This document shows positions 1 through 64,000 of a DNA stretch of 64,000 bases, one piece after another. How positions within the stretch are numbered: position 1 is the stretch's first letter; the number at the start of each line of letters is the position of its first letter. A program made the translations under genes and the position numbers. The notes below the pieces were generated by a model. It ran no database searches. It was not told the origin of the DNA and saw only the letters and a program-made list of their open reading frames with translations. Source of the stretch: Lysinibacillus sp. (GTDB lineage Bacteria > Bacillota > Bacilli > Bacillales_A > Planococcaceae); assembly GCA_032053185.1 (NCBI GenBank), contig DAMBVB010000004.1, positions 77,900 through 141,899 of the forward strand. Direction: 5' to 3'.

Positions 1-625
1 CTTTAGGACCATTCATTTTATGTGCAGAAACACTTAGTAAATCAACGTGTAAATCAGCAACATTAATTGACTCTAAACCATATGCCTGAACAGCATCTGT
101 ATGAAAAATAGCCCTATGTTCACGTAACAAGTCACCAATTGCAGCAATCGGTTGAATCGTACCAACTTCATTATTGCCGTACATAATCGTTACTAAAATT
201 GTATCCTCTCTTAATGCATTTCGCACATCTTCTACAGAAACACGTCCATGTTCATCAACCGGCAAATATGTCACATCAAAGCCATCTCGCTCAAGCTTTT
301 CACAAGTATGTAACACCGCGTGATGTTCAATTTGTGTGGTAATGATATGCTTCCCTTCAGCAGACCGTGCATAAACCGTGCCAAAAATAGCCGTATTATC
401 CGCCTCTGTTCCACCACTTGTTATAATAATTTCCCCTGGTTGAGCACCGATTGATTGGGCAAGTATTTCACGTGCATTATCTAAATATTTACGCGCCTCT
501 CGACCTATCCCATGAATACTTGATGCATTCCCATAAACCTGTTGCATTGCTGTAGTCATAGTTTCTATTACTTTGTCATTCATTGGTGAAGACGCTGCAT
601 GATCGAGATAAATATATGAATTCAT
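1..625 (-). CDS. iscS: Cysteine desulfurase (PLP-dependent NifS/IscS type), N-terminal ~208 codons; the 3' end lies beyond the window edge
   Basis: Own minus-strand translation from ATG 625-623 (AAGGAG upstream): MNSYIYLDHAASSPMNDKVIETMT...PGEIIITSGGTEA...SAHKMNGPK (SxHK PLP-lysine motif). Lies next to cymR as in B. subtilis yrvO-cymR. Confidence 0.85.
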   Translation of the reverse strand, partial: MNSYIYLDHAASSPMNDKVIETMTTAMQQVYGNASSIHGIGREARKYLDNAREILAQSIGAQPGEIIITSGGTEADNTAIFGTVYARSAEGKHIITTQIEHHAVLHTCEKLERDGFDVTYLPVDEHGRVSVEDVRNALREDTILVTIMYGNNEVGTIQPIAAIGDLLREHRAIFHTDAVQAYGLESINVADLHVDLLSVSAHKMNGPK

Positions 626-645
626 GTTGAAAACTCCTTTGTACG

Positions 646-706
646 AAAAGCGCTAAAGATTCGTCTCCCTGCCACAGGGGAAGGAGCTGTGCTTTAGCCT
701 AGACAT
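646..706. repeat. Mosaic repeat, GCGCTAAAG...GCTTTAGCCTAGAC type (type C), short copy
   Basis: It shares both termini with 49855-49970 and lies between the iscS start and the cymR stop. Confidence 0.7.
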
Positions 707-707
707 T

Positions 708-1127
708 TTAAATGTAGAACATATAGCCTTCCGCTACATTTTCCTCAGTATATTGTGCTAAATCCTCAATTGTCGTTGTATCTAATACATTTTTAACAGC
801 ATCACGAATGCGCAGCCATAACTCTCGCTGAGGTGCTTCTTCATTTTCAATACCTTCTACTGGTTGAATTGGACCCTCTAACACACTAATAACATTAGCC
901 GCTGAAATTTCACTTGGTGGATTTGCTAGCATATACCCACCATATGCACCGCGTACACTTTTCACTAAGCCTGAATTACGTAATGGTGAAACTAATTGTT
1001 CCAAGTATGCCTCAGAAAGATCCTTTTCAGCAGCAATTTTGCGTAGTGGAATAGGTCCTTCTCCATAATGCTTTGCTAATTCAATCATAATCGTTAGCCC
1101 ATAACGGCCCTTTGTAGAAATTTTCAT
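708..1127 (-). CDS. cymR: Rrf2-family transcriptional regulator, CymR-like cysteine metabolism repressor
   Basis: The ORF track gives 708..1256; the internal start MKISTKGRYGLTIMIELAKHYGEGPIPLRKIAAEKDLSEAYLEQL is the typical Rrf2 wHTH N-terminus. The upstream 43 codons look non-coding. Confidence 0.85.
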   Translation of the reverse strand: MKISTKGRYGLTIMIELAKHYGEGPIPLRKIAAEKDLSEAYLEQLVSPLRNSGLVKSVRGAYGGYMLANPPSEISAANVISVLEGPIQPVEGIENEEAPQRELWLRIRDAVKNVLDTTTIEDLAQYTEENVAEGYMFYI

Positions 1128-1284
1128 CTTATCACCCTCAATTAGTCTAGTCAAAAATACTACCAACAGTATATCATAATCTCCGCTCGAAGAACTCGGA
1201 AATACACTTAGGAGGTTATGATATACTATTAATTGCGCCTTAGTATAGTGAGGCAAAATACTATGTAACGCTTCATTATAAGCA

Positions 1285-1389
1285 CAAAAAACATTTAGCC
1301 AATCAATTATGCCTTGGCATAATTGCGTCCAGAGGCTCTACCTTCTTTATAGCAGGTGTTTGGACACCCGCTATAATAAGTTAAAAATC
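1285..1389 (+). repeat. Mosaic repeat, palindrome/long-hairpin type (type B)
   Basis: CAATCAATTATGCCTTGGCATAATTGCGTCC, then TTCTTTATAGCAGGTGT-TTGG-ACACCCGCTATAATAAGTTAAAAA. The same termini occur at 3105-2755 (inverted), 10870-11124, 40121-40160, 56963-57065 and 63891-63980. Confidence 0.85.
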
Positions 1390-1419
1390 ATTGAAAATCG
1401 TTGAAAGGGGGAATTTTTA

Positions 1420-2709
1420 ATGCATAATGAACCACTCGCTTATCGCATGCGTCCTTTAACCCTTGATGAAATTGTAGGACACCAAGATTTTATCGGTCCT
1501 AACACCGCTCTTTATAAAATGATTCAACATGAACATGTTCCATCCATGCTGCTATATGGTGAGCCAGGTATCGGCAAAACGTCAATTGCGAATGCCATAG
1601 CAGGTAGCTCAAAGCTCCCCTTTTTCGCGCTTAATGCTACTCGTGCTGGGAAAAAGGACGTCGAGGATATTGTGCAGGAAGCTAGAATCTCAGGAAAAGT
1701 CCTTCTTTTTTTGGATGAGATTCATCGTTTTAATAAATTACAGCAGGATGCTTTGTTGCCACATGTTGAAAACGGCTCAATCGTGTTAATTGGAGCTACG
1801 ACGGAAAATCCGTACCATGATGTTAATCCCGCAATCCGCTCACGTTGCGGAGAAATATTTCAACTAAAACGTTTAACGAAAGAAAATATAATCGAGCTTA
1901 TAAAAAAAGCACTTTCTGATGAAAAGCGCGGGCTAGGTAAACATCAGTTTGCATTTACAGAAAATCAAATTGATCAAATTGCTGAAGCAGCTAATGGTGA
2001 CGCACGGAAGGCATTAACTTTGCTCGAATCAATTTATTATGCAAGTGATGAAGTAGACGGTCAAACAATCGCTGCTGATCATATCATTGAGCATCTTGTA
2101 AGCAGAATTGGCGTTTATGGTGATAAAAAAGGATCCCATTTTTATAATTTGCTATCTGCATTACAAAAATCAGTTCGCGGAAGTGATACGAATGCAGCAT
2201 TGTATTATTTAGCTCATTTATTGGAAACAGGTGATTTAGTAGCTGTTAGTCGACGCTTACTTGTCATGGCTTATGAAGATATTGGTCTTGCCAATCCGGA
2301 TGTAGGAGCGCATATGCTCGCGGCTATACAAGCGGCAGAGCGTTTAGGGCTACCCGAGGCACGTATTCCGCTTGCAAGTGCTGTTATTGAAATGTGCCTT
2401 GCATCTAAATCCAATTCTGCAATTGTTGCGATTGATGCGGCCATTGCCAGCATACATGCAGGAAAAACAGGCGACATTCCACATCATCTACGCGATGCTC
2501 ACTATAAAGGGGCAAAAGATTTAGGTCATGTAGGCTATCAATATCCCCACAACAGCCCTATCGGAACATTTGGTGGATGGGTAAACCAGCAATATTTACC
2601 GGATGAGCTAGTAGACACAGAATTTTATAAACCTGTTATTGCGGGTGAAGAAAAACGAATGGCCAGAATCTACGAAAAGCTTAAATCTTTTCATAAGGAT
2701 GAAAAGTAA
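1420..2709 (+). CDS. rarA: Replication-associated recombination protein A (AAA+ ATPase RarA/MgsA, YrvN)
   Basis: 429 aa. Walker [10 protein letters not shown], Walker [12 protein letters not shown], sensor GATTENP, and a MgsA C-terminal domain. Confidence 0.9.
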
Positions 2710-2754
2710 TAAGATTACTAAAAAATAAAGTTTTTTCATGAAAATAGGTCACTT

Positions 2755-3105
2755 CAATTTTAACTTCTTTCAACAAATGTTTTATGTAGCGAAAGCACCG
2801 CGTCAGCCTACAAATGTTTTATGTAGCGTAAGTGAAACGGCAGTTATAGAAGTCTCCTACCTCTATAGGTGGTGAGATGAATGCGGTTTTAAGTCCCTCT
2901 TTCCAAACATCCGCTGAAATAGAGGAACTCATTCCAAGAACGCCATATTCTGTGGCAATTTATCTCCAAAAACATCTGTTGCTGTCGCTTCGCTTTCGCA
3001 CAAAAAACATCTGTTGCTGTCGCTTCGCTTTCGCACAAAAAAACATTTGCATGCCCTAGCACAAAGCCGTTCCTGGACGCAATTATGCCGATGCACAATT
3101 GATCA
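2755..3105 (-). repeat. Mosaic repeat type B, long composite copy, inverted relative to 1285-1389
   Basis: Read on the minus strand: CAATTGTGCATCGGCATAATTGCGTCCAGGAACGGCTTTGTGCTAGGGCATGC, then 35-bp units, then a hairpin module, then TGAAAGAAGTTAAAA. Confidence 0.85.
2973..3043. repeat. Tandem 35-bp units (2 copies) centred on GCGAAAGCG
   Basis: CATCTGTTGCTGTCGCTTCGCTTTCGCACAAAAAA starts at 2973 and again at 3008, giving a period of 35. Confidence 0.9.
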
Positions 3106-3281
3106 TTACTACAACGGTCTTCTCACAATACTCTATTAACATTCACAAAAAAATCTGCAATACTTTAAGAACTTGAAACCCAATCACTCTCACAAAGCAG
3201 AGTACTGTAAGGATTGGTGGATCAACCGCATAAAGTAAGCAGATTTTAGATTGCTAGTTTGTTTTAAGAAAATGATTCAAA

Positions 3282-3842
3282 TTATGTCGTAATTCCATTA
3301 TCAACAAATACTTTAAATTGTTGTAAGCATTGTTTGACTGTGCCTTTTTGTTCAAGCACCGCATTTCGTAATGATGATGTTTTCTCTTCATCCCCTACGA
3401 CTTCACGATAGAGTGCAAAAATTGAAGATAATAATTGTTCATTCTCTTCCTGGTCAATGCTAGGTAAAGAATAGGCAGCAATCGTTAATAATTGCTCAAC
3501 TTTTTCAGGTGTTTTTTGCAACTCATTGGATGAATAGTACATTGATGCTGCTAAAAAGTAGCAAAGCTTTGCACAACAATCTATAAACAAATGCCAATAT
3601 GTATTGGCACTTGGTAATTCACCCGCTCTAGTGTCTAAATACTCTTTATAAAATGTTGTAGCTTGTGTATATAAAGGATGTAGTTCTCTCATAGCCTTTG
3701 GATAATTATTAGATGTATCCAAATAGTCAAATACAATATCATTCATTTTCTCTTGAAGTTTTATAATGTCTAAATGATCACGAATTACTTGAATTTCCAT
3801 TTCCCCACTCTCCCCTGTTGTCATTTGTTTTCTAAACGTCAT
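3282..3842 (-). CDS. Hypothetical helical protein with no family recognised; start uncertain (3842 or 3800)
   Basis: Long open frame. GGGGAG lies before ATG 3842 and GGAGAG/GGGGAA before ATG 3800. AT-rich and bounded by repeat elements. Confidence 0.5.
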   Translation of the reverse strand: MTFRKQMTTGESGEMEIQVIRDHLDIIKLQEKMNDIVFDYLDTSNNYPKAMRELHPLYTQATTFYKEYLDTRAGELPSANTYWHLFIDCCAKLCYFLAASMYYSSNELQKTPEKVEQLLTIAAYSLPSIDQEENEQLLSSIFALYREVVGDEEKTSSLRNAVLEQKGTVKQCLQQFKVFVDNGITT

Positions 3843-4013
3843 TCCTACTCCCCTAGGCAGTCCTGCACATCCAAACAAACTTTTTTATTATCTATTGGAA
3901 TTATTAAAATTATAGCAATAAATCAAATAAAGAAGTGGTCACATGAAAAAAATAAGACAATTTAGTGAATTAATAGCATTTTGAGCACCTAAGACGAACA
4001 ATTTTGGTAAAAA

Positions 4014-4397
4014 TTATATCCTTTGTACATAATCATCAAATAAAGATTGCTCTTTCGTTCGATCAACTATTTCTATAATACTTCCTTGAGCATATTTTTT
4101 TATTCTTTTTTGTGGTATGTAAAAATAGGCAGTATTTGTAATTAACCACTCGCTAAGCGTTCGTTCATTAGCTGTTTCATTAGTCAATATACGTTTATGT
4201 CGAAGTATATCTGCCATTTTGTAAAAACCATCTGATAGCTCGTAGGCCGAAACATCAAAATTAAAAATAGGACTAACAACTTGTCCAACATCAAAAATGT
4301 GAATTGTTTTCCCTTCTTCATCAATAGCTAATTCTACTGTGCTAATTTCATCGAATAGATTTAAGCCCGTATATTCCATTTGATAGATTTGCTGCAT
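4014..4397 (-). CDS. Hypothetical 127-aa protein with no family recognised
   Basis: Strong RBS (AAAGGAGG, 7-8 nt before the ATG). Clean ORF in the same orientation as 3282..3842. Confidence 0.6.
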   Translation of the reverse strand: MQQIYQMEYTGLNLFDEISTVELAIDEEGKTIHIFDVGQVVSPIFNFDVSAYELSDGFYKMADILRHKRILTNETANERTLSEWLITNTAYFYIPQKRIKKYAQGSIIEIVDRTKEQSLFDDYVQRI

Positions 4398-4577
4398 AAT
4401 AAAACGCCTCCTTTTAAAGTTCTACAGCAAATGTTGAAGGAGTCATAATGTGTCCCTCCATCATAAATTGTATAGATAATCCTAATAAATATCGTAGACC
4501 CATTTTTTACAACTTCCCTATTGTAACATAGAAAAAGTAGCTGTCTTAAATCGAGACAGCTACTTCCATAAAATGGC

Positions 4578-4606
4578 CCACCACCATAACTGAGGGTGAT
4601 TTTTGT
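4578..4606. repeat. Fragment of the type A arm leader (CACCATAACTGAGGGTGATTTTTGTG)
   Basis: Aligns with CACCATAACTTAGGATTGATTTTTGTT at 18849-18875. Confidence 0.55.
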
Positions 4607-4619
4607 GCCACTTTTATTT

Positions 4620-4703
4620 TTATCGAGAAATTATTTGGGCTTATCGATAAATATTGTTCATTTATCAGTGAAGATTTTAAATTTATCGACATAAAGTTGT
4701 ATT
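4620..4703. repeat. Four direct TTATC(G/A)N repeats at exact 21-bp spacing
   Basis: TTATCGAG at 4620, TTATCGAT at 4641, TTATCAGT at 4662 and TTATCGAC at 4683. Confidence 0.8.
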
Positions 4704-5463
4704 AACCTTGTACACGTGTAATTTTTACATCTTTTAAGATGGTATTCACTACCCAGCTGGCAGCAATTAAGCCTGCCACTGAAGGAACAAAGGCATTGGA
4801 AGATGGAGGCATTTTTGCTTTACGGATAGCTGCATCTGGTTTTCCGACATGCTCTACGACATCTGGACGAACAACAATAGGACTCTCATCAGAGAACACA
4901 ACCGTTACTCCTTTATGAATACCATCCTTTCTTAATTTTGTACGGATTACTTTAGCCAATGGATCCGTATGCGTTTTCGAAATATCTGCGATTTTGAAGC
5001 GAGTTGGATCCATTTTATTGGCTGCACCCATACTTGATATAATTGGAATATTACGCTTTAGACATTCCTTCATAATATGAATTTTATACATCACTGTGTC
5101 ACTTGCATCAATGACATAATCTATGCCCTGTGTGAAAAATTCCTCATATGTTTCCTCCGTGTAAAACATATGCATATCAAGTACTTCACATTCTGGATTA
5201 ATATCAGCAATACGCTCTTTCATGACACCTGACTTAGATTTCCCGACCGTTGAAAGATAGGCAACTAATTGACGATTCACATTCGTAATATCAACATTAT
5301 CCTTATCTACTAAAATAATGCGGCCAATACCACTTCGTGCACATGCCTCAGCAGCAAATGAACCTACACCGCCTACACCAAGAATGGCTACCGTCGTATT
5401 TTTTAATTTTTCGAGTCCCTCTGTTCCTATTGCGAGCTCGTTACGTGAAAATTGATGTAACAT
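4702..5463 (-). CDS. tcdA: tRNA threonylcarbamoyladenosine dehydratase (ThiF/HesA family, YrvM)
   Basis: 253 aa. The Rossmann motif ILGVGGVGSFAAEACARSGIGRIILVDKD plus NVNRQ is typical of TcdA/CsdL. Confidence 0.85.
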   Translation of the reverse strand: MLHQFSRNELAIGTEGLEKLKNTTVAILGVGGVGSFAAEACARSGIGRIILVDKDNVDITNVNRQLVAYLSTVGKSKSGVMKERIADINPECEVLDMHMFYTEETYEEFFTQGIDYVIDASDTVMYKIHIMKECLKRNIPIISSMGAANKMDPTRFKIADISKTHTDPLAKVIRTKLRKDGIHKGVTVVFSDESPIVVRPDVVEHVGKPDAAIRKAKMPPSSNAFVPSVAGLIAASWVVNTILKDVKITRVQG

Positions 5464-5859
5464 TCTTACACTCTCCGTCTATTGAATTTTTATCACGCTT
5501 TAACTGGCAGTCATTTATCTGTACCGAAGACTCCCACCTTAACACTTTAAGGTGGGAGATTCACTGCCCGTAAAAGCCCAATTGTTGAAAACTAATAATC
5601 CGCGCTGGAAAAAAACCGATCACTGATTACTTTATTAGTAAACCTAGTTAAATACTAAGATAAAATCAAACCTATCTTACATTTTATCACGTTATTCATC
5701 AAGTGAAAATTATAACTAAAAAAATTAAGTCTTCCTAATCAAAAGTACGTTTTATGTATGTAAAGGGTACCACAATCGATATGTTCACATTGTTCTTGAA
5801 GTAGAAAATTTAGGGCAATTGAATAAAGGATAATTCAATTGCCTTTAGTCTCATCACTT

Positions 5860-6834
5860 TCATTCCTGTTCATAATTTTTGGAGAAAGTTTTCGCAAAAT
5901 CTGAGCCAAGCTGAGCATTTATTTGCTTAAAAGCTGCAATTACTGCCCCGCCGATTGGTTGTAAGACTGGTGCCATAAAGTGCAATGGTATCTCGTCCAC
6001 TTGTGCGAATTGCTGTAATTTCGGTAAAAAATATGCTTCATTATTAAAAACGCCACCCACCAATACGACAGGTACGTCCCCTTTCTCCCAAGTCATTTGA
6101 GAGTAACATGCTTTAATCGCCACATAATGTTTCTTGCAGGCGTCCTCAATGATCTGGATAGCAATCCGATCTCCTATTTCCGCCACGTCGAAAACATATT
6201 TACTTAACGGTGCAATCACTGTCCGAGGATGCTCTTCTCCATAAATTCGCTCTATTAATTGTGGTACATTTTTTACAGAAAAATAACGTAATACTACATC
6301 TGTCAATGCTGTTGGGTCTCCTCGCCCATCATAGCTTTGAAAAATAGCCTTCAGCCCTTGAATACCTAAATCATAGCCACTGCCCTCATCATCAAAAAGA
6401 TAACCCCAGCCCCCTACTCTATGAAAATGTTGCTCACGATCGTAGCCCATTGTAATAGCGCCTGTCCCTGCAATTTGCACAATACCTGCCTGCCCAAGTG
6501 TGCCTGCATAAAGTGCAATTAGAGCATCATTATCAACAATCACATATGCTGTATTAGGAACATATTGCCGTACTATCGATTCTACAACTTCTTCTGCCTG
6601 TAGCTCCTTAACTCCAGCCATGCCAGCAAAACAACTATCTATGGCTGCAAATACTTGCGGATTTTGCTGTTGCAAATTTTGTAGTATATCATGAATCGTT
6701 GACTTAAAATATTGAATACCCATAGCTGTTGGGTTACTCCGGGTCGTTACTACTTTAGCATAAACATTGCCCAGTTCATCACAAATGACTGCTGACGTTT
6801 TCGTTCCACCACCGTCAATCGCTAATACATACAT
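5860..6834 (-). CDS. BadF/BadG/BcrA/BcrD-type ATPase, N-acetylglucosamine (or MurNAc) kinase-like
   Basis: 324 aa. The N-terminus MYVLAIDGGGTKT is the ASKHA phosphate-1 motif. Located in an amino-sugar context. Confidence 0.75.
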   Translation of the reverse strand: MYVLAIDGGGTKTSAVICDELGNVYAKVVTTRSNPTAMGIQYFKSTIHDILQNLQQQNPQVFAAIDSCFAGMAGVKELQAEEVVESIVRQYVPNTAYVIVDNDALIALYAGTLGQAGIVQIAGTGAITMGYDREQHFHRVGGWGYLFDDEGSGYDLGIQGLKAIFQSYDGRGDPTALTDVVLRYFSVKNVPQLIERIYGEEHPRTVIAPLSKYVFDVAEIGDRIAIQIIEDACKKHYVAIKACYSQMTWEKGDVPVVLVGGVFNNEAYFLPKLQQFAQVDEIPLHFMAPVLQPIGGAVIAAFKQINAQLGSDFAKTFSKNYEQE

Positions 6835-6894
6835 TTCTCTTTGCTCCTTTCTTCTTCATCCATTTCTCCCTAGCTTAATTGTAGTTGTTACTAC

Positions 6895-7407
6895 AAAAAT
6901 ATTGGTAAATCAAGATTAAAAAGGTTCATCATCAAAAGTTGTGGATGACTTTTGTTAAAACGCCTACTATGCAAATAAGTTGATTGTAGCGGAGACTGGG
7001 CGACTCCTTGGGAATTAGCAATAGAGGAACGAAAGCTAAGAGCATCACATCCTGTGATAACTCCTTCGTGACCAACATCGTGTTGGCCCGAGATCCTGGA
7101 GCGAGCACATAGGGGAACGAAGGCTAAAAGCATCACATCCTGTGATAACTCCTTCGTGACCAACATCGTGTTGGCCCGAGACCCTGGAGCGAGCACATAG
7201 GGGAACGAAGGCTAAAAGCATCACGTCCTGTGATAACGCCTTCGTGACCAACATCCTGTTGCCCCAAGCGGCTCATCGGACGCCCCAGGAAGCTCTGCTC
7301 TGCGCGAAAGCGAAGCGTCTAGCGGCAAATGTTTTATCTGTGCGAAAGCGTCAGCAACAAAGCGCCCAGGCGGAACGGAAATCAACCACACGTTTTGTGA
7401 TGAACCA
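6895..7407 (-). repeat. Mosaic repeat, arm type (type A), full-length copy of about 510 bp
   Basis: Arms are GTTGATTGTAGCGGAGACTGGGCGACTCCTTGGG (left) and GCGCCCAGGCGGAACGGAAATCAAC (right). It contains 88-bp tandem units, CGTCCGATGAGCCGCT (reverse complement) and GCGAAAGCG modules. It is near-colinear with 38318-38745 in the opposite orientation. Confidence 0.9.
7026..7258. repeat. Tandem 88-bp units (2 full + 1 partial)
   Basis: GGAACGAAGGCTAAAAGCATCAC... restarts at 7026, 7114 and 7202. Confidence 0.95.
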
Positions 7408-7450
7408 TAAAAAAGGGATTAAGCACTATCTACTAATGGCTTAATCCCTT
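7408..7450 (-). terminator. Intrinsic terminator after the DUF871 gene
   Basis: Minus strand: AGGGATTAAGC-loop-GCTTAATCCCT followed by TTTTTTAT. Confidence 0.75.
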
Positions 7451-7459
7451 CTTCTGTAA

Positions 7460-8542
7460 TCATTTCGTAAAGCCAAATGATGCCCAAGGCTGAATATGTG
7501 CTAATAAAAATTGCTCTTCTTCTACAACTCTTGCCACAACATTTGTAGATCCGGCATTCGGCATTTCCTTTAAAACAATTTGAAGTTCACCCTTATAACG
7601 TACATCTAAATTATTATCGATTGTCACATCCCCCAATTTTAGCGGATGGCGATCATGTGCAGGGAAGTCACCATTTTTATATTTAACACGAGATTGCGTA
7701 CTACGGATAACATAATCCGAAACATCGCCACGATTAAAATGTGGCTCCTTAAAAAGGATGGCTTCTTCTAAAATAGACGTTTCCATACACTGCTCTACTT
7801 TCAGCTCTAGCTTATGGCGATTTAATTGGCCTAATGCACGTATTTCTTCATCAGAAGCATACATATTGCCGATAATACAATCATCTATTAAACCAGTGTG
7901 CCATAAATCCTTTGCTTGCACAGTAATTGGCAGATGCCGATGCTCTTCTAATGTAGGCAACCCATGCTCGGTTTCTTCCCAAGGTCCGAACTTAGCATGC
8001 TGCGATGAAATCATGGCTGCTGTTCGAAGATGATTTGTTTTAAATTGTTGAGATGTTTGTAAAAAATGTTGACGTGATAGACCTGTGAAACATCTCGGAT
8101 AAAAATTATGACAACCCATTATATTATCTTTATTCGGTTGATAGGATACTATATTTTCTACATACTTAGTACCGTTACTAATATTTAATTCTATTTTTAA
8201 ATTACTGGCATCGAGAGACATAAACGCTTCTTCTTGGCCAGAAAAACCCATATCTAGGCGCAATGCTGCTAAATGATAATGCTCCTTAAAATAACCAATA
8301 TCTTTATACGTTAAGCCTAAATCTTCAAAAACAGCAGGTGCAATATCAGCAGAAATTTCAAAGCCCAGTTGCTGCGCAAATTTATTTATTTGCTGTAATT
8401 TTTGTCGTTCCTGATCGTTATTTAACGACATAAGACATGTAAATATTCGATCAAAACCGTTATCATGAGCGAGCTGAACATACCGCTTCATATCTTCTAA
8501 TGTACTATGCTGAGGATATAGTGAAATCCCTAACCTTCTCAA
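7460..8542 (-). CDS. DUF871 protein (MupG-like 6-phospho-N-acetylmuramidase family)
   Basis: 360 aa. The N-terminus MRRLGISLYPQHSTLEDMKRYVQLAHDNGFDRIFTCL is typical of DUF871. Directly downstream of a PTS EIIC gene. Confidence 0.7.
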   Translation of the reverse strand: MRRLGISLYPQHSTLEDMKRYVQLAHDNGFDRIFTCLMSLNNDQERQKLQQINKFAQQLGFEISADIAPAVFEDLGLTYKDIGYFKEHYHLAALRLDMGFSGQEEAFMSLDASNLKIELNISNGTKYVENIVSYQPNKDNIMGCHNFYPRCFTGLSRQHFLQTSQQFKTNHLRTAAMISSQHAKFGPWEETEHGLPTLEEHRHLPITVQAKDLWHTGLIDDCIIGNMYASDEEIRALGQLNRHKLELKVEQCMETSILEEAILFKEPHFNRGDVSDYVIRSTQSRVKYKNGDFPAHDRHPLKLGDVTIDNNLDVRYKGELQIVLKEMPNAGSTNVVARVVEEEQFLLAHIQPWASFGFTK

Positions 8543-8567
8543 TTCAAATACCTCCGTTAGCTCACAA

Positions 8568-9896
8568 TTACACTTCTATTTTTTGATTTTCTAATTTTGT
8601 AACTTGCTGTTCGTTTTGAGATTCTGTTTGAGCAGCTCGTACTTCATTGTGCTTGGCCATGCGGTTTGCTATTGAAATGAACGGTAAATAAATACAAACC
8701 GCGACTACAATTAAGACTATACTAAGGGCAGCTCCTTGCCAAGATTGGGTTGCTAAAAATCCATTAATAATCGGTGGCGTTGTCCATGGCGGTGAAACCG
8801 TAGCTGCTGGCACAAAGCCCCACTTCGTTGCAAAGAAAGCAATGGTTACATTAACCATTGGTGTCAAAATAAACGGTACAAATAACACAGGATTTAACAC
8901 GATTGGAAGACCGAAAAGTAATGGTTCATTAATATTGAAAATCCCTGGTGCCGCCGACAATTTTCCGACGGCATTATATTGCTTATTCTTTCTAGCGAAA
9001 ATGAAAATGGCAATAATAAGGGCTATTGTCGTACCGGAACCACCCATATTAATGAAGGCATCAAAGAATGGTTTATTTACGATATATGGTGCTATTTCAC
9101 CAGATGAAATCGCTTTTACATTCGCTTCTATAGCTGGTAAATTTATCGTTTGCATAAATGGTTCGATAATGTTAGCACCATGAACACCTAAAGTCCATAA
9201 AAACGTAGGAATGAATGCTAAAAGTAAAGCCGCAACCCATGAATTCGTTAAGCCCATAAACGGCTCTTGAATGGCTGTGTAGAATGAACCGACAATATCA
9301 GGAATATCAAAGCCTGCCGAAATAATTGTACGCACTAGCGCAAATAAACCAATTGTAATAATAGCAGGTAATAATGCGGCGAAAGATTTTGAAACAGCCG
9401 GTGGTACTCCATTCGGCATTTTAATTAACAGCTTAGGATTGCCAGTCAATTTACAAAATAATTCAGTTGACAGCAACGCAATAATAATGGCTATAAATAT
9501 ACCACCTGTACCTGTCGTTAACCCTGTTAATCCACCTTCACCAAAGGTACCAAACGTCAAATAAGTAGAAAAACTGATTACACCAGCAGAAAGTCCATCC
9601 TTGTCGTAACTTTTTGCAAGATTATAAGCAATTGTGAAAGCTAATAACAGAGAGATGATTCCAAATGTTGCTCCCCAAACATTACCGCCCCATTGTGTCC
9701 AAGTTTCATGCTTCCAGATGGCATCGAGCGCATTTTGATAAAATTTGATAGGCAAATTATTAACAAGAACCGCAAGTGATCCAACAATTGTCAATGGCAT
9801 GATTGTTATAAATCCATCTCGAATGGCAACTAAATGACGCTGATTCCCTACTCTAGCTGCGACTGGCACAAATTTTTCTTCTAAAAAACGGAACAT
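8568..9896 (-). CDS. PTS EIIC component, lactose/cellobiose (Lac) family
   Basis: Polytopic membrane protein. The N-terminus MFRFLEEKFVPVAARVGNQRHLVAIRDGF is the canonical EIIC-Lac start. I chose the internal Met (the ORF track starts 9 nt upstream). Confidence 0.85.
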   Translation of the reverse strand: MFRFLEEKFVPVAARVGNQRHLVAIRDGFITIMPLTIVGSLAVLVNNLPIKFYQNALDAIWKHETWTQWGGNVWGATFGIISLLLAFTIAYNLAKSYDKDGLSAGVISFSTYLTFGTFGEGGLTGLTTGTGGIFIAIIIALLSTELFCKLTGNPKLLIKMPNGVPPAVSKSFAALLPAIITIGLFALVRTIISAGFDIPDIVGSFYTAIQEPFMGLTNSWVAALLLAFIPTFLWTLGVHGANIIEPFMQTINLPAIEANVKAISSGEIAPYIVNKPFFDAFINMGGSGTTIALIIAIFIFARKNKQYNAVGKLSAAPGIFNINEPLLFGLPIVLNPVLFVPFILTPMVNVTIAFFATKWGFVPAATVSPPWTTPPIINGFLATQSWQGAALSIVLIVVAVCIYLPFISIANRMAKHNEVRAAQTESQNEQQVTKLENQKIEV

Positions 9897-9949
9897 TTCA
9901 CACACTCCCTTTATGTTTTTATTGTGACATTAAAGCTAATGCTATTCCC

Positions 9950-10270
9950 CTATTCCCCTTTGATGCGTTCATACAACTCAATCATTTCAGTTGCTAAATC
10001 ACGAAATGTAATGGCATTCATTAAATGATCCTGCGCGTGAATTAACAGCATCGACACTTCTACTTTTTCTCCCCTTGCCTCTTGTGACAATAGAGCCGTC
10101 TGAGAATGATGCGCTTCAATCAATGCATCATTAGCTAACTGTATTTTGTCCTTCGCTTCTTGAATCTGCCCATTTTTTGCAAGCTGGATAGCCTCCATAC
10201 ACTCACTTTTCGTATTACCACTGTGCACAATCAGCCCCATAATGGATTCCATCAAAACCGTTTCTTCCAT
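9950..10270 (-). CDS. PTS EIIA component, lactose/cellobiose family
   Basis: 106 aa helical protein. GLIVHSGNTKSECMEAI...LLIHAQDHLM carries the active-site His context. Confidence 0.85.
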   Translation of the reverse strand: MEETVLMESIMGLIVHSGNTKSECMEAIQLAKNGQIQEAKDKIQLANDALIEAHHSQTALLSQEARGEKVEVSMLLIHAQDHLMNAITFRDLATEMIELYERIKGE

Positions 10271-10284
10271 TGTCTTCCCCCCCT

Positions 10285-10596
10285 TTAACCAATCAACTGT
10301 AACGCCTGCTTTAAAACATTTTCGCCATTCATCATGCCGTAATCCATCATATTAATGACATCAATTGGAAAATCCATGTCCTTGTATTTTGTTTCAAATG
10401 TTCCTTTTAAGTAACGGACTTGTGGACCCAATAGCAGCACATCAGCCGTTTTCGTAGCTAATACTTTGTCGACCTCACTTTCAGCAATCGCATAAATTTC
10501 GGCCTCAATGTTTTGTTCTTGTGCGGCTTTTTGCATCTTTGACACTAGTAAACTAGTACTCATTCCCGCCACGCACACTAGCATAATGTTTTTCAT
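10285..10596 (-). CDS. PTS EIIB component, lactose/cellobiose family
   Basis: 103 aa. MKNIMLVCVAGMSTSLLVSKM carries the phospho-Cys motif. Confidence 0.85.
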   Translation of the reverse strand: MKNIMLVCVAGMSTSLLVSKMQKAAQEQNIEAEIYAIAESEVDKVLATKTADVLLLGPQVRYLKGTFETKYKDMDFPIDVINMMDYGMMNGENVLKQALQLIG

Positions 10597-10635
10597 AAAA
10601 ACACTCCTTTTTATGATTAAGTTCTAATTTATCTA

Positions 10636-10649
10636 TGAAACCGCTTTCT
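10636..10649. promoter_or_regulatory. Candidate CcpA cre site upstream of the PTS EIIB-EIIA-EIIC-DUF871 operon
   Basis: TGAAACCGCTTTCT matches the cre pattern TGWAANCGNTNWCA at 13 of 14 positions. Confidence 0.5.
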
Positions 10650-10670
10650 TAAGATGAGAATAGCATTAAT

Positions 10671-10682
10671 TGGTATATACCA
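10671..10682. promoter_or_regulatory. Candidate GntR/HutC (NagR/DasR-type) operator
   Basis: A perfect 12-bp palindrome TGGTATATACCA (TGGT-N4-ACCA core) lies 75-86 nt upstream of the EIIB start. Confidence 0.5.
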
Positions 10683-10869
10683 CAATACACTTTTTACACT
10701 ATTTCCTTCCTTGTAAAAAGACTTTAAAAATTGGGCTATATCTCTGTTACAGACTACTGAATGGATTCACCTAACTGGTATAGTCCAGAAAAAGGTTCAA
10801 AAAAATTTAAATTTTCAGAACTAACTGCATACATATCCACTTTTCAACACATGACACGACATCGATACA

Positions 10870-11124
10870 CTGCCGCTTTCGCGCAGATAAACAATGCGTT
10901 CGGAATCTGCTTTGTGCTTAGGCCTGCAGATGTTTTTTGTGCGAAAGCGCAGCGACAGCAACAGATGTTTTTTGTGCGAAAGCGCAGCGACAGCAACAGA
11001 TGTTTTTTGTGCGAAAGCGCAGCGACAGCATGATGAGGCCAATACGATGTCGGTCATTTCTGTTCTTAGTCTGTGTTCCCTATTTCAGCGGGTTTTTCGA
11101 CACTTGCTAAAAGAAGTTAAAAAT
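10870..11124 (+). repeat. Mosaic repeat type B, composite copy with three 35-bp units
   Basis: ACAATGCGTTCGGAATCTGCTTTGTGCTTAGGCCTGC aligns with the 3080-3045 linker. The hairpin TTTCAGCGGGTTTTTCGACACTTGCTAAAAGAAGTTAAAAA at the 3' end overlaps the GNAT stop codon. Confidence 0.85.
10927..11030. repeat. Tandem 35-bp units (3 copies) centred on GTGCGAAAGCGC
   Basis: CAGATGTTTTTTGTGCGAAAGCGCAGCGACAGCAA starts at 10927, 10962 and 10997. Confidence 0.95.
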
Positions 11125-12292
11125 ATTCATAGAATGCTGGTTTATTAGAAGGTAACGCTTGCTGCCATCGATCAATAATGTCCTCAGCCAATTGTTGATT
11201 TGCATACAAGACTGTATCCTTTACAGAAAGATAGCCCACCATCATCGCTGAAAAAAGATTAATTGGTAATGTTAACATATGCATTTCTGGGATAGAATTT
11301 GTCTCAACTATCGAGACATTTCCATTTTTATTTATGCTATATGCGTGCTCATTCCAACTACAAAATGCATCTTCAATTTGAATATATAACGGCTCCTGAA
11401 TAACACCCCACGGATAATGCTGCATAAACTTTAAAGCGTCCACTATTCTTACCATCACATCCTGAACGACTTCCTTTTTAAACTGTGGTTCTTTAAAATA
11501 GAAACCGAATGGATGGTCGTTAGAAGCAACTCCCTTAATGCTACTTACACTCGCCGCATGAGACGTTATAAAACGCCAAATCGCATGTTCTGCTAGTAAA
11601 TCCCTAGCTATAAAATCTTGAATCTCAAACGTTCCATCCTGAATGATATAGCGAATATAACCTGCAATATTATCATCCTTAAAATATGCCGCAAAATGAC
11701 TATCAGGCGCCCTTCTCTCGATTCTTTTCCACCAAGCATCATCTCGTAGCATACTTCCATTATTAAAAAGCGACTGTGCATTATGAAAATCCTTAATCGC
11801 CTGAAAAAGATCACGATCCGGCCATTCAAAGCTCATACGTCTCACTTCGTCTAATTGCTTTCCAAAAGAAGGAAACAGCAATTGTGGAATGGTGTAACAT
11901 AGCTTTTCAAAAAATAATTCCCAGCCAAAGTAACGATAAAAGGATACGGAAAATGGTGCCAACACAGAAATGCTCTGCCCATTCTCTCGCATTTTCTTTA
12001 GTGCCTCTATCATAAGCTTTTTGATAATACCTTGTTGCCGATATTCAGGATATGTTGCAACAAAACCAATTCCGCCCATCTTATAATTTTCACCATGAAT
12101 TGTCATATTTAGTGGCAATATGAGTAGCTGTCCAACTACTTTATGTTCATCGTAAGCACCCAATGTTGTGCTATGCTCAATCCAATAGTGAAAATCATCG
12201 CGCCTCGCCCCCGTATACTTATTAGAAAAACAATAATCTCTTAATTGATGTACCTGTAAATAATCTTTTGGAGGGATTATTTTTATTTCCAT
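11117..12292 (-). CDS. GNAT N-acetyltransferase with C-terminal SCP2-like domain (Eis-like)
   Basis: 391 aa. The acetyl-CoA motif PEYRQQGIIKKLM and the length and architecture fit Eis-family acetyltransferases. Confidence 0.7.
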   Translation of the reverse strand: MEIKIIPPKDYLQVHQLRDYCFSNKYTGARRDDFHYWIEHSTTLGAYDEHKVVGQLLILPLNMTIHGENYKMGGIGFVATYPEYRQQGIIKKLMIEALKKMRENGQSISVLAPFSVSFYRYFGWELFFEKLCYTIPQLLFPSFGKQLDEVRRMSFEWPDRDLFQAIKDFHNAQSLFNNGSMLRDDAWWKRIERRAPDSHFAAYFKDDNIAGYIRYIIQDGTFEIQDFIARDLLAEHAIWRFITSHAASVSSIKGVASNDHPFGFYFKEPQFKKEVVQDVMVRIVDALKFMQHYPWGVIQEPLYIQIEDAFCSWNEHAYSINKNGNVSIVETNSIPEMHMLTLPINLFSAMMVGYLSVKDTVLYANQQLAEDIIDRWQQALPSNKPAFYEYF

Positions 12293-12352
12293 ACGCTAGA
12301 TCACCCCTTTTCAGTACTGAATATTCGCGCAATTCAAAATAAACTTAATAGA

Positions 12353-12857
12353 TTATTTTTCACATATTTCTCGACCTCTGATGCTGTGGAAATCATGTTG
12401 AATATTTTCCGTGGCATTTTTCATCCCGACTACCGCTGGAATCTCTACCGTTCGTGCGAGAATAGCAGCATGAGATGTTTTGCCACCAATATCCGTTATA
12501 AACCCTTTTACATATGTTGTATCTAGCATCGCAAGCATGGGCGGTGTTACATCTTTAGCAACGATGATAATATCAGAGGTTGAACGATTCAAATCCACCA
12601 TTTCAACCCCTAATAAATGGGCTAATACTCGTTTAGACACATCTCGAATATCTGCGACTCGCTCCTGCATATAGACGTTTTCCAGCCCTTCAAACATTGC
12701 AATGAACATATTTGATATTTCATCTAATGCAAATTCGGCATTCACCCCTGATTGAATTTTCGCTTCACTCTTCAAAAGTTAGATCTGGTTCTTTTAAATA
12801 ATACGCGTTCGCAAAGGCAATACCTCGAGAAACAGCAATTCCTTGTATTTCTAGCAT
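12353..12857 (-). pseudogene. ptsI: PTS enzyme I (ptsI) remnant: frameshifted near codon 30 and truncated after the phospho-His domain
   Basis: ATG 12857 overlaps the stop of the HPr gene (ATGCTAG). It reads MLEIQGIAVSRGIAFANAYYLKEPDLTFEE and then a stop. The next frame carries GGKTSHAAILARTVEIPAVVG (EI active-site His) and ends about 205 residues into a family of about 570 aa. No PEP-binding domain follows. Confidence 0.8.
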
Positions 12858-13120
12858 TCTTCACCAATTCCTTTAGAAACTATTACTTCTGTTATTGTTT
12901 GAAAAAGTTTCTCGGCATCAGGCCCCTCTGCTGAAATTTCTATAATGCTTCCAGGTGCTACTCCTTGTGCCATAACGCCCATAATTGATTTTAAATTGAC
13001 CGATTTCTCTTTATACGTTAACTGAACATCACTCTCAAACGGTGTTACAGCCGTTACCAGTAACGCAGCTGGTCTAGCATGTAGTCCCTCTGGCGCTGTT
13101 ATTTTAAACATTTTCTTCAT
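12851..13120 (-). CDS. ptsH: HPr-like phosphocarrier protein
   Basis: Internal start MKKMFKITAPEGLHARPAALL (His-15 motif) with KSIMGVM (Ser-46 motif). GGAGGG RBS. Confidence 0.85.
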   Translation of the reverse strand: MKKMFKITAPEGLHARPAALLVTAVTPFESDVQLTYKEKSVNLKSIMGVMAQGVAPGSIIEISAEGPDAEKLFQTITEVIVSKGIGEEC

Positions 13121-13137
13121 CGATATCCCTCCGCATG

Positions 13138-13857
13138 TCATTTAAAATTAATACGATGTTGATAATGGGTAATCATCGCTTCATTATGAGACAAATTAGC
13201 GTCAACATTATTACTTTTAAAAACTGGTAATGTTTCGTCAGATAAAGCCATGTTCTCAATGACTTCACTAAATAATGCATGTAAAATAAATGAACCGATT
13301 ACTGTAGAGGATGGTGCATACTGTATGTCATTGTGATACAGCAAACCATCTCCTATTGGTATATGTGTATCGATAACTAAATCTACTACATCCTCTAAGC
13401 GCAGTCCACTTTGATGATGTGTCGGCTGTTCGCAATAAGCAAGAGATTGCAAAGACATGACCAGCACGCCCATTTCTTTTGCTAAAAATGCTACATCTAT
13501 CGGCGCTTGATTTCTTCCGGATGTCGAAATAACTATACAAACATCATGTTCACGAAAATCAAAATGGTCTTTATACCGTTCAATGATAGTCGGGTCTTTC
13601 TCGTTTTTAGATGATGTCATTGCTCCTGCATGTAAAGTTAAAGGTTCAATAATGATAGGACGTACAGGTACAAGCCCTCCCGCACGATAAAATGCGTCCT
13701 GTGCTAGCAGTTGTGAATGGCCACAACCAAATAATTGGACAATTCCACCGCGTCGAAGCCTTTGGACAATTAATTGTGCGGCTTCTTGTATTTGGGCATA
13801 TTCTTGCTCCTTCACGACCTGCATTTGCTTTTGAATTTCTAGAAAATATGCATCCAT
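13138..13857 (-). CDS. SIS (sugar isomerase) domain protein, UPF0309-like
   Basis: LFGCGHSQLLAQD and VISTSGRNQAPID are SIS motifs. I chose the start at MDAYFLEIQ (13857) to remove a 77-nt overlap with the upstream GntR gene. Confidence 0.75.
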   Translation of the reverse strand: MDAYFLEIQKQMQVVKEQEYAQIQEAAQLIVQRLRRGGIVQLFGCGHSQLLAQDAFYRAGGLVPVRPIIIEPLTLHAGAMTSSKNEKDPTIIERYKDHFDFREHDVCIVISTSGRNQAPIDVAFLAKEMGVLVMSLQSLAYCEQPTHHQSGLRLEDVVDLVIDTHIPIGDGLLYHNDIQYAPSSTVIGSFILHALFSEVIENMALSDETLPVFKSNNVDANLSHNEAMITHYQHRINFK

Positions 13858-13861
13858 AGAA

Positions 13862-14617
13862 TCACCTTTTAATTTCACTAATGAATTTGTATCGATCAGC
13901 TCGATAAGTACTTCGCACAAGCTCGAACGGGACTCCATCAGATAAATAACTTGTACGTTTAATAATTAACACAGGTGCAGTATGATTAATTTGTAAAAAT
14001 TTACTATCTTCTTTCGGAACAATTGCTGCTTCCATTTGCTGGATGGCATTTCCGATTTTCTGATGGAATTTTGCTTCAATTAACGCATACAATGACCCCA
14101 TTATTTTCTTTTCATCTAATTCTGGATATACTTTCACAGGAATATAGGTTCTTTCAATTGCCATTGGCTTGGAATCTGCACTACGAATCCGTACAACGAA
14201 GAATACCTCTTCGCCCGGCTCTAACATTAAATCTCTTGCAATATCAACGGGACATACGATTTTTTCAAAGCGTAAAACTTTACTACTAGGTTCCATTCCC
14301 CTAACCCGCATATCCTCTGTGAAACTAGTTAATCCTTTTAGCGGTTGTTCTAATTTTGGATTAGCGACATATGTACCCCTCCCTTTTTCACGATACAGCA
14401 ATCCGCTATTAACTAAACTTGTGATTGATTGACGAACAGTCATTCTACTAACATCAAACTGCATAGAAAGCTCTCGCTCAGAAGGTATATTTTCACCGAT
14501 TTTGTATTCTTCTAAATAAATACGTTGTTTAATGACTTCTTCTATTTGTATATAGATAGGTATATGAGAATTTTTATCTAACATGTGTTGCACCATCCTT
14601 ATCGCCTCTACTTTCAT
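13862..14617 (-). CDS. GntR/HutC-family transcriptional regulator (NagR/YvoA-like, UTRA effector domain)
   Basis: 251 aa. The wHTH is IPSERELSMQFDVSRMTVRQSITSLVNSGLLYREKGRGTYV. Its start overlaps the nagA stop (ATGA). Confidence 0.85.
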   Translation of the reverse strand: MKVEAIRMVQHMLDKNSHIPIYIQIEEVIKQRIYLEEYKIGENIPSERELSMQFDVSRMTVRQSITSLVNSGLLYREKGRGTYVANPKLEQPLKGLTSFTEDMRVRGMEPSSKVLRFEKIVCPVDIARDLMLEPGEEVFFVVRIRSADSKPMAIERTYIPVKVYPELDEKKIMGSLYALIEAKFHQKIGNAIQQMEAAIVPKEDSKFLQINHTAPVLIIKRTSYLSDGVPFELVRSTYRADRYKFISEIKR

Positions 14618-15791
14618 TTCTCAAATACAACTTTACCCCGACAAATAGTTTTTTGTACATTTAAATTTTCATCTAGTAGAACAAAATCTGCATCATAGCC
14701 TTCTGCAATACGACCTTTAGTTGGAAGCTGTAATTGCTTAGCAGCATTCGTAGAGGACATTGCAACAAGTTCCTGCAATGAGCAATTAGTGATTGCTTTC
14801 ATATTTTTTACGGCCTGCTCCATCGTTAATACACTACCCGCTAAAGCCCCATTACATAAATGAGCTCCATCCTTAGAAACATGAACGGTTTGACCACCTA
14901 AATCATAATCACCATAATGTAAGCCTTTTGCCCGCATCGCATCGGTAATTAAGATAATACCCTTCGCGCCTTTTATACGATACGCTAGCTTAATAGCTTG
15001 AGGATGACTATGCACGAAATCTGCAATAATTTCAGTCTTTACTAGGTCATCTAAAAGCACTGCACCAACGACACCTGGATGACGATGATGGAAAGGGCGC
15101 ATTTGGTTAAATAAATGTGTAGCCTGTCTTACGCCCAATGTTACTGCCCTATCCACCTCCTCAATAGATGCATCAGAATGGCCAATGGAAGCAATAACAT
15201 TTAAATCCTTTAATGATTCAATAAAGGTAAATCCCCCTCTACCTCAGGTGCAATTGTGACTTGTTTAATGCGTTGCTTACTCACGCTCTGCCAGAATGCA
15301 AATCGCTTGGTAGACGGTAAAATAATGTATTCTATTGGCTGAGCCCCTGCCCGTTTTTTCGATACATATGGCCCCTCTACATGTATACCCAATAAACTTG
15401 CCTCATCATCATTATGTTCAAATTGAGCAACATTGGCTAAAGCGCTTTCAATTGCTTCTATAGATTGCGTCATTGTTGTAGCAAGGAAGCCTGTAACGCC
15501 TTCCTGTACTAAAGAACGTGCGATTTGATGTAATGCTAATTGCGTAGCATCCATTACATCATGCCCAGCAGCGCCATGTATGTGCATATCAATATAGCCA
15601 GGTAGCAGTAACCAATTTTTATCTCTACCATCAATATAATGCTCAGCCCGATCAGATAAGTTAGTACTTATTTTAATAATCCTACCATTATCAATGAATA
15701 GGTCGCCCTGAAACGGTGCTCCATCATGATTGATTATCGTAACATTGGAAATTAAAAGCGTATTGTTCAATACATCACCCCCCTTAGTCAT
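14614..15791 (-). pseudogene. nagA: N-acetylglucosamine-6-phosphate deacetylase split by a single frameshift in a G5 (plus-strand C5) run
   Basis: ORFs 15210..15791 (HIHGAAG metal motif) and 14614..15156 (THLFNQM motif) are two halves of NagA. Shifting frame at GAGGGGGAT (plus 15233-15237) restores ...EGGFTFIESLKDLNVIASIGHSDASIEEVDRAV. Confidence 0.85.
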
Positions 15792-15832
15792 TTTTTGAAG
15801 AGCTTTACTGAGTTAACAAGCTATCATTTAAT

Positions 15833-15854
15833 TTGGTATAGTTGTCTATACCAA
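15833..15854. promoter_or_regulatory. Candidate GntR/HutC operator upstream of the nagA-gntR-SIS-ptsH operon
   Basis: TTGGTATAG-TTGT-CTATACCAA has perfect 9-bp inverted arms with the same TGGTATA half-site as 10671-10682. It lies next to a TATAAT-like element on the minus strand. Confidence 0.55.
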
Positions 15855-15918
15855 TTATATGACACTTTTACATAAATAAAAAGTATTTTTTGTATTTTCT
15901 AAATTTTCTATCTACAAT

Positions 15919-16060
15919 GCCATAAGGTTCATTTCCGTTCTGACTAGGCGCTTTCTTAGGGGGCAACAGGTGTTTATTGCGAGAAAGCTAGGCGGCAGCA
16001 TCCCAAGGAGTCGCCTAGTATCCCGCTCCAATCAACCTATATAGCATACGTTTCCTCAAT
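15919..16060 (+). repeat. Mosaic repeat type A, short copy (arms plus one module)
   Basis: GGTTCATTTCCGTTCTGACTAGGCGCTTTC ... CCCAAGGAGTCGCCTAGTATCCCGCTCCAATCAACC. Confidence 0.85.
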
Positions 16061-16067
16061 CTACGCC

Positions 16068-16585
16068 TTATTCATCACCTGCTAAAGCAATTCTTTTTTC
16101 GAAAATAGATTGGACAAATTGCTCTTTATACGATGTATATTCATCAATTCCCTTTAAATTGCTGTTCAGAAAGTTCAATTTTAACTTTTCATACTGCCTT
16201 TTGATTGATTCATTTGCATTTAAATAATCGCTAAAAACAATAAATCACACCACTTTTTTCTTGATAATGCAGCAAATGAACAAAATGTGTTTCGACTTCA
16301 AATATGTCGTCTGTAAACTTCGCAAATACAATTTCTGCTGGTCTTTCTACACGCAATCAGCTTTTCTCATTTCTTTTAAAAAAGAATCTAAACTAGTATG
16401 ACTATCATCAATACCCATCAAAATATCGATCACCGGCTTTGCTTGAATTCCCTCAATCGATGTACTACCAATATGTTGAACACGATCAAATTGGCTATTC
16501 GTTTATTCTATAATGTCGAAACGAACTCGGATAATTTCATTTTTCCATGCACTATCATAGGGCAATTTTCACTTCATTCTTTTTT
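16068..16585 (-). pseudogene. GrpB-family (UPF0157) gene remnant with in-frame stops and frameshifts
   Basis: Own translation: LPYDSAWKNEIIRVRFDIIE*TNSQFDRVQHIGSTSIEGIQAKPVIDILMGIDD...*...YEKLKLNFL...YTSYKEQFVQSIFEKRIALAGDE*. HIGSTS..G..AKP.IDI is the GrpB signature. Confidence 0.7.
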
Positions 16586-16983
16586 AAGCCAAGAATCATT
16601 GTCAATTCTCCCCTACAAATATGCAGTTGTCTTTTTGAATAACCATTTATTCGCACTAAAAAAGGAGCTAATTTTACGCTCCTCTTTGTGCTTATTTACT
16701 ATGTATGACGAATCCCGATTGTGCAGTTATGCCAAGAAACATTCGTTTTGAACCCGCAATTCGCAGGGGGGTGCCCGCTTTGCAGCTTTAAACGTCCCGC
16801 TCCGCGTGGGGCTTGTTTGCGACTACAAAATGAAGGCTCCCGATTCTAAAATGTTCGGTCAAAACTGTTAAGTAGAGCTAGCAATTAGACAAACACTTCA
16901 GGATTCGTATTACAGTTATCATAACATTACCCGTCTGATAATTCAAACTATTTTCTTTTTAAAAATTTAAATTCTTGCGAAAA

Positions 16984-17034
16984 CACAAAAAATACCTAGA
17001 TTCTCATTAAATTTCGCTCAAGAATCCAGGTATT
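16984..17034 (-). terminator. Intrinsic terminator after aspS
   Basis: Minus strand: AATACCTGGATTCT-loop-AGAATCTAGGTATT followed by TTTTTTGTG. Confidence 0.8.
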
Positions 17035-17046
17035 TAGGAGTATTAA

Positions 17047-18816
17047 TTATCTTTTAAATGGTTTAATTGCTAAATTTAGCTCGTTCAATTGTTCTAGAGA
17101 AACTTCACTTGGTGCATTTGTTAATAAGCAGCTTGCACTTGCTGTTTTTGGGAATGCAATTGTGTCACGTAAGTTCGTGCGGCCAGCAAGTAGCATAACG
17201 AAGCGATCAAGACCAAATGCAAGACCCGCATGTGGCGGTACACCATATTCAAATGCTTCTAATAAATAGCCAAATTGAGCTCTTGCTTCTTCTTCTGTGA
17301 AACCAAGTAAATTAAACATTTTTTCTTGTAATTCACGTTCATAAATACGTAATGAACCTCCACCAAGCTCATAACCGTTTAATACAATATCATATGCTTG
17401 TGCGCGGACAGCAGAAGGATCTGTTTCCATTAACGGAATATCTTCGTCAAATGGACGTGTGAATGGATGGTGTGCTGCATAGTAGCGACCGTCTTCTTCC
17501 GAGTACTCTAATAATGGCCACTCTGTGATCCATAGGAATGCAAATTGTGATTCGTCGATTAAGCCTAAATCTTGACCTAATTTCGTACGAAGTGCACCTA
17601 GAGCTGCTGCTACAACAGACGCTTTATCAGCTACAAATACTAAAATATCGCCCACTTCAGCTTTCATACGTTCGATTAATGCAGCTGCTAAAGCATCGTC
17701 AAAGAATTTTGCAATCGGTCCGTTTAAGCCTTCTTCCGTTACTTTTAACCAAGCAAGACCTTTTGCTCCATAAATACCAACGAATTTTGTTAGCTCGTCC
17801 ATGTCTTTACGAGAGTATTTATCTGCCGCACCTTTAATGTTGATACTCTTTACTTGCTTGCCTTGTGCTACTGTATCAGCAAACACTTTGAAATCACAAC
17901 CATCAAAAATATCATTTAAAGCAACTAGCTCTAAGCCGAAACGTACGTCAGGTTTATCTGAACCGTAACGATCCATAGCTTCTTGATATTTCATTCGTTG
18001 GAATGGAGCAGGGATATCAATGCCTTTTACTTCTTTCATAACTGCTTGGATTAAGCGTTCGTTCATTTCAATAACTTCTTCTTGCGTTAAAAAGCTTGTT
18101 TCAATATCTACTTGTGTAAACTCAGGTTGACGGTCAGCACGTAAGTCTTCATCACGGAAACAACGTGCGATTTGGAAGTATTTTTCGAAACCAGACACCA
18201 TTAATAATTGCTTAAATAGCTGCGGTGATTGTGGTAATGCATAAAATTCACCTTCATGAACACGTGATGGTACTAAATAGTCACGAGCACCTTCTGGAGA
18301 TGATTTAGTTAAAATTGGCGTTTCTACTTCTAAGAAGCCTTCGTTTTGTAAGAAGTTACGAATTGTACGAGTAACGTCTGAACGCATTTTAAATGTGTCA
18401 AACATCACAGGGCGACGTAGATCAAGATAACGATATTTTAAACGTAAATCTTCAGATACATCAGTGCGATCTTCGATTTGGAATGGTGGTGTTTTTGCCG
18501 TATTAATAACGACTAATTTTGTTGCTTCTACTTCAATTTTGCCGTTTGGTACATTTGGGTTAATTTGATCTTCTGCACGAAGAATAACTGTCCCTTCTAC
18601 TTCAATTACGTACTCACTGCGCACTTTATCGGCTAGAGCATGTGCTTCTGCAACATCGGGACTAAAGACTACCTGAGTGATTCCAGTACGGTCACGTAAA
18701 TCAATGAAAATTAAACCACCTAAATCGCGGCGACGCTGTACCCAACCTTTTAATACAACTTTTTCGCCTTTTAATGCTTCTGAAAGTTCATTACTTGCAT
18801 GTGTTCTTGTTGCCAT
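17047..18816 (-). CDS. aspS: Aspartate--tRNA ligase
   Basis: 589 aa with class IIb motifs ([37 protein letters not shown]). Confidence 0.95.
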
Positions 18817-18848
18817 TTATTTAATTCCTCCAAAATTTATTTGACTCA

Positions 18849-19035
18849 TCACCATAACTTAGGATTGATTTTTGTTACGACTGGGCGCTTTCCTCGGGAT
18901 GTCCGATGAGCCGCTCTATGGTTTCATCTTTGGCGCTAATCTCGAAGAAGTCGCCCAGTCTCTACTCCAATCAATTATCCACATGACGTCCGTTTTCACA
19001 AAATGTCAGCCCAAACTTTTGGTGAAGAACTTTTT
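18849..19035 (+). repeat. Mosaic repeat type A, short copy inside the hisS-aspS spacer
   Basis: GATTGATTTTTGTTACGACTGGGCGCTTTCC, then TGTCCGATGAGCCGCT, then GAAGTCGCCCAGTCTCTACTCCAATCAATT, plus an extension of about 60 nt homologous to 6895-6975 (reverse complement) and 38680-38745. Confidence 0.85.
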
Positions 19036-19203
19036 ATTTTACTTATGTAGCATACAGTTCCTACTAAATAGTGAATTAATGCCAAAGAAAAATAGCCATT
19101 CATTGTTAGATGAATTATCTGTCCAAATGACGTAGATACTTGAATCATTTGGACAAATCATCCTGTATGAATATATAAACGATTTATAGTATAACAGATT
19201 CGT

Positions 19204-20469
19204 TTATTGTTTTAATAAGTAGTTCACTAATTCAGAGAACGCTACTTTTTGTTGTTCACCTGATTCCATATGTTTAACAGTCGCTACTTGCTCTTCAAGC
19301 TCTGTTTCGCCTAAAACAATCGTATATTTTGCACCTAAACGGTCTGCCGATTTCATTTGAGCTTTCATTTTGCGATCTAAATAATCCATCTCCGTAGAAA
19401 TGCCCTTAGCACGGAAGGTACTTGTCAATTCTACAGTTTTTAGCTTCGCCTCTTCGCCCATAGCAATCATATAGACATCGAGTCCTGATGCTGTGTCTAA
19501 TTCAACACCCTCAGCTTCAAGTGCAAGCAACAAACGCTCAATACTTAAGGCAAAACCGATACCTGGTACTTCCGGTCCACCAATTTCTTGCACAAGGCCA
19601 TTATAGCGACCCCCACCACAAAGTGTAGTAATGGCTCCAAAGCCAGAAGCTGTTGACATAATTTCAAAAGTCGTATGATTGTAATAATCAAGACCTCTTA
19701 CAAGATTTGGATCGACCTCATACGAAATTCCCAATGTATCTAAATACGTTTTAACTTGAGCGAAATATGCTGCTGACTCCTCTGTTAGGAAATCAGGTAA
19801 GGCAGGTGCAGATTTCATTAATGGGTGCTCGCGGTCTACCTTACAGTCTAAAATGCGCAGTGGATTTTTTTGCAAACGATTTTGGCAATCCGAACAAAAC
19901 TCATGAATATGTGGTTCGAAGTGTTGTAGCAGTGCTGTACGGTGTGCGTCTCGTGTATCTTTGTCGCCAAGTGAATTAATGACTAATTTTAAATCCTTTA
20001 AACCTGCTGATTCATAGACATCCATTGCTAGTGCTATAACTTCTGCATCAATAGCTGGGTCAGCTGAACCAATTGCCTCTACGCCAAATTGAACAAATTG
20101 ACGGTAGCGCCCTGCTTGTTGACGTTCATAACGGAACATTGGTCCTAAATAGGAAAGCTTTACTGGCTGGTCAGGTGCGCCAAACATTTTATGTTCAACA
20201 TATGCGCGAACTACTCCAGCTGTATTCTCCGGACGTAATGTTAACGAACGGCCACCGCGATCTTCAAATGTATACATTTCCTTTTGAACAACATCTGTTG
20301 TTTCACCGACACCACGAGCAAATAAATCTGTTTGCTCAAAAATTGGTGTTCGAATTTCGTTGTAACGATAGACACGACAGATATCACGGATAACTGCTTC
20401 TATCTTATGCCATTTTTCAGATTGACCTGGCAAAATATCTTGCGTCCCTCTTGGCACTTTAAAACTCAT
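19204..20469 (-). CDS. hisS: Histidine--tRNA ligase
   Basis: 421 aa with [39 protein letters not shown] and GGGRYNGL motifs. Confidence 0.95.
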
Positions 20470-20536
20470 AGAAATACCTCCTTTATAAATTGCTTATGAG
20501 CAAGCTGTCTTTTGGACTTCTCACATTTTTTGTCCA

Positions 20537-20795
20537 ATAAAAAAGCTCTCGCCTCCTTGCGTAATGCAAGGGACGAGAGCTGTACAAGCTTCCGCGGTTC
20601 CACCCTAGTTGACGCATCAAATACATGCGTCCTTCTCCTAATCGGATAACGGCCGATTCCGTTTTTTCCTACTAAGCATTACTTTTCAGAAAAAAACCTC
20701 TCAAGTGTTGTTCACAATATACATTTTTGTAGGAAAGATTTCAGCCTAGGTCTTTCCCTCTCTTCTCCAATAGAGGTATATGCTACTTGCTTGGT
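20537..20795 (-). promoter_or_regulatory. T-box leader (tRNA-sensing riboswitch) upstream of hisS
   Basis: The minus strand carries AGAGAGGGAAAG (stem I AG bay) and the T-box core CTAGGGTGGAACCGCGG (plus 20591-20604). A terminator follows: AGCTCTCGTCCCTTGC...GCAAGGAGGCGAGAGCT plus a U-run (plus 20537-20580). Specifier not resolved. Confidence 0.8.
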
Positions 20796-20969
20796 CATAA
20801 GCGGTTAATCATTTTTTGATTACCCTTTATGTTAGTCATAACAAAAGGCAATGTCAACTATTTTTATTTTTTTTACGATACATTCGGTAAAATAATAAAT
20901 TCCATACCTTTTTCCCACGAATTCTATTACAAAAGCATGGTAAAATAGCACAAGAATAGGAGGAATCTG

Positions 20970-22553
20970 ATGAGGACAAAACTTTTAAATAGTAGTATCA
21001 TCTCCATACTAGTGCTAATGATTGCGATTCCAAGTATAAATAATGTTAAAAGAGCATTAGCCGACACCAGTGATTTAAAAGTAACTGGAACGATTCTCCA
21101 TTTACGTGAGGGACCTGGACTGTCTTATCCAATCATTACGACATTAGATGAGGGTGATTCGCTAACTTCTATTGGTCGTGAGGGTGATTGGATTCAAGTA
21201 AAAGCAGGCGATTACGAAGGTTGGGTAGCATCTTGGCTAACAGCTTCAATAAACGATAAACAAACGATTGATAAAACGTTGATTTCACAAGTCGATCGTC
21301 TAAATATTCGTACTGAGCCTGACATATCTTCAGCAGTTCTTGGACAATTATCAATAGGCAACCAGGCAAAACTTATTGAAAAAAATGGCGAATGGGCGAA
21401 AATAGATTGGAACGGACTAGTAGGTTGGGTATCTACTGACTATGTTACAATCAATGACCTATCTGAAAAAAAGGTTAAGGCCGAGGCTGATGAATCTAAA
21501 GTTGAAGTATCTACAAAAAAAATCAACAAAGATGCAACCTTTACAGTTTTAGTGGATGCACTGAATGTGCGCCAAAAGCCCGACTTAAATGCTAAAAAAA
21601 TAGGAACTGTTTCAAAGGGACAAGCATTTAAAGTGCTGGCTCAAGAGCATAACTGGGTACAAATTCAATATAGCGATAAAAAAGCAGGCTGGGTTTATAG
21701 CTTTTATGGTACTTTTTCAAATATAGAAAATACGACATCAAAATCTGCTGCTTCTTCCTCAGAGCTTGAAACTGTCACAATCATTTATAATGGGACAAAC
21801 CTACGGACAGATGCAACAACAACTGCTGATGTTGTTGTACGTGTAGATGCTGGGGAAACCTACCCTATTGTAGGCGCTAAAAATGACTTTTACGAAATAC
21901 AAGTAGATGACAAAACTGCATTTGTAGCGAACTGGGTCGTGACTACTACTTCGTCGAGCAAAGCCGCTACTGCTGTAAAAAAGGAAAAATCTGAACCACG
22001 CAAAAAAGGCACTTTAAATGGGCTAACGATTGTCGTAGATGCTGGACATGGAGGAAATGATCACGGCACTACCGGACAACGTGGAACAAATGAGAAGGAA
22101 ATTACATTGAAAACAGCCTCTCTTCTTGCTTCAAAGTTGAGTGCTGCTGGAGCAAATGTTGTCATGACAAGAGAATCAGATGAATATGTAGCACTCCGTA
22201 AACGCGTATCAATTGCGCACCAGTATGAGGCAGATGCTTTTATTAGTATTCATTATGATGCAATAGATGATAGCTCCATTAATGGCTTCACCTCCTATTA
22301 TATGAACAGCAATCAACAAGGTCTTGCAGAGGCAATAAATAATGGACTTTCAAATAAAATCGATCTAAAAAATCGCGGTACCCAACAAGGAAATTATTTA
22401 GTTCTACGAGAAAATCGTCAACAAGCCGCCCTCATTGAGCTGGGCTACTTAAGTAATAGTAGTGAGGAACGTGTTATTACGTCCGCTAAATTCCGTGAAC
22501 AAGCTACTCTCGGCATCTACCAAGGCATTTTAAATTACTTTAACGAAAAATAA
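20970..22553 (+). CDS. N-acetylmuramoyl-L-alanine amidase with N-terminal signal and multiple SH3b repeats (YrvJ-like)
   Basis: 527 aa. It has repeated LNVRxxP...GWV SH3b-type units and a C-terminal Amidase_3 domain (IVVDAGHGGNDHGT...ISIHYDA). Confidence 0.85.
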   Translation: MRTKLLNSSIISILVLMIAIPSINNVKRALADTSDLKVTGTILHLREGPGLSYPIITTLDEGDSLTSIGREGDWIQVKAGDYEGWVASWLTASINDKQTIDKTLISQVDRLNIRTEPDISSAVLGQLSIGNQAKLIEKNGEWAKIDWNGLVGWVSTDYVTINDLSEKKVKAEADESKVEVSTKKINKDATFTVLVDALNVRQKPDLNAKKIGTVSKGQAFKVLAQEHNWVQIQYSDKKAGWVYSFYGTFSNIENTTSKSAASSSELETVTIIYNGTNLRTDATTTADVVVRVDAGETYPIVGAKNDFYEIQVDDKTAFVANWVVTTTSSSKAATAVKKEKSEPRKKGTLNGLTIVVDAGHGGNDHGTTGQRGTNEKEITLKTASLLASKLSAAGANVVMTRESDEYVALRKRVSIAHQYEADAFISIHYDAIDDSSINGFTSYYMNSNQQGLAEAINNGLSNKIDLKNRGTQQGNYLVLRENRQQAALIELGYLSNSSEERVITSAKFREQATLGIYQGILNYFNEK

Positions 22554-22607
22554 GCGGGGACTTTCTTCATCCCCACTTATTCTATTATAATGTGGGATAA
22601 AAAATAA

Positions 22608-22651
22608 GCTGCAAAGGAAAGTAAACTTGTACTTCCCTTGCAGCTTTTTTT
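22608..22651 (+). terminator. Intrinsic terminator after the amidase gene
   Basis: GCTGCAAAGGAAAG-loop-CTTCCCTTGCAGC followed by TTTTTTT. Confidence 0.8.
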
Positions 22652-22769
22652 ATGATGATCCATCAATTATGAGACGGTTGTAAATAACGCTTTCACTATA
22701 GTAGTCATAAAGCAAGTCAAAGTCATGATGTTTGCCGATTTTACACACGCTCCAACTTACATTACACGC

Positions 22770-22985
22770 TTATTTTTTCCTTGTTGCTAGCGTAACCCAT
22801 ACAATTTCCTTCATACTAATGAAAAATGGTGTACGGCTAACCTCTAAAACAACATCGTCAGGTAATACAGAGATTAATTTTCCCTGCTGAATATTTTTCT
22901 TCGTTTGCACTACAATTGCCTGACCAATCATCATGTTAAGAGTTTCGTATAAATATGGATTTGATATGCTTCCTACCTGCATCAT
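22770..22985 (-). CDS. Small conserved Bacillaceae protein, possibly Lsm-like/DUF2642
   Basis: 71 aa. The pattern GQAIVVQTKKNIQQGKLISVLPDDVVLEV resembles DUF2642-type small proteins. Assignment is tentative. Confidence 0.4.
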   Translation of the reverse strand: MMQVGSISNPYLYETLNMMIGQAIVVQTKKNIQQGKLISVLPDDVVLEVSRTPFFISMKEIVWVTLATRKK

Positions 22986-23058
22986 CTTTCATACACTTCC
23001 TTCCTAAAAAACGAACCATACTAATTAATGTATGAAGGAATCATAGGAAATGTACCAT

Positions 23059-23499
23059 TTATTTGGACTCAAGAAGTATTGTAATAGGACCATCATTTGT
23101 CAGTGCAACATCCATCATTGCACCGAATATTCCTGTCTCCACATGTAAACCGTGTTCACGTAAGGAATTATTAAAAGCCTCCCATAACGGTTCCGCAACT
23201 TCTGGCCTTGCTGCACTTGTAAAACTCGGACGATTCCCCTTTTTTGCATCCCCATACAATGTAAATTGTGAAACGGATAGAATAGCCCCTCCATGCTCTA
23301 AAATGGAATGATTCATTTTTCCATCAGCATCTTCCCAAAGACGGAGATTTGCTACTTTTTTTGCTAAATATGCAACATCCTCTTGCTTGTCTTCGTGTGT
23401 AATGCCCACTAGAAGAACATAACCGCTATCAATAGCTCCCGTTACTTTTCCGTCAACTGTAACAGAGGCTGCTTTACTACGTTGTAAAACTACTTTCAT
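23059..23499 (-). CDS. dtd: D-aminoacyl-tRNA deacylase
   Basis: 146 aa with [17 protein letters not shown]...SQFTLYGD...GNRPSF. Confidence 0.95.
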
Positions 23500-23583
23500 T
23501 CTTTAAAACCTCAATTCTCGCTTTGAATGAACAAGAAGATCCACTTTCAGTACATTAAAGTCACCACTGTCCAACCATCCCCA

Positions 23584-25779
23584 TTAGTTAATAACACGTT
23601 GCACTGAATATATATCAGGTGTTTGCTTAATACGTTCCACCACTTTATGCAAATGCGAAATATTTGAAATCGAAATCGTTAAATGAATCGTTGCCATTTT
23701 ATCACGATCTGCACGACCACTCACTGCTAAAATATTCGTTTTTGTTTCGCTAACAATTTGCATGATTTCATTTAAAATGCCTGGTCTATCGAAGGCTGAA
23801 ACTTCAATATCGACAGGGTATTCTTTTTTCTCTGGCGTCAGTCCGTGTTCCCATTCAACCTCAATTAAGCGCTCCTGCTCATCTTCTACTTGGATATTTG
23901 GACAGTCTGCACGGTGCACTGAAACACCTCTTCCTTTCGTAATGAAGCCTACAATTTCATCACCAGGAACTGGCGTACAGCAACGTGAAAGTCGAATAAG
24001 CATATTGTCGATATCTTTTACGATAACACCCGATTCCGTACGTTTTTGTGGAATAGGGTGTTTCATTTTTTGCTCAATTTTCTCAAGCGCTTCTTCCTGT
24101 TCACGCTCTTTGCGACGTTTTTCCGCTAGGCGATTAGCAACTTGCTGAGCTGTAATTCCATTTACGCCGACAGCAGCATATAAATCTTCTTCATTTGTGT
24201 AGTTAAATTTTTCGCATACACGCTTCAAGTTTTCCGCCGACATTGTTTCTTTGACGTCAAAATCTTGTGCACGGATTTCCTTTTCAATCATCTCTTTACC
24301 TTTGATGATATTTTCCTCACGAAGATGACGTTTGAAAAACTGCTTTATTTTATTTTTCGCCTGTGAGGATTGAGCTATTTTTAGCCAATCACGGCTTGGA
24401 CCAAAAGATTGCTTAGACGTTAAAATTTCAATAATATCTCCGGTTTTTAACGGTGTATCAAGCGGTACCATTTTACCATTGATTTTTGCGCCAATTGTAC
24501 GATTTCCAACTTCTGAATGCACACGGTATGCGAAGTCGATAGGTACAGAGCCCGCTGGCAATTCAATGACATCTCCTTCAGGCGTGAATACGTAGACCAT
24601 ATCAGAGAATAAATCGAATTTTAAAGATTCCATAAATTCTTCAGCATTAGAAGATTCGTTTTGGAATTCTAAAATTTCTCGGAACCAGGTTAATTTTTGG
24701 TCGACATTTTGTTTTGCATTATCAACTTTTTTACCTTCTTTATACGCCCAATGCGCTGCAATCCCGTACTCGGCAATTTTATGCATTTCCTTTGTACGAA
24801 TTTGAACTTCTAATGGGTCACCATAAGGACCAATGACTGTTGTATGCAGTGATTGATATAGGTTTTGTTTTGGCATCGCAATATAATCTTTAAAACGTCC
24901 AGGCATTGGCTTCCATAATGTATGCACAATCCCAAGTACGGCATAGCAATCTTTAATACTATCGACAAGTACACGAATGGCTAATAAATCATAAATCTCG
25001 TTGAATTGTTTCTTTTGTAACACCATCTTACGATAAATACTGTAAATATGTTTTGGGCGACCATAAATATCCGCTTCAATTTCAACCTCTGTAAGCTGTG
25101 ACTTCATCTCAGCCATGACATTGTCTAAATAGGCTTCACGCTCATCACGTTTTTTCTTCATAAGGCTGACAATGCGATAATATTGCTGTGGATTTAAATA
25201 ACGAAGTGCTGTATCCTCAAGCTCCCATTTAACAGTCGAAATCCCAAGCCGATGCGCAAGTGGTGCAAAAATTTCAAGCGTTTCTTTAGAAATACGGCGT
25301 TGTTTTTCTGCTGGTAAATGCTTTAACGTGCGCATATTATGTAGGCGGTCTGCCAGTTTAATCAAAATGACACGAATATCTTGCGCCATCGCTACAAACA
25401 TTTTTCGATGATTTTCTGCTTGTTGCGCTTCTTTAGATAAATATTTAATTTTCCCTAGTTTTGTTACACCGTCTACAAGCATCGCAACCTCTTCGCCGAA
25501 TTCACGAACTAAATCGTCGCGCGTAAAATCCGTATCCTCGACAACATCATGTAAAAACCCAGCCGCAACTGTTTCAGGATCCATTTGCAATTCAGCTAAA
25601 ATACCAGCTACTTGCACAGGGTGAATAATATACGGTTCACCCGAGCTTCGGAATTGCTCAATATGGGCATCCCTTGCTAATTCATATGCTTTTTTCACGA
25701 ATGCGACATTTTTCTCATTCATGTAGGATTTGACTAACTCAAAAACGTCCCCGGGAGTCAAAATTTGCTCTTTCGCCAT
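23584..25779 (-). CDS. relA: Bifunctional (p)ppGpp synthetase/hydrolase RelA/SpoT homologue
   Basis: 731 aa with HD domain (HDVVEDT), synthetase domain, TGS and a C-terminal ACT. Confidence 0.95.
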
Positions 25780-25927
25780 AACATGTCCACCTTGCTCGTC
25801 AAATTTTTCAGATTAGATATAAACTTAATTGTATAAAATATTATGCGCTATTGTAAAGTAACTGTGTCATTTTGTTTAGTTATTCTCGTGAACAATGTGA
25901 AAAATGGAAAAAATATCCCCATAAACA

Positions 25928-25970
25928 AATAAAAAGACCCTTGGCGAATGTAATATTTCGCAAAGGGTCT
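25928..25970 (-). terminator. Intrinsic terminator after psuG
   Basis: Minus strand: AGACCCTTTGCGAA-loop-TTCGCCAAGGGTCT followed by TTTTTATTT. Confidence 0.8.
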
Positions 25971-25976
25971 CGTTGT

Positions 25977-26891
25977 TTAGCTTAATTTATTATATGCTAC
26001 AGCAATTTTTGACCCAACTACTGCATTATTTTTTACTAATGCAATATTGGCATCAAGACTTTTACCTGCTGTTAATTCTTTAACTTTTCCAAGTAAGAAT
26101 GGTGTCACGTTTTTACCGTGAATACCGTTTTCTTCTGCTTCTACTAAAGCTTTTTCAATGATTTCTGTAATAAATGCATTCTCAAGCGCTTCAGACTCTG
26201 GAATTGGGTTAGCAATGACAGCACCACCTTTTAAGCCTAATTGCCATTTTGCACGTAGCATTTCTGCCACTTCCTCTGGTGTATCAATCTTGAAGTTTAC
26301 ATCAAAACCACTTTGACGTGTATAAAATGCTGGCAGTTCATCTGTACCGTATCCAACAACTGGTACACCTTTTGTTTCAAGATATTCTAAAGTTAAACCA
26401 ATATCTAAAATGGACTTAGCACCCGCACAAATGACAGCAACATTTGTTTGTGCTAATTCTTCTAAGTCTGCCGAAATATCCATTGTTGTTTCAGCACCAC
26501 GGTGTACGCCACCGATACCGCCAGTTACAAAAATTTCGATACCAGCTAGCTCCGCACAAATCATTGTTGCAGCTACAGTTGTTGCTCCTAATTTTTTTGA
26601 TGCTAAAAGATAGCCTAAGTCACGACGAGATGCTTTTGCTACACCTTGTGCATTACCGAACATTTCAAGCTCTTCATCCGATAAACCAATTTTGATTTTA
26701 CCATCGATTAATGCAATGGTTGCAGGTACTGCACCATTATCACGAATAATTTGTTCTACTTCTCGTGCTGTTTGTACATTTTGTGGATAGGGCATTCCGT
26801 GAGAAATAATTGTTGATTCTAATGCTACGATTGGTAAACCTTTCGCTTGCCCTGCTTTTACTTCTTCTGATAATACGATGAATTCTTTCAT
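25977..26891 (-). CDS. psuG: Pseudouridine-5'-phosphate glycosidase
   Basis: Internal start [11 protein letters not shown]. Contains [17 protein letters not shown] and GGIGGVHRG motifs. Confidence 0.9.
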
Positions 26892-26895
26892 GTTG

Positions 26896-27987
26896 TTATT
26901 CCTCCATTTCACTGTTTAACAAATCTACTGATAGCTCAGGTCTTACGGTATATGGGGATGCAAGTGTATTTTTGGCATTCGTTAAGCCTGCATCAATACA
27001 TGTTGCAAAGGGTTGCCCAGTAAGCCAGCTATGGATTACAGCACTGACAAAGGCGTCTCCTGCACCTGTTACATCTTCAATTTTTTCTATAGCTTTAGCT
27101 GCGAATTGACTTGGCTTCGTTGTAGTGGAAGCTGCATACACACCCTTGCTACCCGCAGTAATAATTACCTGTTCAGCACCTAATGTAAGAAGTTGCTGTA
27201 AAGCCTTTTCGTACTGCGCAGAATTTTCGATTTTATGACCAACAATCGTCTCTGCTTCATCTGTGTTACAAATAAACCATGTCACACCTTGTAACGTATC
27301 CGGTAATCGATTTATTTTTGGCGAAGATACCGGTACGATGACAAATGGAATGTCACGGGCAATTGCCACCTGCTGAATGTAAGCCACTGTTTCCTTTGGA
27401 CAGTTTAAGTCCATAATAAAGCAGCCCGCATTCATTAGCATTGCCTCATGTTTTTTTAGCAAACTTGGCAATAAAAGATCGTATACTTCCATATTTGCTA
27501 CTGCTAGCGCTAGCTCGCCCTGCTCATCCATAACCGCAGTATAGGAACCAGTCGAAGCGTCAGGTAACTGCTCCACATAACGTAAATTCATAAATGGCTC
27601 AGAAGCTTCTTGGACCACTTGCCAATCAGCATCTTTGCCGGCAGTAGTCAGCAGGGTTACTTGATGATTTAATCTACCTAAGTTTTCAGCAATGTTTCGC
27701 CCAACACCCCCTACACTAAATGAAGAGCTAGCAGGATTGGACGTACCGAATTGAACATTCCCTTTGACATGAAACTTTCGGTCGAGATTGGCTCCACCGA
27801 TACAAATGATTTCATTTTCCTCGGGCAAAATATAAGCACGACCTACAATTTTCCCCTGCTTCGTTAAGCTCGACACTAAATTAGCAAGAACTGGACGAGA
27901 TAGCTTCATGTGATCGGCCATCTCTTGTTGAGACATAAACGGATTCTGGCGAATTAATGCAAGGACCGCCTGTTCTCTTTCATTCAT
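26896..27987 (-). CDS. psuK: PfkB-family pseudouridine kinase-like protein with N-terminal HTH domain
   Basis: 363 aa. The N-terminal wHTH is [37 protein letters not shown] and GAGDAF are ribokinase-family motifs. Coupled to psuG. Confidence 0.8.
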
Positions 27988-28164
27988 AGCATCACCTTTT
28001 ATTATATTTGTTTATATTATAAACTTTTGTTTGAACAATGTCAAAAAATTTTCACCTGAAAAAGTTGAAGCCGCTATGATACCGGCTTTAACTACATGCT
28101 GTTATAACGATTGCTTCAATGCAATGAAGGTGTCGTATAGGCTCTTCGACAAAGCGACTATTTC

Positions 28165-28215
28165 ACTTAGTATGTATCTTGTGCGAAAGAGAAGCGGCAA
28201 CAAAAACAAAATCGG
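28165..28215. repeat. Isolated GCGAAAG-type module fragment
   Basis: TTGTGCGAAAGAGAAGCGGCAACAAAAACAAAATCGGAGGAACGG resembles the 35-bp unit and the GGCGGAACGGAAATC arm. Confidence 0.45.
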
Positions 28216-28760
28216 AGGAACGGCTCGATGCTGTAAAATGCTGACCGCTGATAAAATACCAAGAATCGCACCCACACCGAACGAGTAACCTAGTTAGCAA
28301 GTATTGGCATGATGAGGTGTTTGTTTTTTCACGATGATGACAAATAAACTTGCCAATGCATAGAACGGAAAAAGGCTCAAGTATATGAATTGAACAACTT
28401 ATAGATAAGGCCTCCACCATAAGCAGCTCCTACTTATGATGCGAAAATAATGCAACTTTTATTTGTACCAAAAATTTGTCTAGAAATACGCATCGTTGGA
28501 GGCACTGTTGCAATCCAATCTTATCCATGAAATATTGTAAAAATTGTCAGTAAAGTGAGCGACCCTTGCATTAATAGTAGAGGCTTTCCTCTTAAAAGGT
28601 AATACCAAAACCAATGCCTACAAGATTAAACACGCCCATAAAAGAAAGTACAGCGGTTACTCATACATCCCCCTGATGATGACAGTGTATTACCCTGCAA
28701 CTATAATGAGAAAAAGGTTACGACTAAAATAAACCAGCTATAATGAATACGCTTCTTCAT
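28205..28760 (-). pseudogene. MFS transporter remnant (multiple frame breaks and internal deletions)
   Basis: Own translation: MKKRIHYSWFILVVTFFSL* at 28760 and the C-terminal piece GYSFGVGAILGILSAVSILQHRAVPP at about 28290-28215. Only about 550 bp remain, far shorter than a typical MFS transporter gene. Confidence 0.55.
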
Positions 28761-28892
28761 CTTGACACCTTCATTTCTTGAAAGATTTTTGAAGTACTCT
28801 TTCATGAAAAAATTATCTCCCTAGCATAATTCCCCTTTTGACAAGATAATTGCTTTCCCTCCTACCATAACTCTTGGCTTATTTTTATTGAT

Positions 28893-29237
28893 TCATTTTG
28901 TCACAATGTTAGAAGGCCTGCCCATGCTATGCCCTTGAAGGAACAAGTAGTCTTGGTTATATTCGTTTAAAATATTGTTATGAAAAAGATAATAGGTTAG
29001 CGCCCCATTTGAGGTACCTGTTGCAGCTTCCTCATCAATACCGTAGAGTGGGCAAAAGTTTCTAACCTCTGCTACCCCTTCTTTTGTGTCGAGCGTAAAT
29101 ACATGAACGCCCCCCACTTTATTGACCTTTGTATAGTCAGCAAGTGTCTTAAAATCAGGGTTTAAAGCATACAAATCATCCTTTGTTTTTATCGGAAGCA
29201 TTATATCCCAAAGACCGGTACTTGCAGCCTGAGGCAC
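28893..29237 (-). pseudogene. PhzF-family isomerase, C-terminal fragment only
   Basis: 114 aa ending ...NFCPLYGIDEEAATGTSNGALTYYL...GRPSNIVTK. There is no N-terminal half upstream, whereas full-length PhzF-family proteins are much longer. Confidence 0.6.
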
Positions 29238-29361
29238 TAAATTGTAATTTATATTGCCTTATCCATTTTGAAGAAGCTAGACAAAATATCATAATCATCG
29301 AATATTTTTCCTAACATCTCATTACCTTCTCAATCTTTTCAAACTAACCAATTTACGCACA

Positions 29362-29395
29362 TAAAAAAGCGCCACAACGATGTGACGCTTTTTGT
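29362..29395 (-). terminator. Intrinsic (bidirectional-looking) terminator after apt
   Basis: GCGTCACA-TCGT-TGTGGCGC followed by TTTTTT on the minus strand, with a T-run on the plus strand as well. Confidence 0.75.
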
Positions 29396-29418
29396 TTTCT
29401 TTATTAAAAGAAATGGTA

Positions 29419-29931
29419 TTAATATTGAATAAGTGTTTTTATGTTTAAATCGCCAAGTTTTGCGCGACCGTTTAGCTCTGTTAACTCGATAAGGAATGCG
29501 CAGCCAACAACTTGACCACCTAATTGTTCAACTAAGCGTACTGTTGCTTCAACTGTACCACCAGTCGCAAGTAAATCATCACAGATTAATACTTTTTGAC
29601 CTGGTTTAATCGCATCTTTGTGCATTGTTAGCGTATCTTTACCATATTCAAGGCCGTAGTCAGCACTTATCACTTCACGTGGTAATTTTCCTGGCTTACG
29701 AACAGGTGCAAAACCAATTTCAAGCGCATAAGCAACTGGACATCCGATAATGAAGCCACGAGCTTCAGGACCTACCACAAGCTCAGCACCTAATTCTTTT
29801 GCGTAACTTACGATTTGATTTGTTGCATATTTGTATGCCTGACCGTTATCCATAATTGTTGTAATATCTTTGAAGCTGATACCTTCCTTCGGCCAGTTTT
29901 CAACCGTTGTTACATATTGCTTTAAATCCAT
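29419..29931 (-). CDS. apt: Adenine phosphoribosyltransferase
   Basis: 170 aa with the PRPP motif [13 protein letters not shown]. Confidence 0.95.
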
Positions 29932-29964
29932 GTTATCGTTCCTCCTACGAAACTTTTTCGTATA

Positions 29965-32283
29965 TTAATATATTCGTTCATCAAACCATTGTTTTAATTC
30001 TATATAAGGGGCATATACAAGCTTTTGCTCCATTTCAATCTGTTCTGAACGCTGTTTGTAAGACGGTGCCTCTGTAAGTGCCTGTTTTGGTACATTCACG
30101 TTGACAGTCGTCAATCCACTCTCCATTTTAACAAACCCAAGCTCAAAAAACACCTGTGTCATAAATTTTAATGCATCCAACGGCCAACCTGTATGTTTCG
30201 CTAATTCAGCCAAATGCATATTTAACGGGAAAGCAGGACGATTTTTTAAAAACTTATAATACCAGGAAAATTGCTCACGTGTAGGCAATCCATTGAAGTA
30301 CTGCGAATCAGGCATGTAAAAGTGTGCATATATACGAGAAGGTGCTGTTTTTCGTAAGACATTTTCTAACATTTGAACATTTTGTGGCAAATCTAGTAGC
30401 ACGATAAAATTGCTTTGTTCTACATTTGAAAGCGTAGGATCCACTGCTAGGATTGGCACACCAATTAACGACTCGTAATAGGTAATCGTCTCTGGACGGA
30501 AGGCGATGAATGTTGCCTCCTCTTTTGGAACCGTATTTAACCAGCGTGATGTTTGTCGAATACCACGAATATCAAATAATTGCCATTCAGTCGTTTGGAC
30601 ATCCTCTATCATAAATTGTGCTTTTTTACGTCCTTGCCACTCGTTAATTTGTAAATCTCCAGTAAATGAAACTTTTATTCCATATGTTAACTCGTCGTGT
30701 AAATGTCCTTTATTGAAACCGACACTATCCAATTTTTCATAGCCATCCGTCAATTCCATTTTTATATGATTTTCTGCTGCGCCAATTTTCCGCATGGAAG
30801 CTATCTCCACATCTTCGAGCACATAAACAGGCTTCGGAAAATCCGTACCATATGGACCAAGCGTAGAAATCTCTTCAATGGCATCTGCTGAAATTTCATC
30901 CATTTTTAATGGAATATCAATATTGAGTACAGGTGTTAATTGCTCTTCTGATAAACATGCTCTTGCTTGAGTATCTAAGCGTGTTCTTAGTTCATCCACA
31001 TGCTCAATGGGTAATGTCATCCCTGCTGCCATAGGATGCCCACCAAAATGAGGTAATATATCTCGATTTTTCGCTAGTTCATTAAATAAATGGAATCCTT
31101 CAATACTACGAGCTGAGCCTTTAGCTGTTCCTTTTTCATAGTCTAGTGACAGTACAATGGTTGGACGATAATAAAGCTCTACAAGACGAGACGCGACAAT
31201 CCCTACTACCCCAGCATTCCAGCCTTCTCCAGCGATCACTAAAACGAGTGAATCCCCAATTTTTTTATCTGATTCAATGAGAGCAATGGCCTCATCTGTA
31301 ATACTCTTTACAATATCTTTGCGCTCACTATTACATGTATTAAGCTGTTTCGCCAAGGCTGTTGCTTTAGCATTATCCTCAGCCATTAATAGCTCTACGC
31401 CTGGTGCCGCTTCTCCAAGTCGACCAACTGCATTTAAACGCGGTCCAAAGTAAAAGCCGATTGTTTCTTCACTGATTTTAGCTTGCTCTGCACTTGCAAC
31501 TTTACACATCGCTTGTACCCAAGGGCTAAGTGAACGACGCATTTCTTCTATTCCTCGCTTAACTAGGTAGCGGTTTTCATCCACTAATGGTACTAAATCC
31601 GCTACTGTTCCAACAGCGACATATTCAAATAAATGAGTTGGCAGTTCCCCATATAAAGCATGAGCTAACTTAAACGCTACACCCACACCTGCTAGCTCAC
31701 CAAATGGATAATGTCCTTCTGGTATACGGGGATGTAAAATAATATCGGCAGGTGGTAATTCATCGCCTGGTTCATGGTGATCTGTAACGATAACATCCAT
31801 ACCTAGTTCCTTCGCGATACGAATCGGTTCAATCCCTGAAATACCATTATCAACTGTAATAATTAGTTGAACACCCTCGTCATGCGCTTCACGAAATAGT
31901 ACTTCGTGCGGTCCATAGCCGTGATTAAAACGATTTGGTATTTTAAACGAAACATCGGCACCGAGATCAAGTAACACATTCAGCATGACTGTCGTGCTAG
32001 TGACTCCATCGGAATCGTAATCGCCATATACTAAGATTTTCTCTCCATTATCAAGCGCTTGCTCAATACGTGCTACTGCTTCTGCCATGCCGTGCATTAA
32101 AAACGGGTCATGGATACTTGCTTCTGTCATATTTAATAAGCTCTCTGCGTCAGCAGTTGTTTCGCAGCCTCGTGCTGCTAAAATTTTTGCTGCAATCGCA
32201 GATAATTGTAGGTCATTTTGTAATGTTTGGACAAGCTTCGCGTCTGGGCGCTCTACTTGCCATCTCTTTTTCGATAGAATCAT
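29965..32283 (-). CDS. recJ: Single-stranded-DNA-specific exonuclease RecJ
   Basis: 772 aa with DHH (GDYDSDGVTS, VTDHH) and DHHA1 (GGHPMAAG) motifs. Confidence 0.95.
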   Translation of the reverse strand: MILSKKRWQVERPDAKLVQTLQNDLQLSAIAAKILAARGCETTADAESLLNMTEASIHDPFLMHGMAEAVARIEQALDNGEKILVYGDYDSDGVTSTTVMLNVLLDLGADVSFKIPNRFNHGYGPHEVLFREAHDEGVQLIITVDNGISGIEPIRIAKELGMDVIVTDHHEPGDELPPADIILHPRIPEGHYPFGELAGVGVAFKLAHALYGELPTHLFEYVAVGTVADLVPLVDENRYLVKRGIEEMRRSLSPWVQAMCKVASAEQAKISEETIGFYFGPRLNAVGRLGEAAPGVELLMAEDNAKATALAKQLNTCNSERKDIVKSITDEAIALIESDKKIGDSLVLVIAGEGWNAGVVGIVASRLVELYYRPTIVLSLDYEKGTAKGSARSIEGFHLFNELAKNRDILPHFGGHPMAAGMTLPIEHVDELRTRLDTQARACLSEEQLTPVLNIDIPLKMDEISADAIEEISTLGPYGTDFPKPVYVLEDVEIASMRKIGAAENHIKMELTDGYEKLDSVGFNKGHLHDELTYGIKVSFTGDLQINEWQGRKKAQFMIEDVQTTEWQLFDIRGIRQTSRWLNTVPKEEATFIAFRPETITYYESLIGVPILAVDPTLSNVEQSNFIVLLDLPQNVQMLENVLRKTAPSRIYAHFYMPDSQYFNGLPTREQFSWYYKFLKNRPAFPLNMHLAELAKHTGWPLDALKFMTQVFFELGFVKMESGLTTVNVNVPKQALTEAPSYKQRSEQIEMEQKLVYAPYIELKQWFDERIY

Positions 32284-32407
32284 CTTTTCACTTCCTCACG
32301 AAAGCTATTATACCGAAAATCTTACCTATCCGCACTATCTGCTAGAATGATAGTTTTACCTGTAAAGTTGTGGCAGCCCGTCGTCGTTTCTACTATTCTC
32401 TAACAAT

Positions 32408-32445
32408 CCAAAAAGAGAAAAGCCTACTCCGTTTAAAGAGTAGAC
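32408..32445 (-). terminator. Probable terminator overlapping the trpA stop codon
   Basis: Minus strand: CTACTC-TTTAAACG-GAGTAG then GCTTTTCTCTTTTT. The stem is short. Confidence 0.45.
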
Positions 32446-33224
32446 TTCTGAAATACTTCTTTTGAAGCAGATACTAATGCGTCAACCTTCTCCAAATTAC
32501 CCTCATGCAATGCTGTCACGATCGCACTACCTACGATTACACCATCACTAAGTGCCCCCATACTTACCACCTGCTCAGGAGTTGAAATTCCAAAGCCAGC
32601 TAGGACTGGTATTTGGCTTGCTTCACGTAAGCGTGCAAAATGACCATGTAAATCATCTGCAAATCTTGCACGGGCCCCTGTAATTCCATTGACTGTCACA
32701 GCATAGACAAACCCTTGACTAGCAGCCGCGATACGTGCAATTCGCCCAGGAGGACTTGTTAACGATACAAGCTGGATGATGTCGATACCAAGAGGATTTA
32801 AAGTATCACGTAAGATTGCACTTTCTTCAAGCGGTACATCAGGAACGATTAACCCTTTAACACCCCCTGCTATACAAGCTTTAGCAAAAGCCTCTAACCC
32901 AAAAGCTAAAACAGGATTAAAATAAGTCATGACAACTAACGGAACTTGAATTTCTTCTTTAAATGAAGCTAATGCTTCTAGCACTTTACGTAATGTCACG
33001 TCTTCTGCTAAAGCCCGTTCACCTGCTTGCTCTATCGTCGGTCCATCCGCTACAGGATCGGTGAATGGTATACCCACTTCAATGGCCGTTACACCCATTT
33101 GCTGTAGCTTCAAAATCGTTGGCTTCAAAGTTTCCAGACCTCCATCGCCCGCCATAATATATGGTACAAATGCTTTATGTCCAGCAATTTTCGTTTGTTC
33201 AATTGCTTGCTGTAGTGTCGTCAT
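32433..33224 (-). CDS. trpA: Tryptophan synthase alpha chain
   Basis: 263 aa with FVPYIMAGDG, EVGIPFTDPVADGPTIQ-like and GFGIS motifs. Confidence 0.95.
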   Translation of the reverse strand: MTTLQQAIEQTKIAGHKAFVPYIMAGDGGLETLKPTILKLQQMGVTAIEVGIPFTDPVADGPTIEQAGERALAEDVTLRKVLEALASFKEEIQVPLVVMTYFNPVLAFGLEAFAKACIAGGVKGLIVPDVPLEESAILRDTLNPLGIDIIQLVSLTSPPGRIARIAAASQGFVYAVTVNGITGARARFADDLHGHFARLREASQIPVLAGFGISTPEQVVSMGALSDGVIVGSAIVTALHEGNLEKVDALVSASKEVFQKSTL

Positions 33225-34432
33225 TACATTTTTCCTCCTAATACTTGTCGGACAGTATGGACATCCTTATCTCCTCGGCCAGATAAGCACACAACAATGA
33301 TGTCATCTATAGACATTGTCTTCGCAAGTTTTGCTGTATAAGCAATGGCATGAGAGCTTTCTAGTGCAGGTAGTATACCTTCCGTTTTACTCAGTAATAG
33401 CAAGCCCTCAAGTGCTTCGCTATCTGTAATCGAATCAAATTGAACACGCCCAATATCATGTAAATAACAATGCTCTGGGCCCTTCCCTGGATAATCTAAA
33501 CCAGCTGAAATAGAATGTGCTTCCTGCACAAAGCCATTTTCATCTTGTAATACATACATGTATGCACCATGTAAAACGCCTAGCTGACCACCAGCAATGG
33601 CTGCTGCATGCTTACCTGTCCCAATGCCACTGCCTGCTGCCTCTACGCCGTATAGCGCTACAGTCTCGTCATCGACAAAAGGATGGAACATACCGATTGC
33701 ATTACTACCACCGCCTATACAAGCAATGACTGCATCTGGTAAACGTCCTTCCTTATTTAAAATCTGCTCTCTAGTTTCAACACCAATTACACGCTGGAAA
33801 TCCCTTACGATTTTCGGGAATGGATGTGGCCCTAAAGCCGAGCCTAAAATATAATGAGTATCCTCAACATTTGTCACCCAGTAGCGCAGTGCTGCATTGA
33901 CAGCATCCTTCAATGTTTTTGACCCTGTTTCTACAGACTCTACTTTTGTACCGAGTAACTCCATGCGAAAGACATTCAATTGTTGGCGTTTGATATCCTC
34001 TGCGCCCATAAATACAACACATTCAAGATTCAATAATGCGCATGCTGTGGCCGTTGCTACTCCATGCTGCCCTGCACCTGTTTCTGCCACTATTTTCTTT
34101 TTACCCATGCGTTTTGCAAGAAGGGCTTGACCAATCGCATTATTAATCTTATGGGCTCCCGTATGATTTAAATCTTCACGCTTTAAATAAACCTTCGCGC
34201 CGCCTAGCTCTTTTGTTAAATTTTCTGCGTAATACAATGGCGTCTCACGACCAACGTATTGTTGTAAATAATAGGCCAATTCCTCAGTAAACGCTTGATC
34301 ATTCATCGCCTCTTCATAGGCCGTCTCTAATTCCAACAAAGCTGTCATTAATGTTTCCGGAACAAATTGTCCACCAAATTTTCCGTAACGCCCTTCCTTT
34401 GTCGGTACACTATTTGCAATTGAATTCACCAC
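33224..34432 (-). CDS. trpB: Tryptophan synthase beta chain
   Basis: 402 aa with [24 protein letters not shown] and GGGSNAIG. Confidence 0.95.
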
Positions 34433-35046
34433 TATGCTCTCCCCTTCTGCACTGCCTGTAAAAACGCGTTTATTTTCGCTATATCTTTTATACCGTCTGT
34501 CTCCACACCACTCGATACATCAACCATTGATGGCGACACAAGCGATACAGCTTCTTCAATATTTTCAGCTTGCAAACCACCTGCTAACATTAGCTTTTCT
34601 CGCGGAATCCCTACCAACTCTAAGAGGGTCCAATCAAACGTGTGACCACTGCCACCTTTAAAATCTGTCCCTGGTGCATCAAATAAGTAATAGTCCACAT
34701 CATAGTTTGCAGCCATGTGAACATCTTTAGCACCTCTAACGGACAAAGCTTTAATGGCTGGATAACCTTGCTGACGAATAAATTCCGGAGACTCTTCCCC
34801 GTGGTATTGCACATAATCTAATGGCACTTTTTCTACCGCTGCACGTAATTCCTCTGCGCTTGGATTGACAAAAACACCAATTTTTAAAACGCTCTCTGGC
34901 ACATATTTGGCTAATTGCTGTGCCTGTTCAACCGTCACTCGTCGTTTACTTGGTGCAAAGACAAAACCAACTGCAGCCGCTCCTGCCTCTACTGCAGCCT
35001 GTACATGCTGTTGTTCCTTCAGCCCACAAATTTTTACCTTCGTCAT
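34432..35046 (-). CDS. trpF: Phosphoribosylanthranilate isomerase
   Basis: 204 aa starting MTKVKICGL; position in the operon agrees. Confidence 0.9.
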
Positions 35047-35834
35047 ACAAATGCCCCCACCTTATTGACCTGAAAACTTTTTAGAGAAGAACCTGCATCT
35101 CCACTGCGCATTAATGACTCACCTACAAGAACGCCACTAGCTCCCATGGCCGCCACCGCTTTAGCGTCTTCTTGCGTCCAAATCCCACTTTCACTTATTA
35201 ATACTTTCTCTTCTTCGAACGGAAAAGCTTTAGCAATTTCACGTGTGCGTTCTAAGCTCACCTCAAAGGTGCGTAAATCACGGTTATTAACGCCAATTAG
35301 TTTGGCACCAACTGCAATTGCCCGCTCAAGCTCTTTTATATCATGCACCTCCACTAATACCTCTAAATTCAAACCTGTTGCATAGCTATACAGATCACGT
35401 AATGCTTGATCGGTTAACGCGGCCACAATTAATAAAATAATGGATGCACCTGATGCCTTTGCAAATCGAATTTGCACATGATCGATCATAAAATCCTTGC
35501 AAAGAAGGGGCGTCTGAACAGCATTTGCAACTGCAGCTAAATCATCAAAGGAGCCTTTAAAAAACTGTTTATCTGTTAAAACAGAAATGGCCGCTGCCCC
35601 TGCTTTTGCATAAATTTTTGCTTGAGCCACTGGATCTGCCCCTTCCGCGATTAGTCCTTTTGAGGGGGACGCACGCTTCATTTCAGAAATAACTTGTAAT
35701 ATTTCAGCTTTTCGCAATTGCTCAAACAACGATGGACGCGGTTTTTCTGTAAAATTCGCTAATGGGTCGGGCTGTTCAAGTAAAGCACGAACTTCAATCT
35801 TTTTTTGTTCGAGAATTTTATTTAAGATATTCAT
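35043..35834 (-). CDS. trpC: Indole-3-glycerol phosphate synthase
   Basis: Internal start MNILNKILEQKKIEV. Contains EMKRASPSKG and NNRDLRTF motifs. Confidence 0.9.
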   Translation of the reverse strand: MNILNKILEQKKIEVRALLEQPDPLANFTEKPRPSLFEQLRKAEILQVISEMKRASPSKGLIAEGADPVAQAKIYAKAGAAAISVLTDKQFFKGSFDDLAAVANAVQTPLLCKDFMIDHVQIRFAKASGASIILLIVAALTDQALRDLYSYATGLNLEVLVEVHDIKELERAIAVGAKLIGVNNRDLRTFEVSLERTREIAKAFPFEEEKVLISESGIWTQEDAKAVAAMGASGVLVGESLMRSGDAGSSLKSFQVNKVGAFV

Positions 35835-36861
35835 CGCGGACCCCCACTTCGTTAATATGCTCACTATAAGCAACGACTGCCTCTAATTTTCGGAGTGCAC
35901 GCCCGCTAAAAATACTATCCTTCGCCATTTCTACACCTTCTCTAACGGTTTCAGCAATTCCATAGCTGAACAACCCAATACCAGCATTCAATAAAACTGT
36001 GTCAAAATAAGCACTTTGTTCGCCGGCTAATAATTTACGCATAATTGCTGCGTTTTCATCTGCATTACCTCCACGAATAGCCTCAATTGATGCATAGCTG
36101 AGACCCGCTTCCTCCGCAGTTAATGAAAATGGAATCAAGTCTCCCTTATCTACTAAAACAAAAGTATTTTGACCAGCTAATGACGCCTCATCTAATCCTA
36201 GTGGCCCAGAAACGACCATCGCACGTTCCCGCCCAAGCATTTGTAATACGGATGCGTATTCCATGACAAAATTAGGACGGTTAATGCCTGTAAATTGCGT
36301 CGATAAAGGCACTGGATTCGTAAGAGGACCGACAAGATTAAAAATAGTTGGCGTGCCAAGTGCCCGACGAACCTCACCAATTCGCTTTAATTTCGGATGG
36401 ACATTTGGAGCATACAAAAAGGCGATTCCTTCTTTCGCTAACAGATCCATAGTTTGTTCAATGGAAATATTCGTATGAATACCGAGTGCTTCCAAAACAT
36501 CAGAACTTCCTGATGCCGAAGAAATTTTGCGATTACCGTGCTTCGCCATTTTGACACCAGCCCCCGCTAATACAAAGGCACAAGCTGTACTGATATTAAA
36601 TGTATTAAGACCATCGCCACCAGTACCGCAGTTATCCATATAGATCCCTTCGTTTGCTGGTACATCTAATGCAAACGAACGCATAGTTGTGGCTAATGCC
36701 GCTACTTCATGAGCAGTTTCACCTTTGACAGATAATGCCGTTAAAAAGCTTGCGATTTGTTCTTTTGGTGTGTCATCTTGGAACATCCATGTTGCTGCCT
36801 GTAGCATTTCCTCATACATCAAATGCCCTCGTTGTTGTACTTTTTGACGAATACCTTCCAT
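35818..36861 (-). CDS. trpD: Anthranilate phosphoribosyltransferase
   Basis: 347 aa with CGTGGDG and KHGNRKISSASGSSD motifs. Confidence 0.9.
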   Translation of the reverse strand: MEGIRQKVQQRGHLMYEEMLQAATWMFQDDTPKEQIASFLTALSVKGETAHEVAALATTMRSFALDVPANEGIYMDNCGTGGDGLNTFNISTACAFVLAGAGVKMAKHGNRKISSASGSSDVLEALGIHTNISIEQTMDLLAKEGIAFLYAPNVHPKLKRIGEVRRALGTPTIFNLVGPLTNPVPLSTQFTGINRPNFVMEYASVLQMLGRERAMVVSGPLGLDEASLAGQNTFVLVDKGDLIPFSLTAEEAGLSYASIEAIRGGNADENAAIMRKLLAGEQSAYFDTVLLNAGIGLFSYGIAETVREGVEMAKDSIFSGRALRKLEAVVAYSEHINEVGVRDEYLK

Positions 36862-38231
36862 TAAAGTTGGCCTCCTTCTTTTTCAAGTAGCTGCAAAAAT
36901 TCCTGTTCGTCCTTTTCTACTTGTTTTAAAACTTCCTTAACATTGGTGTATTTGGTCATCGTTACAGTTGATCGCATATGCATCGTTGCATTTTCTATGA
37001 CAATGGCTTTCCCTGTTAATGCAAAATCAAGATGACCGTTAAAGCCAATAAATCCAAGACCTCCTCCAAATATCCCAGCAGTTCGACTAGATTTTTCTAA
37101 ATAGTCCTTTGCCTTATCCTTTGGGATACCTGTTGATGCAAAAGTTGGTAACGTCGCAGCTAATACATCCAGTGCATGAAGCATCGGTAATATTTGACCC
37201 TCGACTCTCGAGGTCATATATAATGCATGCTTTGAACGCTCAATTCTCACTGCCTCAATGACTTGAATGGAATCTCGGAAACATACAGACTGTAGCTCTT
37301 GTTGCACGGCAGAAACAAGTACAGCATGTGACTTCCTAATATTTGTGTTTTCATATAGCTTTCGTTCTTGTTCTAAATCTTCACCTTTTGTGGAACCTCT
37401 AGGCAATGTCCCCTCTGTTGGTGTCGCAATCACACGTTTACCTGTTACTCGAATTAGGCTTTCAGGAGATGTTCCTAAGACAACATGATCCTCAAACTCT
37501 ACATAATACATATAAGGAGCAGGATGTTTTTTACGCAATTGACGATATAAAGCGAAAGCATCACCTTGTAAAGTTGTTAAAAAACGCTTTGATAGAACGA
37601 CTCTTGTCATATCATCTAATGAAGCTTTGATAGCTGTAAGAGAATCTGCAAATTGTTCATTCGTAATCGACTCATATGGTTCATAACTACAAGTTGTATC
37701 CTCATTCTCTCTACCTTTTAAAAGCTGCTCCGCCAACTCTTCTAAATTTGGTTCTTTTTTTTCTGCATCAATATTTGTATGAATCAAAGTAACTTCATCT
37801 GTTACATGATCAAACACAATGACCGTCTCATACACATGAAAATGCACATCTGGTAGCTGTACTTTCGTCTGCTCAGTCGATAATACCGTTGTTGTACCAT
37901 GACCAACATAGCCAACAGCTCCGCCTGAGAATGGGAATCGAGTCGTATTGGATATACGTGGCATTAATCTTTTTAATAAAACAAACATGTCGCCTTTATG
38001 TGTATATGTGTTTCCAGTCTTAGACGAATATTCCTGAATCTCATCTCCAAAGCCTTTATACGTTTTTCTTGGATTAGCGCCGATAAAAGAAAAACGTCCT
38101 GCTCCCTCATGCTGGGCTGAACTCTCCAGTAAAAATTTAAGATTTCCTTGTAGGCGTCTAAAAATTAAAATCGGTGTTAAAGAATCAGCATTAACGGTTT
38201 TCATTTTCGTTCTTGAACTCATCGTTAACAT
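36861..38231 (-). CDS. trpE: Anthranilate synthase component I
   Basis: 456 aa with a chorismate-binding domain. First gene of the operon. No trpG is in the window. Confidence 0.9.
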   Translation of the reverse strand: MLTMSSRTKMKTVNADSLTPILIFRRLQGNLKFLLESSAQHEGAGRFSFIGANPRKTYKGFGDEIQEYSSKTGNTYTHKGDMFVLLKRLMPRISNTTRFPFSGGAVGYVGHGTTTVLSTEQTKVQLPDVHFHVYETVIVFDHVTDEVTLIHTNIDAEKKEPNLEELAEQLLKGRENEDTTCSYEPYESITNEQFADSLTAIKASLDDMTRVVLSKRFLTTLQGDAFALYRQLRKKHPAPYMYYVEFEDHVVLGTSPESLIRVTGKRVIATPTEGTLPRGSTKGEDLEQERKLYENTNIRKSHAVLVSAVQQELQSVCFRDSIQVIEAVRIERSKHALYMTSRVEGQILPMLHALDVLAATLPTFASTGIPKDKAKDYLEKSSRTAGIFGGGLGFIGFNGHLDFALTGKAIVIENATMHMRSTVTMTKYTNVKEVLKQVEKDEQEFLQLLEKEGGQL

Positions 38232-38317
38232 AATACCAAGCTCCTTTTCTTAAAAATCCACTACTGCTTGCCTTACAAATGTTTAGCTGCTAAATCGGTT
38301 CTTGTTGAAAAAAGGAT

Positions 38318-38745
38318 CATTATAGCGTAGGGTTGATTTCCATTCCGGCTGGGCGCTTTGTTGCTGACGCTTCGCTTTCGCACAGATAAAACATTTGCCG
38401 CCGACGCTTCGCTTTCGCGCAGAGCAGAGCTTCCTGGGGGCGTCCGATGAGCCGCTTCACTCGCGTTGCTCGCTCCAGGGTCTCGGGCCAACACGATGTT
38501 GGTCACGAAGGCGTTATCACAGGACGTGATGGTTTTAGCCTTCGTTCCCCTATGTGCTCGCTCCAGGGTCTCGGGCCATTACGAGGTTGGTCACGAAGGC
38601 GTTATCACAGGACGTGATGCTTTTAGCCTCCGTTCCTCTATTGCTAATCCCCAAGGAGTCGCCCAGCCTCCACTCCAATCAACTTATATGCATGGCGTAG
38701 GTTTTAACAAAATGTTACCCCTAATTCCCGATGATGGACAAAAGT
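38318..38745 (+). repeat. Mosaic repeat type A, full-length copy between the trp T-box terminator and trpE
   Basis: GGGTTGATTTCCATTCCGGCTGGGCGCTTTG, then two GCGAAAGCG modules (reverse complement), then GGCGTCCGATGAGCCGCT, then 2 x 88 bp, then CCCCAAGGAGTCGCCCAGCCTCCACTCCAATCAAC plus an extension. Confidence 0.9.
38468..38643. repeat. Tandem 88-bp units (2 copies), reverse complement of the 7026-7258 units
   Basis: GCTCGCTCCAGGGTCTCGGGCCA... restarts at 38468 and 38556. Confidence 0.95.
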
Positions 38746-38786
38746 TTATTAGAAATCATTTGTATGGCATTTTACCAAAGCATGGT

Positions 38787-38897
38787 GTTGTTGATATCTG
38801 TTCCGACTGGGTACTTTCCTGGGGACGTCAGGGAAACAAAATGTTTTCTGTGCATATCGCAGTAACATAGCGGATGTTTATTGTGCGAAAGCGCAGC
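38787..38897 (+). repeat. Second, partial type A element abutting the first
   Basis: GTTGTTGATATCTGTTCCGACTGGGTACTTTCC (arm) ... GGATGTTTATTGTGCGAAAGCGCAGC. Confidence 0.7.
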
Positions 38898-38917
38898 ATT
38901 CATCCCCCTGCAAATAA

Positions 38918-39350
38918 AAACAACAAAAAAAGCCCCCTACAAAAAGGATTTTTCCTAATTGCAGAGGACGATCATGACCGCGTTGCCACCTCATATTAGA
39001 GCATATTTGCTCTCCCTTAAGTGCTCAGCCTTAGTTCGCCAGTTAAATTGACGTATCTTTTGAGTTAATGACAAAAAGATTTATCTAAGTCGTAACACCC
39101 CCTTTAACGTGGGGAATCCGTTCGCTATTATCCATTTCGCCTTGGCGTAACATTCGCCAGAGGCATTGGACCCATAGATGTTTTTTTGTGCGAAAGCGCA
39201 ATGATAACGTACGTCAGCATGCATTTTCGTGACAAAAAACATCTGCTGGATGAAAATAATTAGCGACTCTCATAAGTCCATTCACATAAGCTACAAATCA
39301 GTTTACACCAACCACTGACTCTCTAAATTGCATACTGATGCTACTACTCT
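38918..39350 (-). promoter_or_regulatory. T-box leader with probable Trp (UGG) specifier for the trp operon; unusually long and carrying a repeat insertion
   Basis: The minus strand carries AGUAGUAGC, then AGAGAGUCAGUGGUUGGUGUAAA (stem I), then GAA-UGG-A (plus 39267-39273). The T-box core is AUGAGGUGGCAACGCGG (plus 38977-38990). The terminator is CCUCUGCAA...UUGUAGGGG plus a U-run (plus about 38918-38968). Confidence 0.75.
39174..39246. repeat. Inverted pair of GATGTTTTTTGTGCGAAAGCGC-type modules inside the trp T-box leader
   Basis: ATAGATGTTTTTTTGTGCGAAAGCGC (39174-39199) faces GCATTTTCGTGACAAAAAACATCTGC (39221-39246), giving a stem of about 25 nt. Confidence 0.8.
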
Positions 39351-39566
39351 TATTCAACAATTTCTCAGCTATTCTCATCTAAACTCAGCTCATCTGTTCT
39401 AAGGCTGACCTCGCTCCCGAGACCAACTACCTTGTATCGAACAAAAAAGTTAGTCTTATTCTATGCCAAACAACGATTATTGTCAATCAATTCAGAGAAA
39501 AAGAACAGGCGTTTTGAAATTATATAAAAAGGATAATTCCTCTTTATATATCCCACAAAAAGGAAG

Positions 39567-39935
39567 CTGAACGACGAAACAGCACGAGCTGGCGAGCATG
39601 GCAAAGACTTCGTAGTTGTAGCAGATGAAGTACGAAAGCTTGCTGAAGAAATCAATCTGCTGGCAAAATTGTCCCGCTGACAAATAAAATTCAAACGGAT
39701 ACAAAAAATGTAGCAGCTGCTGGGCATGAAAGATTAACATCTGTCCAGGATGATGTAGGGAAAAATTCACGTAGCCGGTAATGTATTTGATTCCATTACA
39801 CAAGTGGTGCACAATGCCACTTCAGAACAAATTTCAGAAAAGTGTCAAAGAAGTCGCTGGCTTTGTAACAGAAATTGCAGATGGTGTGAGTATTTCTGCT
39901 AGCAAATCATTGGCGAAGCGGTACTAGAGCAAGCT
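39567..39935 (+). pseudogene. Methyl-accepting chemotaxis protein remnant (signalling-domain fragment, 5'-truncated and frameshifted)
   Basis: Own translation: [37 protein letters not shown]. This is the invariant MCP hairpin-tip motif; downstream frames are broken. Confidence 0.7.
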
Positions 39936-39947
39936 GCAATAAGAAAA

Positions 39948-39989
39948 GAAATCTGCTTGCTTTCCTTGGAAAGTAGCAGATTCTTTTTG
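39948..39989 (+). terminator. Intrinsic terminator retained behind the MCP remnant
   Basis: GAAATCTGCT...AGCAGATTC followed by TTTTTG. Confidence 0.7.
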
Positions 39990-40040
39990 TTGCGTTTAAC
40001 GTTTAAATAGCAGTAGTCATCATTGGAATTTATGAGCATT

Positions 40041-40072
40041 TGCTGAATTCCTCAGCGGAAAGAAGTTAAAAA
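40041..40072. repeat. Extra copy of the type B hairpin terminus (GCTGA-ATTCC-TCAGCGGAAAGAAGTTAAAAA)
   Basis: Shares GAAAGAAGTTAAA with 40147-40160, 57050-57063 and 11108-11121. Confidence 0.6.
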
Positions 40073-40100
40073 AACAGGGAAAGAAATGCTTCCTTCCCTG
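40066..40100 (-). terminator. Intrinsic terminator downstream of secDF
   Basis: Minus strand: CAGGGAAGGAAGC-ATT-TCTTTCCCTG followed by TTTTTTT. Confidence 0.75.
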
Positions 40101-40120
40101 CTTCAATAAAGACATATGAA

Positions 40121-40160
40121 CAATTATACCTTGGCATCATTGCTTCTGAAAGAAGTTAAA
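40121..40160 (+). repeat. Minimal 40-bp type B element (two termini only) overlapping the secDF stop codon
   Basis: CAATTATACCTTGGCATCATTGC followed directly by TTCTGAAAGAAGTTAAA. Confidence 0.75.
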
Positions 40161-42423
40161 CAATAGGCTCGTCAGTACCCCATTGTTTTTTCTCTTTTTT
40201 GTGTATTTGACCATCTGATTTTTTCATTTCACGAACCTTCAATGAATACCAGATTTGTGCAGCAATACAAATGGAAGAATACATACCTGTGATTAAACCA
40301 ACTAATAACGCGATTGAGAAGTTTTGAATCGATGGTGCACCTAAAATAAGAAGTGCCATTGTCACGATAATAACCGTTAACACGGTGTTAACAGATCGAC
40401 CCATTGTTTGACGTAGTGATTTGTTAACGATATCGGCTAACAATTCTCGGTCTTTAATCGTATCATATCGCTCTAAGTTTTCACGCATACGGTCAAACGT
40501 AACGATCGTATCGTTAATAGAATAACCGACAATCGTCAGTACGGCTGCAATAAACGTAATATCGACTTCTAAGCGCATGAAACTAAATACAGCAACAATT
40601 AAAAATACGTCATGTAGTAATGAGACAATTGCCCCAACACCCATGCGCCATTCGAAACGAACCGCTACATAGATAATGATCCCGATAGCCGCAAGAGATA
40701 ATGCATAGATTGCATTTTTCACAAGCTCTTTACCGACAGTTGGTGACACTGTACTTACGCCAGGTTCATGACCATATTTTTCGCCTGCTTCTTTTTTGAA
40801 TTTTAAAATTTCTGCTTGCGTTAGGTCCTGTTTGTAACGGATAACCGCAGCGTTACTCTTTTCACCTGCCAAAACGATATCTTCAGATGGGAAGCCAATA
40901 CTATCTATATAATTAGATACTTCTTCTTTAATCAACGTTTGCTCCGATTCAATTTGCACACGAGTACCACTTGAGAAATCAATACCGACGTTTAGACGGA
41001 AGACACCAAGAACTACTAAACCAGCTACTAAAATAGCTAATGAGAGTGTATAAAACTTCTTACGGTTGTGTACAAAGTCAAAACGATCAAATTTCGTTGA
41101 TAAATCTAATGTTCCGATATTTTCCTCTAAGCTATGCTGTTTAGATTTGGCAATACCAAACCACGCTGGATTGTTGAAATAGCCACTATTTACAAGTAAT
41201 CCTTGTAATACACGAGAGCCCCAAACAGCTGTTAAGAAGCTTAGTAAAATACTAATAATTAATGTCGTTGCAAACCCTTTGACAGAGCTTGTCCCGAATT
41301 GGAATAATACAGCAGCTGCTAATAATGTCGTTAGCTGTGCATCGACAATTGCTGATAAAGACTGCTTCGAGCCAATTTGGAATGCTTGTTTCACCGTATA
41401 ACCTACTCTTAGCTCTTCACGAATACGCTCCGCTGCTAATATATTCGCATCAACGGCCATCCCTATACCGAGCACGATAGCTGCGATACCTGGAAGTGTT
41501 AACACCGCATTAATCCAGTCGAATACAACTAGTACTAGGAAAGTGAAAATAGCAAGTGTAATGATGGAAATAAAGCCAGGTAAGCGATAGTAGAATAGCA
41601 TAAATAAGAAAATTATTACTACGCCCACAATACCTGCAAAAATTGTACTTTTCAGTGCTTGGTCACCAAATTGTGCACCAACTGAGGTAGAGTAAATTTC
41701 ATTAAGCTTTACAGGCAGTGCCCCAGCATCTAAAATACCCGCTAAGTTTTTTGTTTCTTCAACTGTAAAGTTCCCGCTAATCATTACATCTGTTGTATTT
41801 AATGTTTGATTAACTGTTGCCGCAGATGCATAGCGAGGCTTCGCTTTTTGTGATTCAGCTTTATATGAATCAACACCTTCTTCAAAGTCTAACCATACAA
41901 CGAGTAAATTTTGACCTGCAGGTTTAGCAGCTATTTTACTAGTTATATCAGCAAATTTTTTCGCATCTTTTAATGTTAGGGAAACAATTGGACGATTTTG
42001 CTGGTCAAAGGAACCTTTAGCCCCACCCGGCTTCAAGTCATTCCCATCCAACAATAAATTGTCATCGACATCACGGAATGTTAAATTTGCAGAAGTAGAC
42101 AATAATTTACGTGCTGACTCTTGGTCTTCGACACCTGCTAATTGCACACGAATACGGTTTTTGTCTTCAACCTGAATGCTTGGTTCACTTACCCCGATAG
42201 CATTTACACGTTCACCAAGAGCAGTTGCTGTTGCCGACACAACTTCTGGTGTAATTTTTTGTCCCTTGTGTAATTCTGTCACCTCATAAAGAACCTCAAA
42301 CCCGCCCTGTAAGTCAAGGCCTAGCTTAATGTCCTTTAAGACGCCGCCTACAGTCGTACCGATGGTGGCTACAAAAATAACCATTAGCAGTACGAATGCA
42401 ACTATACGACTTTTTAGTTTCAT
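40156..42423 (-). CDS. secDF: Protein translocase subunit SecDF (fused)
   Basis: 755 aa with 12 TM segments and the SecD periplasmic domain followed by the SecF half. Confidence 0.95.
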   Translation of the reverse strand: MKLKSRIVAFVLLMVIFVATIGTTVGGVLKDIKLGLDLQGGFEVLYEVTELHKGQKITPEVVSATATALGERVNAIGVSEPSIQVEDKNRIRVQLAGVEDQESARKLLSTSANLTFRDVDDNLLLDGNDLKPGGAKGSFDQQNRPIVSLTLKDAKKFADITSKIAAKPAGQNLLVVWLDFEEGVDSYKAESQKAKPRYASAATVNQTLNTTDVMISGNFTVEETKNLAGILDAGALPVKLNEIYSTSVGAQFGDQALKSTIFAGIVGVVIIFLFMLFYYRLPGFISIITLAIFTFLVLVVFDWINAVLTLPGIAAIVLGIGMAVDANILAAERIREELRVGYTVKQAFQIGSKQSLSAIVDAQLTTLLAAAVLFQFGTSSVKGFATTLIISILLSFLTAVWGSRVLQGLLVNSGYFNNPAWFGIAKSKQHSLEENIGTLDLSTKFDRFDFVHNRKKFYTLSLAILVAGLVVLGVFRLNVGIDFSSGTRVQIESEQTLIKEEVSNYIDSIGFPSEDIVLAGEKSNAAVIRYKQDLTQAEILKFKKEAGEKYGHEPGVSTVSPTVGKELVKNAIYALSLAAIGIIIYVAVRFEWRMGVGAIVSLLHDVFLIVAVFSFMRLEVDITFIAAVLTIVGYSINDTIVTFDRMRENLERYDTIKDRELLADIVNKSLRQTMGRSVNTVLTVIIVTMALLILGAPSIQNFSIALLVGLITGMYSSICIAAQIWYSLKVREMKKSDGQIHKKEKKQWGTDEPIV

Positions 42424-42654
42424 TTATAAATCCTCCTCGAATTGGTAAGGCAAGTCCTTACACTACAAACAAGTATAATAGCAAGTCCTTTTGAAACGTT
42501 TATTCCTCCTTTTCCTTTAGAATAATATTGCCTGTGCTTCAAAAAGGTTGCTCTACTTATTTCAATCGTTCATAACGCGCAAATTTATCCGTGTATTTGA
42601 ATAGATGTTATGCCTCCAAATTATATGGAGGTTTTTGTTGCATATACTTAGACA

Positions 42655-42698
42655 AATAAAAAAAGCGCAACACACTCATTATGAAACACGTTGCGCTT
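42655..42698 (-). terminator. Intrinsic terminator after comN
   Basis: Minus strand: GCGCAAC...GTTGCGC followed by TTTTTTTA. Confidence 0.7.
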
Positions 42699-42757
42699 GG
42701 TGTCAATTCAACACTTTTAGTATTCTTTTATTATTTGACAAATTTCATACATTCTTC

Positions 42758-43066
42758 TTATATTTTAACCGGACCAAGTAGCGTTTTTAACTCTTCTGTA
42801 TTCAAATCTGTAAACCAATCATTACTTTGTAAAAATTCTACTTGATTAAATGATACGATATCGGATGGTGATACTGCAAAAATAGTGGCGATAATTTCAT
42901 GTAAACGTAAGTGTTCAATATTTTTTCTGCGCCATTTTTTCTCTATACAATAGCGCCATAGTTCCTCTGCTGTAATCGCATCGTATTGATAATGTTTAAA
43001 CTCTTCTATCTTACTATCGATTGCAGGACGAATTTTTTCAAATAGTTGCTCATACTGCATACTCAT
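42758..43066 (-). CDS. comN: Post-transcriptional regulator ComN (YrzD family)
   Basis: 102 aa. It lies between secDF and spoVB as in B. subtilis and has an EELWRYC-type core. Confidence 0.7.
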   Translation of the reverse strand: MSMQYEQLFEKIRPAIDSKIEEFKHYQYDAITAEELWRYCIEKKWRRKNIEHLRLHEIIATIFAVSPSDIVSFNQVEFLQSNDWFTDLNTEELKTLLGPVKI

Positions 43067-43159
43067 TTTGAATCATCTCCAATCAAAGTTGTATCGTAAG
43101 ACATGTTTGCATACAAATAGTATAAATGAATTTTTGTGGCTTGAGAAGGGACGGATGGC

Positions 43160-44677
43160 ATGAGTTCGTTTGTACGGGGTACACTATTTTTAATGTTTGT
43201 GATTTTTTTATCGAAACTCTTTGGCTTCTTTTATAGAATGCAATTTATGCGTATCGCTGGTGAAGAGGCAGTGGGCATTTATATGACCGTCTATCCGGCG
43301 TTCATTTTCTTCATCTCACTCATTCAACTTGGACTACCTATCGCTGTGGCAAAAATTGTAGCAGAGTTACTAGCCAAAAACAAACGCGAAGGCATCTATG
43401 GTGTTATGCGTACGGCTATTCTTTGGTCATTTATTGGCATGATCATCTTTATGCCGATTGTTGCACTTACAATACCATATATCTCGACTACGCTTTTACA
43501 TAATGAACAAACAACATTTACGCTTTGGATTGCACTCTTTGCTGTACCAGTGGCAGTTGGTTCTGGACTATTGCGCGCTTATTTACAAGGTATTGCGAAA
43601 ATTACACCAACAGCTTGGGCTCAAATGATTGAACAAATGATCCGCATTAGCTTCATCACATTTACGCTGCCCTTTGTGGCTGCCTATGATAACGCTGCCG
43701 TTACAGCAGCCTCCGCTATGGGTATTACACTTCTAGCTGAAGTCGTTGCTTTCTTGTATTTGTGGATGCATTATATTGTTTCAAAGAAAAAATTATTGAC
43801 ACGAAAAAACAAAATCGAGGCATATCCTTCCTCCCCGATGTTGCGGATTGCCCTTCCTTCTGCAGGAAGCAAGCTGTTTGGATCTTTTACTTGGTTTTTA
43901 GAGCCTATCATTTTTTTAAAGGCTTTAACAATGGCTGGATTGACAGCCTCCGCAGCCACAATTTTATATGGGGTTATTTCGGGTGTACTAGTCCCTCTTT
44001 TATTATTCCCGGCTTTTGTGTCTGCAGCACTTTCGATCGTTCTTATACCGGCAGTAAGTGATGCTGTTGCACGTCAGCATATCCCACTCCTACAAGAACG
44101 TATTTCTGTATCATTGCGACTATCTTCCTTAGTGGGCTGTGTTGCTGCTACGTACTTTTTCGTTCATGGAGACGACTTAGCTGTAAAGCTCTTTCATTTA
44201 CAAGAAAATAGAGGTTATGTGAAAATATTGGCCCCTATTTTTTATTTTTATTATATACAAAGTCCATTGCACTCTATATTACAAGCAATCGGTGAAGCTC
44301 GTGCAGCAATGATGAACTCCATTTATGGTGGTCTTGGTAAGCTCTTTGTCATGTTCGTACTTGCTTCTCAGCCTGGGATACAGGAAAAAGGTGCCGTTGT
44401 AGCAATTGGCTTTGGTGTTTTATTAACTTCATTCTTGCATATCGCAACAGTAAGACAGCGCAAAAACTTACGAGCTGGATTTAGAATGTTTGTAGTGCCC
44501 TATAGCTGCTTTATTGCTGTTTGTGTCACTCAGTATTTCCTGATGCAAATTATGCCACTACCTTTTATTTTAAATAGCTGTGTAACCTTGTTTTTACTAT
44601 TTACTTTCTTACTATTTTCCAATCAGTTGCGCCTAACTGATTTACGCTACCTTCGTAAACTGGCCAAGAAAGTTTAA
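43160..44677 (+). CDS. spoVB: Stage V sporulation protein B (MOP/MurJ-like flippase)
   Basis: 505 aa polytopic protein with N-terminus RGTLFLMFVIFLSKLFGFFYRMQFMRIAGEEAVGIY. Confidence 0.85.
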   Translation: MSSFVRGTLFLMFVIFLSKLFGFFYRMQFMRIAGEEAVGIYMTVYPAFIFFISLIQLGLPIAVAKIVAELLAKNKREGIYGVMRTAILWSFIGMIIFMPIVALTIPYISTTLLHNEQTTFTLWIALFAVPVAVGSGLLRAYLQGIAKITPTAWAQMIEQMIRISFITFTLPFVAAYDNAAVTAASAMGITLLAEVVAFLYLWMHYIVSKKKLLTRKNKIEAYPSSPMLRIALPSAGSKLFGSFTWFLEPIIFLKALTMAGLTASAATILYGVISGVLVPLLLFPAFVSAALSIVLIPAVSDAVARQHIPLLQERISVSLRLSSLVGCVAATYFFVHGDDLAVKLFHLQENRGYVKILAPIFYFYYIQSPLHSILQAIGEARAAMMNSIYGGLGKLFVMFVLASQPGIQEKGAVVAIGFGVLLTSFLHIATVRQRKNLRAGFRMFVVPYSCFIAVCVTQYFLMQIMPLPFILNSCVTLFLLFTFLLFSNQLRLTDLRYLRKLAKKV

Positions 44678-45309
44678 GATTCTTTTAGCTGAATATGAAG
44701 CCGATTTTCCTCCCAAACACAAAAAAATACAGTGTTACTATCCGTAATATTATTTTTAGCAAGCTCTGCCATTAACCAATCAGCATCTTTATGCAAGACT
44801 TTTAAATGCCTATCCTGAATATCACCGTCGATAATCAGTGGGTAAACAAATGCCTTTTCATCTTTTTGATATACGGACAGATTGCCAGATGGCTCTAAAT
44901 AGGCATAAGCAATATCTGTAACGGAAGCATTACCATTTTCGCGTAATTGTTGACATAGATCATCTAAATTATAGCGTTGCTTCCGCATTTCACTTTCTAA
45001 AATGACACCATCTCTAATAAGCAATACTGGATCACCATCAACTAGGTCACGAAACTTTTTATTTTTGAGTGACAAATAAGCAGATATTATTTGAATGAAA
45101 AACAACACGATGATTGGTAAAATGACATTAAATAAAGGACTTTCGAAATCATCGAGTGCAAATGCTGCAACCTCAGCCATTAAAATGGATACGACTAAAT
45201 CTATTACAGACAATTCGCCGACCTCTCGTTTACCCATTAAACGAAAAATGATTAGGATAAACACATATAAAAAGCATGTTCTAAAAATAATCGTTAAATA
45301 TTCTTCCAT
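44674..45309 (-). CDS. DUF421 membrane protein (YrbG/YetF family)
   Basis: Internal start MEEYLTIIFRT. Contains FRLMGKREVGELSVIDLVV and the DUF421 C-terminal domain. Stop codons overlap with the convergent spoVB. Confidence 0.8.
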   Translation of the reverse strand: MEEYLTIIFRTCFLYVFILIIFRLMGKREVGELSVIDLVVSILMAEVAAFALDDFESPLFNVILPIIVLFFIQIISAYLSLKNKKFRDLVDGDPVLLIRDGVILESEMRKQRYNLDDLCQQLRENGNASVTDIAYAYLEPSGNLSVYQKDEKAFVYPLIIDGDIQDRHLKVLHKDADWLMAELAKNNITDSNTVFFCVWEENRLHIQLKES

Positions 45310-45356
45310 GCAGTCACCCCCATACAATAAGGTGACCGTGTACGTTACTTTTTATA

Positions 45357-45400
45357 CAAAAAAGCCTTGTCAAAAATGAATTCTACATTTTGACAAAGCT
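45357..45400 (-). terminator. Intrinsic terminator downstream of yajC
   Basis: Minus strand: GCTTTGTCAAAA-loop-TTTTGACAAGGC followed by TTTTTTGT. Confidence 0.7.
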
Positions 45401-45458
45401 ATTTATATGGTGTAAGGCGTTGTCCACTAATATTGGACAACGCCTTTAAAATCAATTT

Positions 45459-45722
45459 TTAATCATTGATAACTCGTCCGATTGCCTGACGATCAAATTT
45501 TACGCGAACATTGTCTGCGATTTTTACTGTCACAGCTGTGTCCTCAATGGAGTCAATCTCACCATGTAAGCCACCGATTGTAATAACTTTATCTCCACGT
45601 TGCAAATTACCCTGCATATTTTGTGTTTCCTGCTGTCTCTTTTTAGCAGGGCGGATTAAAATAAACCACATTGCTACGAACATGATTAAAATCATGATTA
45701 AGCTAGAATATTGTTCCATCAT
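45459..45722 (-). CDS. yajC: Preprotein translocase subunit YajC
   Basis: Internal start MMEQYSSLIMILIMFVAMWFILIRPAKKRQQE behind GGAAAGGGGG. Confidence 0.9.
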   Translation of the reverse strand: MMEQYSSLIMILIMFVAMWFILIRPAKKRQQETQNMQGNLQRGDKVITIGGLHGEIDSIEDTAVTVKIADNVRVKFDRQAIGRVIND

Positions 45723-45888
45723 GCTTGCCCCCTTTCCAATTCTTATATAGTATAGACTATTCCACCATAAAAAAGCGATGGACACGCCTAAATTTTTTCT
45801 ATATGACGAATGTTTTTTCTAAGTTAGACATTTTTTTGCTAGAAATATTCATATATCACACAAATTTACATGATTTCCGCACTAAATA

Positions 45889-47052
<1,164 letters not shown>

Positions 47053-47087
47053 TTATCTAAAGTAAAAACAGTACTCCGATTTTTTCT

Positions 47088-48131
47088 TTATTCTCCTTTT
47101 GGACGAATAAACATAGCATCACCAAAGCTAAAGAAACGATAGTTGTCTTCTACAGCTTGATGATATGCACTTAAAATTGTTTCTTTTGTTGCAAGCGTAC
47201 TTACTAGCATGACAAGGGTAGACTTTGGTAAATGGAAGTTTGTGATTAAACCATCCACAACAGTACATTCATATCCCGGATAAATGAAAATAGACGTCCA
47301 ACCTTGTTCTGCTCGCACTTCGCCACCATATTTAGAGCCGATAGTTTCTAATGTACGTGTAGAGGTTGTACCAACTGCAATCACTTTTCCACCGTTGCTC
47401 TTTACTCGATTGATAATAGCTGCCGTTTCTTCCGTTACACTATAAAATTCGGCATGCATTTCGTGATTTTCAATTGAATCTACACTTACAGGGCGGAAAG
47501 TTCCAAGTCCCACATGTAAAGTGATGAATACAACTTCAACCCCTTTTGCTTTTACTTGCTCAAGTAATTGTTCTGTAAAATGCAGGCCTGCAGTCGGTGC
47601 TGCAGCTGAGCCACGCTCTTTTGCATAAACGGTTTGGTAACGATCCTTATCCTCTAATTTTTCACGAATATATGGAGGTAGTGGCATCTCACCAAGTTGC
47701 TCTAAAATTTCATAAAAAATCCCATTATATTTAAACTCAAATGTACGCCCACCATGAGCAAGCTCGCCTGTACAAGTAGCTCTCAGTAAGCCATCTCCAA
47801 ATGTTACAACTGTGCCGACTTTTACACGTTTAGCTGGTTTAACAAGTGTTTCCCATTCATCTGTACCTGCCATTTGCTTTAATAGCAGTACTTCTATATG
47901 AGCACCCGTTTCCTCTTTAACGCCCATTAAACGCGCTGGTAAGACTCTTGTATCATTTAACACAAGGCAGTCTCCCTCTTGTAGCTCATCTAAAATATGA
48001 GCAAAATGATGATGCTCTACATTTTTTGAGCCTGGCGTTACTACCATTAAACGACTAGCTGTTCGGTCCAAAAGTGGTGTTTGTGCAATAAGCTCTTCTG
48101 GCAATTCAAAATCAAAATCTTCTACACGCAT
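47088..48131 (-). CDS. queA: S-adenosylmethionine:tRNA ribosyltransferase-isomerase
   Basis: 347 aa with [17 protein letters not shown] and [12 protein letters not shown]. Confidence 0.95.
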
Positions 48132-48148
48132 GAAAATACTTCCTTCTT

Positions 48149-49153
48149 CTAGGTTTGTTGGGGATATTCATATCCAAAATGTTCGTAGGCTGAATGGGTT
48201 GCCACACGTCCACGCGGCGTACGCTGTATAAAGCCAATTTGCATTAAATATGGCTCGTACACATCTTCAATCGTTACGCGTTCCTCGCCAATAGACGCTG
48301 CTAGCGTATCTAAGCCTACAGGGCCACCGCGGAAGCGCTCAATCATATTGGTCACAAGTTTATAGTCAATATGATCAAGCCCTCTAGAATCAACTTGTAA
48401 TAGCTCAAGCGCTTGCTTAGCCAGTCCCTCCGTTATCATACCATCTCCGAGCACCTGTGCATAATCACGCACTCGTTTTAGCAAACGGTTAGCAATACGG
48501 GGTGTACCACGCGAGCGTGTCGCCATTTCAAGTGCTGCTATTTGCTCAATGTCAACATCAAATAAATGCGCACTACGTACAACAATTTCTGCAAGTGACG
48601 CATGATCATAATACTCCAATCTCAATAACACGCCAAAGCGATCCCTTAAAGGTGCTGATAATGCGCCAGCTCTTGTTGTTGCACCAACGAGTGTAAATGG
48701 CGGTAAATCAAGTCTTACAGAACGCGCTTCAGGACCTTTACCGACGACAATATCTAAACAAAAATCCTCCATCGCAGGATAAAGCACCTCTTCTATTGCT
48801 CGGGGCAGGCGATGGATTTCATCGATAAACAGCACATCCCCTGGCTCCAGTGAGCTTAAAATAGCTGCTAAATCGCCAGGACGTTCGATTGCAGGGCCGC
48901 TAGTCATGCGCACATTGACATTCATTTCATTAGCAATAACAGCAGCTAATGTCGTTTTACCAAGGCCAGGCGGTCCATATAACAGCACATGATCTAAACT
49001 TTCCTGACGAAGCTTTGCCGCTTCAATGAAAATTTGCAAATTCTCCTTTACCTTATGTTGACCAATGTATTGTGCTAATCTTTGTGGCCGTAAAGATAAT
49101 TCAAACTGTTCATCATAGCTACCTGCCTCACTAGCCATCATACGTTCAGACAT
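48149..49153 (-). CDS. ruvB: Holliday junction branch migration helicase RuvB
   Basis: Internal start MSERMM behind AAAGGGGGG. Contains GPPGLGKTT and FIDEIHR. Confidence 0.95.
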
Positions 49154-49170
49154 GTACTTCCCCCCTTTCA

Positions 49171-49791
49171 CTATTTTAGCTTTAATAGCAATTGTAAAGC
49201 TTGTTTCATAAATGCATCTGTTGTTTCAAGCTTGTCGTTTTCTTCGAGCTGTGGACGTATTTTTTCTAATTCTTTTTCAGAATAACCAAGTGCCATTAAG
49301 GCAAGAATAGCTTCTTCAAGCTCATGTTTATATGGATTCACACCAAATAACGGTAGCTCATCTTCTGTACTTGGTAGCTCAATAGTTTCCAACAATCCGC
49401 CAAGCTTACCTTTTAAATCTAGAATCATTTGACGTGCCGTTTTCTTACCCACACCAGGAAACTTTACTAAAAACGATTCATCCTCTCGTTCAATGGCACT
49501 AATAACCTGTTGCGGATTTCCAGTAGCTAAAATAGCAAGTGCACCCTTTGGTCCAATTCCTGACACTAAAATAAGCTTACGAAACAGCTCTCGTTGGTCT
49601 AAATTTGGAAAGCCATATAACACTTGTGCATCCTCGCGTACATGCAAGTGAACAAAAATTTGTTGTTCAAGGGCCGATGTCCGAAACGCAAATGGATTTG
49701 GTGTATTTAGCTGCCAGCCAATCCCTTGCTGTTCCAGGACGATATACTCAGGAGTTATACGCTTTACTTGTCCTTTTAAATAATCATACAT
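49171..49791 (-). CDS. ruvA: Holliday junction DNA helicase RuvA
   Basis: Internal start MYDYLKGQV. Contains the HhH motifs [12 protein letters not shown] and FPGVGKKTA. Confidence 0.9.
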
Positions 49792-49854
49792 TCTATAATC
49801 CCTCACAATCATCGTCTTCGATTATAGCATATGACGAACGAATGCTCGACTATA

Positions 49855-49970
49855 ACAAATGCGCTAAAGCGCTCGTTTACATCCGACAAGCGCTGGATAG
49901 CCCGAAGCAAAAGTAAGCGATCCACCACTTTTGCCCTAGCCTCGAGGATGTAGCGCTTTAGCCTAGACGA
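49855..49970. repeat. Mosaic repeat type C, long copy
   Basis: GCGCTAAAGCGCT ... GCAAAAGT-N12-ACTTTTGC ... AGCGCTTTAGCCTAGAC. Its termini match 646-706, and its internal hairpin matches the type A extension at 6933-6954. Confidence 0.75.
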
Positions 49971-50040
49971 ATACTATGCTCTAGGTTATCCACAATTAAA
50001 AATCTTTACATTTAGAAATAACACATGTAGTCGTTCACAT

Positions 50041-50070
50041 ACAAAAATGACCGCCAACAGACGGTCATTT
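50041..50070 (-). terminator. Intrinsic terminator overlapping the stop of the CotS-like gene
   Basis: Minus strand: ATGACCG-TCTGTTG-GCGGTCAT followed by TTTTTGT. Confidence 0.7.
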
Positions 50071-50862
50071 CTTTATCATTTTATCAATATCGTACCACAG
50101 TTTTGGCCAATATGTGAGAGCTCGTTTTGTAAATGGCACTAAATAATCTAAAAAAACTAACTGCTGAGCTAATGGTAAATCTACTGCAAAAAGCCATTCA
50201 CGTAATAGCTCATTTGGATATTTTAAACGATGTAGCTTTCCTTTATCTAATCGTTTCAACTCTGGTAGCTCAGCAAATATTTTACCAAGGTCATAATCTA
50301 CGGCTGGCAATACACGATGTAACCATAAAATATATTCATCATCTGCTTCCCCAAGGTGAGCCAAATCAAAATCAATTAATCGTAATTTCCCATCTGAGCA
50401 CCATAAAAAATTATGATGGACGACATCACCATGTAAAAGCGTTATTTCATTTTCAGGTACATCTTCCTGAGCAATTAGCTGTAACGATTTTTCACTATAA
50501 TGTGAAATTTGATTGATCTCTTCTTTTGTTAAAAATGCACGAAATTCATTCCGTCTGCTTTTAAAACGCATATGACGCATTTGCCATTTTAAAAGCTGTG
50601 AATAGGTGTGCAAACCTGGCACCCGTTGCCAAGCAATTTTTTTATGTGTATCATGTAAAGTATTTAATAGCTTTAGTGATTCCTTCCGATCCTTTTTATG
50701 TGCAAAATTAGCACTATGACTTCCTTCTTGCCAATCTTGCACGATTAAATACTCATCATCACTTTTCATTAAAGGTAAGATCAGCGAGGGCTCCAGATGT
50801 CCAAGCTGTCGATGAATAACCCTCACCTTTTCTGCAATTTCTATTTGCTTTGCTCGTTTCAC
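50065..50862 (-). CDS. Phosphotransferase-fold protein (APH/choline-kinase family), CotS/YsxE-like putative spore coat kinase
   Basis: 265 aa with the catalytic loop LLHGDVVHHNFLW and LRLIDFDLAHLG. Confidence 0.6.
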   Translation of the reverse strand: MKRAKQIEIAEKVRVIHRQLGHLEPSLILPLMKSDDEYLIVQDWQEGSHSANFAHKKDRKESLKLLNTLHDTHKKIAWQRVPGLHTYSQLLKWQMRHMRFKSRRNEFRAFLTKEEINQISHYSEKSLQLIAQEDVPENEITLLHGDVVHHNFLWCSDGKLRLIDFDLAHLGEADDEYILWLHRVLPAVDYDLGKIFAELPELKRLDKGKLHRLKYPNELLREWLFAVDLPLAQQLVFLDYLVPFTKRALTYWPKLWYDIDKMIKK

Positions 50863-50932
50863 AAAATAATTATTGGATTGGTATTTATACTTCCAAATAT
50901 TCGGCTTTACTTCTTCAATGATATACGCTTTT

Positions 50933-51961
50933 TCACCATCGATAAGGCGTCATCCCGCCTGGGAAATAGTGCGGTGACATCCATGGTCCTACTGACGAAT
51001 ACGGCATATGGCAATGTGATGGACACGGTGGTGGGCATGGCGGCGGACATGGTGGCGGACTGCAACATGTATCCATTTGCCAATTTGGCATCATGACTGG
51101 TTGTGCATGACAACCACAGAGCTGTTCCATTTCTGGCATAGGCTGAAATTCTGGTTTCATAGGGAAGAATGGAGATGTACTAGATTCTAAGAAATCCTCC
51201 ACCCCAGCAACTTTTTCGCATTCCATTTCACATGACGGTTGCTCTGGCATTGTATACGCCTCAACTTGCGGTTCCATTGGCATTGGCATCGGCCAATACA
51301 TATGATGATGCACTGGCTGATGGCAGCTTGCACAATGTGGTACTGCTGGCATTTGTGGCATGATAAAAATCGGTTGCGGCATTGGTGCTGGCGGTGGTGC
51401 CTCCGGTTGGGCTACATGCTGTGGCGGTGGTTGAATTTGAATTGGAGATACAGTTTGCTCTACATTTGGCATGACAACTTGTTGATTCCAGCTAAGCTCA
51501 ACAGGAACTTGGGGCATCGGCATTGGCATTGGATAAGGGATTGGAATCATATGTGGTTCTGGCATTGGTGGTGGTGGTACAATAATTGGTGGTGGCATAG
51601 GTCTTTGAACCTCTTTTTCTTTAACGTGCTTGGTAGGTGACTCCTTGTGCATATGTTCTTTATGCATGTGTTCTTTATGCATATGTTCTTTATGCATATG
51701 TTCTTTGTGCATGTGTTCCTTATGTCCCTCTTTATGTGATTCCCTATGTCCTTCTCTATGCATTCCCCAATCTGTTTCTCGATGATGTTCCCTATGTGGG
51801 TCTTTGTGTATTTTTTCAGGTAGGATAATTTCCATGCCCGGTACAATATAATCTGGGTTAGCGAGATGGGCATTAAGCCGCTTTAAATCTTCAAACGAAA
51901 CTCCATACTCTTTCGCAATCTTCCACAATGTGTCTCCCTTTTGGACAATATGAATACGCAA
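50933..51961 (-). CDS. safA: SafA-like spore coat morphogenetic protein: LysM domain plus His-rich, Pro/Met-rich and Cys-Pro-repeat regions
   Basis: LRIHIVQKGDTLWKIAKEYGVSFEDLKRLNAHLANPDYIVPGMEIILP is a LysM domain like the B. subtilis SafA N-terminus. The probable start is TTG 51961, 6 nt after GAAGGGAGG; the ORF-track ATG 51991 lacks an RBS. Confidence 0.8.
   Translation of the reverse strand: MRIHIVQKGDTLWKIAKEYGVSFEDLKRLNAHLANPDYIVPGMEIILPEKIHKDPHREHHRETDWGMHREGHRESHKEGHKEHMHKEHMHKEHMHKEHMHKEHMHKESPTKHVKEKEVQRPMPPPIIVPPPPMPEPHMIPIPYPMPMPMPQVPVELSWNQQVVMPNVEQTVSPIQIQPPPQHVAQPEAPPPAPMPQPIFIMPQMPAVPHCASCHQPVHHHMYWPMPMPMEPQVEAYTMPEQPSCEMECEKVAGVEDFLESSTSPFFPMKPEFQPMPEMEQLCGCHAQPVMMPNWQMDTCCSPPPCPPPCPPPCPSHCHMPYSSVGPWMSPHYFPGGMTPYRW
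51647..51721. repeat. In-frame 15-bp tandem repeat (5 units) inside safA encoding (HKEHM)n
   Basis: GTGCATATGTTCTTT / ATGCATGTGTTCTTT / ATGCATATGTTCTTT x2 / GTGCATGTGTTCCTT. Confidence 0.95.
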
Positions 51962-52103
51962 TTTTTTCCTCCCTTCCTCTCTTCGTATCATATGTTCAAT
52001 GTTTCATTTGGATACAAAAATTTCACGCATGTTGGAAATGCTTCATGGTACACTAGTTTTTAAGGAAAACTGCTTCCTTTATTACAGGCAGAGGTGATCT
52101 CTT

Positions 52104-52637
52104 ATGAAAAAAATGTTAGGCGAAGAACGCCGACTGCAACTCCTAGAGCAGCTTAAAAAAAGCACAGCACCTATAACAGGGACGGACCTAGCTAAATTTG
52201 CTAATGTTTCCAGACAAGTTATTGTCAATGATATGACATTATTAAAGGCTAGAAACGAACCTATTATTGCAACGAGCCAAGGATATCTTTATATGCATCA
52301 GGAACAATTACATCAAACTGTTGAACGTACAATTCCTTGCTTCCACACTGCAGAAAATGCAGAAGACGAACTGATAACAATAGTTGATTGCGGTGGTACA
52401 GTAAAAAATGTTATTGTTGAACACCCAATTTATGGGGAAATTACCGCATCCATTATGGCTTCTAACCGCCATGAGGTAAAAAAATTTATTCAGCGTGTCA
52501 ACGAAACACAGGCAAGTTATTTATCCGAACTAACAGGTGGTACACATCTTCATGTTATTTCTGCTCCTTCTGTTGAAACTTTAGATTTAATTGAACTTAC
52601 TTTACAAAAAAAGGGCTATTTAGTTGTAGATCAATAA
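52104..52637 (+). CDS. niaR: NAD biosynthesis transcriptional repressor NiaR (YrxA, HTH + 3H domain)
   Basis: 177 aa with an HTH (PITGTDLAKFANVSRQVIVNDM) and a 3H domain with conserved His residues (VEHPIYGE...GGTHLHVI). Confidence 0.85.
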   Translation: MKKMLGEERRLQLLEQLKKSTAPITGTDLAKFANVSRQVIVNDMTLLKARNEPIIATSQGYLYMHQEQLHQTVERTIPCFHTAENAEDELITIVDCGGTVKNVIVEHPIYGEITASIMASNRHEVKKFIQRVNETQASYLSELTGGTHLHVISAPSVETLDLIELTLQKKGYLVVDQ

Positions 52638-52675
52638 TTGCACACACTTTGCTTCAATAACGTGGAAAATCAATA

Positions 52676-52709
52676 GCTGCTAGCCTTCGCGGAATCTAGC
52701 AGCTTTTTG
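52676..52709 (+). terminator. Intrinsic terminator after niaR
   Basis: GCTGCTAG-loop-CTAGCAGC followed by TTTTTG. Confidence 0.8.
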
Positions 52710-52815
52710 TTCGTAATTTAAAGATTTAAGATCCTTTAAACATTTCTTACGTCACTATCATAGGCGTATCTAAAAATATATAAATTATTCTTTAAATAAG
52801 GTTGACTAATCGTAA

Positions 52816-52955
52816 GAAAGCTGGGACAAAAGGAAAAGTATCTCGGTCTACCCTTTTTTGATCAGGAAGAAACACTCAACTCAGTGTGAGGCGAAAAAGT
52901 TATTCACTATTTTCGCTCTTTTTCAACATATTCGAGTTCTGTCCCAGCCTCTTCC
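52816..52955. repeat. Inverted repeats (GAAAGCTGGGACAAAAGG / GAGTTCTGTCCCAGCCTCTTCC) bracketing about 100 bp
   Basis: GCTGGGACA(A/G)AA is present on both arms in inverted orientation, between the niaR terminator and the DCC gene stop. Confidence 0.6.
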
Positions 52956-52958
52956 TAG

Positions 52959-53348
52959 TTAGAGAAACCTTTTTCTTTGTGAACGTGTTGGCAATAAACA
53001 ACTTTCTTTTCGTCCAAAAAGACGATATCTATTTTTAGCAAATAATCGATACATTTTATTTCGTATAATTGGAGGAATCATGATAAAAATATAACAAACA
53101 GGCCAAAAACTATCTAATCTTCTACAGATTTTAAGTGCTGCTGTGGATTCAAAATATACCTTTCCATGCTCAATTAATATGACACTATCCATATTGTCTG
53201 GTACTTCGTATTGTGCAAGCAATGCCTGCCCAGCATCACTTTGCATGGGCGCAAATTGAAAATACGCTACCTGATCATATTTGATTATAAATTTCACACT
53301 ACTATCACAAAAATTGCACACTCCGTCAAATATAATCATTCCACCCAC
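52959..53348 (-). CDS. Thiol-disulfide oxidoreductase DCC family (DUF393)
   Basis: 129 aa with the FDGVCNFCDSSVKFI motif. GTG start behind AGGAGG. Confidence 0.8.
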   Translation of the reverse strand: MGGMIIFDGVCNFCDSSVKFIIKYDQVAYFQFAPMQSDAGQALLAQYEVPDNMDSVILIEHGKVYFESTAALKICRRLDSFWPVCYIFIMIPPIIRNKMYRLFAKNRYRLFGRKESCLLPTRSQRKRFL

Positions 53349-53372
53349 AATGATTCCTCCTAGCCACTTTAA

Positions 53373-54248
53373 TTACTCGTCCGATGTTAGATAAGTAAAA
53401 TATGTACCAAGCGATTTCACCTTGCAACCAAGTGCAGCTAATTCTTCCATAGCCCCACGCATCATAGGCTCCTTTTCATCTGCTAATACATCAACCATAA
53501 AGAAATAATCACCTAAGCCTGTTTTTAATGGTCTTGATTCGATTTTACTTAAATTTAGTTGTCGCCATGCAAATACTGATAATACTTGATGTAATGCCCC
53601 TGAACGGTCCGTTGGCAATGTAATCATGAATGTTGTCTTCGCCTGTCCATCCGATAATTCTTGTGGCAATCGTCTATTTTGCTTAGACAATACGAAGAAG
53701 CGTGTATGGTTAAAATGAAAATCATGAATATCTGGTTGAACGATTTCTAAGCCATATTTAGCGGCTGCCACTGCATTGCCAACTGCCGCAATGCAGTCGT
53801 TTGGATTTTCGGATACAAATTTTGCTGCGGCTGCTGTAGATGTCGCTTGATGTAACGGAACATGACTGAAACGATAAAATAAGTATTTATGACATTGGGC
53901 TAGCGCATGTGGATGTGAATAAACACCGGTAATCGATTCCCAATTGTCCTTTTGCGCTTTATTGACCATTAAATGCTGCTGTATTTTTAATAGAAGCTCA
54001 CCTGTAACATATAGGGTCGCCTCATGGAATAAATAATCGAGCGTTAGCGATACAGAGCCTTCCAAAGCATTTTCTAGTGGTACAACTGCTAAATCCACCT
54101 TCCCCTCAGCTACTGCCTCAATACATTCTGGAATTGTAGAACAAGGGACAAGCCACTCATTCGGAAAGGTTGCCTTTGTTGCTAAGTATGTAAATGAAGC
54201 CTCTGGTCCTAAATAGCCAATTCGTTTTTCCCATTGTTGCTCTGTCAT
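53373..54248 (-). CDS. pheA: Prephenate dehydratase
   Basis: 291 aa with a PDT domain (IGYLGPEASFTY) and a C-terminal ACT domain with ESRP (SKIESRPLK). Confidence 0.9.
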   Translation of the reverse strand: MTEQQWEKRIGYLGPEASFTYLATKATFPNEWLVPCSTIPECIEAVAEGKVDLAVVPLENALEGSVSLTLDYLFHEATLYVTGELLLKIQQHLMVNKAQKDNWESITGVYSHPHALAQCHKYLFYRFSHVPLHQATSTAAAAKFVSENPNDCIAAVGNAVAAAKYGLEIVQPDIHDFHFNHTRFFVLSKQNRRLPQELSDGQAKTTFMITLPTDRSGALHQVLSVFAWRQLNLSKIESRPLKTGLGDYFFMVDVLADEKEPMMRGAMEELAALGCKVKSLGTYFTYLTSDE

Positions 54249-54265
54249 TACATGTACCTCCTGTT

Positions 54266-54339
54266 TAAGGTTTGATTTTATTGGTGGGGTTGATTTCTGT
54301 TCCGAGCGGGCGCTTTCCTAGGGCGTCCGATGAGCCATT
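54266..54339 (+). repeat. Half type A element (one arm plus the CGTCCGATGAGCC module) in the pheB-pheA spacer
   Basis: GGGGTTGATTTCTGTTCCGAGCGGGCGCTTTCCTAGGGCGTCCGATGAGCCATTC. No second arm follows. Confidence 0.8.
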
Positions 54340-54590
54340 CAAATTTTTATTAATGTAAAAATTTAGAATTTTTAGTTTCTGAAAACTTCTTTTAAAATTA
54401 TACATCAAATGTAGGGAAGGCATAATATGAAGCTTCCTAACGACTCTTTATGACGTTCTATCCATTACTTTTCTTTCTATGAATATTCTCTTTTGTTATA
54501 GAATAAGGAGCTGTCCCATGAAGCGATATCATCACACCACATGGGACTGCTCCTTTTGAGCTTATTGATATTCAAGCTTACTTTCCGTCA

Positions 54591-55046
54591 TTACAATGCA
54601 CCAGAACTAATTACTTCCGCTGACTCTACAAAATCTAAACGTTTGAGTTGCTGTATTAAATCATCAAGTTCACATGTCATACTAGTTACATCTAATGACA
54701 ATGTAACATTAGCACGTCCTTGAATCGGTATTGTTTGATGGATAGTTAGTACATTGCAATGCGTATTTGTCACTGTTTCTAAAAGCTTTGCAAGTGTTCC
54801 TTTACGGTCCTGAAGCTGTAAAAAGACTGTTAAAATGCGTTCCTGCACAATTGAGTGAAAAGGAAATACAGCATCACGATATTTGTAAAACGCACTACGC
54901 GATAAATCCACCTGCTTTACCGCATCCCAAATGGAAGATACCGAACCACTGGAAAGTAAATGTTTCGCCTCCAAAGTTTTTTGCATAGCATCCGTTAAAA
55001 CATCTTCACGAACTAAATAATATCGCTGATTCGCAACATTCTTCAT
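54591..55046 (-). CDS. pheB: ACT-domain protein PheB
   Basis: 151 aa, positioned between obg and pheA as in B. subtilis. ACT domain in the C-terminal half. Confidence 0.8.
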   Translation of the reverse strand: MKNVANQRYYLVREDVLTDAMQKTLEAKHLLSSGSVSSIWDAVKQVDLSRSAFYKYRDAVFPFHSIVQERILTVFLQLQDRKGTLAKLLETVTNTHCNVLTIHQTIPIQGRANVTLSLDVTSMTCELDDLIQQLKRLDFVESAEVISSGAL

Positions 55047-55070
55047 ACGCTTCCCCCTAAAACTCTTGTC

Positions 55071-56360
55071 TTAATCGACAAATTCAAATTCAAACTCTTG
55101 CAGACGAACTGTATCACCATCTTGCGCTCCACGTTCGCGTAGTGCTTCATCCACACCCATTGCACGTAATTGACGAGCGAAACGGCGAATACCATCTTCA
55201 CGGCTAAAGTCCGTCATTTTGAATAGGCGTTCAATTGCGTAACCGCTAATGATAAATGTACCATCATCATCACGCGTAATTTCGAAATCTTCACCTTTTG
55301 CTTCGTGTTTATACATTACCGTTGCGTCTGATTGCTCTTCTAAATCATCATATAGCGGGAATTCAGGCGTTACTTCAAGTAAATCTGCAATTGCAAATAG
55401 TAACTCTTTTAAACCTTGACGTGAAATAGCGGAAATCGGGAAAATTTGAACGTCTACTTCCACTTTTTTGCGGAATTCCTCTAAGTTTTCTTCAGCATCT
55501 GGCATATCCATTTTGTTGGCAACAATAATTTGTGGACGCTCTGTTAAACGAAGATTATATTGCTTTAGCTCTTCATTTATCGTCAAATAATCTTCGTACG
55601 GATCACGGCCTTCCATTCCTGACATATCAATAACATGGACAATAACACGTGTACGTTCAATATGTCGTAAAAACTGATGACCTAAGCCTACCCCTTGGTG
55701 TGCGCCTTCAATAAGACCAGGTAAATCAGCCATCGCGAAGCTTCGATGATCATCTGTTTCAATCATCCCTAAATTTGGAACAATTGTTGTAAAATGATAT
55801 GCACCAATTTTTGGCTTCGCAGCAGAAACAACCGATAAAAGCGTTGATTTACCAACACTTGGGAAACCTACTAGTCCCACATCTGCTAAAACTTTTAACT
55901 CTAATATAACATTTAATTCTTGTCCCGGCTCACCTTTTTCAGAAAGTTCTGGTGCTGGATTTGCCGGTGTTGCGAAGCGAGAATTTCCTCGTCCACCTCG
56001 GCCAGCTTTTGCGATAATCGCTTGTTGACCGTGCTCGACTAAATCGGCAATAACAGCGCCTGTTTCTTCATTCATTACGACTGTGCCTGGTGGTACTTTA
56101 ACGATTAAATCGTCTGCACGTTTACCATGCATTCCTTTACTCATACCATGCTCACCACGGTCAGCCTTAAAATGGCGTTTATAGCGGAAATCCATCAATG
56201 TTCGTAAGCCCTCTTCAACTTCAAACACTACGTTACCACCATGTCCACCGTCACCACCAGCCGGACCACCATTCGGTACATATTTTTCTCGGCGGAAGGC
56301 AACCATTCCGTCCCCGCCGTCGCCACCTTTTACATAAACCTTAACGTGATCGACAAACAT
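55071..56360 (-). CDS. obg: GTPase Obg/CgtA
   Basis: 429 aa with [40 protein letters not shown] and a C-terminal OCT domain. Confidence 0.95.
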
Positions 56361-56365
56361 TTAGT

Positions 56366-56893
56366 TCACTCCCTATTTGCTTTCAATACATATTGCCAGC
56401 ACGAATTCGTCTGTTCAATTGTTTGAATGTCTAATTGTTTCAAACCTTTTTCGGTGAATGCATCAGCACTCCATAGCCCATTTAGCGTGAATGTCACGGC
56501 AAATGTATGATCGTCAACACGTACATCGAGCGCTAAGCTCTGCTCTGTAAATGGATCTAATGTATCATAAACATGCATAACTGTTTTGTTTAAATAGTCT
56601 ACAACATCTGAATCAATCGTATTTGTGACAGGCTTTTTTATCTCACCGCTTAGCTTCATTGGTAATGAAGGATAGCGCCAGGCCCCTGTTTGTAGCCATT
56701 CTATTGTTCGTGGTAATTGTAGACGATTAAGGATAGAAAGTACTTGTAATTGCTCTGAATACTCTTGAATAAGTTTTTTTGATTCATCAATTCTACCTAA
56801 ATCTAAATTCATGCGAATAAGCTGAAGCTGATTCACATAATCATGATTTGCAAAACGTAATACTTCACTAATGGTTAGTGATTGATTGTTCAT
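56366..56893 (-). CDS. spo0B: Sporulation initiation phosphotransferase B
   Basis: Internal start MNNQSLTISEVLRFANHDYVNQLQLI (phospho-His helix) behind GGAGTG. Directly upstream of obg. Confidence 0.75.
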   Translation of the reverse strand: MNNQSLTISEVLRFANHDYVNQLQLIRMNLDLGRIDESKKLIQEYSEQLQVLSILNRLQLPRTIEWLQTGAWRYPSLPMKLSGEIKKPVTNTIDSDVVDYLNKTVMHVYDTLDPFTEQSLALDVRVDDHTFAVTFTLNGLWSADAFTEKGLKQLDIQTIEQTNSCWQYVLKANRE

Positions 56894-56962
56894 CCCATTC
56901 ACTCCAATAAAGTTATCCTTACTAGTATAACAAGTTTTGCTGTATTTTTCCCTTAATTCTTC

Positions 56963-57065
56963 AATCAATTATGCCTCGGCATGATTGTAGCTGACGCTAC
57001 AGAAAATAATTGTAGCTGACGCTTCGCTTTCGCTACAGAAAATAATTGCTGAAAGAAGTTATAAT
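56963..57065 (+). repeat. Mosaic repeat type B copy between the rpmA terminator and spo0B
   Basis: CAATCAATTATGCCTCGGCATGATTG, then 2 x TAGCTGACGC(TTCGCTTTCGC)TACAGAAAATAATTG, then CTGAAAGAAGTTATAAT. Confidence 0.85.
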
Positions 57066-57071
57066 TTAGCC

Positions 57072-57100
57072 AAAAAAAGGACTGCAATAAATGCAGTCCT
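57072..57100 (-). terminator. Intrinsic terminator after rpmA
   Basis: Minus strand: AGGACTGCA-TTTAT-TGCAGTCCT followed by TTTTTTT. Confidence 0.8.
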
Positions 57101-57126
57101 CCGCTTTATATTATCTTTTTTAAAGA

Positions 57127-57426
57127 TTAAGCTTCTTGTGTTTCTGGGTATACAGATACTTGTTTGCGATCGCGACCTAAACGTTCGAATTTTACAACGC
57201 CGTCAATTTTAGCAAATAGTGTATCGTCACCACCACGACCTACGTTTGTACCTGGGTAAATTTTTGTACCGCGTTGACGGTAAAGAATTGAACCACCAGT
57301 TACGAATTGGCCATCAGCACGTTTAGCACCAAGTCGTTTTGACTCAGAGTCACGTCCGTTTTTAGTAGAACCTACACCTTTTTTAGATGCGAAAAGTTGA
57401 AGGTCTAATGCTAATAATAATTTCAT
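57127..57426 (-). CDS. rpmA: 50S ribosomal protein L27 with cleavable N-terminal extension
   Basis: [28 protein letters not shown]; the LQLFA-SKKG Prp cleavage context is present. Confidence 0.95.
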
Positions 57427-57779
57427 CGTGTTCCACCTCCTACTTGGTTGTAGTTGATTTGGATGTATTGTCCGTAATTTTGCACCATTGAATACACTTG
57501 GGCAGTCATTACTTGGACAATTAACTGTAGTTTTGCATCAATCTCAGGCTCTACATCTGATGGTAAATCTACCTTAAGATAGCCTCCACCTTCAGCAGCT
57601 TGTTCGACTTCTGGCTGTAATTGTAATAGTGCATAAATAGCATTCACCGTACCTATGGCAATGGTAGATGCTCCTGCACATACTAAATCCTTACCAGATT
57701 CATCGTATTCAGCATGTCCTGAAAATTCGAATGCTGACACATGTCTATTTTCATCGTGATGAATCGTAACTTGTATCAT
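57423..57779 (-). CDS. prp: Ribosomal-processing cysteine protease Prp (YsxB)
   Basis: 118 aa, between rplU and rpmA. Contains SGHAEY...VCAGAS (His/Cys dyad). Confidence 0.9.
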
Positions 57780-57797
57780 TCGCTACACACCTCACAA

Positions 57798-58106
57798 TTA
57801 AGCGTTGATAGTTTCAACAACTAATTTTGTGTAAGGTTGACGGTGACCTTGTTTACGACGGTAGTTCTTTTTAGCTTTCAATTTGAAAACAACAATTTTT
57901 TTCGCACGGCCTTCTTTCACAACTTTAGCTGTTACAGTAGCACCTTCTACGAATGGAGCACCAACTTTAACGTTTTCGCCACCAACGAATAATACTTTAT
58001 CAAAAGTTACAACCTCGTCAGCTTCTACGCCTAATTTTTCAACATAGATTTCTTGACCAGCTTCTACTTTGATTTGTTTACCACCAGTTTCAATAATTGC
58101 GTACAT
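57798..58106 (-). CDS. rplU: 50S ribosomal protein L21
   Basis: 102 aa starting [14 protein letters not shown]. Confidence 0.95.
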
Positions 58107-58240
58107 TTTACTGCACCTCCTCTTAGACTCAGACTCGCCTGTTTATAAAGGTGATCCTACGATACTTAAACCTTTCCAGTGCGGTTGTAGTAGCACAGGT
58201 GCTACAAACAATAACATTAAAATATTACCACACGATTTTT
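58107..58240 (-). promoter_or_regulatory. Probable L21 ribosomal-protein leader upstream of rplU
   Basis: This 134-nt structured untranslated region lies between the spoIVFB stop and rplU, where Bacilli carry the L21 leader. I have not verified the motif base by base. Confidence 0.35.
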
Positions 58241-58241
58241 C

Positions 58242-58853
58242 TCAAGTCAATCTATTCATTACATATTTCTCAAATGCTAAACGATATTTTCGATAATTCC
58301 ACTCTTTTAACACTTGAAGCCATATAAATAAACATAAAATTGCGATAAAAATAGATTGTGGGAGGTACCATAAAGTTATCATGAATAGTGTAAAGGCAAT
58401 TATAAGAGAAAGCCAGTAGTAATATTCAAACGCACGAACTCTTGGATAGAATAAAAATAAACACGCTAAAAATACTCTTCCACCGTCGAGCGGAATAATC
58501 GGTAACATATTAATCGCTAATAACACTAGTTGCACATGAATAAGCTTAATTGCAAGCAGCTCTGGCATAAAAAAAGCGAGGCCAATCCCTAATATTGTAG
58601 CGATTGGTCCCCCTAAGGCAATCCAAAGGAGTGACGTTGCAGGCACAACCGCTGGATTTTCAAATTCTATTTCCCCCCCGTAAGGTGTAATAACACATGA
58701 TTTCACCTTAACACCACAAAGCATTGCAATTAACAAATGACCCGCCTCATGCCATAATAACGAAGATAAAATAATGGCGTAATAAGCAATTTGGCCAGTA
58801 AAAATCATTAAAAATACGAGAGGGATGCATAGAAGATGTAGTTTAATTTTCAT
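58242..58853 (-). CDS. spoIVFB: SpoIVFB-like site-2 metalloprotease (membrane domain only; no CBS domain)
   Basis: HEAGHLL (HExxH) and NMLPIIPLDGGRV (NPDG-type) motifs. The start MKIKLHLL overlaps the spoIVFA end. The ORF stops 135 nt before rplU. Confidence 0.8.
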   Translation of the reverse strand: MKIKLHLLCIPLVFLMIFTGQIAYYAIILSSLLWHEAGHLLIAMLCGVKVKSCVITPYGGEIEFENPAVVPATSLLWIALGGPIATILGIGLAFFMPELLAIKLIHVQLVLLAINMLPIIPLDGGRVFLACLFLFYPRVRAFEYYYWLSLIIAFTLFMITLWYLPQSIFIAILCLFIWLQVLKEWNYRKYRLAFEKYVMNRLT

Positions 58854-59397
58854 TGGACGCCGCTGTTTCAAGCCACTGTACAATCTGCTCTAAACCATAT
58901 TGTGTCTTATCTTTTTCAATCGAAATATAGAGTTGTCCCGCCTCTTTCATGCCGAGTAAATCGTTTGTCTGCACCGTTGAATATGGCAGTTGTGCTAAAC
59001 TATCCAGCATACCATAGGATACTGTTGTACCATCATCATAGCTGATCGTCATTGTTTTACCAGTATATTTTGTATGACCGGTAAAAACGACAAGACCATT
59101 CTTTCCAGCATAAACCGGTAGGCCCATGTCATATTGCAATAAAAAACCTTCCTTAAAAACTTGCGCATTGGCAAATGATAATAGTTCAGTTTGCCCAACA
59201 TCACTCGATACCAAAATCGTTGTATCCTCTTTATTTAGCCAGCTTTGTCCGAGCTCACTTAAATAGGTTAAATCTGCTGATGTTGTAACAAGTTTTCGCA
59301 CCGGTGTTACCAATACACCTTGATCCTCTAAACGTATTACGAGCATAATTGCAGTCACAAGCAATATTGTGACCAACCATTTCCACTTTTTAAACAA
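58843..59397 (-). CDS. spoIVFA: SpoIVFA-like membrane protein (degenerate LytM/M23 domain)
   Basis: 184 aa with an N-terminal TM segment, a C-terminal beta-rich domain (GLVVFTGHTKYTGKTMTISYDDG), and a position upstream of spoIVFB. Confidence 0.65.
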   Translation of the reverse strand: MFKKWKWLVTILLVTAIMLVIRLEDQGVLVTPVRKLVTTSADLTYLSELGQSWLNKEDTTILVSSDVGQTELLSFANAQVFKEGFLLQYDMGLPVYAGKNGLVVFTGHTKYTGKTMTISYDDGTTVSYGMLDSLAQLPYSTVQTNDLLGMKEAGQLYISIEKDKTQYGLEQIVQWLETAASNEN

Positions 59398-59490
59398 GCC
59401 CTCATCCTTTTTTCACACTATATGAGATGGCATGTCCATTCATGCACAAGAAAAAAACCTTCTCGCACAAATGCACGACAAGGCTAATGA

Positions 59491-60288
59491 TTATCTAGAA
59501 AATAACGCTTTTAGTTTTGAAAACACACCTCTATGTTCATCTTCAATGGCCATTAGCGGCACAGACTCGCCGAGTATGCGACGTGCAATATTACGATAGC
59601 CTAGAGATGCTTTATTAGTCGGGTCCATTACAACTGGTTCACCTTTATTGGATGATGAAATAACCCCCTCATTATCTACAATAATCCCTAATAAATCGAT
59701 AGATAAATGTGTCGTAATTTCATTAACATCCAACGTATCACCACTTTTCATCATATGCTGGCGAATGCGGTTAATAATTAATTTAGGTGCAGTAATTTCT
59801 TCCTGTTCAAGCAAGCCAATAATTCGATCTGCATCACGCACAGCAGAGATTTCTGGCGTTGTTACAACAATTGCATGATCTGCACCAGCAACAGCATTAC
59901 GATAGCCTTGTTCAATGCCCGCTGGACAGTCTATTAAAACATAATCATAATCTCTTTTTAATTCTTCTATTAGGCTCTTCATCTGCTCAGGTTTTACAGC
60001 ATTTTTATCTGTCGTTTGAGCAGCAGGTAATAAAAATAGTTTCTCATCTACACGTTTATCTTTTATTAACGCTTGATGAATCTTACAGCGCCCTTCAACA
60101 ACGTCTACTAAATCGTAAATAATCCGATTCTCAAGACCTAAAATTACGTCCAAATTACGTAGTCCAATATCAGTATCTACTAAACATACTTTTTTACCTT
60201 GTAGAGCCAATGCAGTCCCAAGGTTAGCCGTTGTCGTTGTTTTTCCGACACCGCCTTTACCTGAAGTTATGACGATCGCTTCTCCCAC
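59491..60288 (-). CDS. minD: Septum site-determining ATPase MinD
   Basis: GTG start at 60288 behind GGAGGTAG, one nt after the minC stop. The deviant Walker A is SGKGGVGKTT. Confidence 0.95.
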   Translation of the reverse strand: MGEAIVITSGKGGVGKTTTTANLGTALALQGKKVCLVDTDIGLRNLDVILGLENRIIYDLVDVVEGRCKIHQALIKDKRVDEKLFLLPAAQTTDKNAVKPEQMKSLIEELKRDYDYVLIDCPAGIEQGYRNAVAGADHAIVVTTPEISAVRDADRIIGLLEQEEITAPKLIINRIRQHMMKSGDTLDVNEITTHLSIDLLGIIVDNEGVISSSNKGEPVVMDPTNKASLGYRNIARRILGESVPLMAIEDEHRGVFSKLKALFSR

Positions 60289-60289
60289 A

Positions 60290-60958
60290 CTAGCTACCTC
60301 CCTTAGACACATTTAATAATGGTCGAATATTTTTTAACGCGTGAATTTGGTCGTACGTAATGCGCCCATCATAGCCAATAAATGCACAAGTCATCTCTTC
60401 TTGTTTAATTGCTTTTACATGTTCGTCCGACATTGCCTGAACCTGATCAGCAATCATGATATGCGTGGCTTCAAAAAGAGATGCTGCAATGATTGCTTCC
60501 TTATTACCATGAACACCAGCATGCGCAATTCCCTTGAGTTTACCTAGGACATACACATTGCCACCCGCTTCTACGCGTCCGTTCGGATTGACATTCCCTA
60601 CGATAATAATATCTCCTGGCGAACGCAGAACTTGACCCGATCTGACCACACCAATATATGTATCTTGTTGCCTTTCAATCATTTTCTGGTTGCTCTCATG
60701 GACAGTCAGTACTTCACTTTGCACCTTTGAAACGATTAGTTGCTCTGTTTCCTGAACAATTTTAATAAGCTCTTTAACTTGTTCAGCAGAACAGTATCGA
60801 TAGCCCAAATATAATTGTACATCTACTTTACTATCGATACCGCTTTCTGACACTTTCTTTTTAAGCTCTTCTACTAAATCGACATACGCACATTGATCGT
60901 CTAAATGAAGAACAAATCCATCCTTTGTTCCCTTCATATTAACTAACTGTTTTTTCAT
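60290..60958 (-). CDS. minC: Septum site-determining protein MinC
   Basis: 222 aa with a C-terminal beta-helix (GNVNPNGRVEAGGNVYVLGKLKG). Confidence 0.9.
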   Translation of the reverse strand: MKKQLVNMKGTKDGFVLHLDDQCAYVDLVEELKKKVSESGIDSKVDVQLYLGYRYCSAEQVKELIKIVQETEQLIVSKVQSEVLTVHESNQKMIERQQDTYIGVVRSGQVLRSPGDIIIVGNVNPNGRVEAGGNVYVLGKLKGIAHAGVHGNKEAIIAASLFEATHIMIADQVQAMSDEHVKAIKQEEMTCAFIGYDGRITYDQIHALKNIRPLLNVSKGGS

Positions 60959-60985
60959 GAATGCCTCACCCCACGTTGCTCTTTG

Positions 60986-61510
60986 TTAAGAAACTTCACG
61001 TGCTCTCTGTAGGACACGCGCATTGATTAGATACTTGAAGGCCCAACCAAGAATCATTAAAAATAGTGCATTAGCAATGATCGTTGGCAGCAGTCGTGAA
61101 CGTAAGAAATCCGATAATGGGATCGTTGTAAAGTCGATTAGATAGAAGAATTGATAGAGTATAAATTCTAAAATTGCTACTAAAATAACTGAAATCGTCG
61201 TTGTCACAACTAAGTGCTGATGAATAACTTTCACAATAGACCCTGCTAAAAAACAAACAAGCGGAAACAGTACTGAATATAATCCAATAATATCAATGTA
61301 AAACACATCATACAAGACACCAAAAAAAAGTCCATACATTACCGCTCTCTGACGGCTGTAATAGATGGATATAAATATTAAATATAAGATTAAAAATCTC
61401 GGAACTAAATAATAAATTTGTCCTTTCACTTCAATCGGTGAAAACATAGCAAACTCTGGTTCTACTAAAAATAGTAAAACTGCCACAGTGGGGATGAGAA
61501 ACCGAACCAT
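60986..61510 (-). CDS. mreD: Rod shape-determining protein MreD
   Basis: 174 aa polytopic membrane protein following mreC. Confidence 0.85.
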   Translation of the reverse strand: MVRFLIPTVAVLLFLVEPEFAMFSPIEVKGQIYYLVPRFLILYLIFISIYYSRQRAVMYGLFFGVLYDVFYIDIIGLYSVLFPLVCFLAGSIVKVIHQHLVVTTTISVILVAILEFILYQFFYLIDFTTIPLSDFLRSRLLPTIIANALFLMILGWAFKYLINARVLQRAREVS

Positions 61511-62421
61511 TATTCCGCCTCCTCTTTACCCTTTTGTGGATGTGTTAAATCCTCGTTTGATGAATTACCATCAGATCCATCTATCACAGTAGCGGAACGT
61601 TTAGCAATAACAACATAGTCTAAAATTGAAAAATCAGCAGATGGTTTTACATAGACCATTTTTGTTAAGCCAAAATCATCTGTACTTACTGCAGTTATTT
61701 CTCCGATTGGCACATTTTTAGGGAAAATACCGCCAAGTCCTGATGAAACTACTTGCTGACCTTTTTTAACTGTTAAACTTGAATCGATTCGCTTCATGAT
61801 GAGTTCATTACGCTCTTTATCATAGCCCTCAATTAAACCGTATGCTTGTTTATCACCTTGAACCATCGCAGAAACACGATAGTTTGGATTATTTGTATAT
61901 AAAAGCTCTACCTCAGAAGTGAAAGGTGTCACTAAAGTAACTTTACCGACTAACCCTTTGGCTGTCAAAACCGCCATATTTTTTTCTACACCGTGTGAAG
62001 ATCCTTTATCTAAAATTAGCTTTTCTTCCCACTGGTCAGGATTTCTAGCGATCACTGTGGCATGAATCGGATCATAAGCTTTTAAGCTTTCCGATTTGTC
62101 CATGAGCTCTTGAAACTTTTTAATATCCGATTTCAAGTCCGATGCCTCAGCTTGTACAGCTGCAAATTCATCTAAGCGTGCTTTTAAACGTTTATTTTCT
62201 TCGTACGTGTTTAAGAGGGAATCAATACTATTAAAAACACCAGTAATATAATTCGCCGGCTTCGCAACAATAGATTGTGCGACGCCGACAGTGTCTTTAA
62301 TAATTTGCTCTGGTAAAGTTGCATTCGTCCGGTCACGTAATGAGAAGCTAATCAATGCCACAAGAAAAACCATGCCCACGAGCAGCAAAATTAATTTCTT
62401 ATTGAAAAAAAAGTGTGGCAT
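61510..62421 (-). CDS. mreC: Rod shape-determining protein MreC
   Basis: 303 aa with an N-terminal TM segment, a coiled coil and beta-barrel domains (GLVGKV, SSGLGGIFP). Confidence 0.9.
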   Translation of the reverse strand: MPHFFFNKKLILLLVGMVFLVALISFSLRDRTNATLPEQIIKDTVGVAQSIVAKPANYITGVFNSIDSLLNTYEENKRLKARLDEFAAVQAEASDLKSDIKKFQELMDKSESLKAYDPIHATVIARNPDQWEEKLILDKGSSHGVEKNMAVLTAKGLVGKVTLVTPFTSEVELLYTNNPNYRVSAMVQGDKQAYGLIEGYDKERNELIMKRIDSSLTVKKGQQVVSSGLGGIFPKNVPIGEITAVSTDDFGLTKMVYVKPSADFSILDYVVIAKRSATVIDGSDGNSSNEDLTHPQKGKEEAE

Positions 62422-62434
62422 TGCCTCAACCTCC

Positions 62435-63454
62435 TTACCCTTTAACTTGTTGTTGACGAATTAAATCAATATGTTCTAGAGCCTTACCTGTACCAATAGC
62501 AACACAGTCCAGTGGATCTTCCGCGATAAATACTGGCATATTCGTTTCTTGGCTAATAACTTTGTCTAAATTCGTTAATAGCGCACCACCACCTGTTAGT
62601 ACAATTCCGCGTTCCATTACATCTGCAGATAATTCAGGAGGTGTTTGTTCAAGCGTTTTTCGAACACCATCAATAATAGATGCTACCGCTTCACGTAAAG
62701 ATTCAGAAATCTCTTGTGAAGAAATTTCGATCGTTTTTGGTAAACCTGTTAAAAGGTCACGTCCTCTAATTTCCATTTTTTCTTCTGGACCCTCAGCCAA
62801 CGCTGTACCAATTTCCATTTTTACTGCTTCCGCAGTACGTTCTCCAATTGTTAAGTTATATGTTTTACGAATATACGAAATGATGGATTGGTCCATTGCA
62901 TCCCCGCCAACACGCACGGATTCACTTGTTACAATACCACCTAATGAAATAACCGCTACCTCTGTTGTACCACCGCCGATATCAACGACCATTGAACCAG
63001 TTGGATCCCATACTGGTAAGCTCGAACCGATAGCTGCTGCAAATGGCTCTTCAATTGTAAATGCTTCTTTAGCACCTGCTTGGCGAGCAGCATCAATAAC
63101 CGCACGTTGTTCAACCGATGTAATACCGTAAGGCACACAAATCATCACATTCGGCTTTTTCCAATTACCACCAGAATTTTTGCAAGCTTCTTTTAAATAG
63201 TATTCTATCATTGCTGTAGTAATATCAAAATCAGCAATAACGCCATCTTTCATAGGACGGATTGCTACGATTGAGCCAGGTGTACGACCAATCATATTTT
63301 TCGCATCATTACCAACCGCAACAATATCTCCAGTTTTTGTATTTTTCGCTACAACTGAAGGTTCGCGTAAAACGATTCCCTTCCCTTTAATAAACACTAA
63401 TGTATTCGCTGTGCCAAGGTCAATCCCGACATCTTTACTTCCTAATCCAAACAA
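62435..63454 (-). CDS. mreB: Rod shape-determining actin homologue MreB
   Basis: 339 aa with TTG start behind AAAGGGAG, starting [21 protein letters not shown]. Confidence 0.95.
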
Positions 63455-63890
63455 ATTGTGTACTCCCTTTCTATTTAAGCCATACTTTCATTGACATCAA
63501 CTTACACCCCGGCGCACTATATCCCGAGGCTTTATCTTCATTCACTCGATGTTGGACACCTTCTGAAAAAAACTACATACTCATTTATCTCACACCTGAT
63601 GGAGTGAGAGTCTTTTTCTGAACGAAAATAAAATCATACCGTTCATTATAACGGAAAAACGCAAGAATTAGTAGTGTCACATACCTCTTCTTGCGGAAAA
63701 GATACTATTTTAATTCCCTCCTAAACAAAAATAGTACGTATAGATTAGCATATAATTTTTATTCTTGTAAGACAACGTGTAGCAGGCCACCAATTTTTGT
63801 AAATATAATAGATATTTCTACGAATACAATAACGTTTTCTATAAAAAAAGGTTCGCTTTTTTTTAGCTGCTCGCAAAACATATTTATTTA

Positions 63891-63980
63891 TCAATGATAC
63901 CTTGGCATAATTGCGTACGGAATCGGCTGGAGGCTTTAACTTCTTTCAGCAGGTGTTTGGATACCCGCTGAAAAAGCAAC
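63891..63980 (+). repeat. Mosaic repeat type B copy upstream of the mreB region
   Basis: TCAATGATACCTTGGCATAATTGCGTACGGAATCGG, then CTTTAACTTCTTTCAGCAGGTGT-TTGG-ATACCCGCTGAAAAAGC. Confidence 0.85.
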
Positions 63981-64000
63981 GTAAATTCGCATTCATCTCA

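Follow-up and report, generated by a model that had tools for sequence, protein, structure and literature searches.

The question raised by this locus is what the short, hairpin-rich repeats lying between its genes are, and by what means they have been dispersed. The window, by which we mean the whole 64,000 nt stretch of Lysinibacillus sp. DNA analysed (contig DAMBVB010000004.1, positions 77,900–141,899, forward strand), was originally predicted to hold about 2.9 kb of repeats at some 16–17 sites, and this is close to our own tally of 2787 bp (~2.8 kb) in 19 pieces, where shuffled sequence gives approximately none. Most of the 17 listed sites were recovered by self-blastn of the window and by repeat finding with TRF, although 4578–4606, 28165–28215 and 39174–39246 proved to be mere scraps or single units. 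When pattern matches in the window were compared with those in 100 dinucleotide shuffles of it, the f palindrome was observed 5 times (0.00 expected), the c-unit core GCTTCGCTTTCGC 11 times (0.11 expected) and the left arm pattern 5 times (0.00 expected), confirming that the repeats are real and far above chance. All copies in the window are intergenic, and the repeat pieces overlap ORFs of at least 150 aa by 6 bp in total, though such ORFs make up ~73 % of the window. They extend beyond the window and are genus-wide: a strict arm pattern, the single pattern by which the Lysinibacillus loci were ascertained, matches at least 117 stretches, every one of them in Lysinibacillus genomes (~19 species-level assemblies). 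The possibility that there is no repeat family here, just fortuitous similarity, low-complexity sequence or ordinary terminators and regulatory hairpins, draws on the short (29–51 bp), weak pieces in the original list and on an ordinary terminator-like hairpin at 22601–22651 found by self-blast, but it is refuted by the shuffles (0–0.11 matches expected, 5–11 observed), the >117 matches across the genus, the flanking duplications and the empty sites, and we give it practically no credence.

The initial picture of dispersed, modular, intergenic, gene-less repeats, rich in hairpins, variable in internal unit number and reminiscent of BOX, REP/BIME or Correia elements, is thus borne out. They do not form one superfamily, however, since at least two carriers differ in their ends and insertion footprint, and a further hairpin repeat, of low copy number, belongs to neither. 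We consider it quite probable that the carriers represent two mechanistic kinds of non-autonomous mobile DNA, an ISL3-derived MITE (type A) and a site-directed element (type B), which have a common pool of hairpin cargo.

Type A, comprising the elements with paired arms, is a true MITE. The arms had been taken for the element ends but are internal cargo; among 84 arm pairs from the 117 Lysinibacillus loci, conservation continues beyond them to inverted termini that lie ~22 bp outside the left arm and ~55 bp outside the right one. Outside the arms are terminal inverted repeats of ~22–30 bp (GGCTCATCACCAwAACGTGGGG…/…ACTTTTGGTGATGAnCC), flanked by 8 bp target duplications; the consensus sequences of the two ends are identical at 26 of 34 positions, with GGnTCATCACCAAAA common to both. 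The flanking 8-mers are at least 7/8 identical in register in 14 of 29 complete copies, compared with 0–1 of 29 in controls shifted by 1–3 bp, several of the duplications being imperfect and about half of the copies scoring 6/8 or less. Complete copies are 189–681 bp long and lack a transposase gene, the sole ORFs inside them being spurious and built of repeat sequence. Type A thus shows every hallmark of a MITE: small size without genes, inverted repeats, a duplication of fixed length, and presence/absence variation of multiple copies.

Three full-length type A elements are present in the window. The first (6923..7406, − strand, 484 bp) has flanking 8-mers ATTAAAAA and ATAAAAAA and is composed, in order, of the right inverted repeat (6923–6941), the right arm, three Bacillaceae-1 units, module d, c units, the left arm and the left inverted repeat (7387–7406); its three tandem 88 bp units (7020..7262, + strand) each contain a 67 nt match to RF01690 of 64–74 bits. 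A module e had been proposed at 6933–6954 and again at 49907–49934, but the former is nothing more than this element's right terminal inverted repeat, and its likeness to the latter is too weak to establish homology. The second (18843..19031, + strand, 189 bp), in the hisS–aspS spacer, has flanking 8-mers ATTTATTT and TTTTATTT, is predicted to fold over its whole length into one hairpin (−60.3 kcal/mol, z = −3.9), and occupies the orthologous position in Lysinibacillus sp. NPDC056232 (L044) as well. The third (38314..38739, + strand, 426 bp) has worn inverted repeats, lies in the 5′ UTR between a T-box leader and trpE, and contains two c units, module d and two Bacillaceae-1 units (38488–38642, − strand); in tandem with it is a second copy (38765..38897, + strand) of which the left inverted repeat and left arm alone remain, followed by a c-like unit. 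The other type A sequences, all on the + strand, are a core with both arms, one c-like unit and decayed outer ends (15925..16036), a truncated left half with an inverted-repeat remnant, left arm and module d (54270..54339), and a weak scrap (CCACCACCATAACTGAGGGTGATTTTTGT, 4578..4606) that resembles a left inverted repeat and arm start in a by-eye comparison with 18843–18872.

A possibility raised at the outset, that the modules might be the ends of an already named IS or MITE family, is partly realized, as the ends of type A belong to an ISL3-family insertion sequence. The type A consensus matches the IS encoding transposase P0043 (domains PF01610, Pfam DDE_Tnp_ISL3, and PF13542) at 27 of 34 positions at the left end and 26 of 34 at the right, and differences specific to the left and right ends are retained. 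This IS (IRL GGCTCATCACCAAAACATGGGGTTGAAATC; IRR GTCATCCCCGACTTTTGGTGATGAACC) occurs both in Listeria and on the chromosome of Metalysinibacillus saudimassiliensis, and is flanked by perfect 8 bp duplications at three of three sites (ATAAAATA, TAATATTT and AAACTTTG). Autonomous ISs with matching ends occur in Metalysinibacillus, Listeria, Priestia and Geobacillus, and that of Priestia has the IRR …ACAACTTTTGGTGATGAACC and is flanked by the duplication AAAATACT. Neither the window nor ~0.93 Mb of Lysinibacillus loci yielded an autonomous ISL3 copy with type A ends, and the nearest is in a sister genus. ISL3 transposases have been reported in L. irui (PMC11166776). There are also versions without a core, including a 154 bp Geobacillus MITE with ends as in type A and the duplication TTCACTTA, and 32–75 bp versions in Lysinibacillus.

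The ISL3 insertion sequences and type A have in common terminal inverted repeats starting with GG, an 8 bp AT-rich duplication, and the left and right end sequences; they differ in that type A lacks a transposase and has a GC-rich modular hairpin in place of the IS interior. In the parent IS the left end is followed, on its inner side, by a small hairpin (GGTTGAA…TTCAACC), and at this position type A has the GC-rich ~125 nt hairpin core. Type A probably arose from an ISL3-family IS through internal deletion and, since it retains the IS-specific left and right inverted repeats, could be moved in trans by an ISL3 DDE transposase, each move producing an 8 bp AT-rich target duplication. The window has no transposase, as had been observed, and this is to be expected of elements that are non-autonomous.

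The type B elements, which carry modules f and g, end in two dissimilar hairpins, lack both inverted repeats and a duplication, and lie directly 5′ of a pre-existing TTAA or TTAT. The f palindrome (CAATTATGCCnnGGCATAATTG, 22 bp) and the g hairpin (TTAACTTCTTTCAGCGGGTGT…) are unrelated sequences. All three clean empty sites have an unduplicated TTAA or TTAT at the junction, and the right flank is WTAA in 20 of 22 cases. A short form, consisting of the f palindrome and g hairpin, is located at 1302..1380 (+ strand) and is followed by TTAA (1381–1384), and a long form of 340 bp at 2764..3103 (− strand; TTAA at 2760–2763) contains the g hairpin halves, module i (a CCACCTATAGAGGT hairpin), four c units and the f palindrome (3080–3101). 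The element at 10870..11116 (+ strand) has no f palindrome but contains three perfect tandem 35 nt c units and half a Bacillaceae-1 unit, and its TTAA target (11117–11120) overlaps the stop codon of a GNAT gene (11117..12292). Similarly, the TTAA (40156–40159) beside a minimal 37 bp element made up of the f palindrome and the right end (40119..40155, + strand) overlaps the secDF stop codon; a scrap of g hairpin lies nearby (40041–40069). A 95 bp element with two c units (56964..57058, + strand) is followed by TTAT, and another (63890..64000, + strand) runs past the end of the window and is missing from the orthologous L030 site, which is empty (…TATTTATTT/TTAAAATAAT). An internal fragment with a g-like hairpin and module i (63526..63625, − strand) was absent from the original list.

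These footprints suggest that type B would be inserted by a single-strand, HUH-type or other site-directed transposase acting directly 5′ of the TTAA or TTAT. Type B shares with elements of the IS200/IS605 type the lack of inverted repeats and duplication and a position beside a fixed tetra- or pentanucleotide, but not the similar subterminal hairpins at both ends, and because its end hairpins are unlike each other it is a poor fit to that group. No candidate type B transposase was found: none of the type B copies longer than 830 bp has an ORF, and a tblastn search of ~1 Mb for Y1/RAYT-like genes gave no match at E<0.8, a weak test that used three TnpA/RAYT queries.

It could be argued that both carriers belong to a single REP/BIME-REPIN-like system in which one HUH transposase (RAYT or of the IS200/IS605 type) acts on hairpins and the ISL3-like ends of type A are incidental. 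The hairpin-rich architecture, the footprint of type B, the modules common to both carriers and a strong strand bias (described below), which is expected of single-strand transposition, are all in keeping with this. We nevertheless regard it as very improbable, since the 8 bp duplications and both IS-specific ISL3 ends of type A are not made by HUH enzymes, the elements are 80–680 bp long compared with 20–40 bp for REPs, type B has two end hairpins that do not resemble each other and, with the weakness just mentioned, no Y1/RAYT-like match was seen in ~1 Mb.

With two separate carriers as the favoured reading, we note that both have been mobile. Filled and empty orthologous sites were paired four times for type A in Lysinibacillus (L099/L119, L107/L065, L046/L093 and L066/L032) and three times for type B (L101/L058, L118/L035 and the window element at 63890 with L030). 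Both are also strongly oriented with respect to co-directional neighbouring genes, with ratios of 30 : 8 for type A (p = 5e-4; 38 deduplicated sites between co-directional genes) and 20 : 1 for type B (p = 2e-5). The gene-sense strand of type A (30/38, ~80 %) folds better in 36 of 42 cores (−52.0 versus −48.0 kcal/mol) and coincides with the strand of the Rfam model in 17 of 17 RF01690 copies. The bias relative to genes is inseparable from a replication-strand bias, and for type A it is not something that DDE transposition predicts. The elements may persist solely where the harm they do is small, namely between genes and with a single orientation relative to genes and replication.

A few repeats stand apart from these. 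The GCGCTAAAG…CCTAGAC hairpin (h-type) is a separate low-copy repeat, distinct from types A and B, with four copies in the ~1 Mb examined. Two are in the window, both on the + strand: one (GCGCTAAAG…GCTTTAGCCTAGAC, 646..706) between cysteine desulfurase and Rrf2 genes, and one (49855..49970) in the spacer beside ORF 49171..49812, which is putatively ruvA from gene order. There is also an isolated c-like unit at 28165..28215 (− strand), and a c-like hairpin unit at 39174..39246 (− strand) is part of a 126 nt insertion within a stem–loop of the T-box leader (38961–39366, − strand).

The cargo, present in both carriers, consists of a ~125 nt covarying hairpin core with arms GGTTGATT…AATCAACC, 35 nt GCGAAAGC units (c units) and the 88 bp unit, and in type A the two kinds of unit are found inside the core. 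The 88 bp unit had been recognized as a repeat unit and is already catalogued as Rfam RF01690 (Bacillaceae-1): it contains a full-length 67 nt match of up to 79 bits with two RUCCU-loop hairpins, and there are five matches in the window (60.7–74.8 bits; gathering threshold 35 bits) and 23 more in 18 Lysinibacillus loci outside it. No other Rfam family was matched, and Rfam would include any curated BOX-like RNA. Of the 28 matches examined, 27 are located within or next to an element of type A or B, frequently as tandem units, and both c units and RF01690 are present in both carriers. Type B is nested inside type A in L046, and orthologous copies differ in module content (55 versus 295 bp, 128 versus 189 bp and 120 versus 301 bp). 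Such mixing might come about by insertion of one element into another, by slippage that changes the number of tandem units, and by recombination or conversion among the many copies.

An alternative reading makes the cargo more than a passenger. The core has 34 predicted pairs (98.5 % paired, in a structure derived from the same alignment used for the test) and, among four variants, 11 compensatory pairs, compared with 5.6±1.1 in shuffles (0/500) and 1–3 in slid controls; Lysinibacillus and Priestia cores share conserved unpaired motifs. The core is widespread on plasmids of many Bacillales, some copies lying within the leader of an IS1182-family element, and on Priestia plasmids and in IS1182 leaders it occurs without ISL3 ends. 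The covariation, the conserved unpaired motifs and the occurrence without ISL3 ends raise the possibility that the cargo has a life or function of its own. Weinberg et al. (2010) considered RF01690 likely to be an RNA, with a homodimeric protein as its possible partner, and RMfam proposes CsrA binding, but for the opposite strand. On such grounds the cargo (the core with or without Bacillaceae-1) could be a selected structured RNA or protein-binding platform that functions as part of mRNAs or as a sponge and is spread by the MITEs and ISs on which it hitch-hikes, and the orientation bias, with the better-folding gene-sense strand agreeing with that of Rfam, would then reflect a function at the RNA level. 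We think this unlikely, though less so than the other alternatives. Covariation in a hairpin is equally expected of a DNA or single-strand-DNA structure or of a palindromic mobile element, and the core structure was taken from the alignment that also tested it; copies are variably truncated and shuffled, module number varies freely between orthologous sites, there is no outstanding promoter or terminator signal of their own, and the orientation bias cannot be told from that of replication. The cargo of the two carriers is probably, in the main, a passenger.

The repeats add a new member to a familiar class of selfish DNA; they do not constitute a new system. Like BOX of Streptococcus pneumoniae (boxA–boxB(n)–boxC), for which to our knowledge no mobilizing enzyme has been established, they are modular, gene-less, intergenic and highly structured, with outer modules that pair and internal units that vary in number. 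The resemblance is architectural, without known sequence similarity, and they differ in that type A has ends, an 8 bp duplication and a candidate parent family in ISL3, and in that the cargo is common to two carriers with different ends. BOX elements are also found clustered with other small repeats and nested within them (summarized in PMC10969869). Type B resembles REP/BIME, REPINs with RAYT and IS200/IS605 palindrome-associated elements in its hairpin ends, its lack of inverted repeats and duplication, its fixed tetranucleotide and its strong strand bias, but differs in having unlike end hairpins, no HUH transposase that we could find, and a larger, modular form; type A clearly does not fit. 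REP/BIME proper, with palindromes of 20–40 bp in alternating orientation and RAYT, was rejected, as the units here are 35–130 nt long within larger bounded elements and there was no RAYT-like match in ~1 Mb. Correia elements have a TA target duplication, and we know of no Rfam-catalogued motif carried as cargo by them, by ERIC or by the Porphyromonas gingivalis MITE. All three, the last of which carries a minisatellite (PMC4596501), are like the present elements in their small size, the inverted repeats at their borders and the tandem repeats or hairpins, stable at the RNA level, that lie within, and in sometimes being co-transcribed with their neighbours, but differ in their ends, target duplications and hosts. 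Finally, Bacillaceae-1 was described as a candidate free-standing trans-acting sRNA (Weinberg et al., 2010), although the flanks in that alignment place RF01690 within a conserved ~190 nt unit bounded by inverted repeats in B. subtilis and B. licheniformis; in the window and the 18 further Lysinibacillus loci it is an internal module of mobile elements and can be repeated in tandem.

The repeats named in the original prediction are real, most of their sites being recovered by self-blastn, repeat finding and TRF, and three diagnostic patterns are matched 5, 11 and 5 times in the window as against 0.00, 0.11 and 0.00 times in shuffles. The window itself (39 % G+C) has a Bacillus-type gene order with aspS, hisS, trpE, secDF and pheA-like genes confirmed by Pfam, together with Rfam matches to 6S RNA, two T-box leaders and an L21 leader, and it is assigned to a Lysinibacillus chromosome because it aligns at 91-94 % identity to two contigs of Lysinibacillus sp. 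NPDC056232. Our own annotation of the window gives 2787 bp of repeat in 19 pieces, which, save for 6 bp, lie outside ORFs of at least 150 aa, such ORFs making up about 73 % of the sequence. When a collection of species-representative genomes was scanned with a strict left-arm pattern, at least 117 stretches were found among the matches listed, all of them in Lysinibacillus, in about 19 assemblies, one genome having 14 or more; the related DNA used for analysis comes to about 0.93 Mb, its loci being given L numbers here. The repeats probably account for several per cent of the intergenic DNA across this genus, which is applied in bioremediation and against mosquitoes.

The largest unannotated signal in the window is explained for the most part by non-autonomous transposable elements with exchangeable hairpin cargo. 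These do not form the single superfamily originally proposed, since there are at least two carriers with unlike ends: type A has inverted repeats and an 8 bp target duplication, and type B has neither. Rfam searches of the whole window, with gathering thresholds and in permissive E-value mode, matched the repeats only to RF01690, with none for the core hairpin of type A, for type B or for the h hairpin, and a phage collection gave no match. Literature searches with diagnostic sequence strings returned primer coincidences only, and those on Lysinibacillus MITEs or repeats and on the B. subtilis '190-bp element' returned nothing relevant; no prior description of these Lysinibacillus elements was found in the literature searched, the coverage of which is incomplete. 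The MITE Chunjie was dropped as a Geobacillus comparison, as it comes from Geobacter. Two ORFs, of 101 aa (6891-7196, minus strand) and 134 aa (38466-38870, plus strand), consist purely of repeat sequence; such ORFs are likely to be mis-annotated as hypothetical proteins, and these two can be removed as spurious genes.

To define the type A ends, 84 arm pairs and their flanks were aligned, and conservation was seen to run outward past the arms. The left end reads GG[C/A/T]TCATCACCA[A/T]AACGTG[G/T]GG, directly preceding TTGATTTCC, and the right end, past CTCCAATCAA, reads CTTATTTACATAGTAnACGTTTTAACAAAAGTCATCCACAACTTTTGGTGATGA[A/G]CC, with the outermost 22 or so nucleotides forming inverted repeats; the hairpin at 6933-6954, originally listed as a module in its own right (e), is the right end of a type A element. 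Complete copies are 189-681 bp long, and the 8-mers flanking them are identical at seven or more positions in 14 of 29 (six of them perfectly), a level reached by only 0-1 of the 29 in control registers shifted by 1-3 bp. Filled and empty sites are seen between related species at L099/L119 (duplication AGAAAATA), L107/L065, L046/L093 and L066/L032; L111 was rejected as an empty counterpart of L028, as it retains a remnant of the element.

A short-query search of plasmids led to an ISL3-family IS of Priestia megaterium with the right end …ACAACTTTTGGTGATGAACC and with AAAATACT duplicated on both sides, and a protein search with its transposase found P0043, which carries the DDE_Tnp_ISL3 domain. 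The P0043 IS is bounded by IRL GGCTCATCACCAAAACATGGGGTTGAAATC and IRR GTCATCCCCGACTTTTGGTGATGAACC and has perfect 8 bp duplications at three independent sites. The MITE consensus agrees with the P0043 IS at 27 of 34 positions on the left and 26 of 34 on the right, and it keeps the differences between the two ends, as is characteristic of internal deletion from such an IS. We have high confidence that type A is an ISL3-derived MITE, which gives one of the repeat families a concrete proposal for its mechanism in the form of ISL3 ends and an 8 bp duplication. The 90 %-identity cluster of P0043 takes in proteins of Listeria and Metalysinibacillus saudimassiliensis, the chromosome of the latter holding a complete 1.3 kb copy of a P0043-type IS, and ISL3 transposases have been noted among the strain-specific genes of L. 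irui (PMC11166776). Relatives of type A that lack the core are found in Geobacillus (154 bp, duplication TTCACTTA) and in Lysinibacillus (32-75 bp). No autonomous ISL3 copy was found in the window or in the Lysinibacillus loci (about 0.93 Mb), where no type A end pairs are spaced 1-3 kb apart, and the first 50 kb of the L. sphaericus plasmid pBsph contain no transposase.

Several type A copies lie in operons and leaders. The T-box leader upstream of trpE (38961-39366, minus strand; trpE, 36861-38231) is 406 nt long as against 219 nt for the model, because one stem-loop holds a 126 nt insertion with a c-like unit in it. Two type A MITEs (about 560 bp) then separate the end of this T-box from the start codon of trpE, which makes the 5′ UTR about 730 nt long; the whole arrangement spans 38231-39366 on the minus strand. 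Another type A MITE (18843-19031) is located between hisS and aspS, downstream of the T-box of hisS (20566-20807), and is kept at the matching site in NPDC056232 (L044, about 3430-3620); it is therefore older than the split of the two species and has been tolerated within a probable operon. These copies, and the unit in the T-box stem, offer test cases for effects on gene expression. In NPDC056232 a match to the RF00029 group II intron domain (55 bits; L030 1100-1184) lies a few hundred base pairs from a type A MITE.

The 88 bp unit of the repeats is RF01690, Bacillaceae-1. We examined 28 matches, five from the window and 23 from 18 other loci. Of these, 17 are found between complete type A arms, their relative orientation being constant, three beside a type A left arm, seven no more than about 130 bp from a type B end and one at a locus edge. 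Bacillaceae-1 was described as a likely trans-acting RNA 'found in many gene contexts' (Weinberg et al.; PMC2864571), and the flanks of that alignment embed it, in B. licheniformis (NC_006270) and B. subtilis (NC_000964), in a conserved unit of about 190 nt bounded by inverted repeats, UCAGCGUGUCGACAAACCCU … AGGGUUUU..UCACGCUGA. That alignment includes no Lysinibacillus sequences, and no arms were found in it (PMC2864571); the Bacillus unit looks like a MITE-like carrier different from those of Lysinibacillus. In the Lysinibacillus loci examined Bacillaceae-1 behaves as mobile-element cargo, which should temper its reading as an sRNA gene and points to where a function should be sought, and we judge its identification as a mobile-repeat module in these loci to be the most useful by-product of the analysis.

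The core carried by type A elements forms a long, imperfectly paired hairpin, whose modal length is 127 nt as extracted and 128 nt from arm to arm; one complete MITE folds as a single hairpin (z=−3.9). Four variants are seen (core-1, core-2, a third in L037 and a Priestia plasmid copy, which is annotated as a hypothetical protein), with common architecture and conserved, GGA-rich unpaired motifs and with differing stem sequences. There are 34 predicted pairs, with 98.5 % of cells paired, and 11 pairs have changed on both sides, as against 5.6±1.1 in shuffles (0 of 500 as many) and 1-3 in slid controls; this demonstrates either selection for the hairpin or a mechanism that generates it, with RNA and DNA not distinguishable and with the structure taken from the alignment on which it was tested. 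The core is present on 19 plasmids, of Priestia (there without ISL3 ends), Peribacillus, B. badius, Niallia, Paenibacillus, Planococcus, Sporosarcina, Cytobacillus and B. subtilis. On plasmids of Peribacillus sp. R9-11 (L132 301-429) and Bacillus badius (L131 301-432) it forms part of the leader of a transposase gene of the IS1182 family, and the related IS1182 copies compared (L133 and L134) are without it. The extra 200 bp or so of these leaders has CTACAGT repeats at its limits and a right flank similar to the subterminal part of the Lysinibacillus MITE right end. It is conceivable, though we think it improbable, that the core, often with Bacillaceae-1 units in its tip, is a separate Bacillales module with a role of its own, in binding proteins as RNA or ssDNA or in stabilizing transcripts, that spreads by settling in the subterminal hairpins or the leaders of transposons unrelated to one another, in Lysinibacillus those of ISL3-type MITEs and in Peribacillus and B. 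badius the leaders of IS1182. On this view RF01690 would belong to a hitch-hiking module and would not be an sRNA gene.

Both carriers contain c units and RF01690; c units are also found within a T-box stem and, in L030, within the loop of a Bacillaceae-1 hairpin, and in L046 a type B element sits inside one of type A. The differences between orthologous copies involve entire modules, which are at times bounded by short direct repeats and at times replaced. Insertion of one element into another, slippage and inter-copy recombination are enough to account for the shuffling of modules noted in the original prediction.

Between co-directional genes, and with orthologous duplicates removed, gene direction is opposite to the element orientation for 30 type A copies and the same for 8 (P=5×10−4), the corresponding numbers for type B being 20 and 1 (P=2×10−5). 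In most cases it is the strand with the GGA-rich arm sequence, on which RF01690 also reads in its Rfam direction, that is sense to the adjoining genes; this strand folds better in 36 of 42 cores, contrary to the expectation that the CU-rich strand would form the more stable hairpin. We read the bias as purifying selection on the position and direction in which copies are tolerated, and in type B it may also reflect a bias of single-strand insertion. Transcription and replication biases are confounded and inseparable in the local GC skew, and simple promoter and terminator scans gave counts equal to shuffles and did not single out the elements; an RNA-level role is possible.

Some features stand apart from both carriers. 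Only four copies of the h hairpin (646-706 and 49855-49970) are present in about 1 Mb, and it has only CCTAGAC and GCTAAAG-like strings in common with the Bacillus 190 nt unit. Tandem 15 nt (TGCATATGTTCTTTA, five copies) and 24-mer (3.7 copies) repeats at 51648-51797, within the ORF at 50933-51991, probably represent repetitive coding sequence with no relation to the intergenic repeats. An Rfam match below threshold, to Listeria rli56 (25906-26001, minus strand; 34.5 bits as against a gathering threshold of 47, E=0.047), lies near the start of the ORF at 23584-25779 on the same strand. A 1.7 kb insertion in L078 (4426-6165; position about 3112 in L015) contains an alpha/beta-hydrolase-like ORF, is absent from the orthologous locus of the other species and has a terminator-like hairpin (AAAAGCTGAACTA…TAGTTCAGCTT) on either side, the two copies being inverted; this 1738 bp segment was rejected as an IS, being a hydrolase gene.

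Type B is represented by 48 copies with both ends, from ATCAATTATGCCnnGGCATAATTG… to …CTGAAAGAAG, of 37 bp to about 350 bp; of the three longest apparent pairs (588-827 bp) at least two are false end pairings. No genes were found inside the copies; the interior of one (L063 5139-5727) is a minisatellite of about 20 imperfect 24-25 nt units (GCTTCCGCGGGTATTCsCTyT). A full-length copy of 91 % identity adjoins a TetR gene on the Bacillus pseudomycoides plasmid NZ_CP064267.1 (L130 4001-4138), a plasmid of the B. cereus group, which suggests that either the element itself or DNA of Lysinibacillus type was recently transferred horizontally. The bases following type B are WTAA in 20 of 22 copies, and two TTAA targets in the window overlap stop codons, those of a GNAT gene and secDF. 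At three clean empty sites (L058 compared with L101, L035 with L118, and L030 with window position 63890) the TTAA or TTAT was already present and is unduplicated. Probes for Y1/RAYT transposases, a weak test, had no match in about 1 Mb. With moderate confidence, we regard type B as a TTAA-adjacent, duplication-free element, and as a tractable lead to an insertion activity of this kind. Its footprint, without inverted repeats or duplication, is like that of single-strand elements of the IS200/IS605 or REPIN type; however, IS200/IS605 elements have similar hairpins at both ends, whereas the two ends of type B are unrelated hairpins, and for this reason type B is not assigned to that family.

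Follow-up and report, generated by a model that had tools for sequence, protein, structure and literature searches.

Tandem Bacillaceae-1 RNA motifs of Lysinibacillus as probable cargo of a modular MITE derived from an ISL3-family IS

Two repeat loci in a 64,000-nucleotide stretch of Lysinibacillus sp. DNA (contig DAMBVB010000004.1, positions 77,900 to 141,899; hereafter the window) are most likely copies of a Lysinibacillus non-autonomous MITE that derives from an ISL3-family IS and carries units of the RNA motif Bacillaceae-1 as cargo. This assignment is based on the outer terminal inverted repeats (TIRs), which the loci share with an ISL3-family IS, and on the flanking 8-bp target duplication. 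The elements are 427-484 bp in size and non-coding. Since the repeated unit corresponds to the Rfam family Bacillaceae-1, its double hairpin is already known; the vehicle is new within a known kind of bacterial repeat. A literature search for a link between Bacillaceae-1 or Lysinibacillus and such a MITE found none.

The two loci, here called elements A and B, are colinear, lie in opposite orientation and contain three and two copies, respectively, of an 88-bp period, as a preliminary description of the same DNA had proposed. Tandem Repeats Finder places period-88 arrays at 7017-7265 (2.8 copies, 94% matches, score 435) and at 38466-38645 (2.1 copies, 91%), and 6950-7195 and 38467-38712 were recognized by a repeat finder as inverted copies of each other over 246 nt, at 91% complementarity. 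Further blocks, made up of the second arm with the GCGAAAGCG modules and the CGTCCGATGAGCCGCT connector, are colinear as well, and both loci show the order of modules that had been described as shared (arm, n x 88 bp, CGTCCGATGAGCCGCT, GCGAAAGCG modules, arm). The arms are, as had been noticed, only partly inverted: GTTGATT/AATCAAC and CTGGGCG/CGCCCAG pair, and the decamers between them do not. From this pattern a protein-recognized terminus had been suspected, correctly as far as the suspicion itself is concerned, but the arms are not the termini; the true ends are outer inverted repeats of the ISL3 type (GGYTCATCAYCAAAA...TTTTGRTGATGARCC), located outside the arms. What had been listed as a separate "conserved extension" is the TIR itself, which sets the ends at 6923-7406 and 38314-38740. 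The features of the two elements, together with the other members of the family in the window, are the following.

6915-6922 (unstranded): target-site duplication, left copy, element A (ATTAAAAA); matches ATAAAAAA at 7407-7414
6923-7406 (+, the Rfam strand): element A, complete putative MITE, 484 bp, with 3 Bacillaceae-1 units and 2 GCGAAAGCG modules
6923-6952 (+): TIR and subterminal region, element A (GGTTCATCATCAAAAGTTGTGGATGAC); alignment shows homology with the IRR end of the ISL3-family IS
6976-7019 (+): arm 5', element A (GTTGATT-GTAGCGGAGA-CTGGGCG-ACTCCTTGGG-AATTAGC)
7020-7086 (+): Bacillaceae-1 unit 1, element A (RF01690, 64.5 bits)
7108-7174 (+): Bacillaceae-1 unit 2, element A (RF01690, 66.3 bits)
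7196-7262 (+): Bacillaceae-1 unit 3, element A (RF01690, 73.9 bits)
7262-7292 (+): connector CCCCAAGCGGCTCATCGGACGCCCCAGGAAG, element A
7293-7349 (+): two GCGAAAGCG modules, element A, with cores at 7304-7312 and 7342-7350
7350-7386 (+): arm 3', element A (AAAGCGCCCAG-GCGGAACGGAA-ATCAAC)
7381-7406 (+): TIR, element A (ATCAACCACACGTTTTGTGATGAACC); alignment shows homology with the IRL end of the IS
7407-7414 (unstranded): target-site duplication, right copy, element A (ATAAAAAA), in the T-tail of the mupG terminator (- strand)
15925-16040 (-): degenerate frame member with both arms and one GCGAAAGC-like module
18843-19031 (-): frame-only member with both TIRs, both arms and the connector; no unit and no modules
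38314-38740 (-): element B, putative MITE, 427 bp, with 2 Bacillaceae-1 units, 2 GCGAAAGCG modules and degenerate TIRs
38488-38554 (-): Bacillaceae-1 unit, element B (RF01690, 74.8 bits)
38576-38642 (-): Bacillaceae-1 unit, element B (RF01690, 60.7 bits)
38788-38905 (-): partial member (arm 3' and modules), immediately upstream of element B
54287-54340 (-): truncated member (arm 3' and connector only)

In element A, the terminal inverted repeats read GGTTCATCATCAAAA ... TTTTGTGATGAACC, and the connector pairs back to arm 5' (GATTAGC/GCTCATC and CCTTGGG/CCCAGG). Element B is flanked by CTTTT and TTTTT, a candidate target duplication. Locus A is situated between a mupG-like gene (7460-8542, -) and the gene for a BadF-type N-acetylglucosamine kinase (5860-6834, -), to both of which the Rfam strand of the element is antisense. 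Locus B sits between a T-box leader (38961-39366, -) and trpE (36861-38231, -), and here the Rfam strand is the gene strand; the insertion that separates the T-box riboswitch from trpE totals 0.7 kb. Open reading frames of 56-134 aa through the arrays were rejected as repeat artefacts, and a tblastn search with ISL3 transposase identified no ISL3 transposase gene within the window. No convincing intrinsic terminator was detected inside elements A or B, nor, in a scan for the sigma-70 consensus, a convincing promoter. A recurring TTGTTA-N16-TATAAG before arm 5' was considered as a promoter and rejected for its weak -10, in which TATAAG lacks the conserved final T.

Each 88-bp unit is a match to Bacillaceae-1 (RF01690). 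The Rfam scan identifies five units in the window, three on the + strand and two on the - strand, all spanning model positions 1-67 of 67 with scores of 60.7-74.8 bits (E 1e-8 to 6e-12; gathering threshold 35 bits), and a unit is composed of this 67-nt core and a 21-nt tail (CCGAGACCCTGGAGCGAGCAC). P1/P1b and hairpin 2 of the Rfam family correspond to the nested stems and the additional hairpin drawn in the preliminary description. Its claim that differences between the loci avoid the stems is correct for two of the three differences, which lie in a loop or internal loop, and incorrect for the third: ACGAAGGAGTT versus ACGAAGGCGTT (AACTCC versus AACGCC on the Rfam strand) affects the innermost pair of P1, the outer stem, which is non-canonical according to cmscan. 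The terminal loop of hairpin 1 reads AUCCU or GUCCU in all five units of the window; that of hairpin 2 reads AUCCU in one, AUCGU in three and the variant CUCGU in one.

For a wider sample, a degenerate Bacillaceae-1 pattern was applied to one genome per species, which resulted in 120 loci from many Bacillaceae genera, with 128 unique units; the pieces of the window were mapped onto these loci by blastn, and 38 complete Lysinibacillus copies were read. Covariation and folding had been proposed earlier as checks on the stems. The unit stems covary strongly across genera, as illustrated by pair 13-47 (AT 80, CG 27 and TA 14 among the 128 unique units) and pair 26-38 (CG 59, TA 56 and GC 7), and for the arms covariation is sparse but present. 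The expected hairpins are obtained from single units on both strands, with z-scores of -1.6 to -2.5, and whole-element RNA folds pair the arms, but stability is only modestly above that of shuffled sequences: the z-scores of the whole-element folds (-1.2 to -2.8) are unimpressive, and we therefore do not claim a global RNA fold.

Every Lysinibacillus unit in the sample occurs in one and the same frame, in the order TIR, arm 5', units, connector, modules, arm 3', TIR. The family consensus has the termini GGCTCATCACCAAAAGTT ... ACGTTATGGTGATGAGCC (the first outer repeat reads GGCTCATCACCAAAAGTT..GATGAC), an arm 5' of GTTGATT-GGAGTGGAGG-CTGGGCG-ACTCCTTGGGG-ATCAGC, the connector AAGCGGCTCATCGGACGCCCCCAGGAAG, GCGAAAGCG modules of 37 nt, and an arm 3' of AAAGCGCCCAG-YCGGAACGGAA-ATCAAC. 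Unit number is variable, as the preliminary description had suspected: it ranges from one to three in the 38 copies and is zero in frame-only relatives, namely the member at 18843-19031 of the window and a copy in L086, and the number of GCGAAAGCG modules ranges from 0 to at least 6. The minimal copy, in L060, measures 75 bp and extends scarcely beyond the two ends. The differences between L060 and element B amount to exactly one unit of 88 bp and a block of two modules, 73 bp long; L060 was rejected as an orthologue of locus B for its different downstream flank and serves only as a close paralogue.

The arm helices are almost invariant, with few double compensatory changes. CTGGGTG/CACCCAG is found at three loci, and changes from C-G to T-A, from G-C to A-T and from G-C to C-G were each seen as single cases; in a diverged subfamily (L045) all three helices are kept with different sequences. 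The unpaired decamers of the arms are conserved in sequence. Neither the whole element nor the IS ends gave a match in plasmid and phage collections, and the family therefore appears to be chromosomal.

The evidence for mobility starts from the parent element. In Lysinibacillus sp. FJAT-14745 (L045), the same two ends bound an element of roughly 1.4 kb, the interior of which is an assembly gap; on either side of this element stands the same 8-bp sequence, CAATTTAT, a perfect duplication. A metagenome scan with a subterminal 20-mer of the L045 element led to an intact IS of 1317 bp (L128), which encodes a 397-aa protein with DDE_Tnp_ISL3 (PF01610, E 2.4e-48) and HTH_Tnp_ISL3 (PF13542) domains. 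With its transposase, its size of about 1.3-1.4 kb and its 8-bp repeats, the parent element (L128, L045) is an ISL3-family IS; direct repeats of 8 bp are typical of this family. The ends of the IS and the MITE align over approximately 26 nt on the IRL side (GGCTCATCACCATAACKTGGGGTTGA) and approximately 30 nt on the IRR side (GGCTCATCACCAAAA....GGATGACA).

Target duplication is also evident across the family. In the 16 Lysinibacillus copies with both ends recognizable, the best match between flanking 7-mers covers a mean of 5.19 positions, compared to 4.16 +/- 0.26 for shuffled pairings, and none of 500 shuffles reached the observed value; at least six of the seven positions match in 7 of the 16 copies, where 1.6 are expected. 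Perfect duplications of 8-9 bp were found in L116, L121, L080 and L060:1206.

Comparison of orthologous sites identified both empty and differently filled ones. Exact-protein searches with the genes that flank the two loci recovered only the contig of the window and broken short-read contigs; the orthologues compared are therefore 73-93% identical ones from related Lysinibacillus (proteins of the window are 93% identical to those of Lysinibacillus sp. RC46 and 90% to those of L. xylanilyticus). Element A is missing from the mupG-kinase spacer of four related Lysinibacillus genomes (L124-L127), where this spacer measures 157, 240, 172 and 68 bp, versus 625 bp in the window. In the relatives the conserved mupG terminator is followed by a single TTTTT(T)ATCTT, and the empty sites of L124-L126 read ...CCCTTTTT(T)ATCTT...; the alignment places the insertion of element A exactly after this terminator, between ATTAAAAA and ATAAAAAA. 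As these sequences (6915-6922 and 7407-7414) flank the element at the empty-site junction, its bounds are 6923-7406. At the trpE-leader site, for which three relatives were compared (L131-L133), the frame and its 3' flank are the same in L. xylanilyticus, but neither units nor modules are present; in an L. agricola-like genome the element is reduced to its 3' half; and in L. parviboronicapiens it is absent.

Based on these data we propose the following model. The element forms a long imperfect palindrome, in which the outer TIRs are followed by two partly complementary arms; at its apex are one to three tandem 88-bp units, or none in the frame-only relatives, with 0 to at least 6 GCGAAAGCG modules on the 3' flank of the apex. 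An ISL3 transposase would bind the TIRs and mobilize the element in trans, as their similarity to the IS ends suggests. Insertion would occur in A/T-rich targets, for example the T-tails of terminators, and transposition into such targets would account for the distribution of the element. The number of units and modules may shift by slipped-strand mispairing, or by recombination or gene conversion between copies. The Bacillaceae-1 hairpins would represent older, structure-constrained cargo, active, if at all, via read-through from neighboring genes: at the trp locus the Rfam strand would then be transcribed as part of the leader between the T-box and trpE, and downstream of mupG it would be the reverse strand that is transcribed. 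In such read-through transcripts the hairpins could act as protein-binding or RNA-stabilizing structures. The strong covariation of the stems across genera shows that selection acts on the hairpins themselves and that this selection is older than the Lysinibacillus MITE, which a purely selfish repeat does not explain.

Outside Lysinibacillus the motif is found in other surroundings. In five other genera, Bacillaceae-1 is located in different repeated flanks, with 130-330 bp common to the copies within a genome; TIRs were looked for at the ends of these shared repeats, and none were seen. The MITE is therefore a vehicle specific to one lineage, and the motif itself is not explained by it. The 21-nt tail of the Lysinibacillus units resembles a shortened form of the CTCGAG...CTGGAGC module of other genera, and B. 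subtilis contains eight unannotated Bacillaceae-1 copies. A 190-bp repeat that Kunst and co-workers are said to have described in B. subtilis in 1997 may be the B. subtilis form of a Bacillaceae-1 mosaic; our literature search for this repeat found nothing.

A broader reading, which we put forward only tentatively and consider rather doubtful, is that Bacillaceae-1, which ranks with the most abundant orphan "sRNA" families of Rfam, is nowhere a classical sRNA gene but a structure-constrained module of mosaic repeats dispersed throughout the Bacillaceae, that this module would have been captured and would now be spread in Lysinibacillus by the ISL3-derived MITE, and that selection would act on reverse-strand AGGA hairpins that bind CsrA or ribosomes. 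If true, AGGA hairpins would be delivered into recipient transcripts, and transposition would rewire post-transcriptional control. The shared repeats of the five genera and a roughly 2:1 strand bias of wobble pairs touch upon this reading, and neither is decisive.

This bias was determined on the 128 unique units, with only those pairs included that the search pattern left free. Among the non-Watson-Crick pairs, those that on the reverse strand would read G.U occur in 43 sequences, versus 16 for the Rfam strand, or 29 versus 15 when genus-level events are counted; the mismatches thus lean approximately 2:1 toward the reverse strand, a tendency that falls short of proof. It bears on an unlikely alternative, namely that the reverse complement is the functional strand, that its CAGGAYG loops bind CsrA, and that the arrays would act as CsrB-like sponges or as CsrA sites in cis. 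[quoted passage not shown] The reverse strand of element A is, moreover, co-oriented with the flanking genes, but that of element B is oppositely oriented relative to transcription, and no promoter was found. The asymmetry is gone in hairpin 2 (19 for the reverse strand versus 15 for the Rfam strand), where the loop of four of the five window units (three ATCGTG, one CTCGTA) lacks UCCU and therefore has no GGA on the reverse strand; GGA is present on that strand in the hairpin 1 loop of all five units and in the hairpin 2 loop of one of the five. In B. subtilis, CsrA is antagonized by the protein FliW, which also counts against a CsrA sponge.

We consider it quite improbable that each locus consists of independent genes for trans-acting small RNAs, with the arms as promoter and terminator and copy number tuning the dosage. 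Such genes are what the motif was first taken for: Bacillaceae-1, which occurs in a variety of gene contexts, was judged to be probably a trans-acting RNA, with RUCCU loops that hint at a homodimeric protein partner (Weinberg et al. 2010, PMC2864571). This reading also agrees with the covariation of the stems across genera and with the weak TTGTTA-N16-TATAAG ahead of arm 5' in many copies. However, the consensus scan gave neither promoter nor terminator in either element, the TATAAG lacks the conserved final T, the same frame occurs without any unit, and the TIRs, 8-bp duplications and empty sites indicate that the loci arrived by transposition. Orientation relative to neighboring ORFs is random (34 ++, 35 --, 17 +- and 14 -+ in 100 scorable instances), which, together with the missing promoter and terminator, argues against both a self-contained sRNA gene and a dedicated 5'-UTR role.

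It is very unlikely that the elements originated as dedicated cis-regulatory structures, as a leader of the trp operon in the case of locus B or, at locus A, as a site for intercistronic processing in a mupG-kinase operon: element B does lie between the T-box terminator and the start of trpE, and element A between two co-oriented genes, but at the orthologous positions of close relatives either the units or the element in its entirety are missing, the two loci have opposite orientations, and orientation is random over the 100 instances. A REP/BIME-type repeat, in which extragenic palindromes are spread by a RAYT (IS200/IS605-like) tyrosine transposase that recognizes DNA hairpins, would likewise be hairpin-rich, intergenic, mosaic, present in both orientations and next to terminators, but is most improbable, as the termini match a DDE ISL3 element, the 8-bp duplications are not made by IS200/IS605-type transposition, and no short palindrome tagged with GTAG/CGTC was seen.

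If the loci are cargo-carrying MITEs, as we favor, the abundance of copies and the "many gene contexts" recorded for this orphan Rfam family would, at least in Lysinibacillus, reflect transposon cargo. Rfam matches to Bacillaceae-1 should accordingly not be labeled as independent sRNA genes. The variable number of units could serve as a marker for strain typing.

The units in the window share with RF01690 the nested stems P1/P1b, the second hairpin, the RUCCU loop of hairpin 1 and an upstream AGGA, and like that family they are multi-copy, intergenic and found in varied gene contexts. In contrast to the AUCCU of RF01690, hairpin 2 in the window mostly has AUCGU; and whereas the description of the Rfam family does not mention embedding in a transposable element, Bacillaceae-1 in Lysinibacillus is always inside a TIR-bounded frame, tandemly repeated with the 21-nt tail. 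With ISL3-family IS the window elements have 26-30 nt in common at each end, but they lack a transposase, and a palindromic frame with the RNA-motif cargo has taken the place of the interior. As in CsrB/RsmZ sponges, there are repeated hairpins with a conserved loop motif, and the reverse-strand loops A/CAGGAYG appear to resemble CsrA sites; unlike these sponges, the elements have no dedicated promoter or terminator, are randomly oriented, and miss GGA in most hairpin 2 loops.

Among the closest analogues are bcr1 and other group-A bcr repeats, chromosomal repeats that likewise belong to the Bacillaceae lineage, are roughly 150 bp and larger, and have A/T-rich duplicated targets. In the B. cereus group, bcr1 bears hallmarks of mobility, with a duplicated TTTAT target and an uneven distribution among closely related strains, and its two hairpins form a cruciform-like structure maintained by compensatory changes (Okstad 2004; Klevan 2007; Kristoffersen 2011). 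Mobility hallmarks, a non-conserved distribution and a two-hairpin structure with compensatory changes are thus common to both. However, the repeats of bcr1 measure 5 bp and its parent IS has not been identified, and the Lysinibacillus family has 8-bp duplications, TIRs of the ISL3 type and a modular interior; no sequence similarity to bcr1 was detected.

In architecture the family resembles its other close analogue, the pneumococcal BOX repeats, which have the composition boxA-boxB(n)-boxC, with arms around a variable boxB array and TIRs that resemble a resident IS (Martin 1992; Croucher 2011, PMC3049150). Both are composite interspersed repeats in which mutually pairing arms surround a module that folds by itself and is tandemly repeated a variable number of times, with copy number that varies between strains and TIRs like those of a resident IS, and both are intergenic; BOX is transcribed by read-through, as the Lysinibacillus elements presumably are. 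There is probably no sequence relationship, the resemblance being one of architecture only; as, moreover, the host belongs to a different order, we do not file the family as BOX. It differs further in its host family, in its ISL3-type parent IS, in the length of its module (88 bp versus 45 bp in BOX) and in the conservation of that module in many genera outside the element. The target duplications of 8 bp are clear here, in contrast to the pneumococcal repeat insertions, for which the flanks gave no clear evidence of duplication (Croucher 2011, PMC3049150). The Lysinibacillus family would constitute a Gram-positive counterpart of pneumococcal BOX, one whose parent IS can be identified and for which target duplications are clear and empty sites exist, which renders both its mobilization and the effects of the hairpin arrays on neighboring genes experimentally tractable, in particular in two contexts: the insertion between the T-box riboswitch and trpE, and the insertion in a terminator tail.

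The interspersed repeats of the window belong not only to the Bacillaceae-1 MITE, a miniature element derived from an ISL3-family insertion sequence, but also to a second family with arms of the type ATCAATTATGCCTTGGCATAATTGCGTCCAGA. Some of its copies contain perfect tandem modules of 35 bp (CAGATGTTTTTTGTGCGAAAGCGCAGCGACAGCAA), present in 2.1 copies at 2968-3042 and in 3 copies at 10927-11031. The two families have the GCGAAAGCG module type in common.

Repeat-associated features of the window
1302-1333, 2756-3108, 10927-11121, 40119-40150, 56964-57066 and 63885-63976: copies of the second interspersed repeat family
39133-39254, minus strand: second-family copy of about 122 bp inside the trpE T-box leader (38961-39366)
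7415-7458, minus strand: mupG terminator, stem GGGATTAAGC/GCTTAATCCC, 14-nt loop, tail TTTTTTAT
6983-6995 and 7368-7380, Rfam strand (the strand matching the Rfam model): GGAnnGGA-type motifs in the MITE arms, at equivalent positions in 38 loci

The copy in the trpE T-box leader consists of a GCGAAAGCG module and a CCTCTGGCGAATGTTACGCCAAGGCGAAATGGAT arm, inserted between GAGAGTCGCTAATTAT and AATAGCGAACGG. With this insert the leader remains above the threshold, at 102.8 bits. The corresponding leader of an L. agricola-like genome is free of the insertion, and that of L. xylanilyticus carries a different repeat copy at the same point.

Modules of the GCGAAAGCG type, in reverse orientation, were also found repeatedly within hairpin 2 of the Bacillaceae-1 unit in Lysinibacillus MITE copies (L036, L088, L059, L123, L116, L067, L080, L056, L068, L049 and L110), with the layout CCAACATC|...AAAACATC|TGTTGG. 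As ACATC is common to the junctions of these modules, the data suggest that the two repeat families recombined at short homology.

Element A, one of the two MITE copies with Bacillaceae-1 units in the window, has as its insertion target the T-tail of the mupG terminator. This terminator, conserved in four related genomes, was not detected by the terminator scan of the window because its loop is long. Read on the Rfam strand, the internal loop of the MITE arms has a direct GGAnnGGA-type motif in each of its two unpaired strands, with the consensus GGAGTGGAGG (GTAGCGGAGA in element A) in one and CGGAACGGAAA in the other, so that GGA motifs are exposed somewhere on either strand of the element. 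In Lysinibacillus, the unit's inner stem (CATCAC/GTGAT) is similar to the TIR core CTCATCACC.

The structured RNAs below, identified by Rfam scan, fit the expectation for a conserved Bacillaceae chromosomal region. The tandem arrays are spanned by open reading frames of 56-134 aa, one of which was annotated as a 66-aa gene by a metagenome gene caller. We rejected them as real genes and regard them as artefacts of the repeat, which could be mis-annotated as proteins.

Structured RNAs and array-spanning reading frames
16708-16907, minus strand: 6S RNA
20566-20807, minus strand: second T-box leader
58121-58196, minus strand: L21 leader
6891-7196, minus strand; 38466-38870, plus strand; 3391-3591 of comparison locus L001: array-spanning reading frames

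The Bacillaceae-1 motif also occurs in other settings. In Lysinibacillus sp. LZ02, a tandem array with the following position directly follows a groEL-like 3' end; the ISL3-type frame is absent around it.

250-700 of comparison locus L097: at least four copies of a 124-nt dimer

Each dimer joins two different Bacillaceae-1-type units without a linker. In Lentibacillus, Oceanobacillus, Lederbergia, B. infantis and a B. subtilis-labelled genome (L008, L011, L071, L077, L037, L104, L106, L047, L079, L087, L099, L082 and L103), the motif sits in another conserved mosaic, with the modules AAAAGCGCAAGCGCC, GACCTCGAGGGGCTAGGCGCTGGAGCTGGAC and AATTTTATAGTTTCCTTAAC. This mosaic may correspond to a 190-bp repeat that the B. 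subtilis genome paper reportedly describes.

What the first reader, a model, noticed from the sequence alone, without database searches (positions are those of the whole stretch)
38232..39350. The trp T-box leader is invaded twice by repeat elements
The Trp-type T-box has the specifier context GAA-UGG-A at plus 39267-39273, the T-box core at 38977-38990 and a terminator at about 38918-38968. It contains an inverted pair of GATGTTTTTTGTGCGAAAGCGC modules (39174-39246) between stem I and the antiterminator. This puts the specifier about 280 nt from the T-box core, which by my recollection is longer than in typical T-box leaders. Downstream of the terminator, about 686 nt separate it from the trpE start. 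That spacer is filled by a full arm-type element (38318-38745) plus a partial one (38787-38897). Any read-through trp transcript must therefore carry roughly 0.5 kb of stacked hairpins in its 5' UTR. Those hairpins could affect stability, processing or translation of trpE, or the elements may carry their own promoter.
Basis: partly seen in the sequence, partly recalled or inferred. Interest (0 to 1): 0.65.

Follow-up and report, generated by a model that had tools for sequence, protein, structure and literature searches.

The report
Repeat elements inside a trp T-box leader
The tryptophan-operon leader of this Lysinibacillus genome is an intact T-box riboswitch that carries three copies of a genome-wide family of small structured repeats, which triples its length. 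The same leader also has an unreported TRAP-type protein-binding site.

Summary
Rfam finds a complete Trp T-box at 38961-39366 (-), specifier UGG at 39278-39280.

A 124-nt insert (39131-39254) sits in the apical loop of stem II. The 693-nt gap between the terminator and trpE holds a partial repeat element (38787-38905) and a full one (38316-38740) with two Bacillaceae-1 (RF01690) units.

In 26 other Lysinibacillus species the same sites range from empty to differently filled: stem II loop 11-15 nt, terminator-to-ATG 64-81 nt when empty. Stem I, the T-box core and the terminator stay almost invariant. So these are real, recent insertions at structurally permissive sites of a working riboswitch. 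The stem II insert folds on itself. No consensus promoter lies in the spacer. No transcript data exist for this strain, so any effect on expression is inferred.

The repeats form a modular family of about a hundred copies per genome, which I did not find described.

Outside the finding, directly 5' of stem I, lie nine to eleven (G/U)AG-type triplets at 5-nt spacing. The triplets are conserved while the spacers vary. Contigs of this organism hold an mtrB-like gene. A leader that combines TRAP and T-box control is the most novel reading.

The parts
39458..39486 (-). Leader promoter, TTGACA-17-TAGAAT
   Evidence: It matches 11 of 12 consensus positions and is conserved in all aligned relatives.
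39407..39424 (-). 5' stem-loop GGUCUCG-GGAG-CGAGGUC, upstream of the triplet run
   Evidence: It is predicted in most of the 27 leaders. Changes on both strands keep the pairing, for example GACUACG/CGUGGUC and GGUUUCG/CGAAGCC.
39364..39407 (-). TRAP-type site: nine NAG triplets (CAG, UAG, CAG, GAG, GAG, UAG, GAG, UAG, GAG). The last eight are exactly 5 nt apart. Two more GAG lie at 39410-39416 inside the 5' stem-loop.
   Evidence: - The six-triplet pattern is unique in the window, with 0 matches expected by chance.
- Across 24 species the AG positions vary in 1 of 384 cells (1 of 16 columns). The spacers vary in 28 of 336 cells (9 of 14 columns).
- L010 and L011 carry one extra 5-nt unit, which keeps the period.
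38961..39366 (-). Trp T-box riboswitch: stem I, specifier UGG at 39280-39278, stem II, stem IIA/B, linker, stem III and the antiterminator/terminator
   Evidence: Rfam RF00230 scores 102.8 bits and the full model is matched.
39131..39254 (+). Type 2 repeat element in the apical loop of stem II. It consists of a P hairpin (39131-39161), an inverted pair of GCGAAAGCG-type units (39177-39243) and a terminal CTGGATGAAAATAAT.
   Evidence: - It is absent from 14 congeners, where the flanks abut.
- It is homologous to elements at 1296-1392 and 63884-63990 and to the stem II inserts of L001, L008, L015 and L026.
- It folds on itself: -52.2 kcal/mol, z -4.8. Pair-probability mass is 44.0 inside the insert against 1.6 crossing its boundary.
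39026..39096 (-). Clade-specific hairpin in the linker between stem IIA/B and stem III. It is not demonstrably repeat-derived.
   Evidence: It is absent from L018 and L022 (linker 47-48 nt against 112 nt here). No copies were found elsewhere in the window or the loci.
38925..38969 (-). T-box terminator: an 11-bp stem with three G-U pairs, then U7
   Evidence: Read from the sequence. Predicted energy is -21.2 kcal/mol against -24.7 for the genus consensus. The helix is kept in all 27 leaders.
38787..38905 (-). Truncated type 1 element: one GCGAAAGCG unit plus the right inner inverted repeat
   Evidence: See repeat families D1, D4 and D6 and alignment A2. The homologous short element is present in L003, L004 and L021.
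38316..38740 (-). Full type 1 element. In order: outer terminal inverted repeat (TIR), 5' region, left inner repeat, two 88-nt units, linker, two GCGAAAGCG units, right inner repeat, outer TIR.
   Evidence: It is 91% identical over 246 nt to the inverted copy at 6950-7195. See also alignment A2. It is absent from the outgroup species.
38576..38642 (-). Bacillaceae-1 RNA motif, unit 1
   Evidence: Rfam RF01690 scores 60.7 bits against a gathering score of 35.
38488..38554 (-). Bacillaceae-1 RNA motif, unit 2
   Evidence: Rfam RF01690 scores 74.8 bits.
38232..38315 (-). Proximal 5' UTR with the ribosome-binding site AAGGAG (38246-38241)
   Evidence: Read from the sequence. It is conserved in the close clade.
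36861..38231 (-). trpE, first gene of trpEDCFBA
   Evidence: The ORF is 456 aa. It is 65-91% identical to Lysinibacillus TrpE.

Best explanation
**What it is.** The trp operon of this Lysinibacillus is transcribed from one promoter (39486-39458). It is controlled by an intact tRNA-Trp-sensing T-box terminator/antiterminator.

**What has been added.** Three copies of a non-coding, modular, multi-copy repeat family have landed in the leader, at places where extra RNA does little harm.
- One sits in the apical loop of stem II.
- Two sit in the untranslated stretch between the terminator and the trpE ribosome-binding site.

**Why the riboswitch should still work.**
- Each element folds into its own hairpins. 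The stem II insert therefore only lengthens stem II.
- Stem I, the specifier, the T-box core and the terminator are left free to work.
- Read-through transcripts then carry about 560 nt of repeat RNA, including two Bacillaceae-1 units in sense orientation, ahead of trpE.

**Most likely role.** The inserts are tolerated passengers with at most a modest effect on timing, RNA processing or stability.

**Shown.** The T-box is intact. The inserts are repeat-derived and lineage-specific. The inserts fold autonomously. The sites gain, lose and change their contents quickly while the riboswitch stays constant.

**Inferred.** The T-box still regulates. trpE has no other promoter. The inserts are nearly neutral.
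For: - **Intact T-box.** The Rfam hit covers the full model. The T-box core and terminator are almost identical in 27 leaders, including those with the largest inserts. The terminator keeps 11 pairs through G-U substitutions.
- **Inserts are derived.** All outgroup species have a stem II loop region of 11-15 nt. The six measured species with an empty spacer, five of them outgroups, have 64-81 nt between terminator and ATG (L018 and L025 are longer). The window has 139 nt and 694 nt.
- **Inserts are repeat DNA.** Summed contig depth over the element is about 45-480 times the unique depth in DNA runs X1 and X4, so the family has on the order of 100 copies per genome.
- **Fast turnover at the same sites.**
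  - Stem II loop: empty in 14 species, P hairpin only in L002, L006 and L014, two hairpins in L001, L008, L015 and L026, and a 328-nt form with two Bacillaceae-1 units in L012.
  - Linker site: type 2 elements in L009, L010 and L001.
- **Autonomous folding.**
- **No coding signal.** ORFs inside the repeats have no Pfam match.
- **One promoter.** The only good promoter match on the trpE strand is upstream of the T-box.
- **Co-transcription in a relative.** One contig from an RNA library (X30) joins the T-box leader to trpE.
- **Tolerated inside an operon.** A type 1 element also lies between hisS and aspS (18848-19035), inside another T-box-controlled operon.
Against: - No transcript data exist for this strain. 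Read-through, processing and the absence of an internal start site are therefore unproven.
- All 13 Bacillaceae-1 units found in nine trp leaders lie on the trpE strand. This could hint at selection for orientation, although it may reflect only about three insertion events.
- The window's terminator is 3.5 kcal/mol weaker than the genus consensus.
- Thermodynamic folding of the whole leader does not recover the canonical stem I. The claim that the insert does not disturb the fold therefore rests on local folding only.
- The spacer as a whole is not more stable than shuffled sequence (z -1.2).
Confidence: 0.68

Rival explanations
1. The elements have been co-opted as cis-regulatory parts of the trp mRNA. 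One version is that the Bacillaceae-1 hairpins, with RUCCU loops, bind a dimeric protein. Another is that they pair with the AGGAG ribosome-binding site. A third is that the stacked hairpins act as processing or stabilising sites that set trpE output.
For: - All 13 Bacillaceae-1 units in nine trp leaders are in sense orientation.
- Large spacers are retained in a whole subclade.
- The discoverers of Bacillaceae-1 proposed binding to a homodimeric protein (supplement of PMC2864571).
- The loops carry UCCU, which is complementary to AGGA (read from the sequence).
Against: - The number and presence of units differ between the closest relatives. The spacer holds two units here, one in L021, and none in L003, L004 and L008.
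- The copy at 7020-7262 is antisense to its neighbouring genes.
- The orientation bias may come from as few as three insertion events.
Confidence: 0.17
2. The T-box is uncoupled from trpE. Transcripts that pass the terminator do not reach trpE, because of Rho or nucleases acting in the 693-nt spacer. The operon is instead driven by a promoter carried by an element.
For: - The spacer is far longer than in any of 887 surveyed T-boxes, all of which lie within 480 nt of the start codon (PMC2494555).
- A weak TTGTTA-17-TATAAG motif recurs in the 5' part of type 1 elements.
Against: - The T-box core and terminator are under strong conservation in this lineage.
- No consensus promoter lies on the trpE strand in the spacer.
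- The candidate -10 hexamer lacks its last T.
- Type 1 elements also lie inside the hisS-aspS operon.
Confidence: 0.08
3. The arrangement is an assembly artefact caused by collapsed or mis-joined repeats.
For: The short-read contigs of run X1 break inside the large element, between 38373 and 38659.
Against: - X1 contigs match 38660-39500 and 38100-38372 with no differences. That stretch includes the stem II insert, the partial element and both junctions of the full element.
- L021, L010, L011 and L015 have the same layout.
Confidence: 0.03

Closest known systems
T-box riboswitch (Rfam RF00230), Trp class, as upstream of trp operons in the Bacillus cereus group and of rtpA and trpS in B. subtilis
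   Same: It has stem I with a UGG specifier followed by a purine. It has the T-box core with a UGGC bulge. It has an overlapping terminator and antiterminator. A cognate biosynthetic operon lies downstream.
   Different: - A single T-box, not a tandem pair.
- 124 nt of repeat DNA in the stem II loop.
- The T-box core lies 747 nt from the start codon. In a survey of 887 T-boxes none was further than 480 nt (PMC2494555).
- A TRAP-type triplet run directly upstream.
Bacillaceae-1 RNA motif (Rfam RF01690; Weinberg et al. 2010, PMC2864571)
   Same: Two units in the spacer score 60.7 and 74.8 bits. Each has two hairpins, with UCCU-type loops.
   Different: The motif was described as a likely trans-acting small RNA found in many gene contexts. 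Here the units are 88-nt tandem modules inside elements bounded by inverted repeats. In this case they lie in a 5' UTR.
Modular intergenic repeats: pneumococcal BOX elements (boxA-(boxB)n-boxC), Neisseria Correia elements, enterobacterial REP/BIME and ERIC, and bcr1 of the B. cereus group (from my own knowledge)
   Same: They are short, non-coding, highly structured and multi-copy. They sit in intergenic and untranslated regions. They have end modules with inverted complementarity and a variable number of internal tandem modules. They are often co-transcribed with neighbouring genes.
   Different: No sequence relationship was tested or seen. The mobilising enzyme is unknown. Target duplications are not clear. 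The internal modules here include an Rfam-listed RNA motif.
B. subtilis trp leader bound by TRAP (11 (G/U)AG repeats; PMC3064811)
   Same: It has a run of NAG triplets with 2-nt spacers preceded by a 5' stem-loop. The triplets are conserved while the spacers vary. A TRAP (mtrB) homologue is present in the organism's DNA contigs.
   Different: - The site does not overlap an antiterminator.
- It lies immediately 5' of a T-box stem I.
- Two of the nine periodic triplets are CAG.

Membership tests
T-box riboswitch | Covariance-model match above the curated threshold over the full model | tested here: met
   102.8 bits against a gathering score of 93, model positions 1-219.
T-box riboswitch | Specifier loop with a codon matching the downstream pathway, followed by a purine | tested here: met
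   GAA UGG A at 39283-39277, upstream of trpE.
T-box riboswitch | Conserved T-box sequence with a UGGN bulge, overlapping an intrinsic terminator | tested here: met
   AUGAGGUGGCAACGCGG at 38994-38978. An 11-bp terminator with U7 lies at 38969-38925.
T-box riboswitch | tRNA-dependent antitermination | not testable with these tools
   This needs in vitro transcription or reporter assays.
Bacillaceae-1 RNA (RF01690) | Covariance-model match above the gathering score | tested here: met
   74.8 and 60.7 bits against 35, at 38488-38554 and 38576-38642.
Bacillaceae-1 RNA (RF01690) | Expressed as a free small RNA | tested here: inconclusive
   RNA-library contigs hold the repeat. Their depth relative to the trp leader (about 300-600 times) is no higher than the DNA copy ratio. 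Contigs carry no strand information.
MITE-like or REP-like non-autonomous repeat | Multi-copy, short and non-coding | tested here: met
   At least 13 repeat clusters lie in 64 kb. Copy number is about 100 per genome by contig depth. No Pfam hits.
MITE-like or REP-like non-autonomous repeat | Terminal inverted repeats | tested here: met
   Type 1 elements have outer repeats GGTTCATCATC...GATGATGAACC and inner repeats GTTGATTGGAGTGGAGRCTGGGCG...GCGCCCAGYCGGAAYGGAAATCAAC. Type 2 elements have a palindromic P hairpin but no clear terminal inverted repeats.
MITE-like or REP-like non-autonomous repeat | Target-site duplication | tested here: inconclusive
   The flanks are A/T-rich and share short runs, for example AAATAAA around 18848-19035. 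No unambiguous duplication is seen.
MITE-like or REP-like non-autonomous repeat | A cognate transposase or RAYT-type enzyme in the genome | not tested
   Only 64 kb of this genome is on hand.
TRAP-regulated leader | Nine to eleven (G/U)AG triplets separated by 2-3 nt | tested here: met
   Nine triplets lie at 39407-39364, eight of them at an exact 5-nt period. Seven are GAG or UAG and two are CAG. Two further GAG lie in the 5' stem-loop.
TRAP-regulated leader | Selection on triplets but not on spacers | tested here: met
   AG positions are variable in 1 of 16 columns. Spacers are variable in 9 of 14 columns across 24 species. The cells are not phylogenetically independent.
TRAP-regulated leader | TRAP (mtrB) encoded by the organism | tested here: met
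   - One unique-depth contig in each of X1, X4, X5 and X7 covers mtrB positions 10046-10168 of L038 at about 82% identity.
- X1 is the run that matches the window exactly.
- In X1 and X5 the same contig also covers folE.
- The flanking letters translate to AQDYIVIQAE and IRGKAQIHTA.
- The evidence is indirect, because the contigs themselves could not be read in full.
TRAP-regulated leader | The binding site overlaps an antiterminator or ribosome-binding site, so that binding changes expression | tested here: not met
   The site ends 3 nt before stem I of the T-box. It overlaps neither the antiterminator nor the trpE ribosome-binding site. The mode of action would have to differ from that in B. 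subtilis.

The most novel reading that the evidence does not exclude
The Lysinibacillus trp leader combines two tryptophan sensors in one RNA. A TRAP-binding run of (G/U)AG triplets, which reads free tryptophan, lies directly 5' of a Trp T-box, which reads tRNA-Trp charging. TRAP bound next to the base of stem I, or reaching into it, would hinder tRNA capture. The GAG and UAG triplets at 39349-39341 lie within the stem I base. Read-through would then need both low tryptophan and uncharged tRNA. B. subtilis achieves this logic in trans through anti-TRAP. The repeat insertions show which parts of such a leader can be stretched without loss.
Probability: 0.5. Interest if true: 0.72.

Novelty: new member of a known kind. 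Interest (0 to 1): 0.5.

Why it matters
- **Map of insertion tolerance.** The 27 leaders act as a natural experiment on where a transcriptional T-box tolerates insertions. Inserts range from 0 to about 315 nt in the stem II loop, up to about 380 nt in the linker before stem III, and from about 65 to 694 nt after the terminator. The tRNA-contacting parts stay fixed throughout. This is useful for riboswitch engineering and for annotation, because the two most heavily invaded leaders (L001, L012; L016 also fell below) fall below the Rfam threshold.
- **Status of Bacillaceae-1.** Rfam lists this motif as a small-RNA gene. In Lysinibacillus it is a tandem module of a mobile-looking repeat family. 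This changes how its many hits should be read.
- **Possible dual sensor.** If the TRAP-type site is functional, this would be a leader that merges the two known Gram-positive ways of sensing tryptophan. I found no report of such a leader in the searchable literature.

Tried and rejected
- **RNA evidence for this strain.** No RNA run holds the sequence. Soil metatranscriptomes and one RNA library of a relative hold only conserved parts and repeat copies.
- **Promoter in the spacer.** The consensus scan finds none on the trpE strand. The recurrent TTGTTA-17-TATAAG motif in type 1 elements is weak.
- **Linker hairpin 39026-39096 as a third repeat insert.** No copies exist elsewhere, so I did not count it.
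- **Coding potential of ORFs in the repeats.** No Pfam match.
- **Long-range helix between the 5' end of the leader and the base of stem I.** It appears in the minimum-energy fold of the window but is not kept in more distant species. I dropped it.
- **TRAP gene.**
  - It is not in the window or within 4 kb of trpE in relatives.
  - The top 120 of 4559 homologues carry no Lysinibacillus name.
  - Eighty metagenome TRAP loci hold none of the repeats.
  - It was resolved only by laying isolate contigs on a low-GC folE-mtrB locus.
- **Literature.** Searches on Lysinibacillus with T-box, TRAP, mtrB or MITE found nothing relevant. Three key reviews are not held.
- **Stability of the whole spacer.** It is not significantly more stable than shuffled sequence (z -1.2).
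Full report
**What is at the locus**

Rfam places a complete T-box leader at 38961-39366 on the minus strand. It scores 102.8 bits against a gathering score of 93.
- The T-box core AUGAGGUGGCAACGCGG lies at 38994-38978.
- The terminator is an 11-bp stem (38969-38959 with 38942-38932) followed by seven U.
- trpE starts at 38231 and heads trpEDCFBA.
- A near-consensus promoter, TTGACA-17-TAGAAT, lies at 39486-39458.
- TrpE is 65-91% identical to Lysinibacillus proteins, closest to the L. xylanilyticus group.

The Rfam alignment opens a 126-nt gap in the loop of stem II.
- The inverted pair of GATGTTTTTT(T)GTGCGAAAGCGC-like arms is at 39177-39199 and 39221-39243.
- The motif recurs five more times in the window, against none expected by chance.
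- The spacer between terminator and trpE is 693 nt.
- Two Bacillaceae-1 (RF01690) hits lie in it, at 38488-38554 and 38576-38642.
- The stretch 38467-38712 is 91% identical to an inverted copy at 6950-7195.
- Contigs of an independent DNA run (X1) match 38660-39500 and 38100-38372 without a single difference. Its short-read assembly breaks only inside the large repeat.

**Comparison with relatives**

I fetched the trpE locus of 26 Lysinibacillus species and placed landmarks in each leader.

| Measure | Empty or baseline state | Other states seen | Window |
|---|---|---|---|
| Region between the two strands of stem II | 11-15 nt in 14 species | 21-22 nt in two, 39-42 nt in three, 79-91 nt in four, 328 nt in L012 | 139 nt |
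| Terminator to ATG | 64-81 nt in six species | up to 648 nt in L021 (648 nt) | 694 nt, the longest |
| Specifier to T-box core | 98-156 nt in twelve species | up to 555 nt | 288 nt |
| Transcription start to ATG | 418-477 nt in the shortest leaders | | about 1219 nt |

On a trpE tree every outgroup has the empty stem II state, and most also have the short spacer. The filled states are confined to one clade and are patchy within it. The window's nearest relatives, L001 and L004, differ from it at all three variable sites. The extra sequence is therefore inserted, recent and unstable.

In contrast, the T-box core, stem III and the terminator are almost identical in all 27 leaders, including those with the largest inserts. 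The window's terminator differs from the consensus only by changes that turn G-C or A-U pairs into G-U pairs.

**What the inserts are**

The window holds at least 13 repeat clusters. Nearly all sit in the longer intergenic regions. Two architectures share modules.

*Type 1.* The modules run in this order:
1. an outer inverted repeat (GGTTCATCATC...GATGATGAACC);
2. a 5' region of about 55 nt;
3. a left inner repeat (GTTGATTGGAGTGGAGRCTGGGCGAC);
4. a variable number of 88-nt units, each holding one Bacillaceae-1 motif;
5. a linker;
6. a variable number of 35-37-nt GCGAAAGCG units;
7. the right inner repeat.

Copies lie at 6919-7397 (three units), 38316-38740 (two units), 18848-19035 and 15911-16048 (no units), 54284-54339, and in truncated form at 38787-38905.

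*Type 2.* This type starts with a palindromic P hairpin (ATCAATTATGCCTTGGCATAATTG). It then has a variable core, which is a second hairpin, GCGAAAGCG units or Bacillaceae-1-like units. It ends in CTGAAAGAAGTTAAAAAT. Copies lie at 1302-1388, 63890-63985, 56964-57066, 40119-40160, 2756-3108 and 10895-11124.

The stem II insert at 39131-39254 is a complete type 2 element. The same site in L001, L008, L015 and L026 holds the two-hairpin form. In L002, L006 and L014 it holds the P hairpin only. In L012 it holds a long form with two Bacillaceae-1 units. A second site in the linker (GTCAATTTAACT|GGCGAAC, empty in the window) holds type 2 elements in L009, L010 and L001.

Further properties of the family:
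- Summed contig depth over the elements is about 45-480 times the unique depth in two DNA runs. That puts the family at around 100 copies per genome.
- ORFs across the repeats have no Pfam match.
- I found no description of this family. Bacillaceae-1 was published as a likely trans-acting RNA of unknown function.

**How it most likely works**

The stem II insert folds on its own.
- Its energy is -52.2 kcal/mol with z -4.8, and the stem II base is closed.
- In the ensemble, pair-probability mass is 44.0 inside the insert against 1.6 crossing its boundary.
- The rest of the predicted structure is unchanged when the insert is removed.

From established knowledge of T-boxes, tRNA is read by the specifier loop and distal platform of stem I and by the antiterminator bulge. 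Stem II and stem IIA/B are absent from some classes. An apical-loop insertion should therefore be tolerated.

No promoter-like site lies on the trpE strand in the spacer. A contig from an RNA library of a relative joins the T-box to trpE. A type 1 element also sits between hisS and aspS, inside another T-box operon.

The best reading is therefore a working T-box that carries tolerated passengers. I put this at about 0.68. The steps from 'intact' to 'functional', and from 'tolerated' to 'neutral', are inferences.

**Rival explanations**
- *Co-option of the Bacillaceae-1 units as a cis-acting protein or anti-ribosome-binding-site module (0.17).* All 13 units in nine trp leaders are in sense orientation. 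Against it, unit number varies between the closest relatives, and another copy is antisense to its neighbours.
- *An uncoupled T-box with an element-borne promoter (0.08).*
- *An assembly artefact (0.03).*

**An unreported feature outside the finding**

Between the promoter and stem I lies a conserved 5' stem-loop (39424-39407). Changes on both strands keep its pairing.

It is followed by nine NAG triplets at 39407-39364, the last eight exactly 5 nt apart.
- A six-triplet pattern of this kind is unique in the window and not expected by chance.
- Across 24 species the AG positions change in 1 of 16 columns, while the 2-nt spacers change in 9 of 14 columns.
- L010 and L011 carry one extra 5-nt unit, which keeps the period.

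This is the signature of a TRAP binding site like that of the B. subtilis trp leader (PMC3064811).

mtrB is not in the window. However, contigs of X1 (the run that matches the window exactly) and of three related DNA runs (X4, X5, X7) cover the core of mtrB on a folE-mtrB locus at about 82% identity. Their flanking letters translate to TRAP-like peptides.

The site does not overlap an antiterminator. If TRAP acts here, it must do so differently, most simply by hindering stem I, whose base starts 3 nt downstream. I found no report of a leader that combines TRAP and a T-box.

**Verdict**

The finding is correct and its interpretation is supported. The thing itself is a new member of known kinds: a T-box riboswitch plus MITE-like or BOX-like repeats.

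It has two points of wider interest. It gives a natural map of where a T-box tolerates insertions. In a survey of 887 T-boxes none lay more than 480 nt from the start codon (PMC2494555), whereas here the core is 747 nt away. And the same leader may be a dual TRAP/T-box sensor.

Noticed in passing
window 39364-39424 (-): A TRAP-type site lies in the trp leader. A conserved 5' stem-loop is followed by nine NAG triplets at a 5-nt period, directly upstream of T-box stem I. The triplets are conserved and the spacers vary across 24 species.
   Followed up: yes
L038:9435-10168 (metagenome folE-mtrB locus), runs X1, X4, X5, X7: Contigs of the window's organism (X1) and of related DNA runs cover the mtrB core and folE at about 80% identity. 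The genus therefore very probably encodes TRAP even though its trp operon has a T-box.
   Followed up: partly
window 7020-7262 (+), 38488-38642 (-); L001, L002, L005, L007, L010-L012, L015, L021: Bacillaceae-1 (RF01690) hits are 88-nt tandem modules inside repeat elements bounded by inverted repeats. They are not stand-alone genes. Unit number varies from 0 to 3 between copies.
   Followed up: yes
window 18848-19035 (-): A short type 1 element, without Bacillaceae-1 units, lies between hisS (19204-20469) and aspS (17047-18816). It is downstream of the hisS T-box at 20566-20807, so it sits inside a likely operon.
   Followed up: partly
window 39575-39942 (+): This is a remnant of a methyl-accepting chemotaxis protein gene. 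Relatives carry a 562-aa gene between secDF and the trp promoter (L021:1049-2737). The window keeps only about 370 nt of its 3' end and lacks about 1.3 kb.
   Followed up: partly
window 1302-1388, 2756-3108, 10895-11124, 39131-39254, 40119-40160, 56964-57066, 63890-63985: Six of seven type 2 elements, and five of six type 1 elements, have the same orientation on the minus strand. That is the strand of most genes here. The bias could relate to transcription or to replication direction.
   Followed up: no
window 38241-38316 (-): In the minimum-energy fold of the spacer, CCUUUUUU (38316-38309) pairs with AAGAAAAGG, which overlaps the trpE ribosome-binding site. This segment is present only in the clade with expanded spacers.
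   Followed up: no
L001 and L012 (also L016): These leaders have intact stem I, specifier, T-box core and terminator but fall below the Rfam T-box threshold. In L001 and L012 the cause is a roughly 300-nt element inserted inside the riboswitch. Such cases would be missed by routine annotation.
   Followed up: partly
window 51627-51724: A tandem array of a 15-nt unit (TGCATATGTTCTTTA-like, about six copies) lies inside the ORF 50933-51991 (-).
   Followed up: no
window 16708-16907 (-), 58121-58196 (-): Rfam also finds a 6S RNA and an L21 ribosomal-protein leader. Repeat elements lie next to both, at 15911-16048 and 56964-57066.
   Followed up: no
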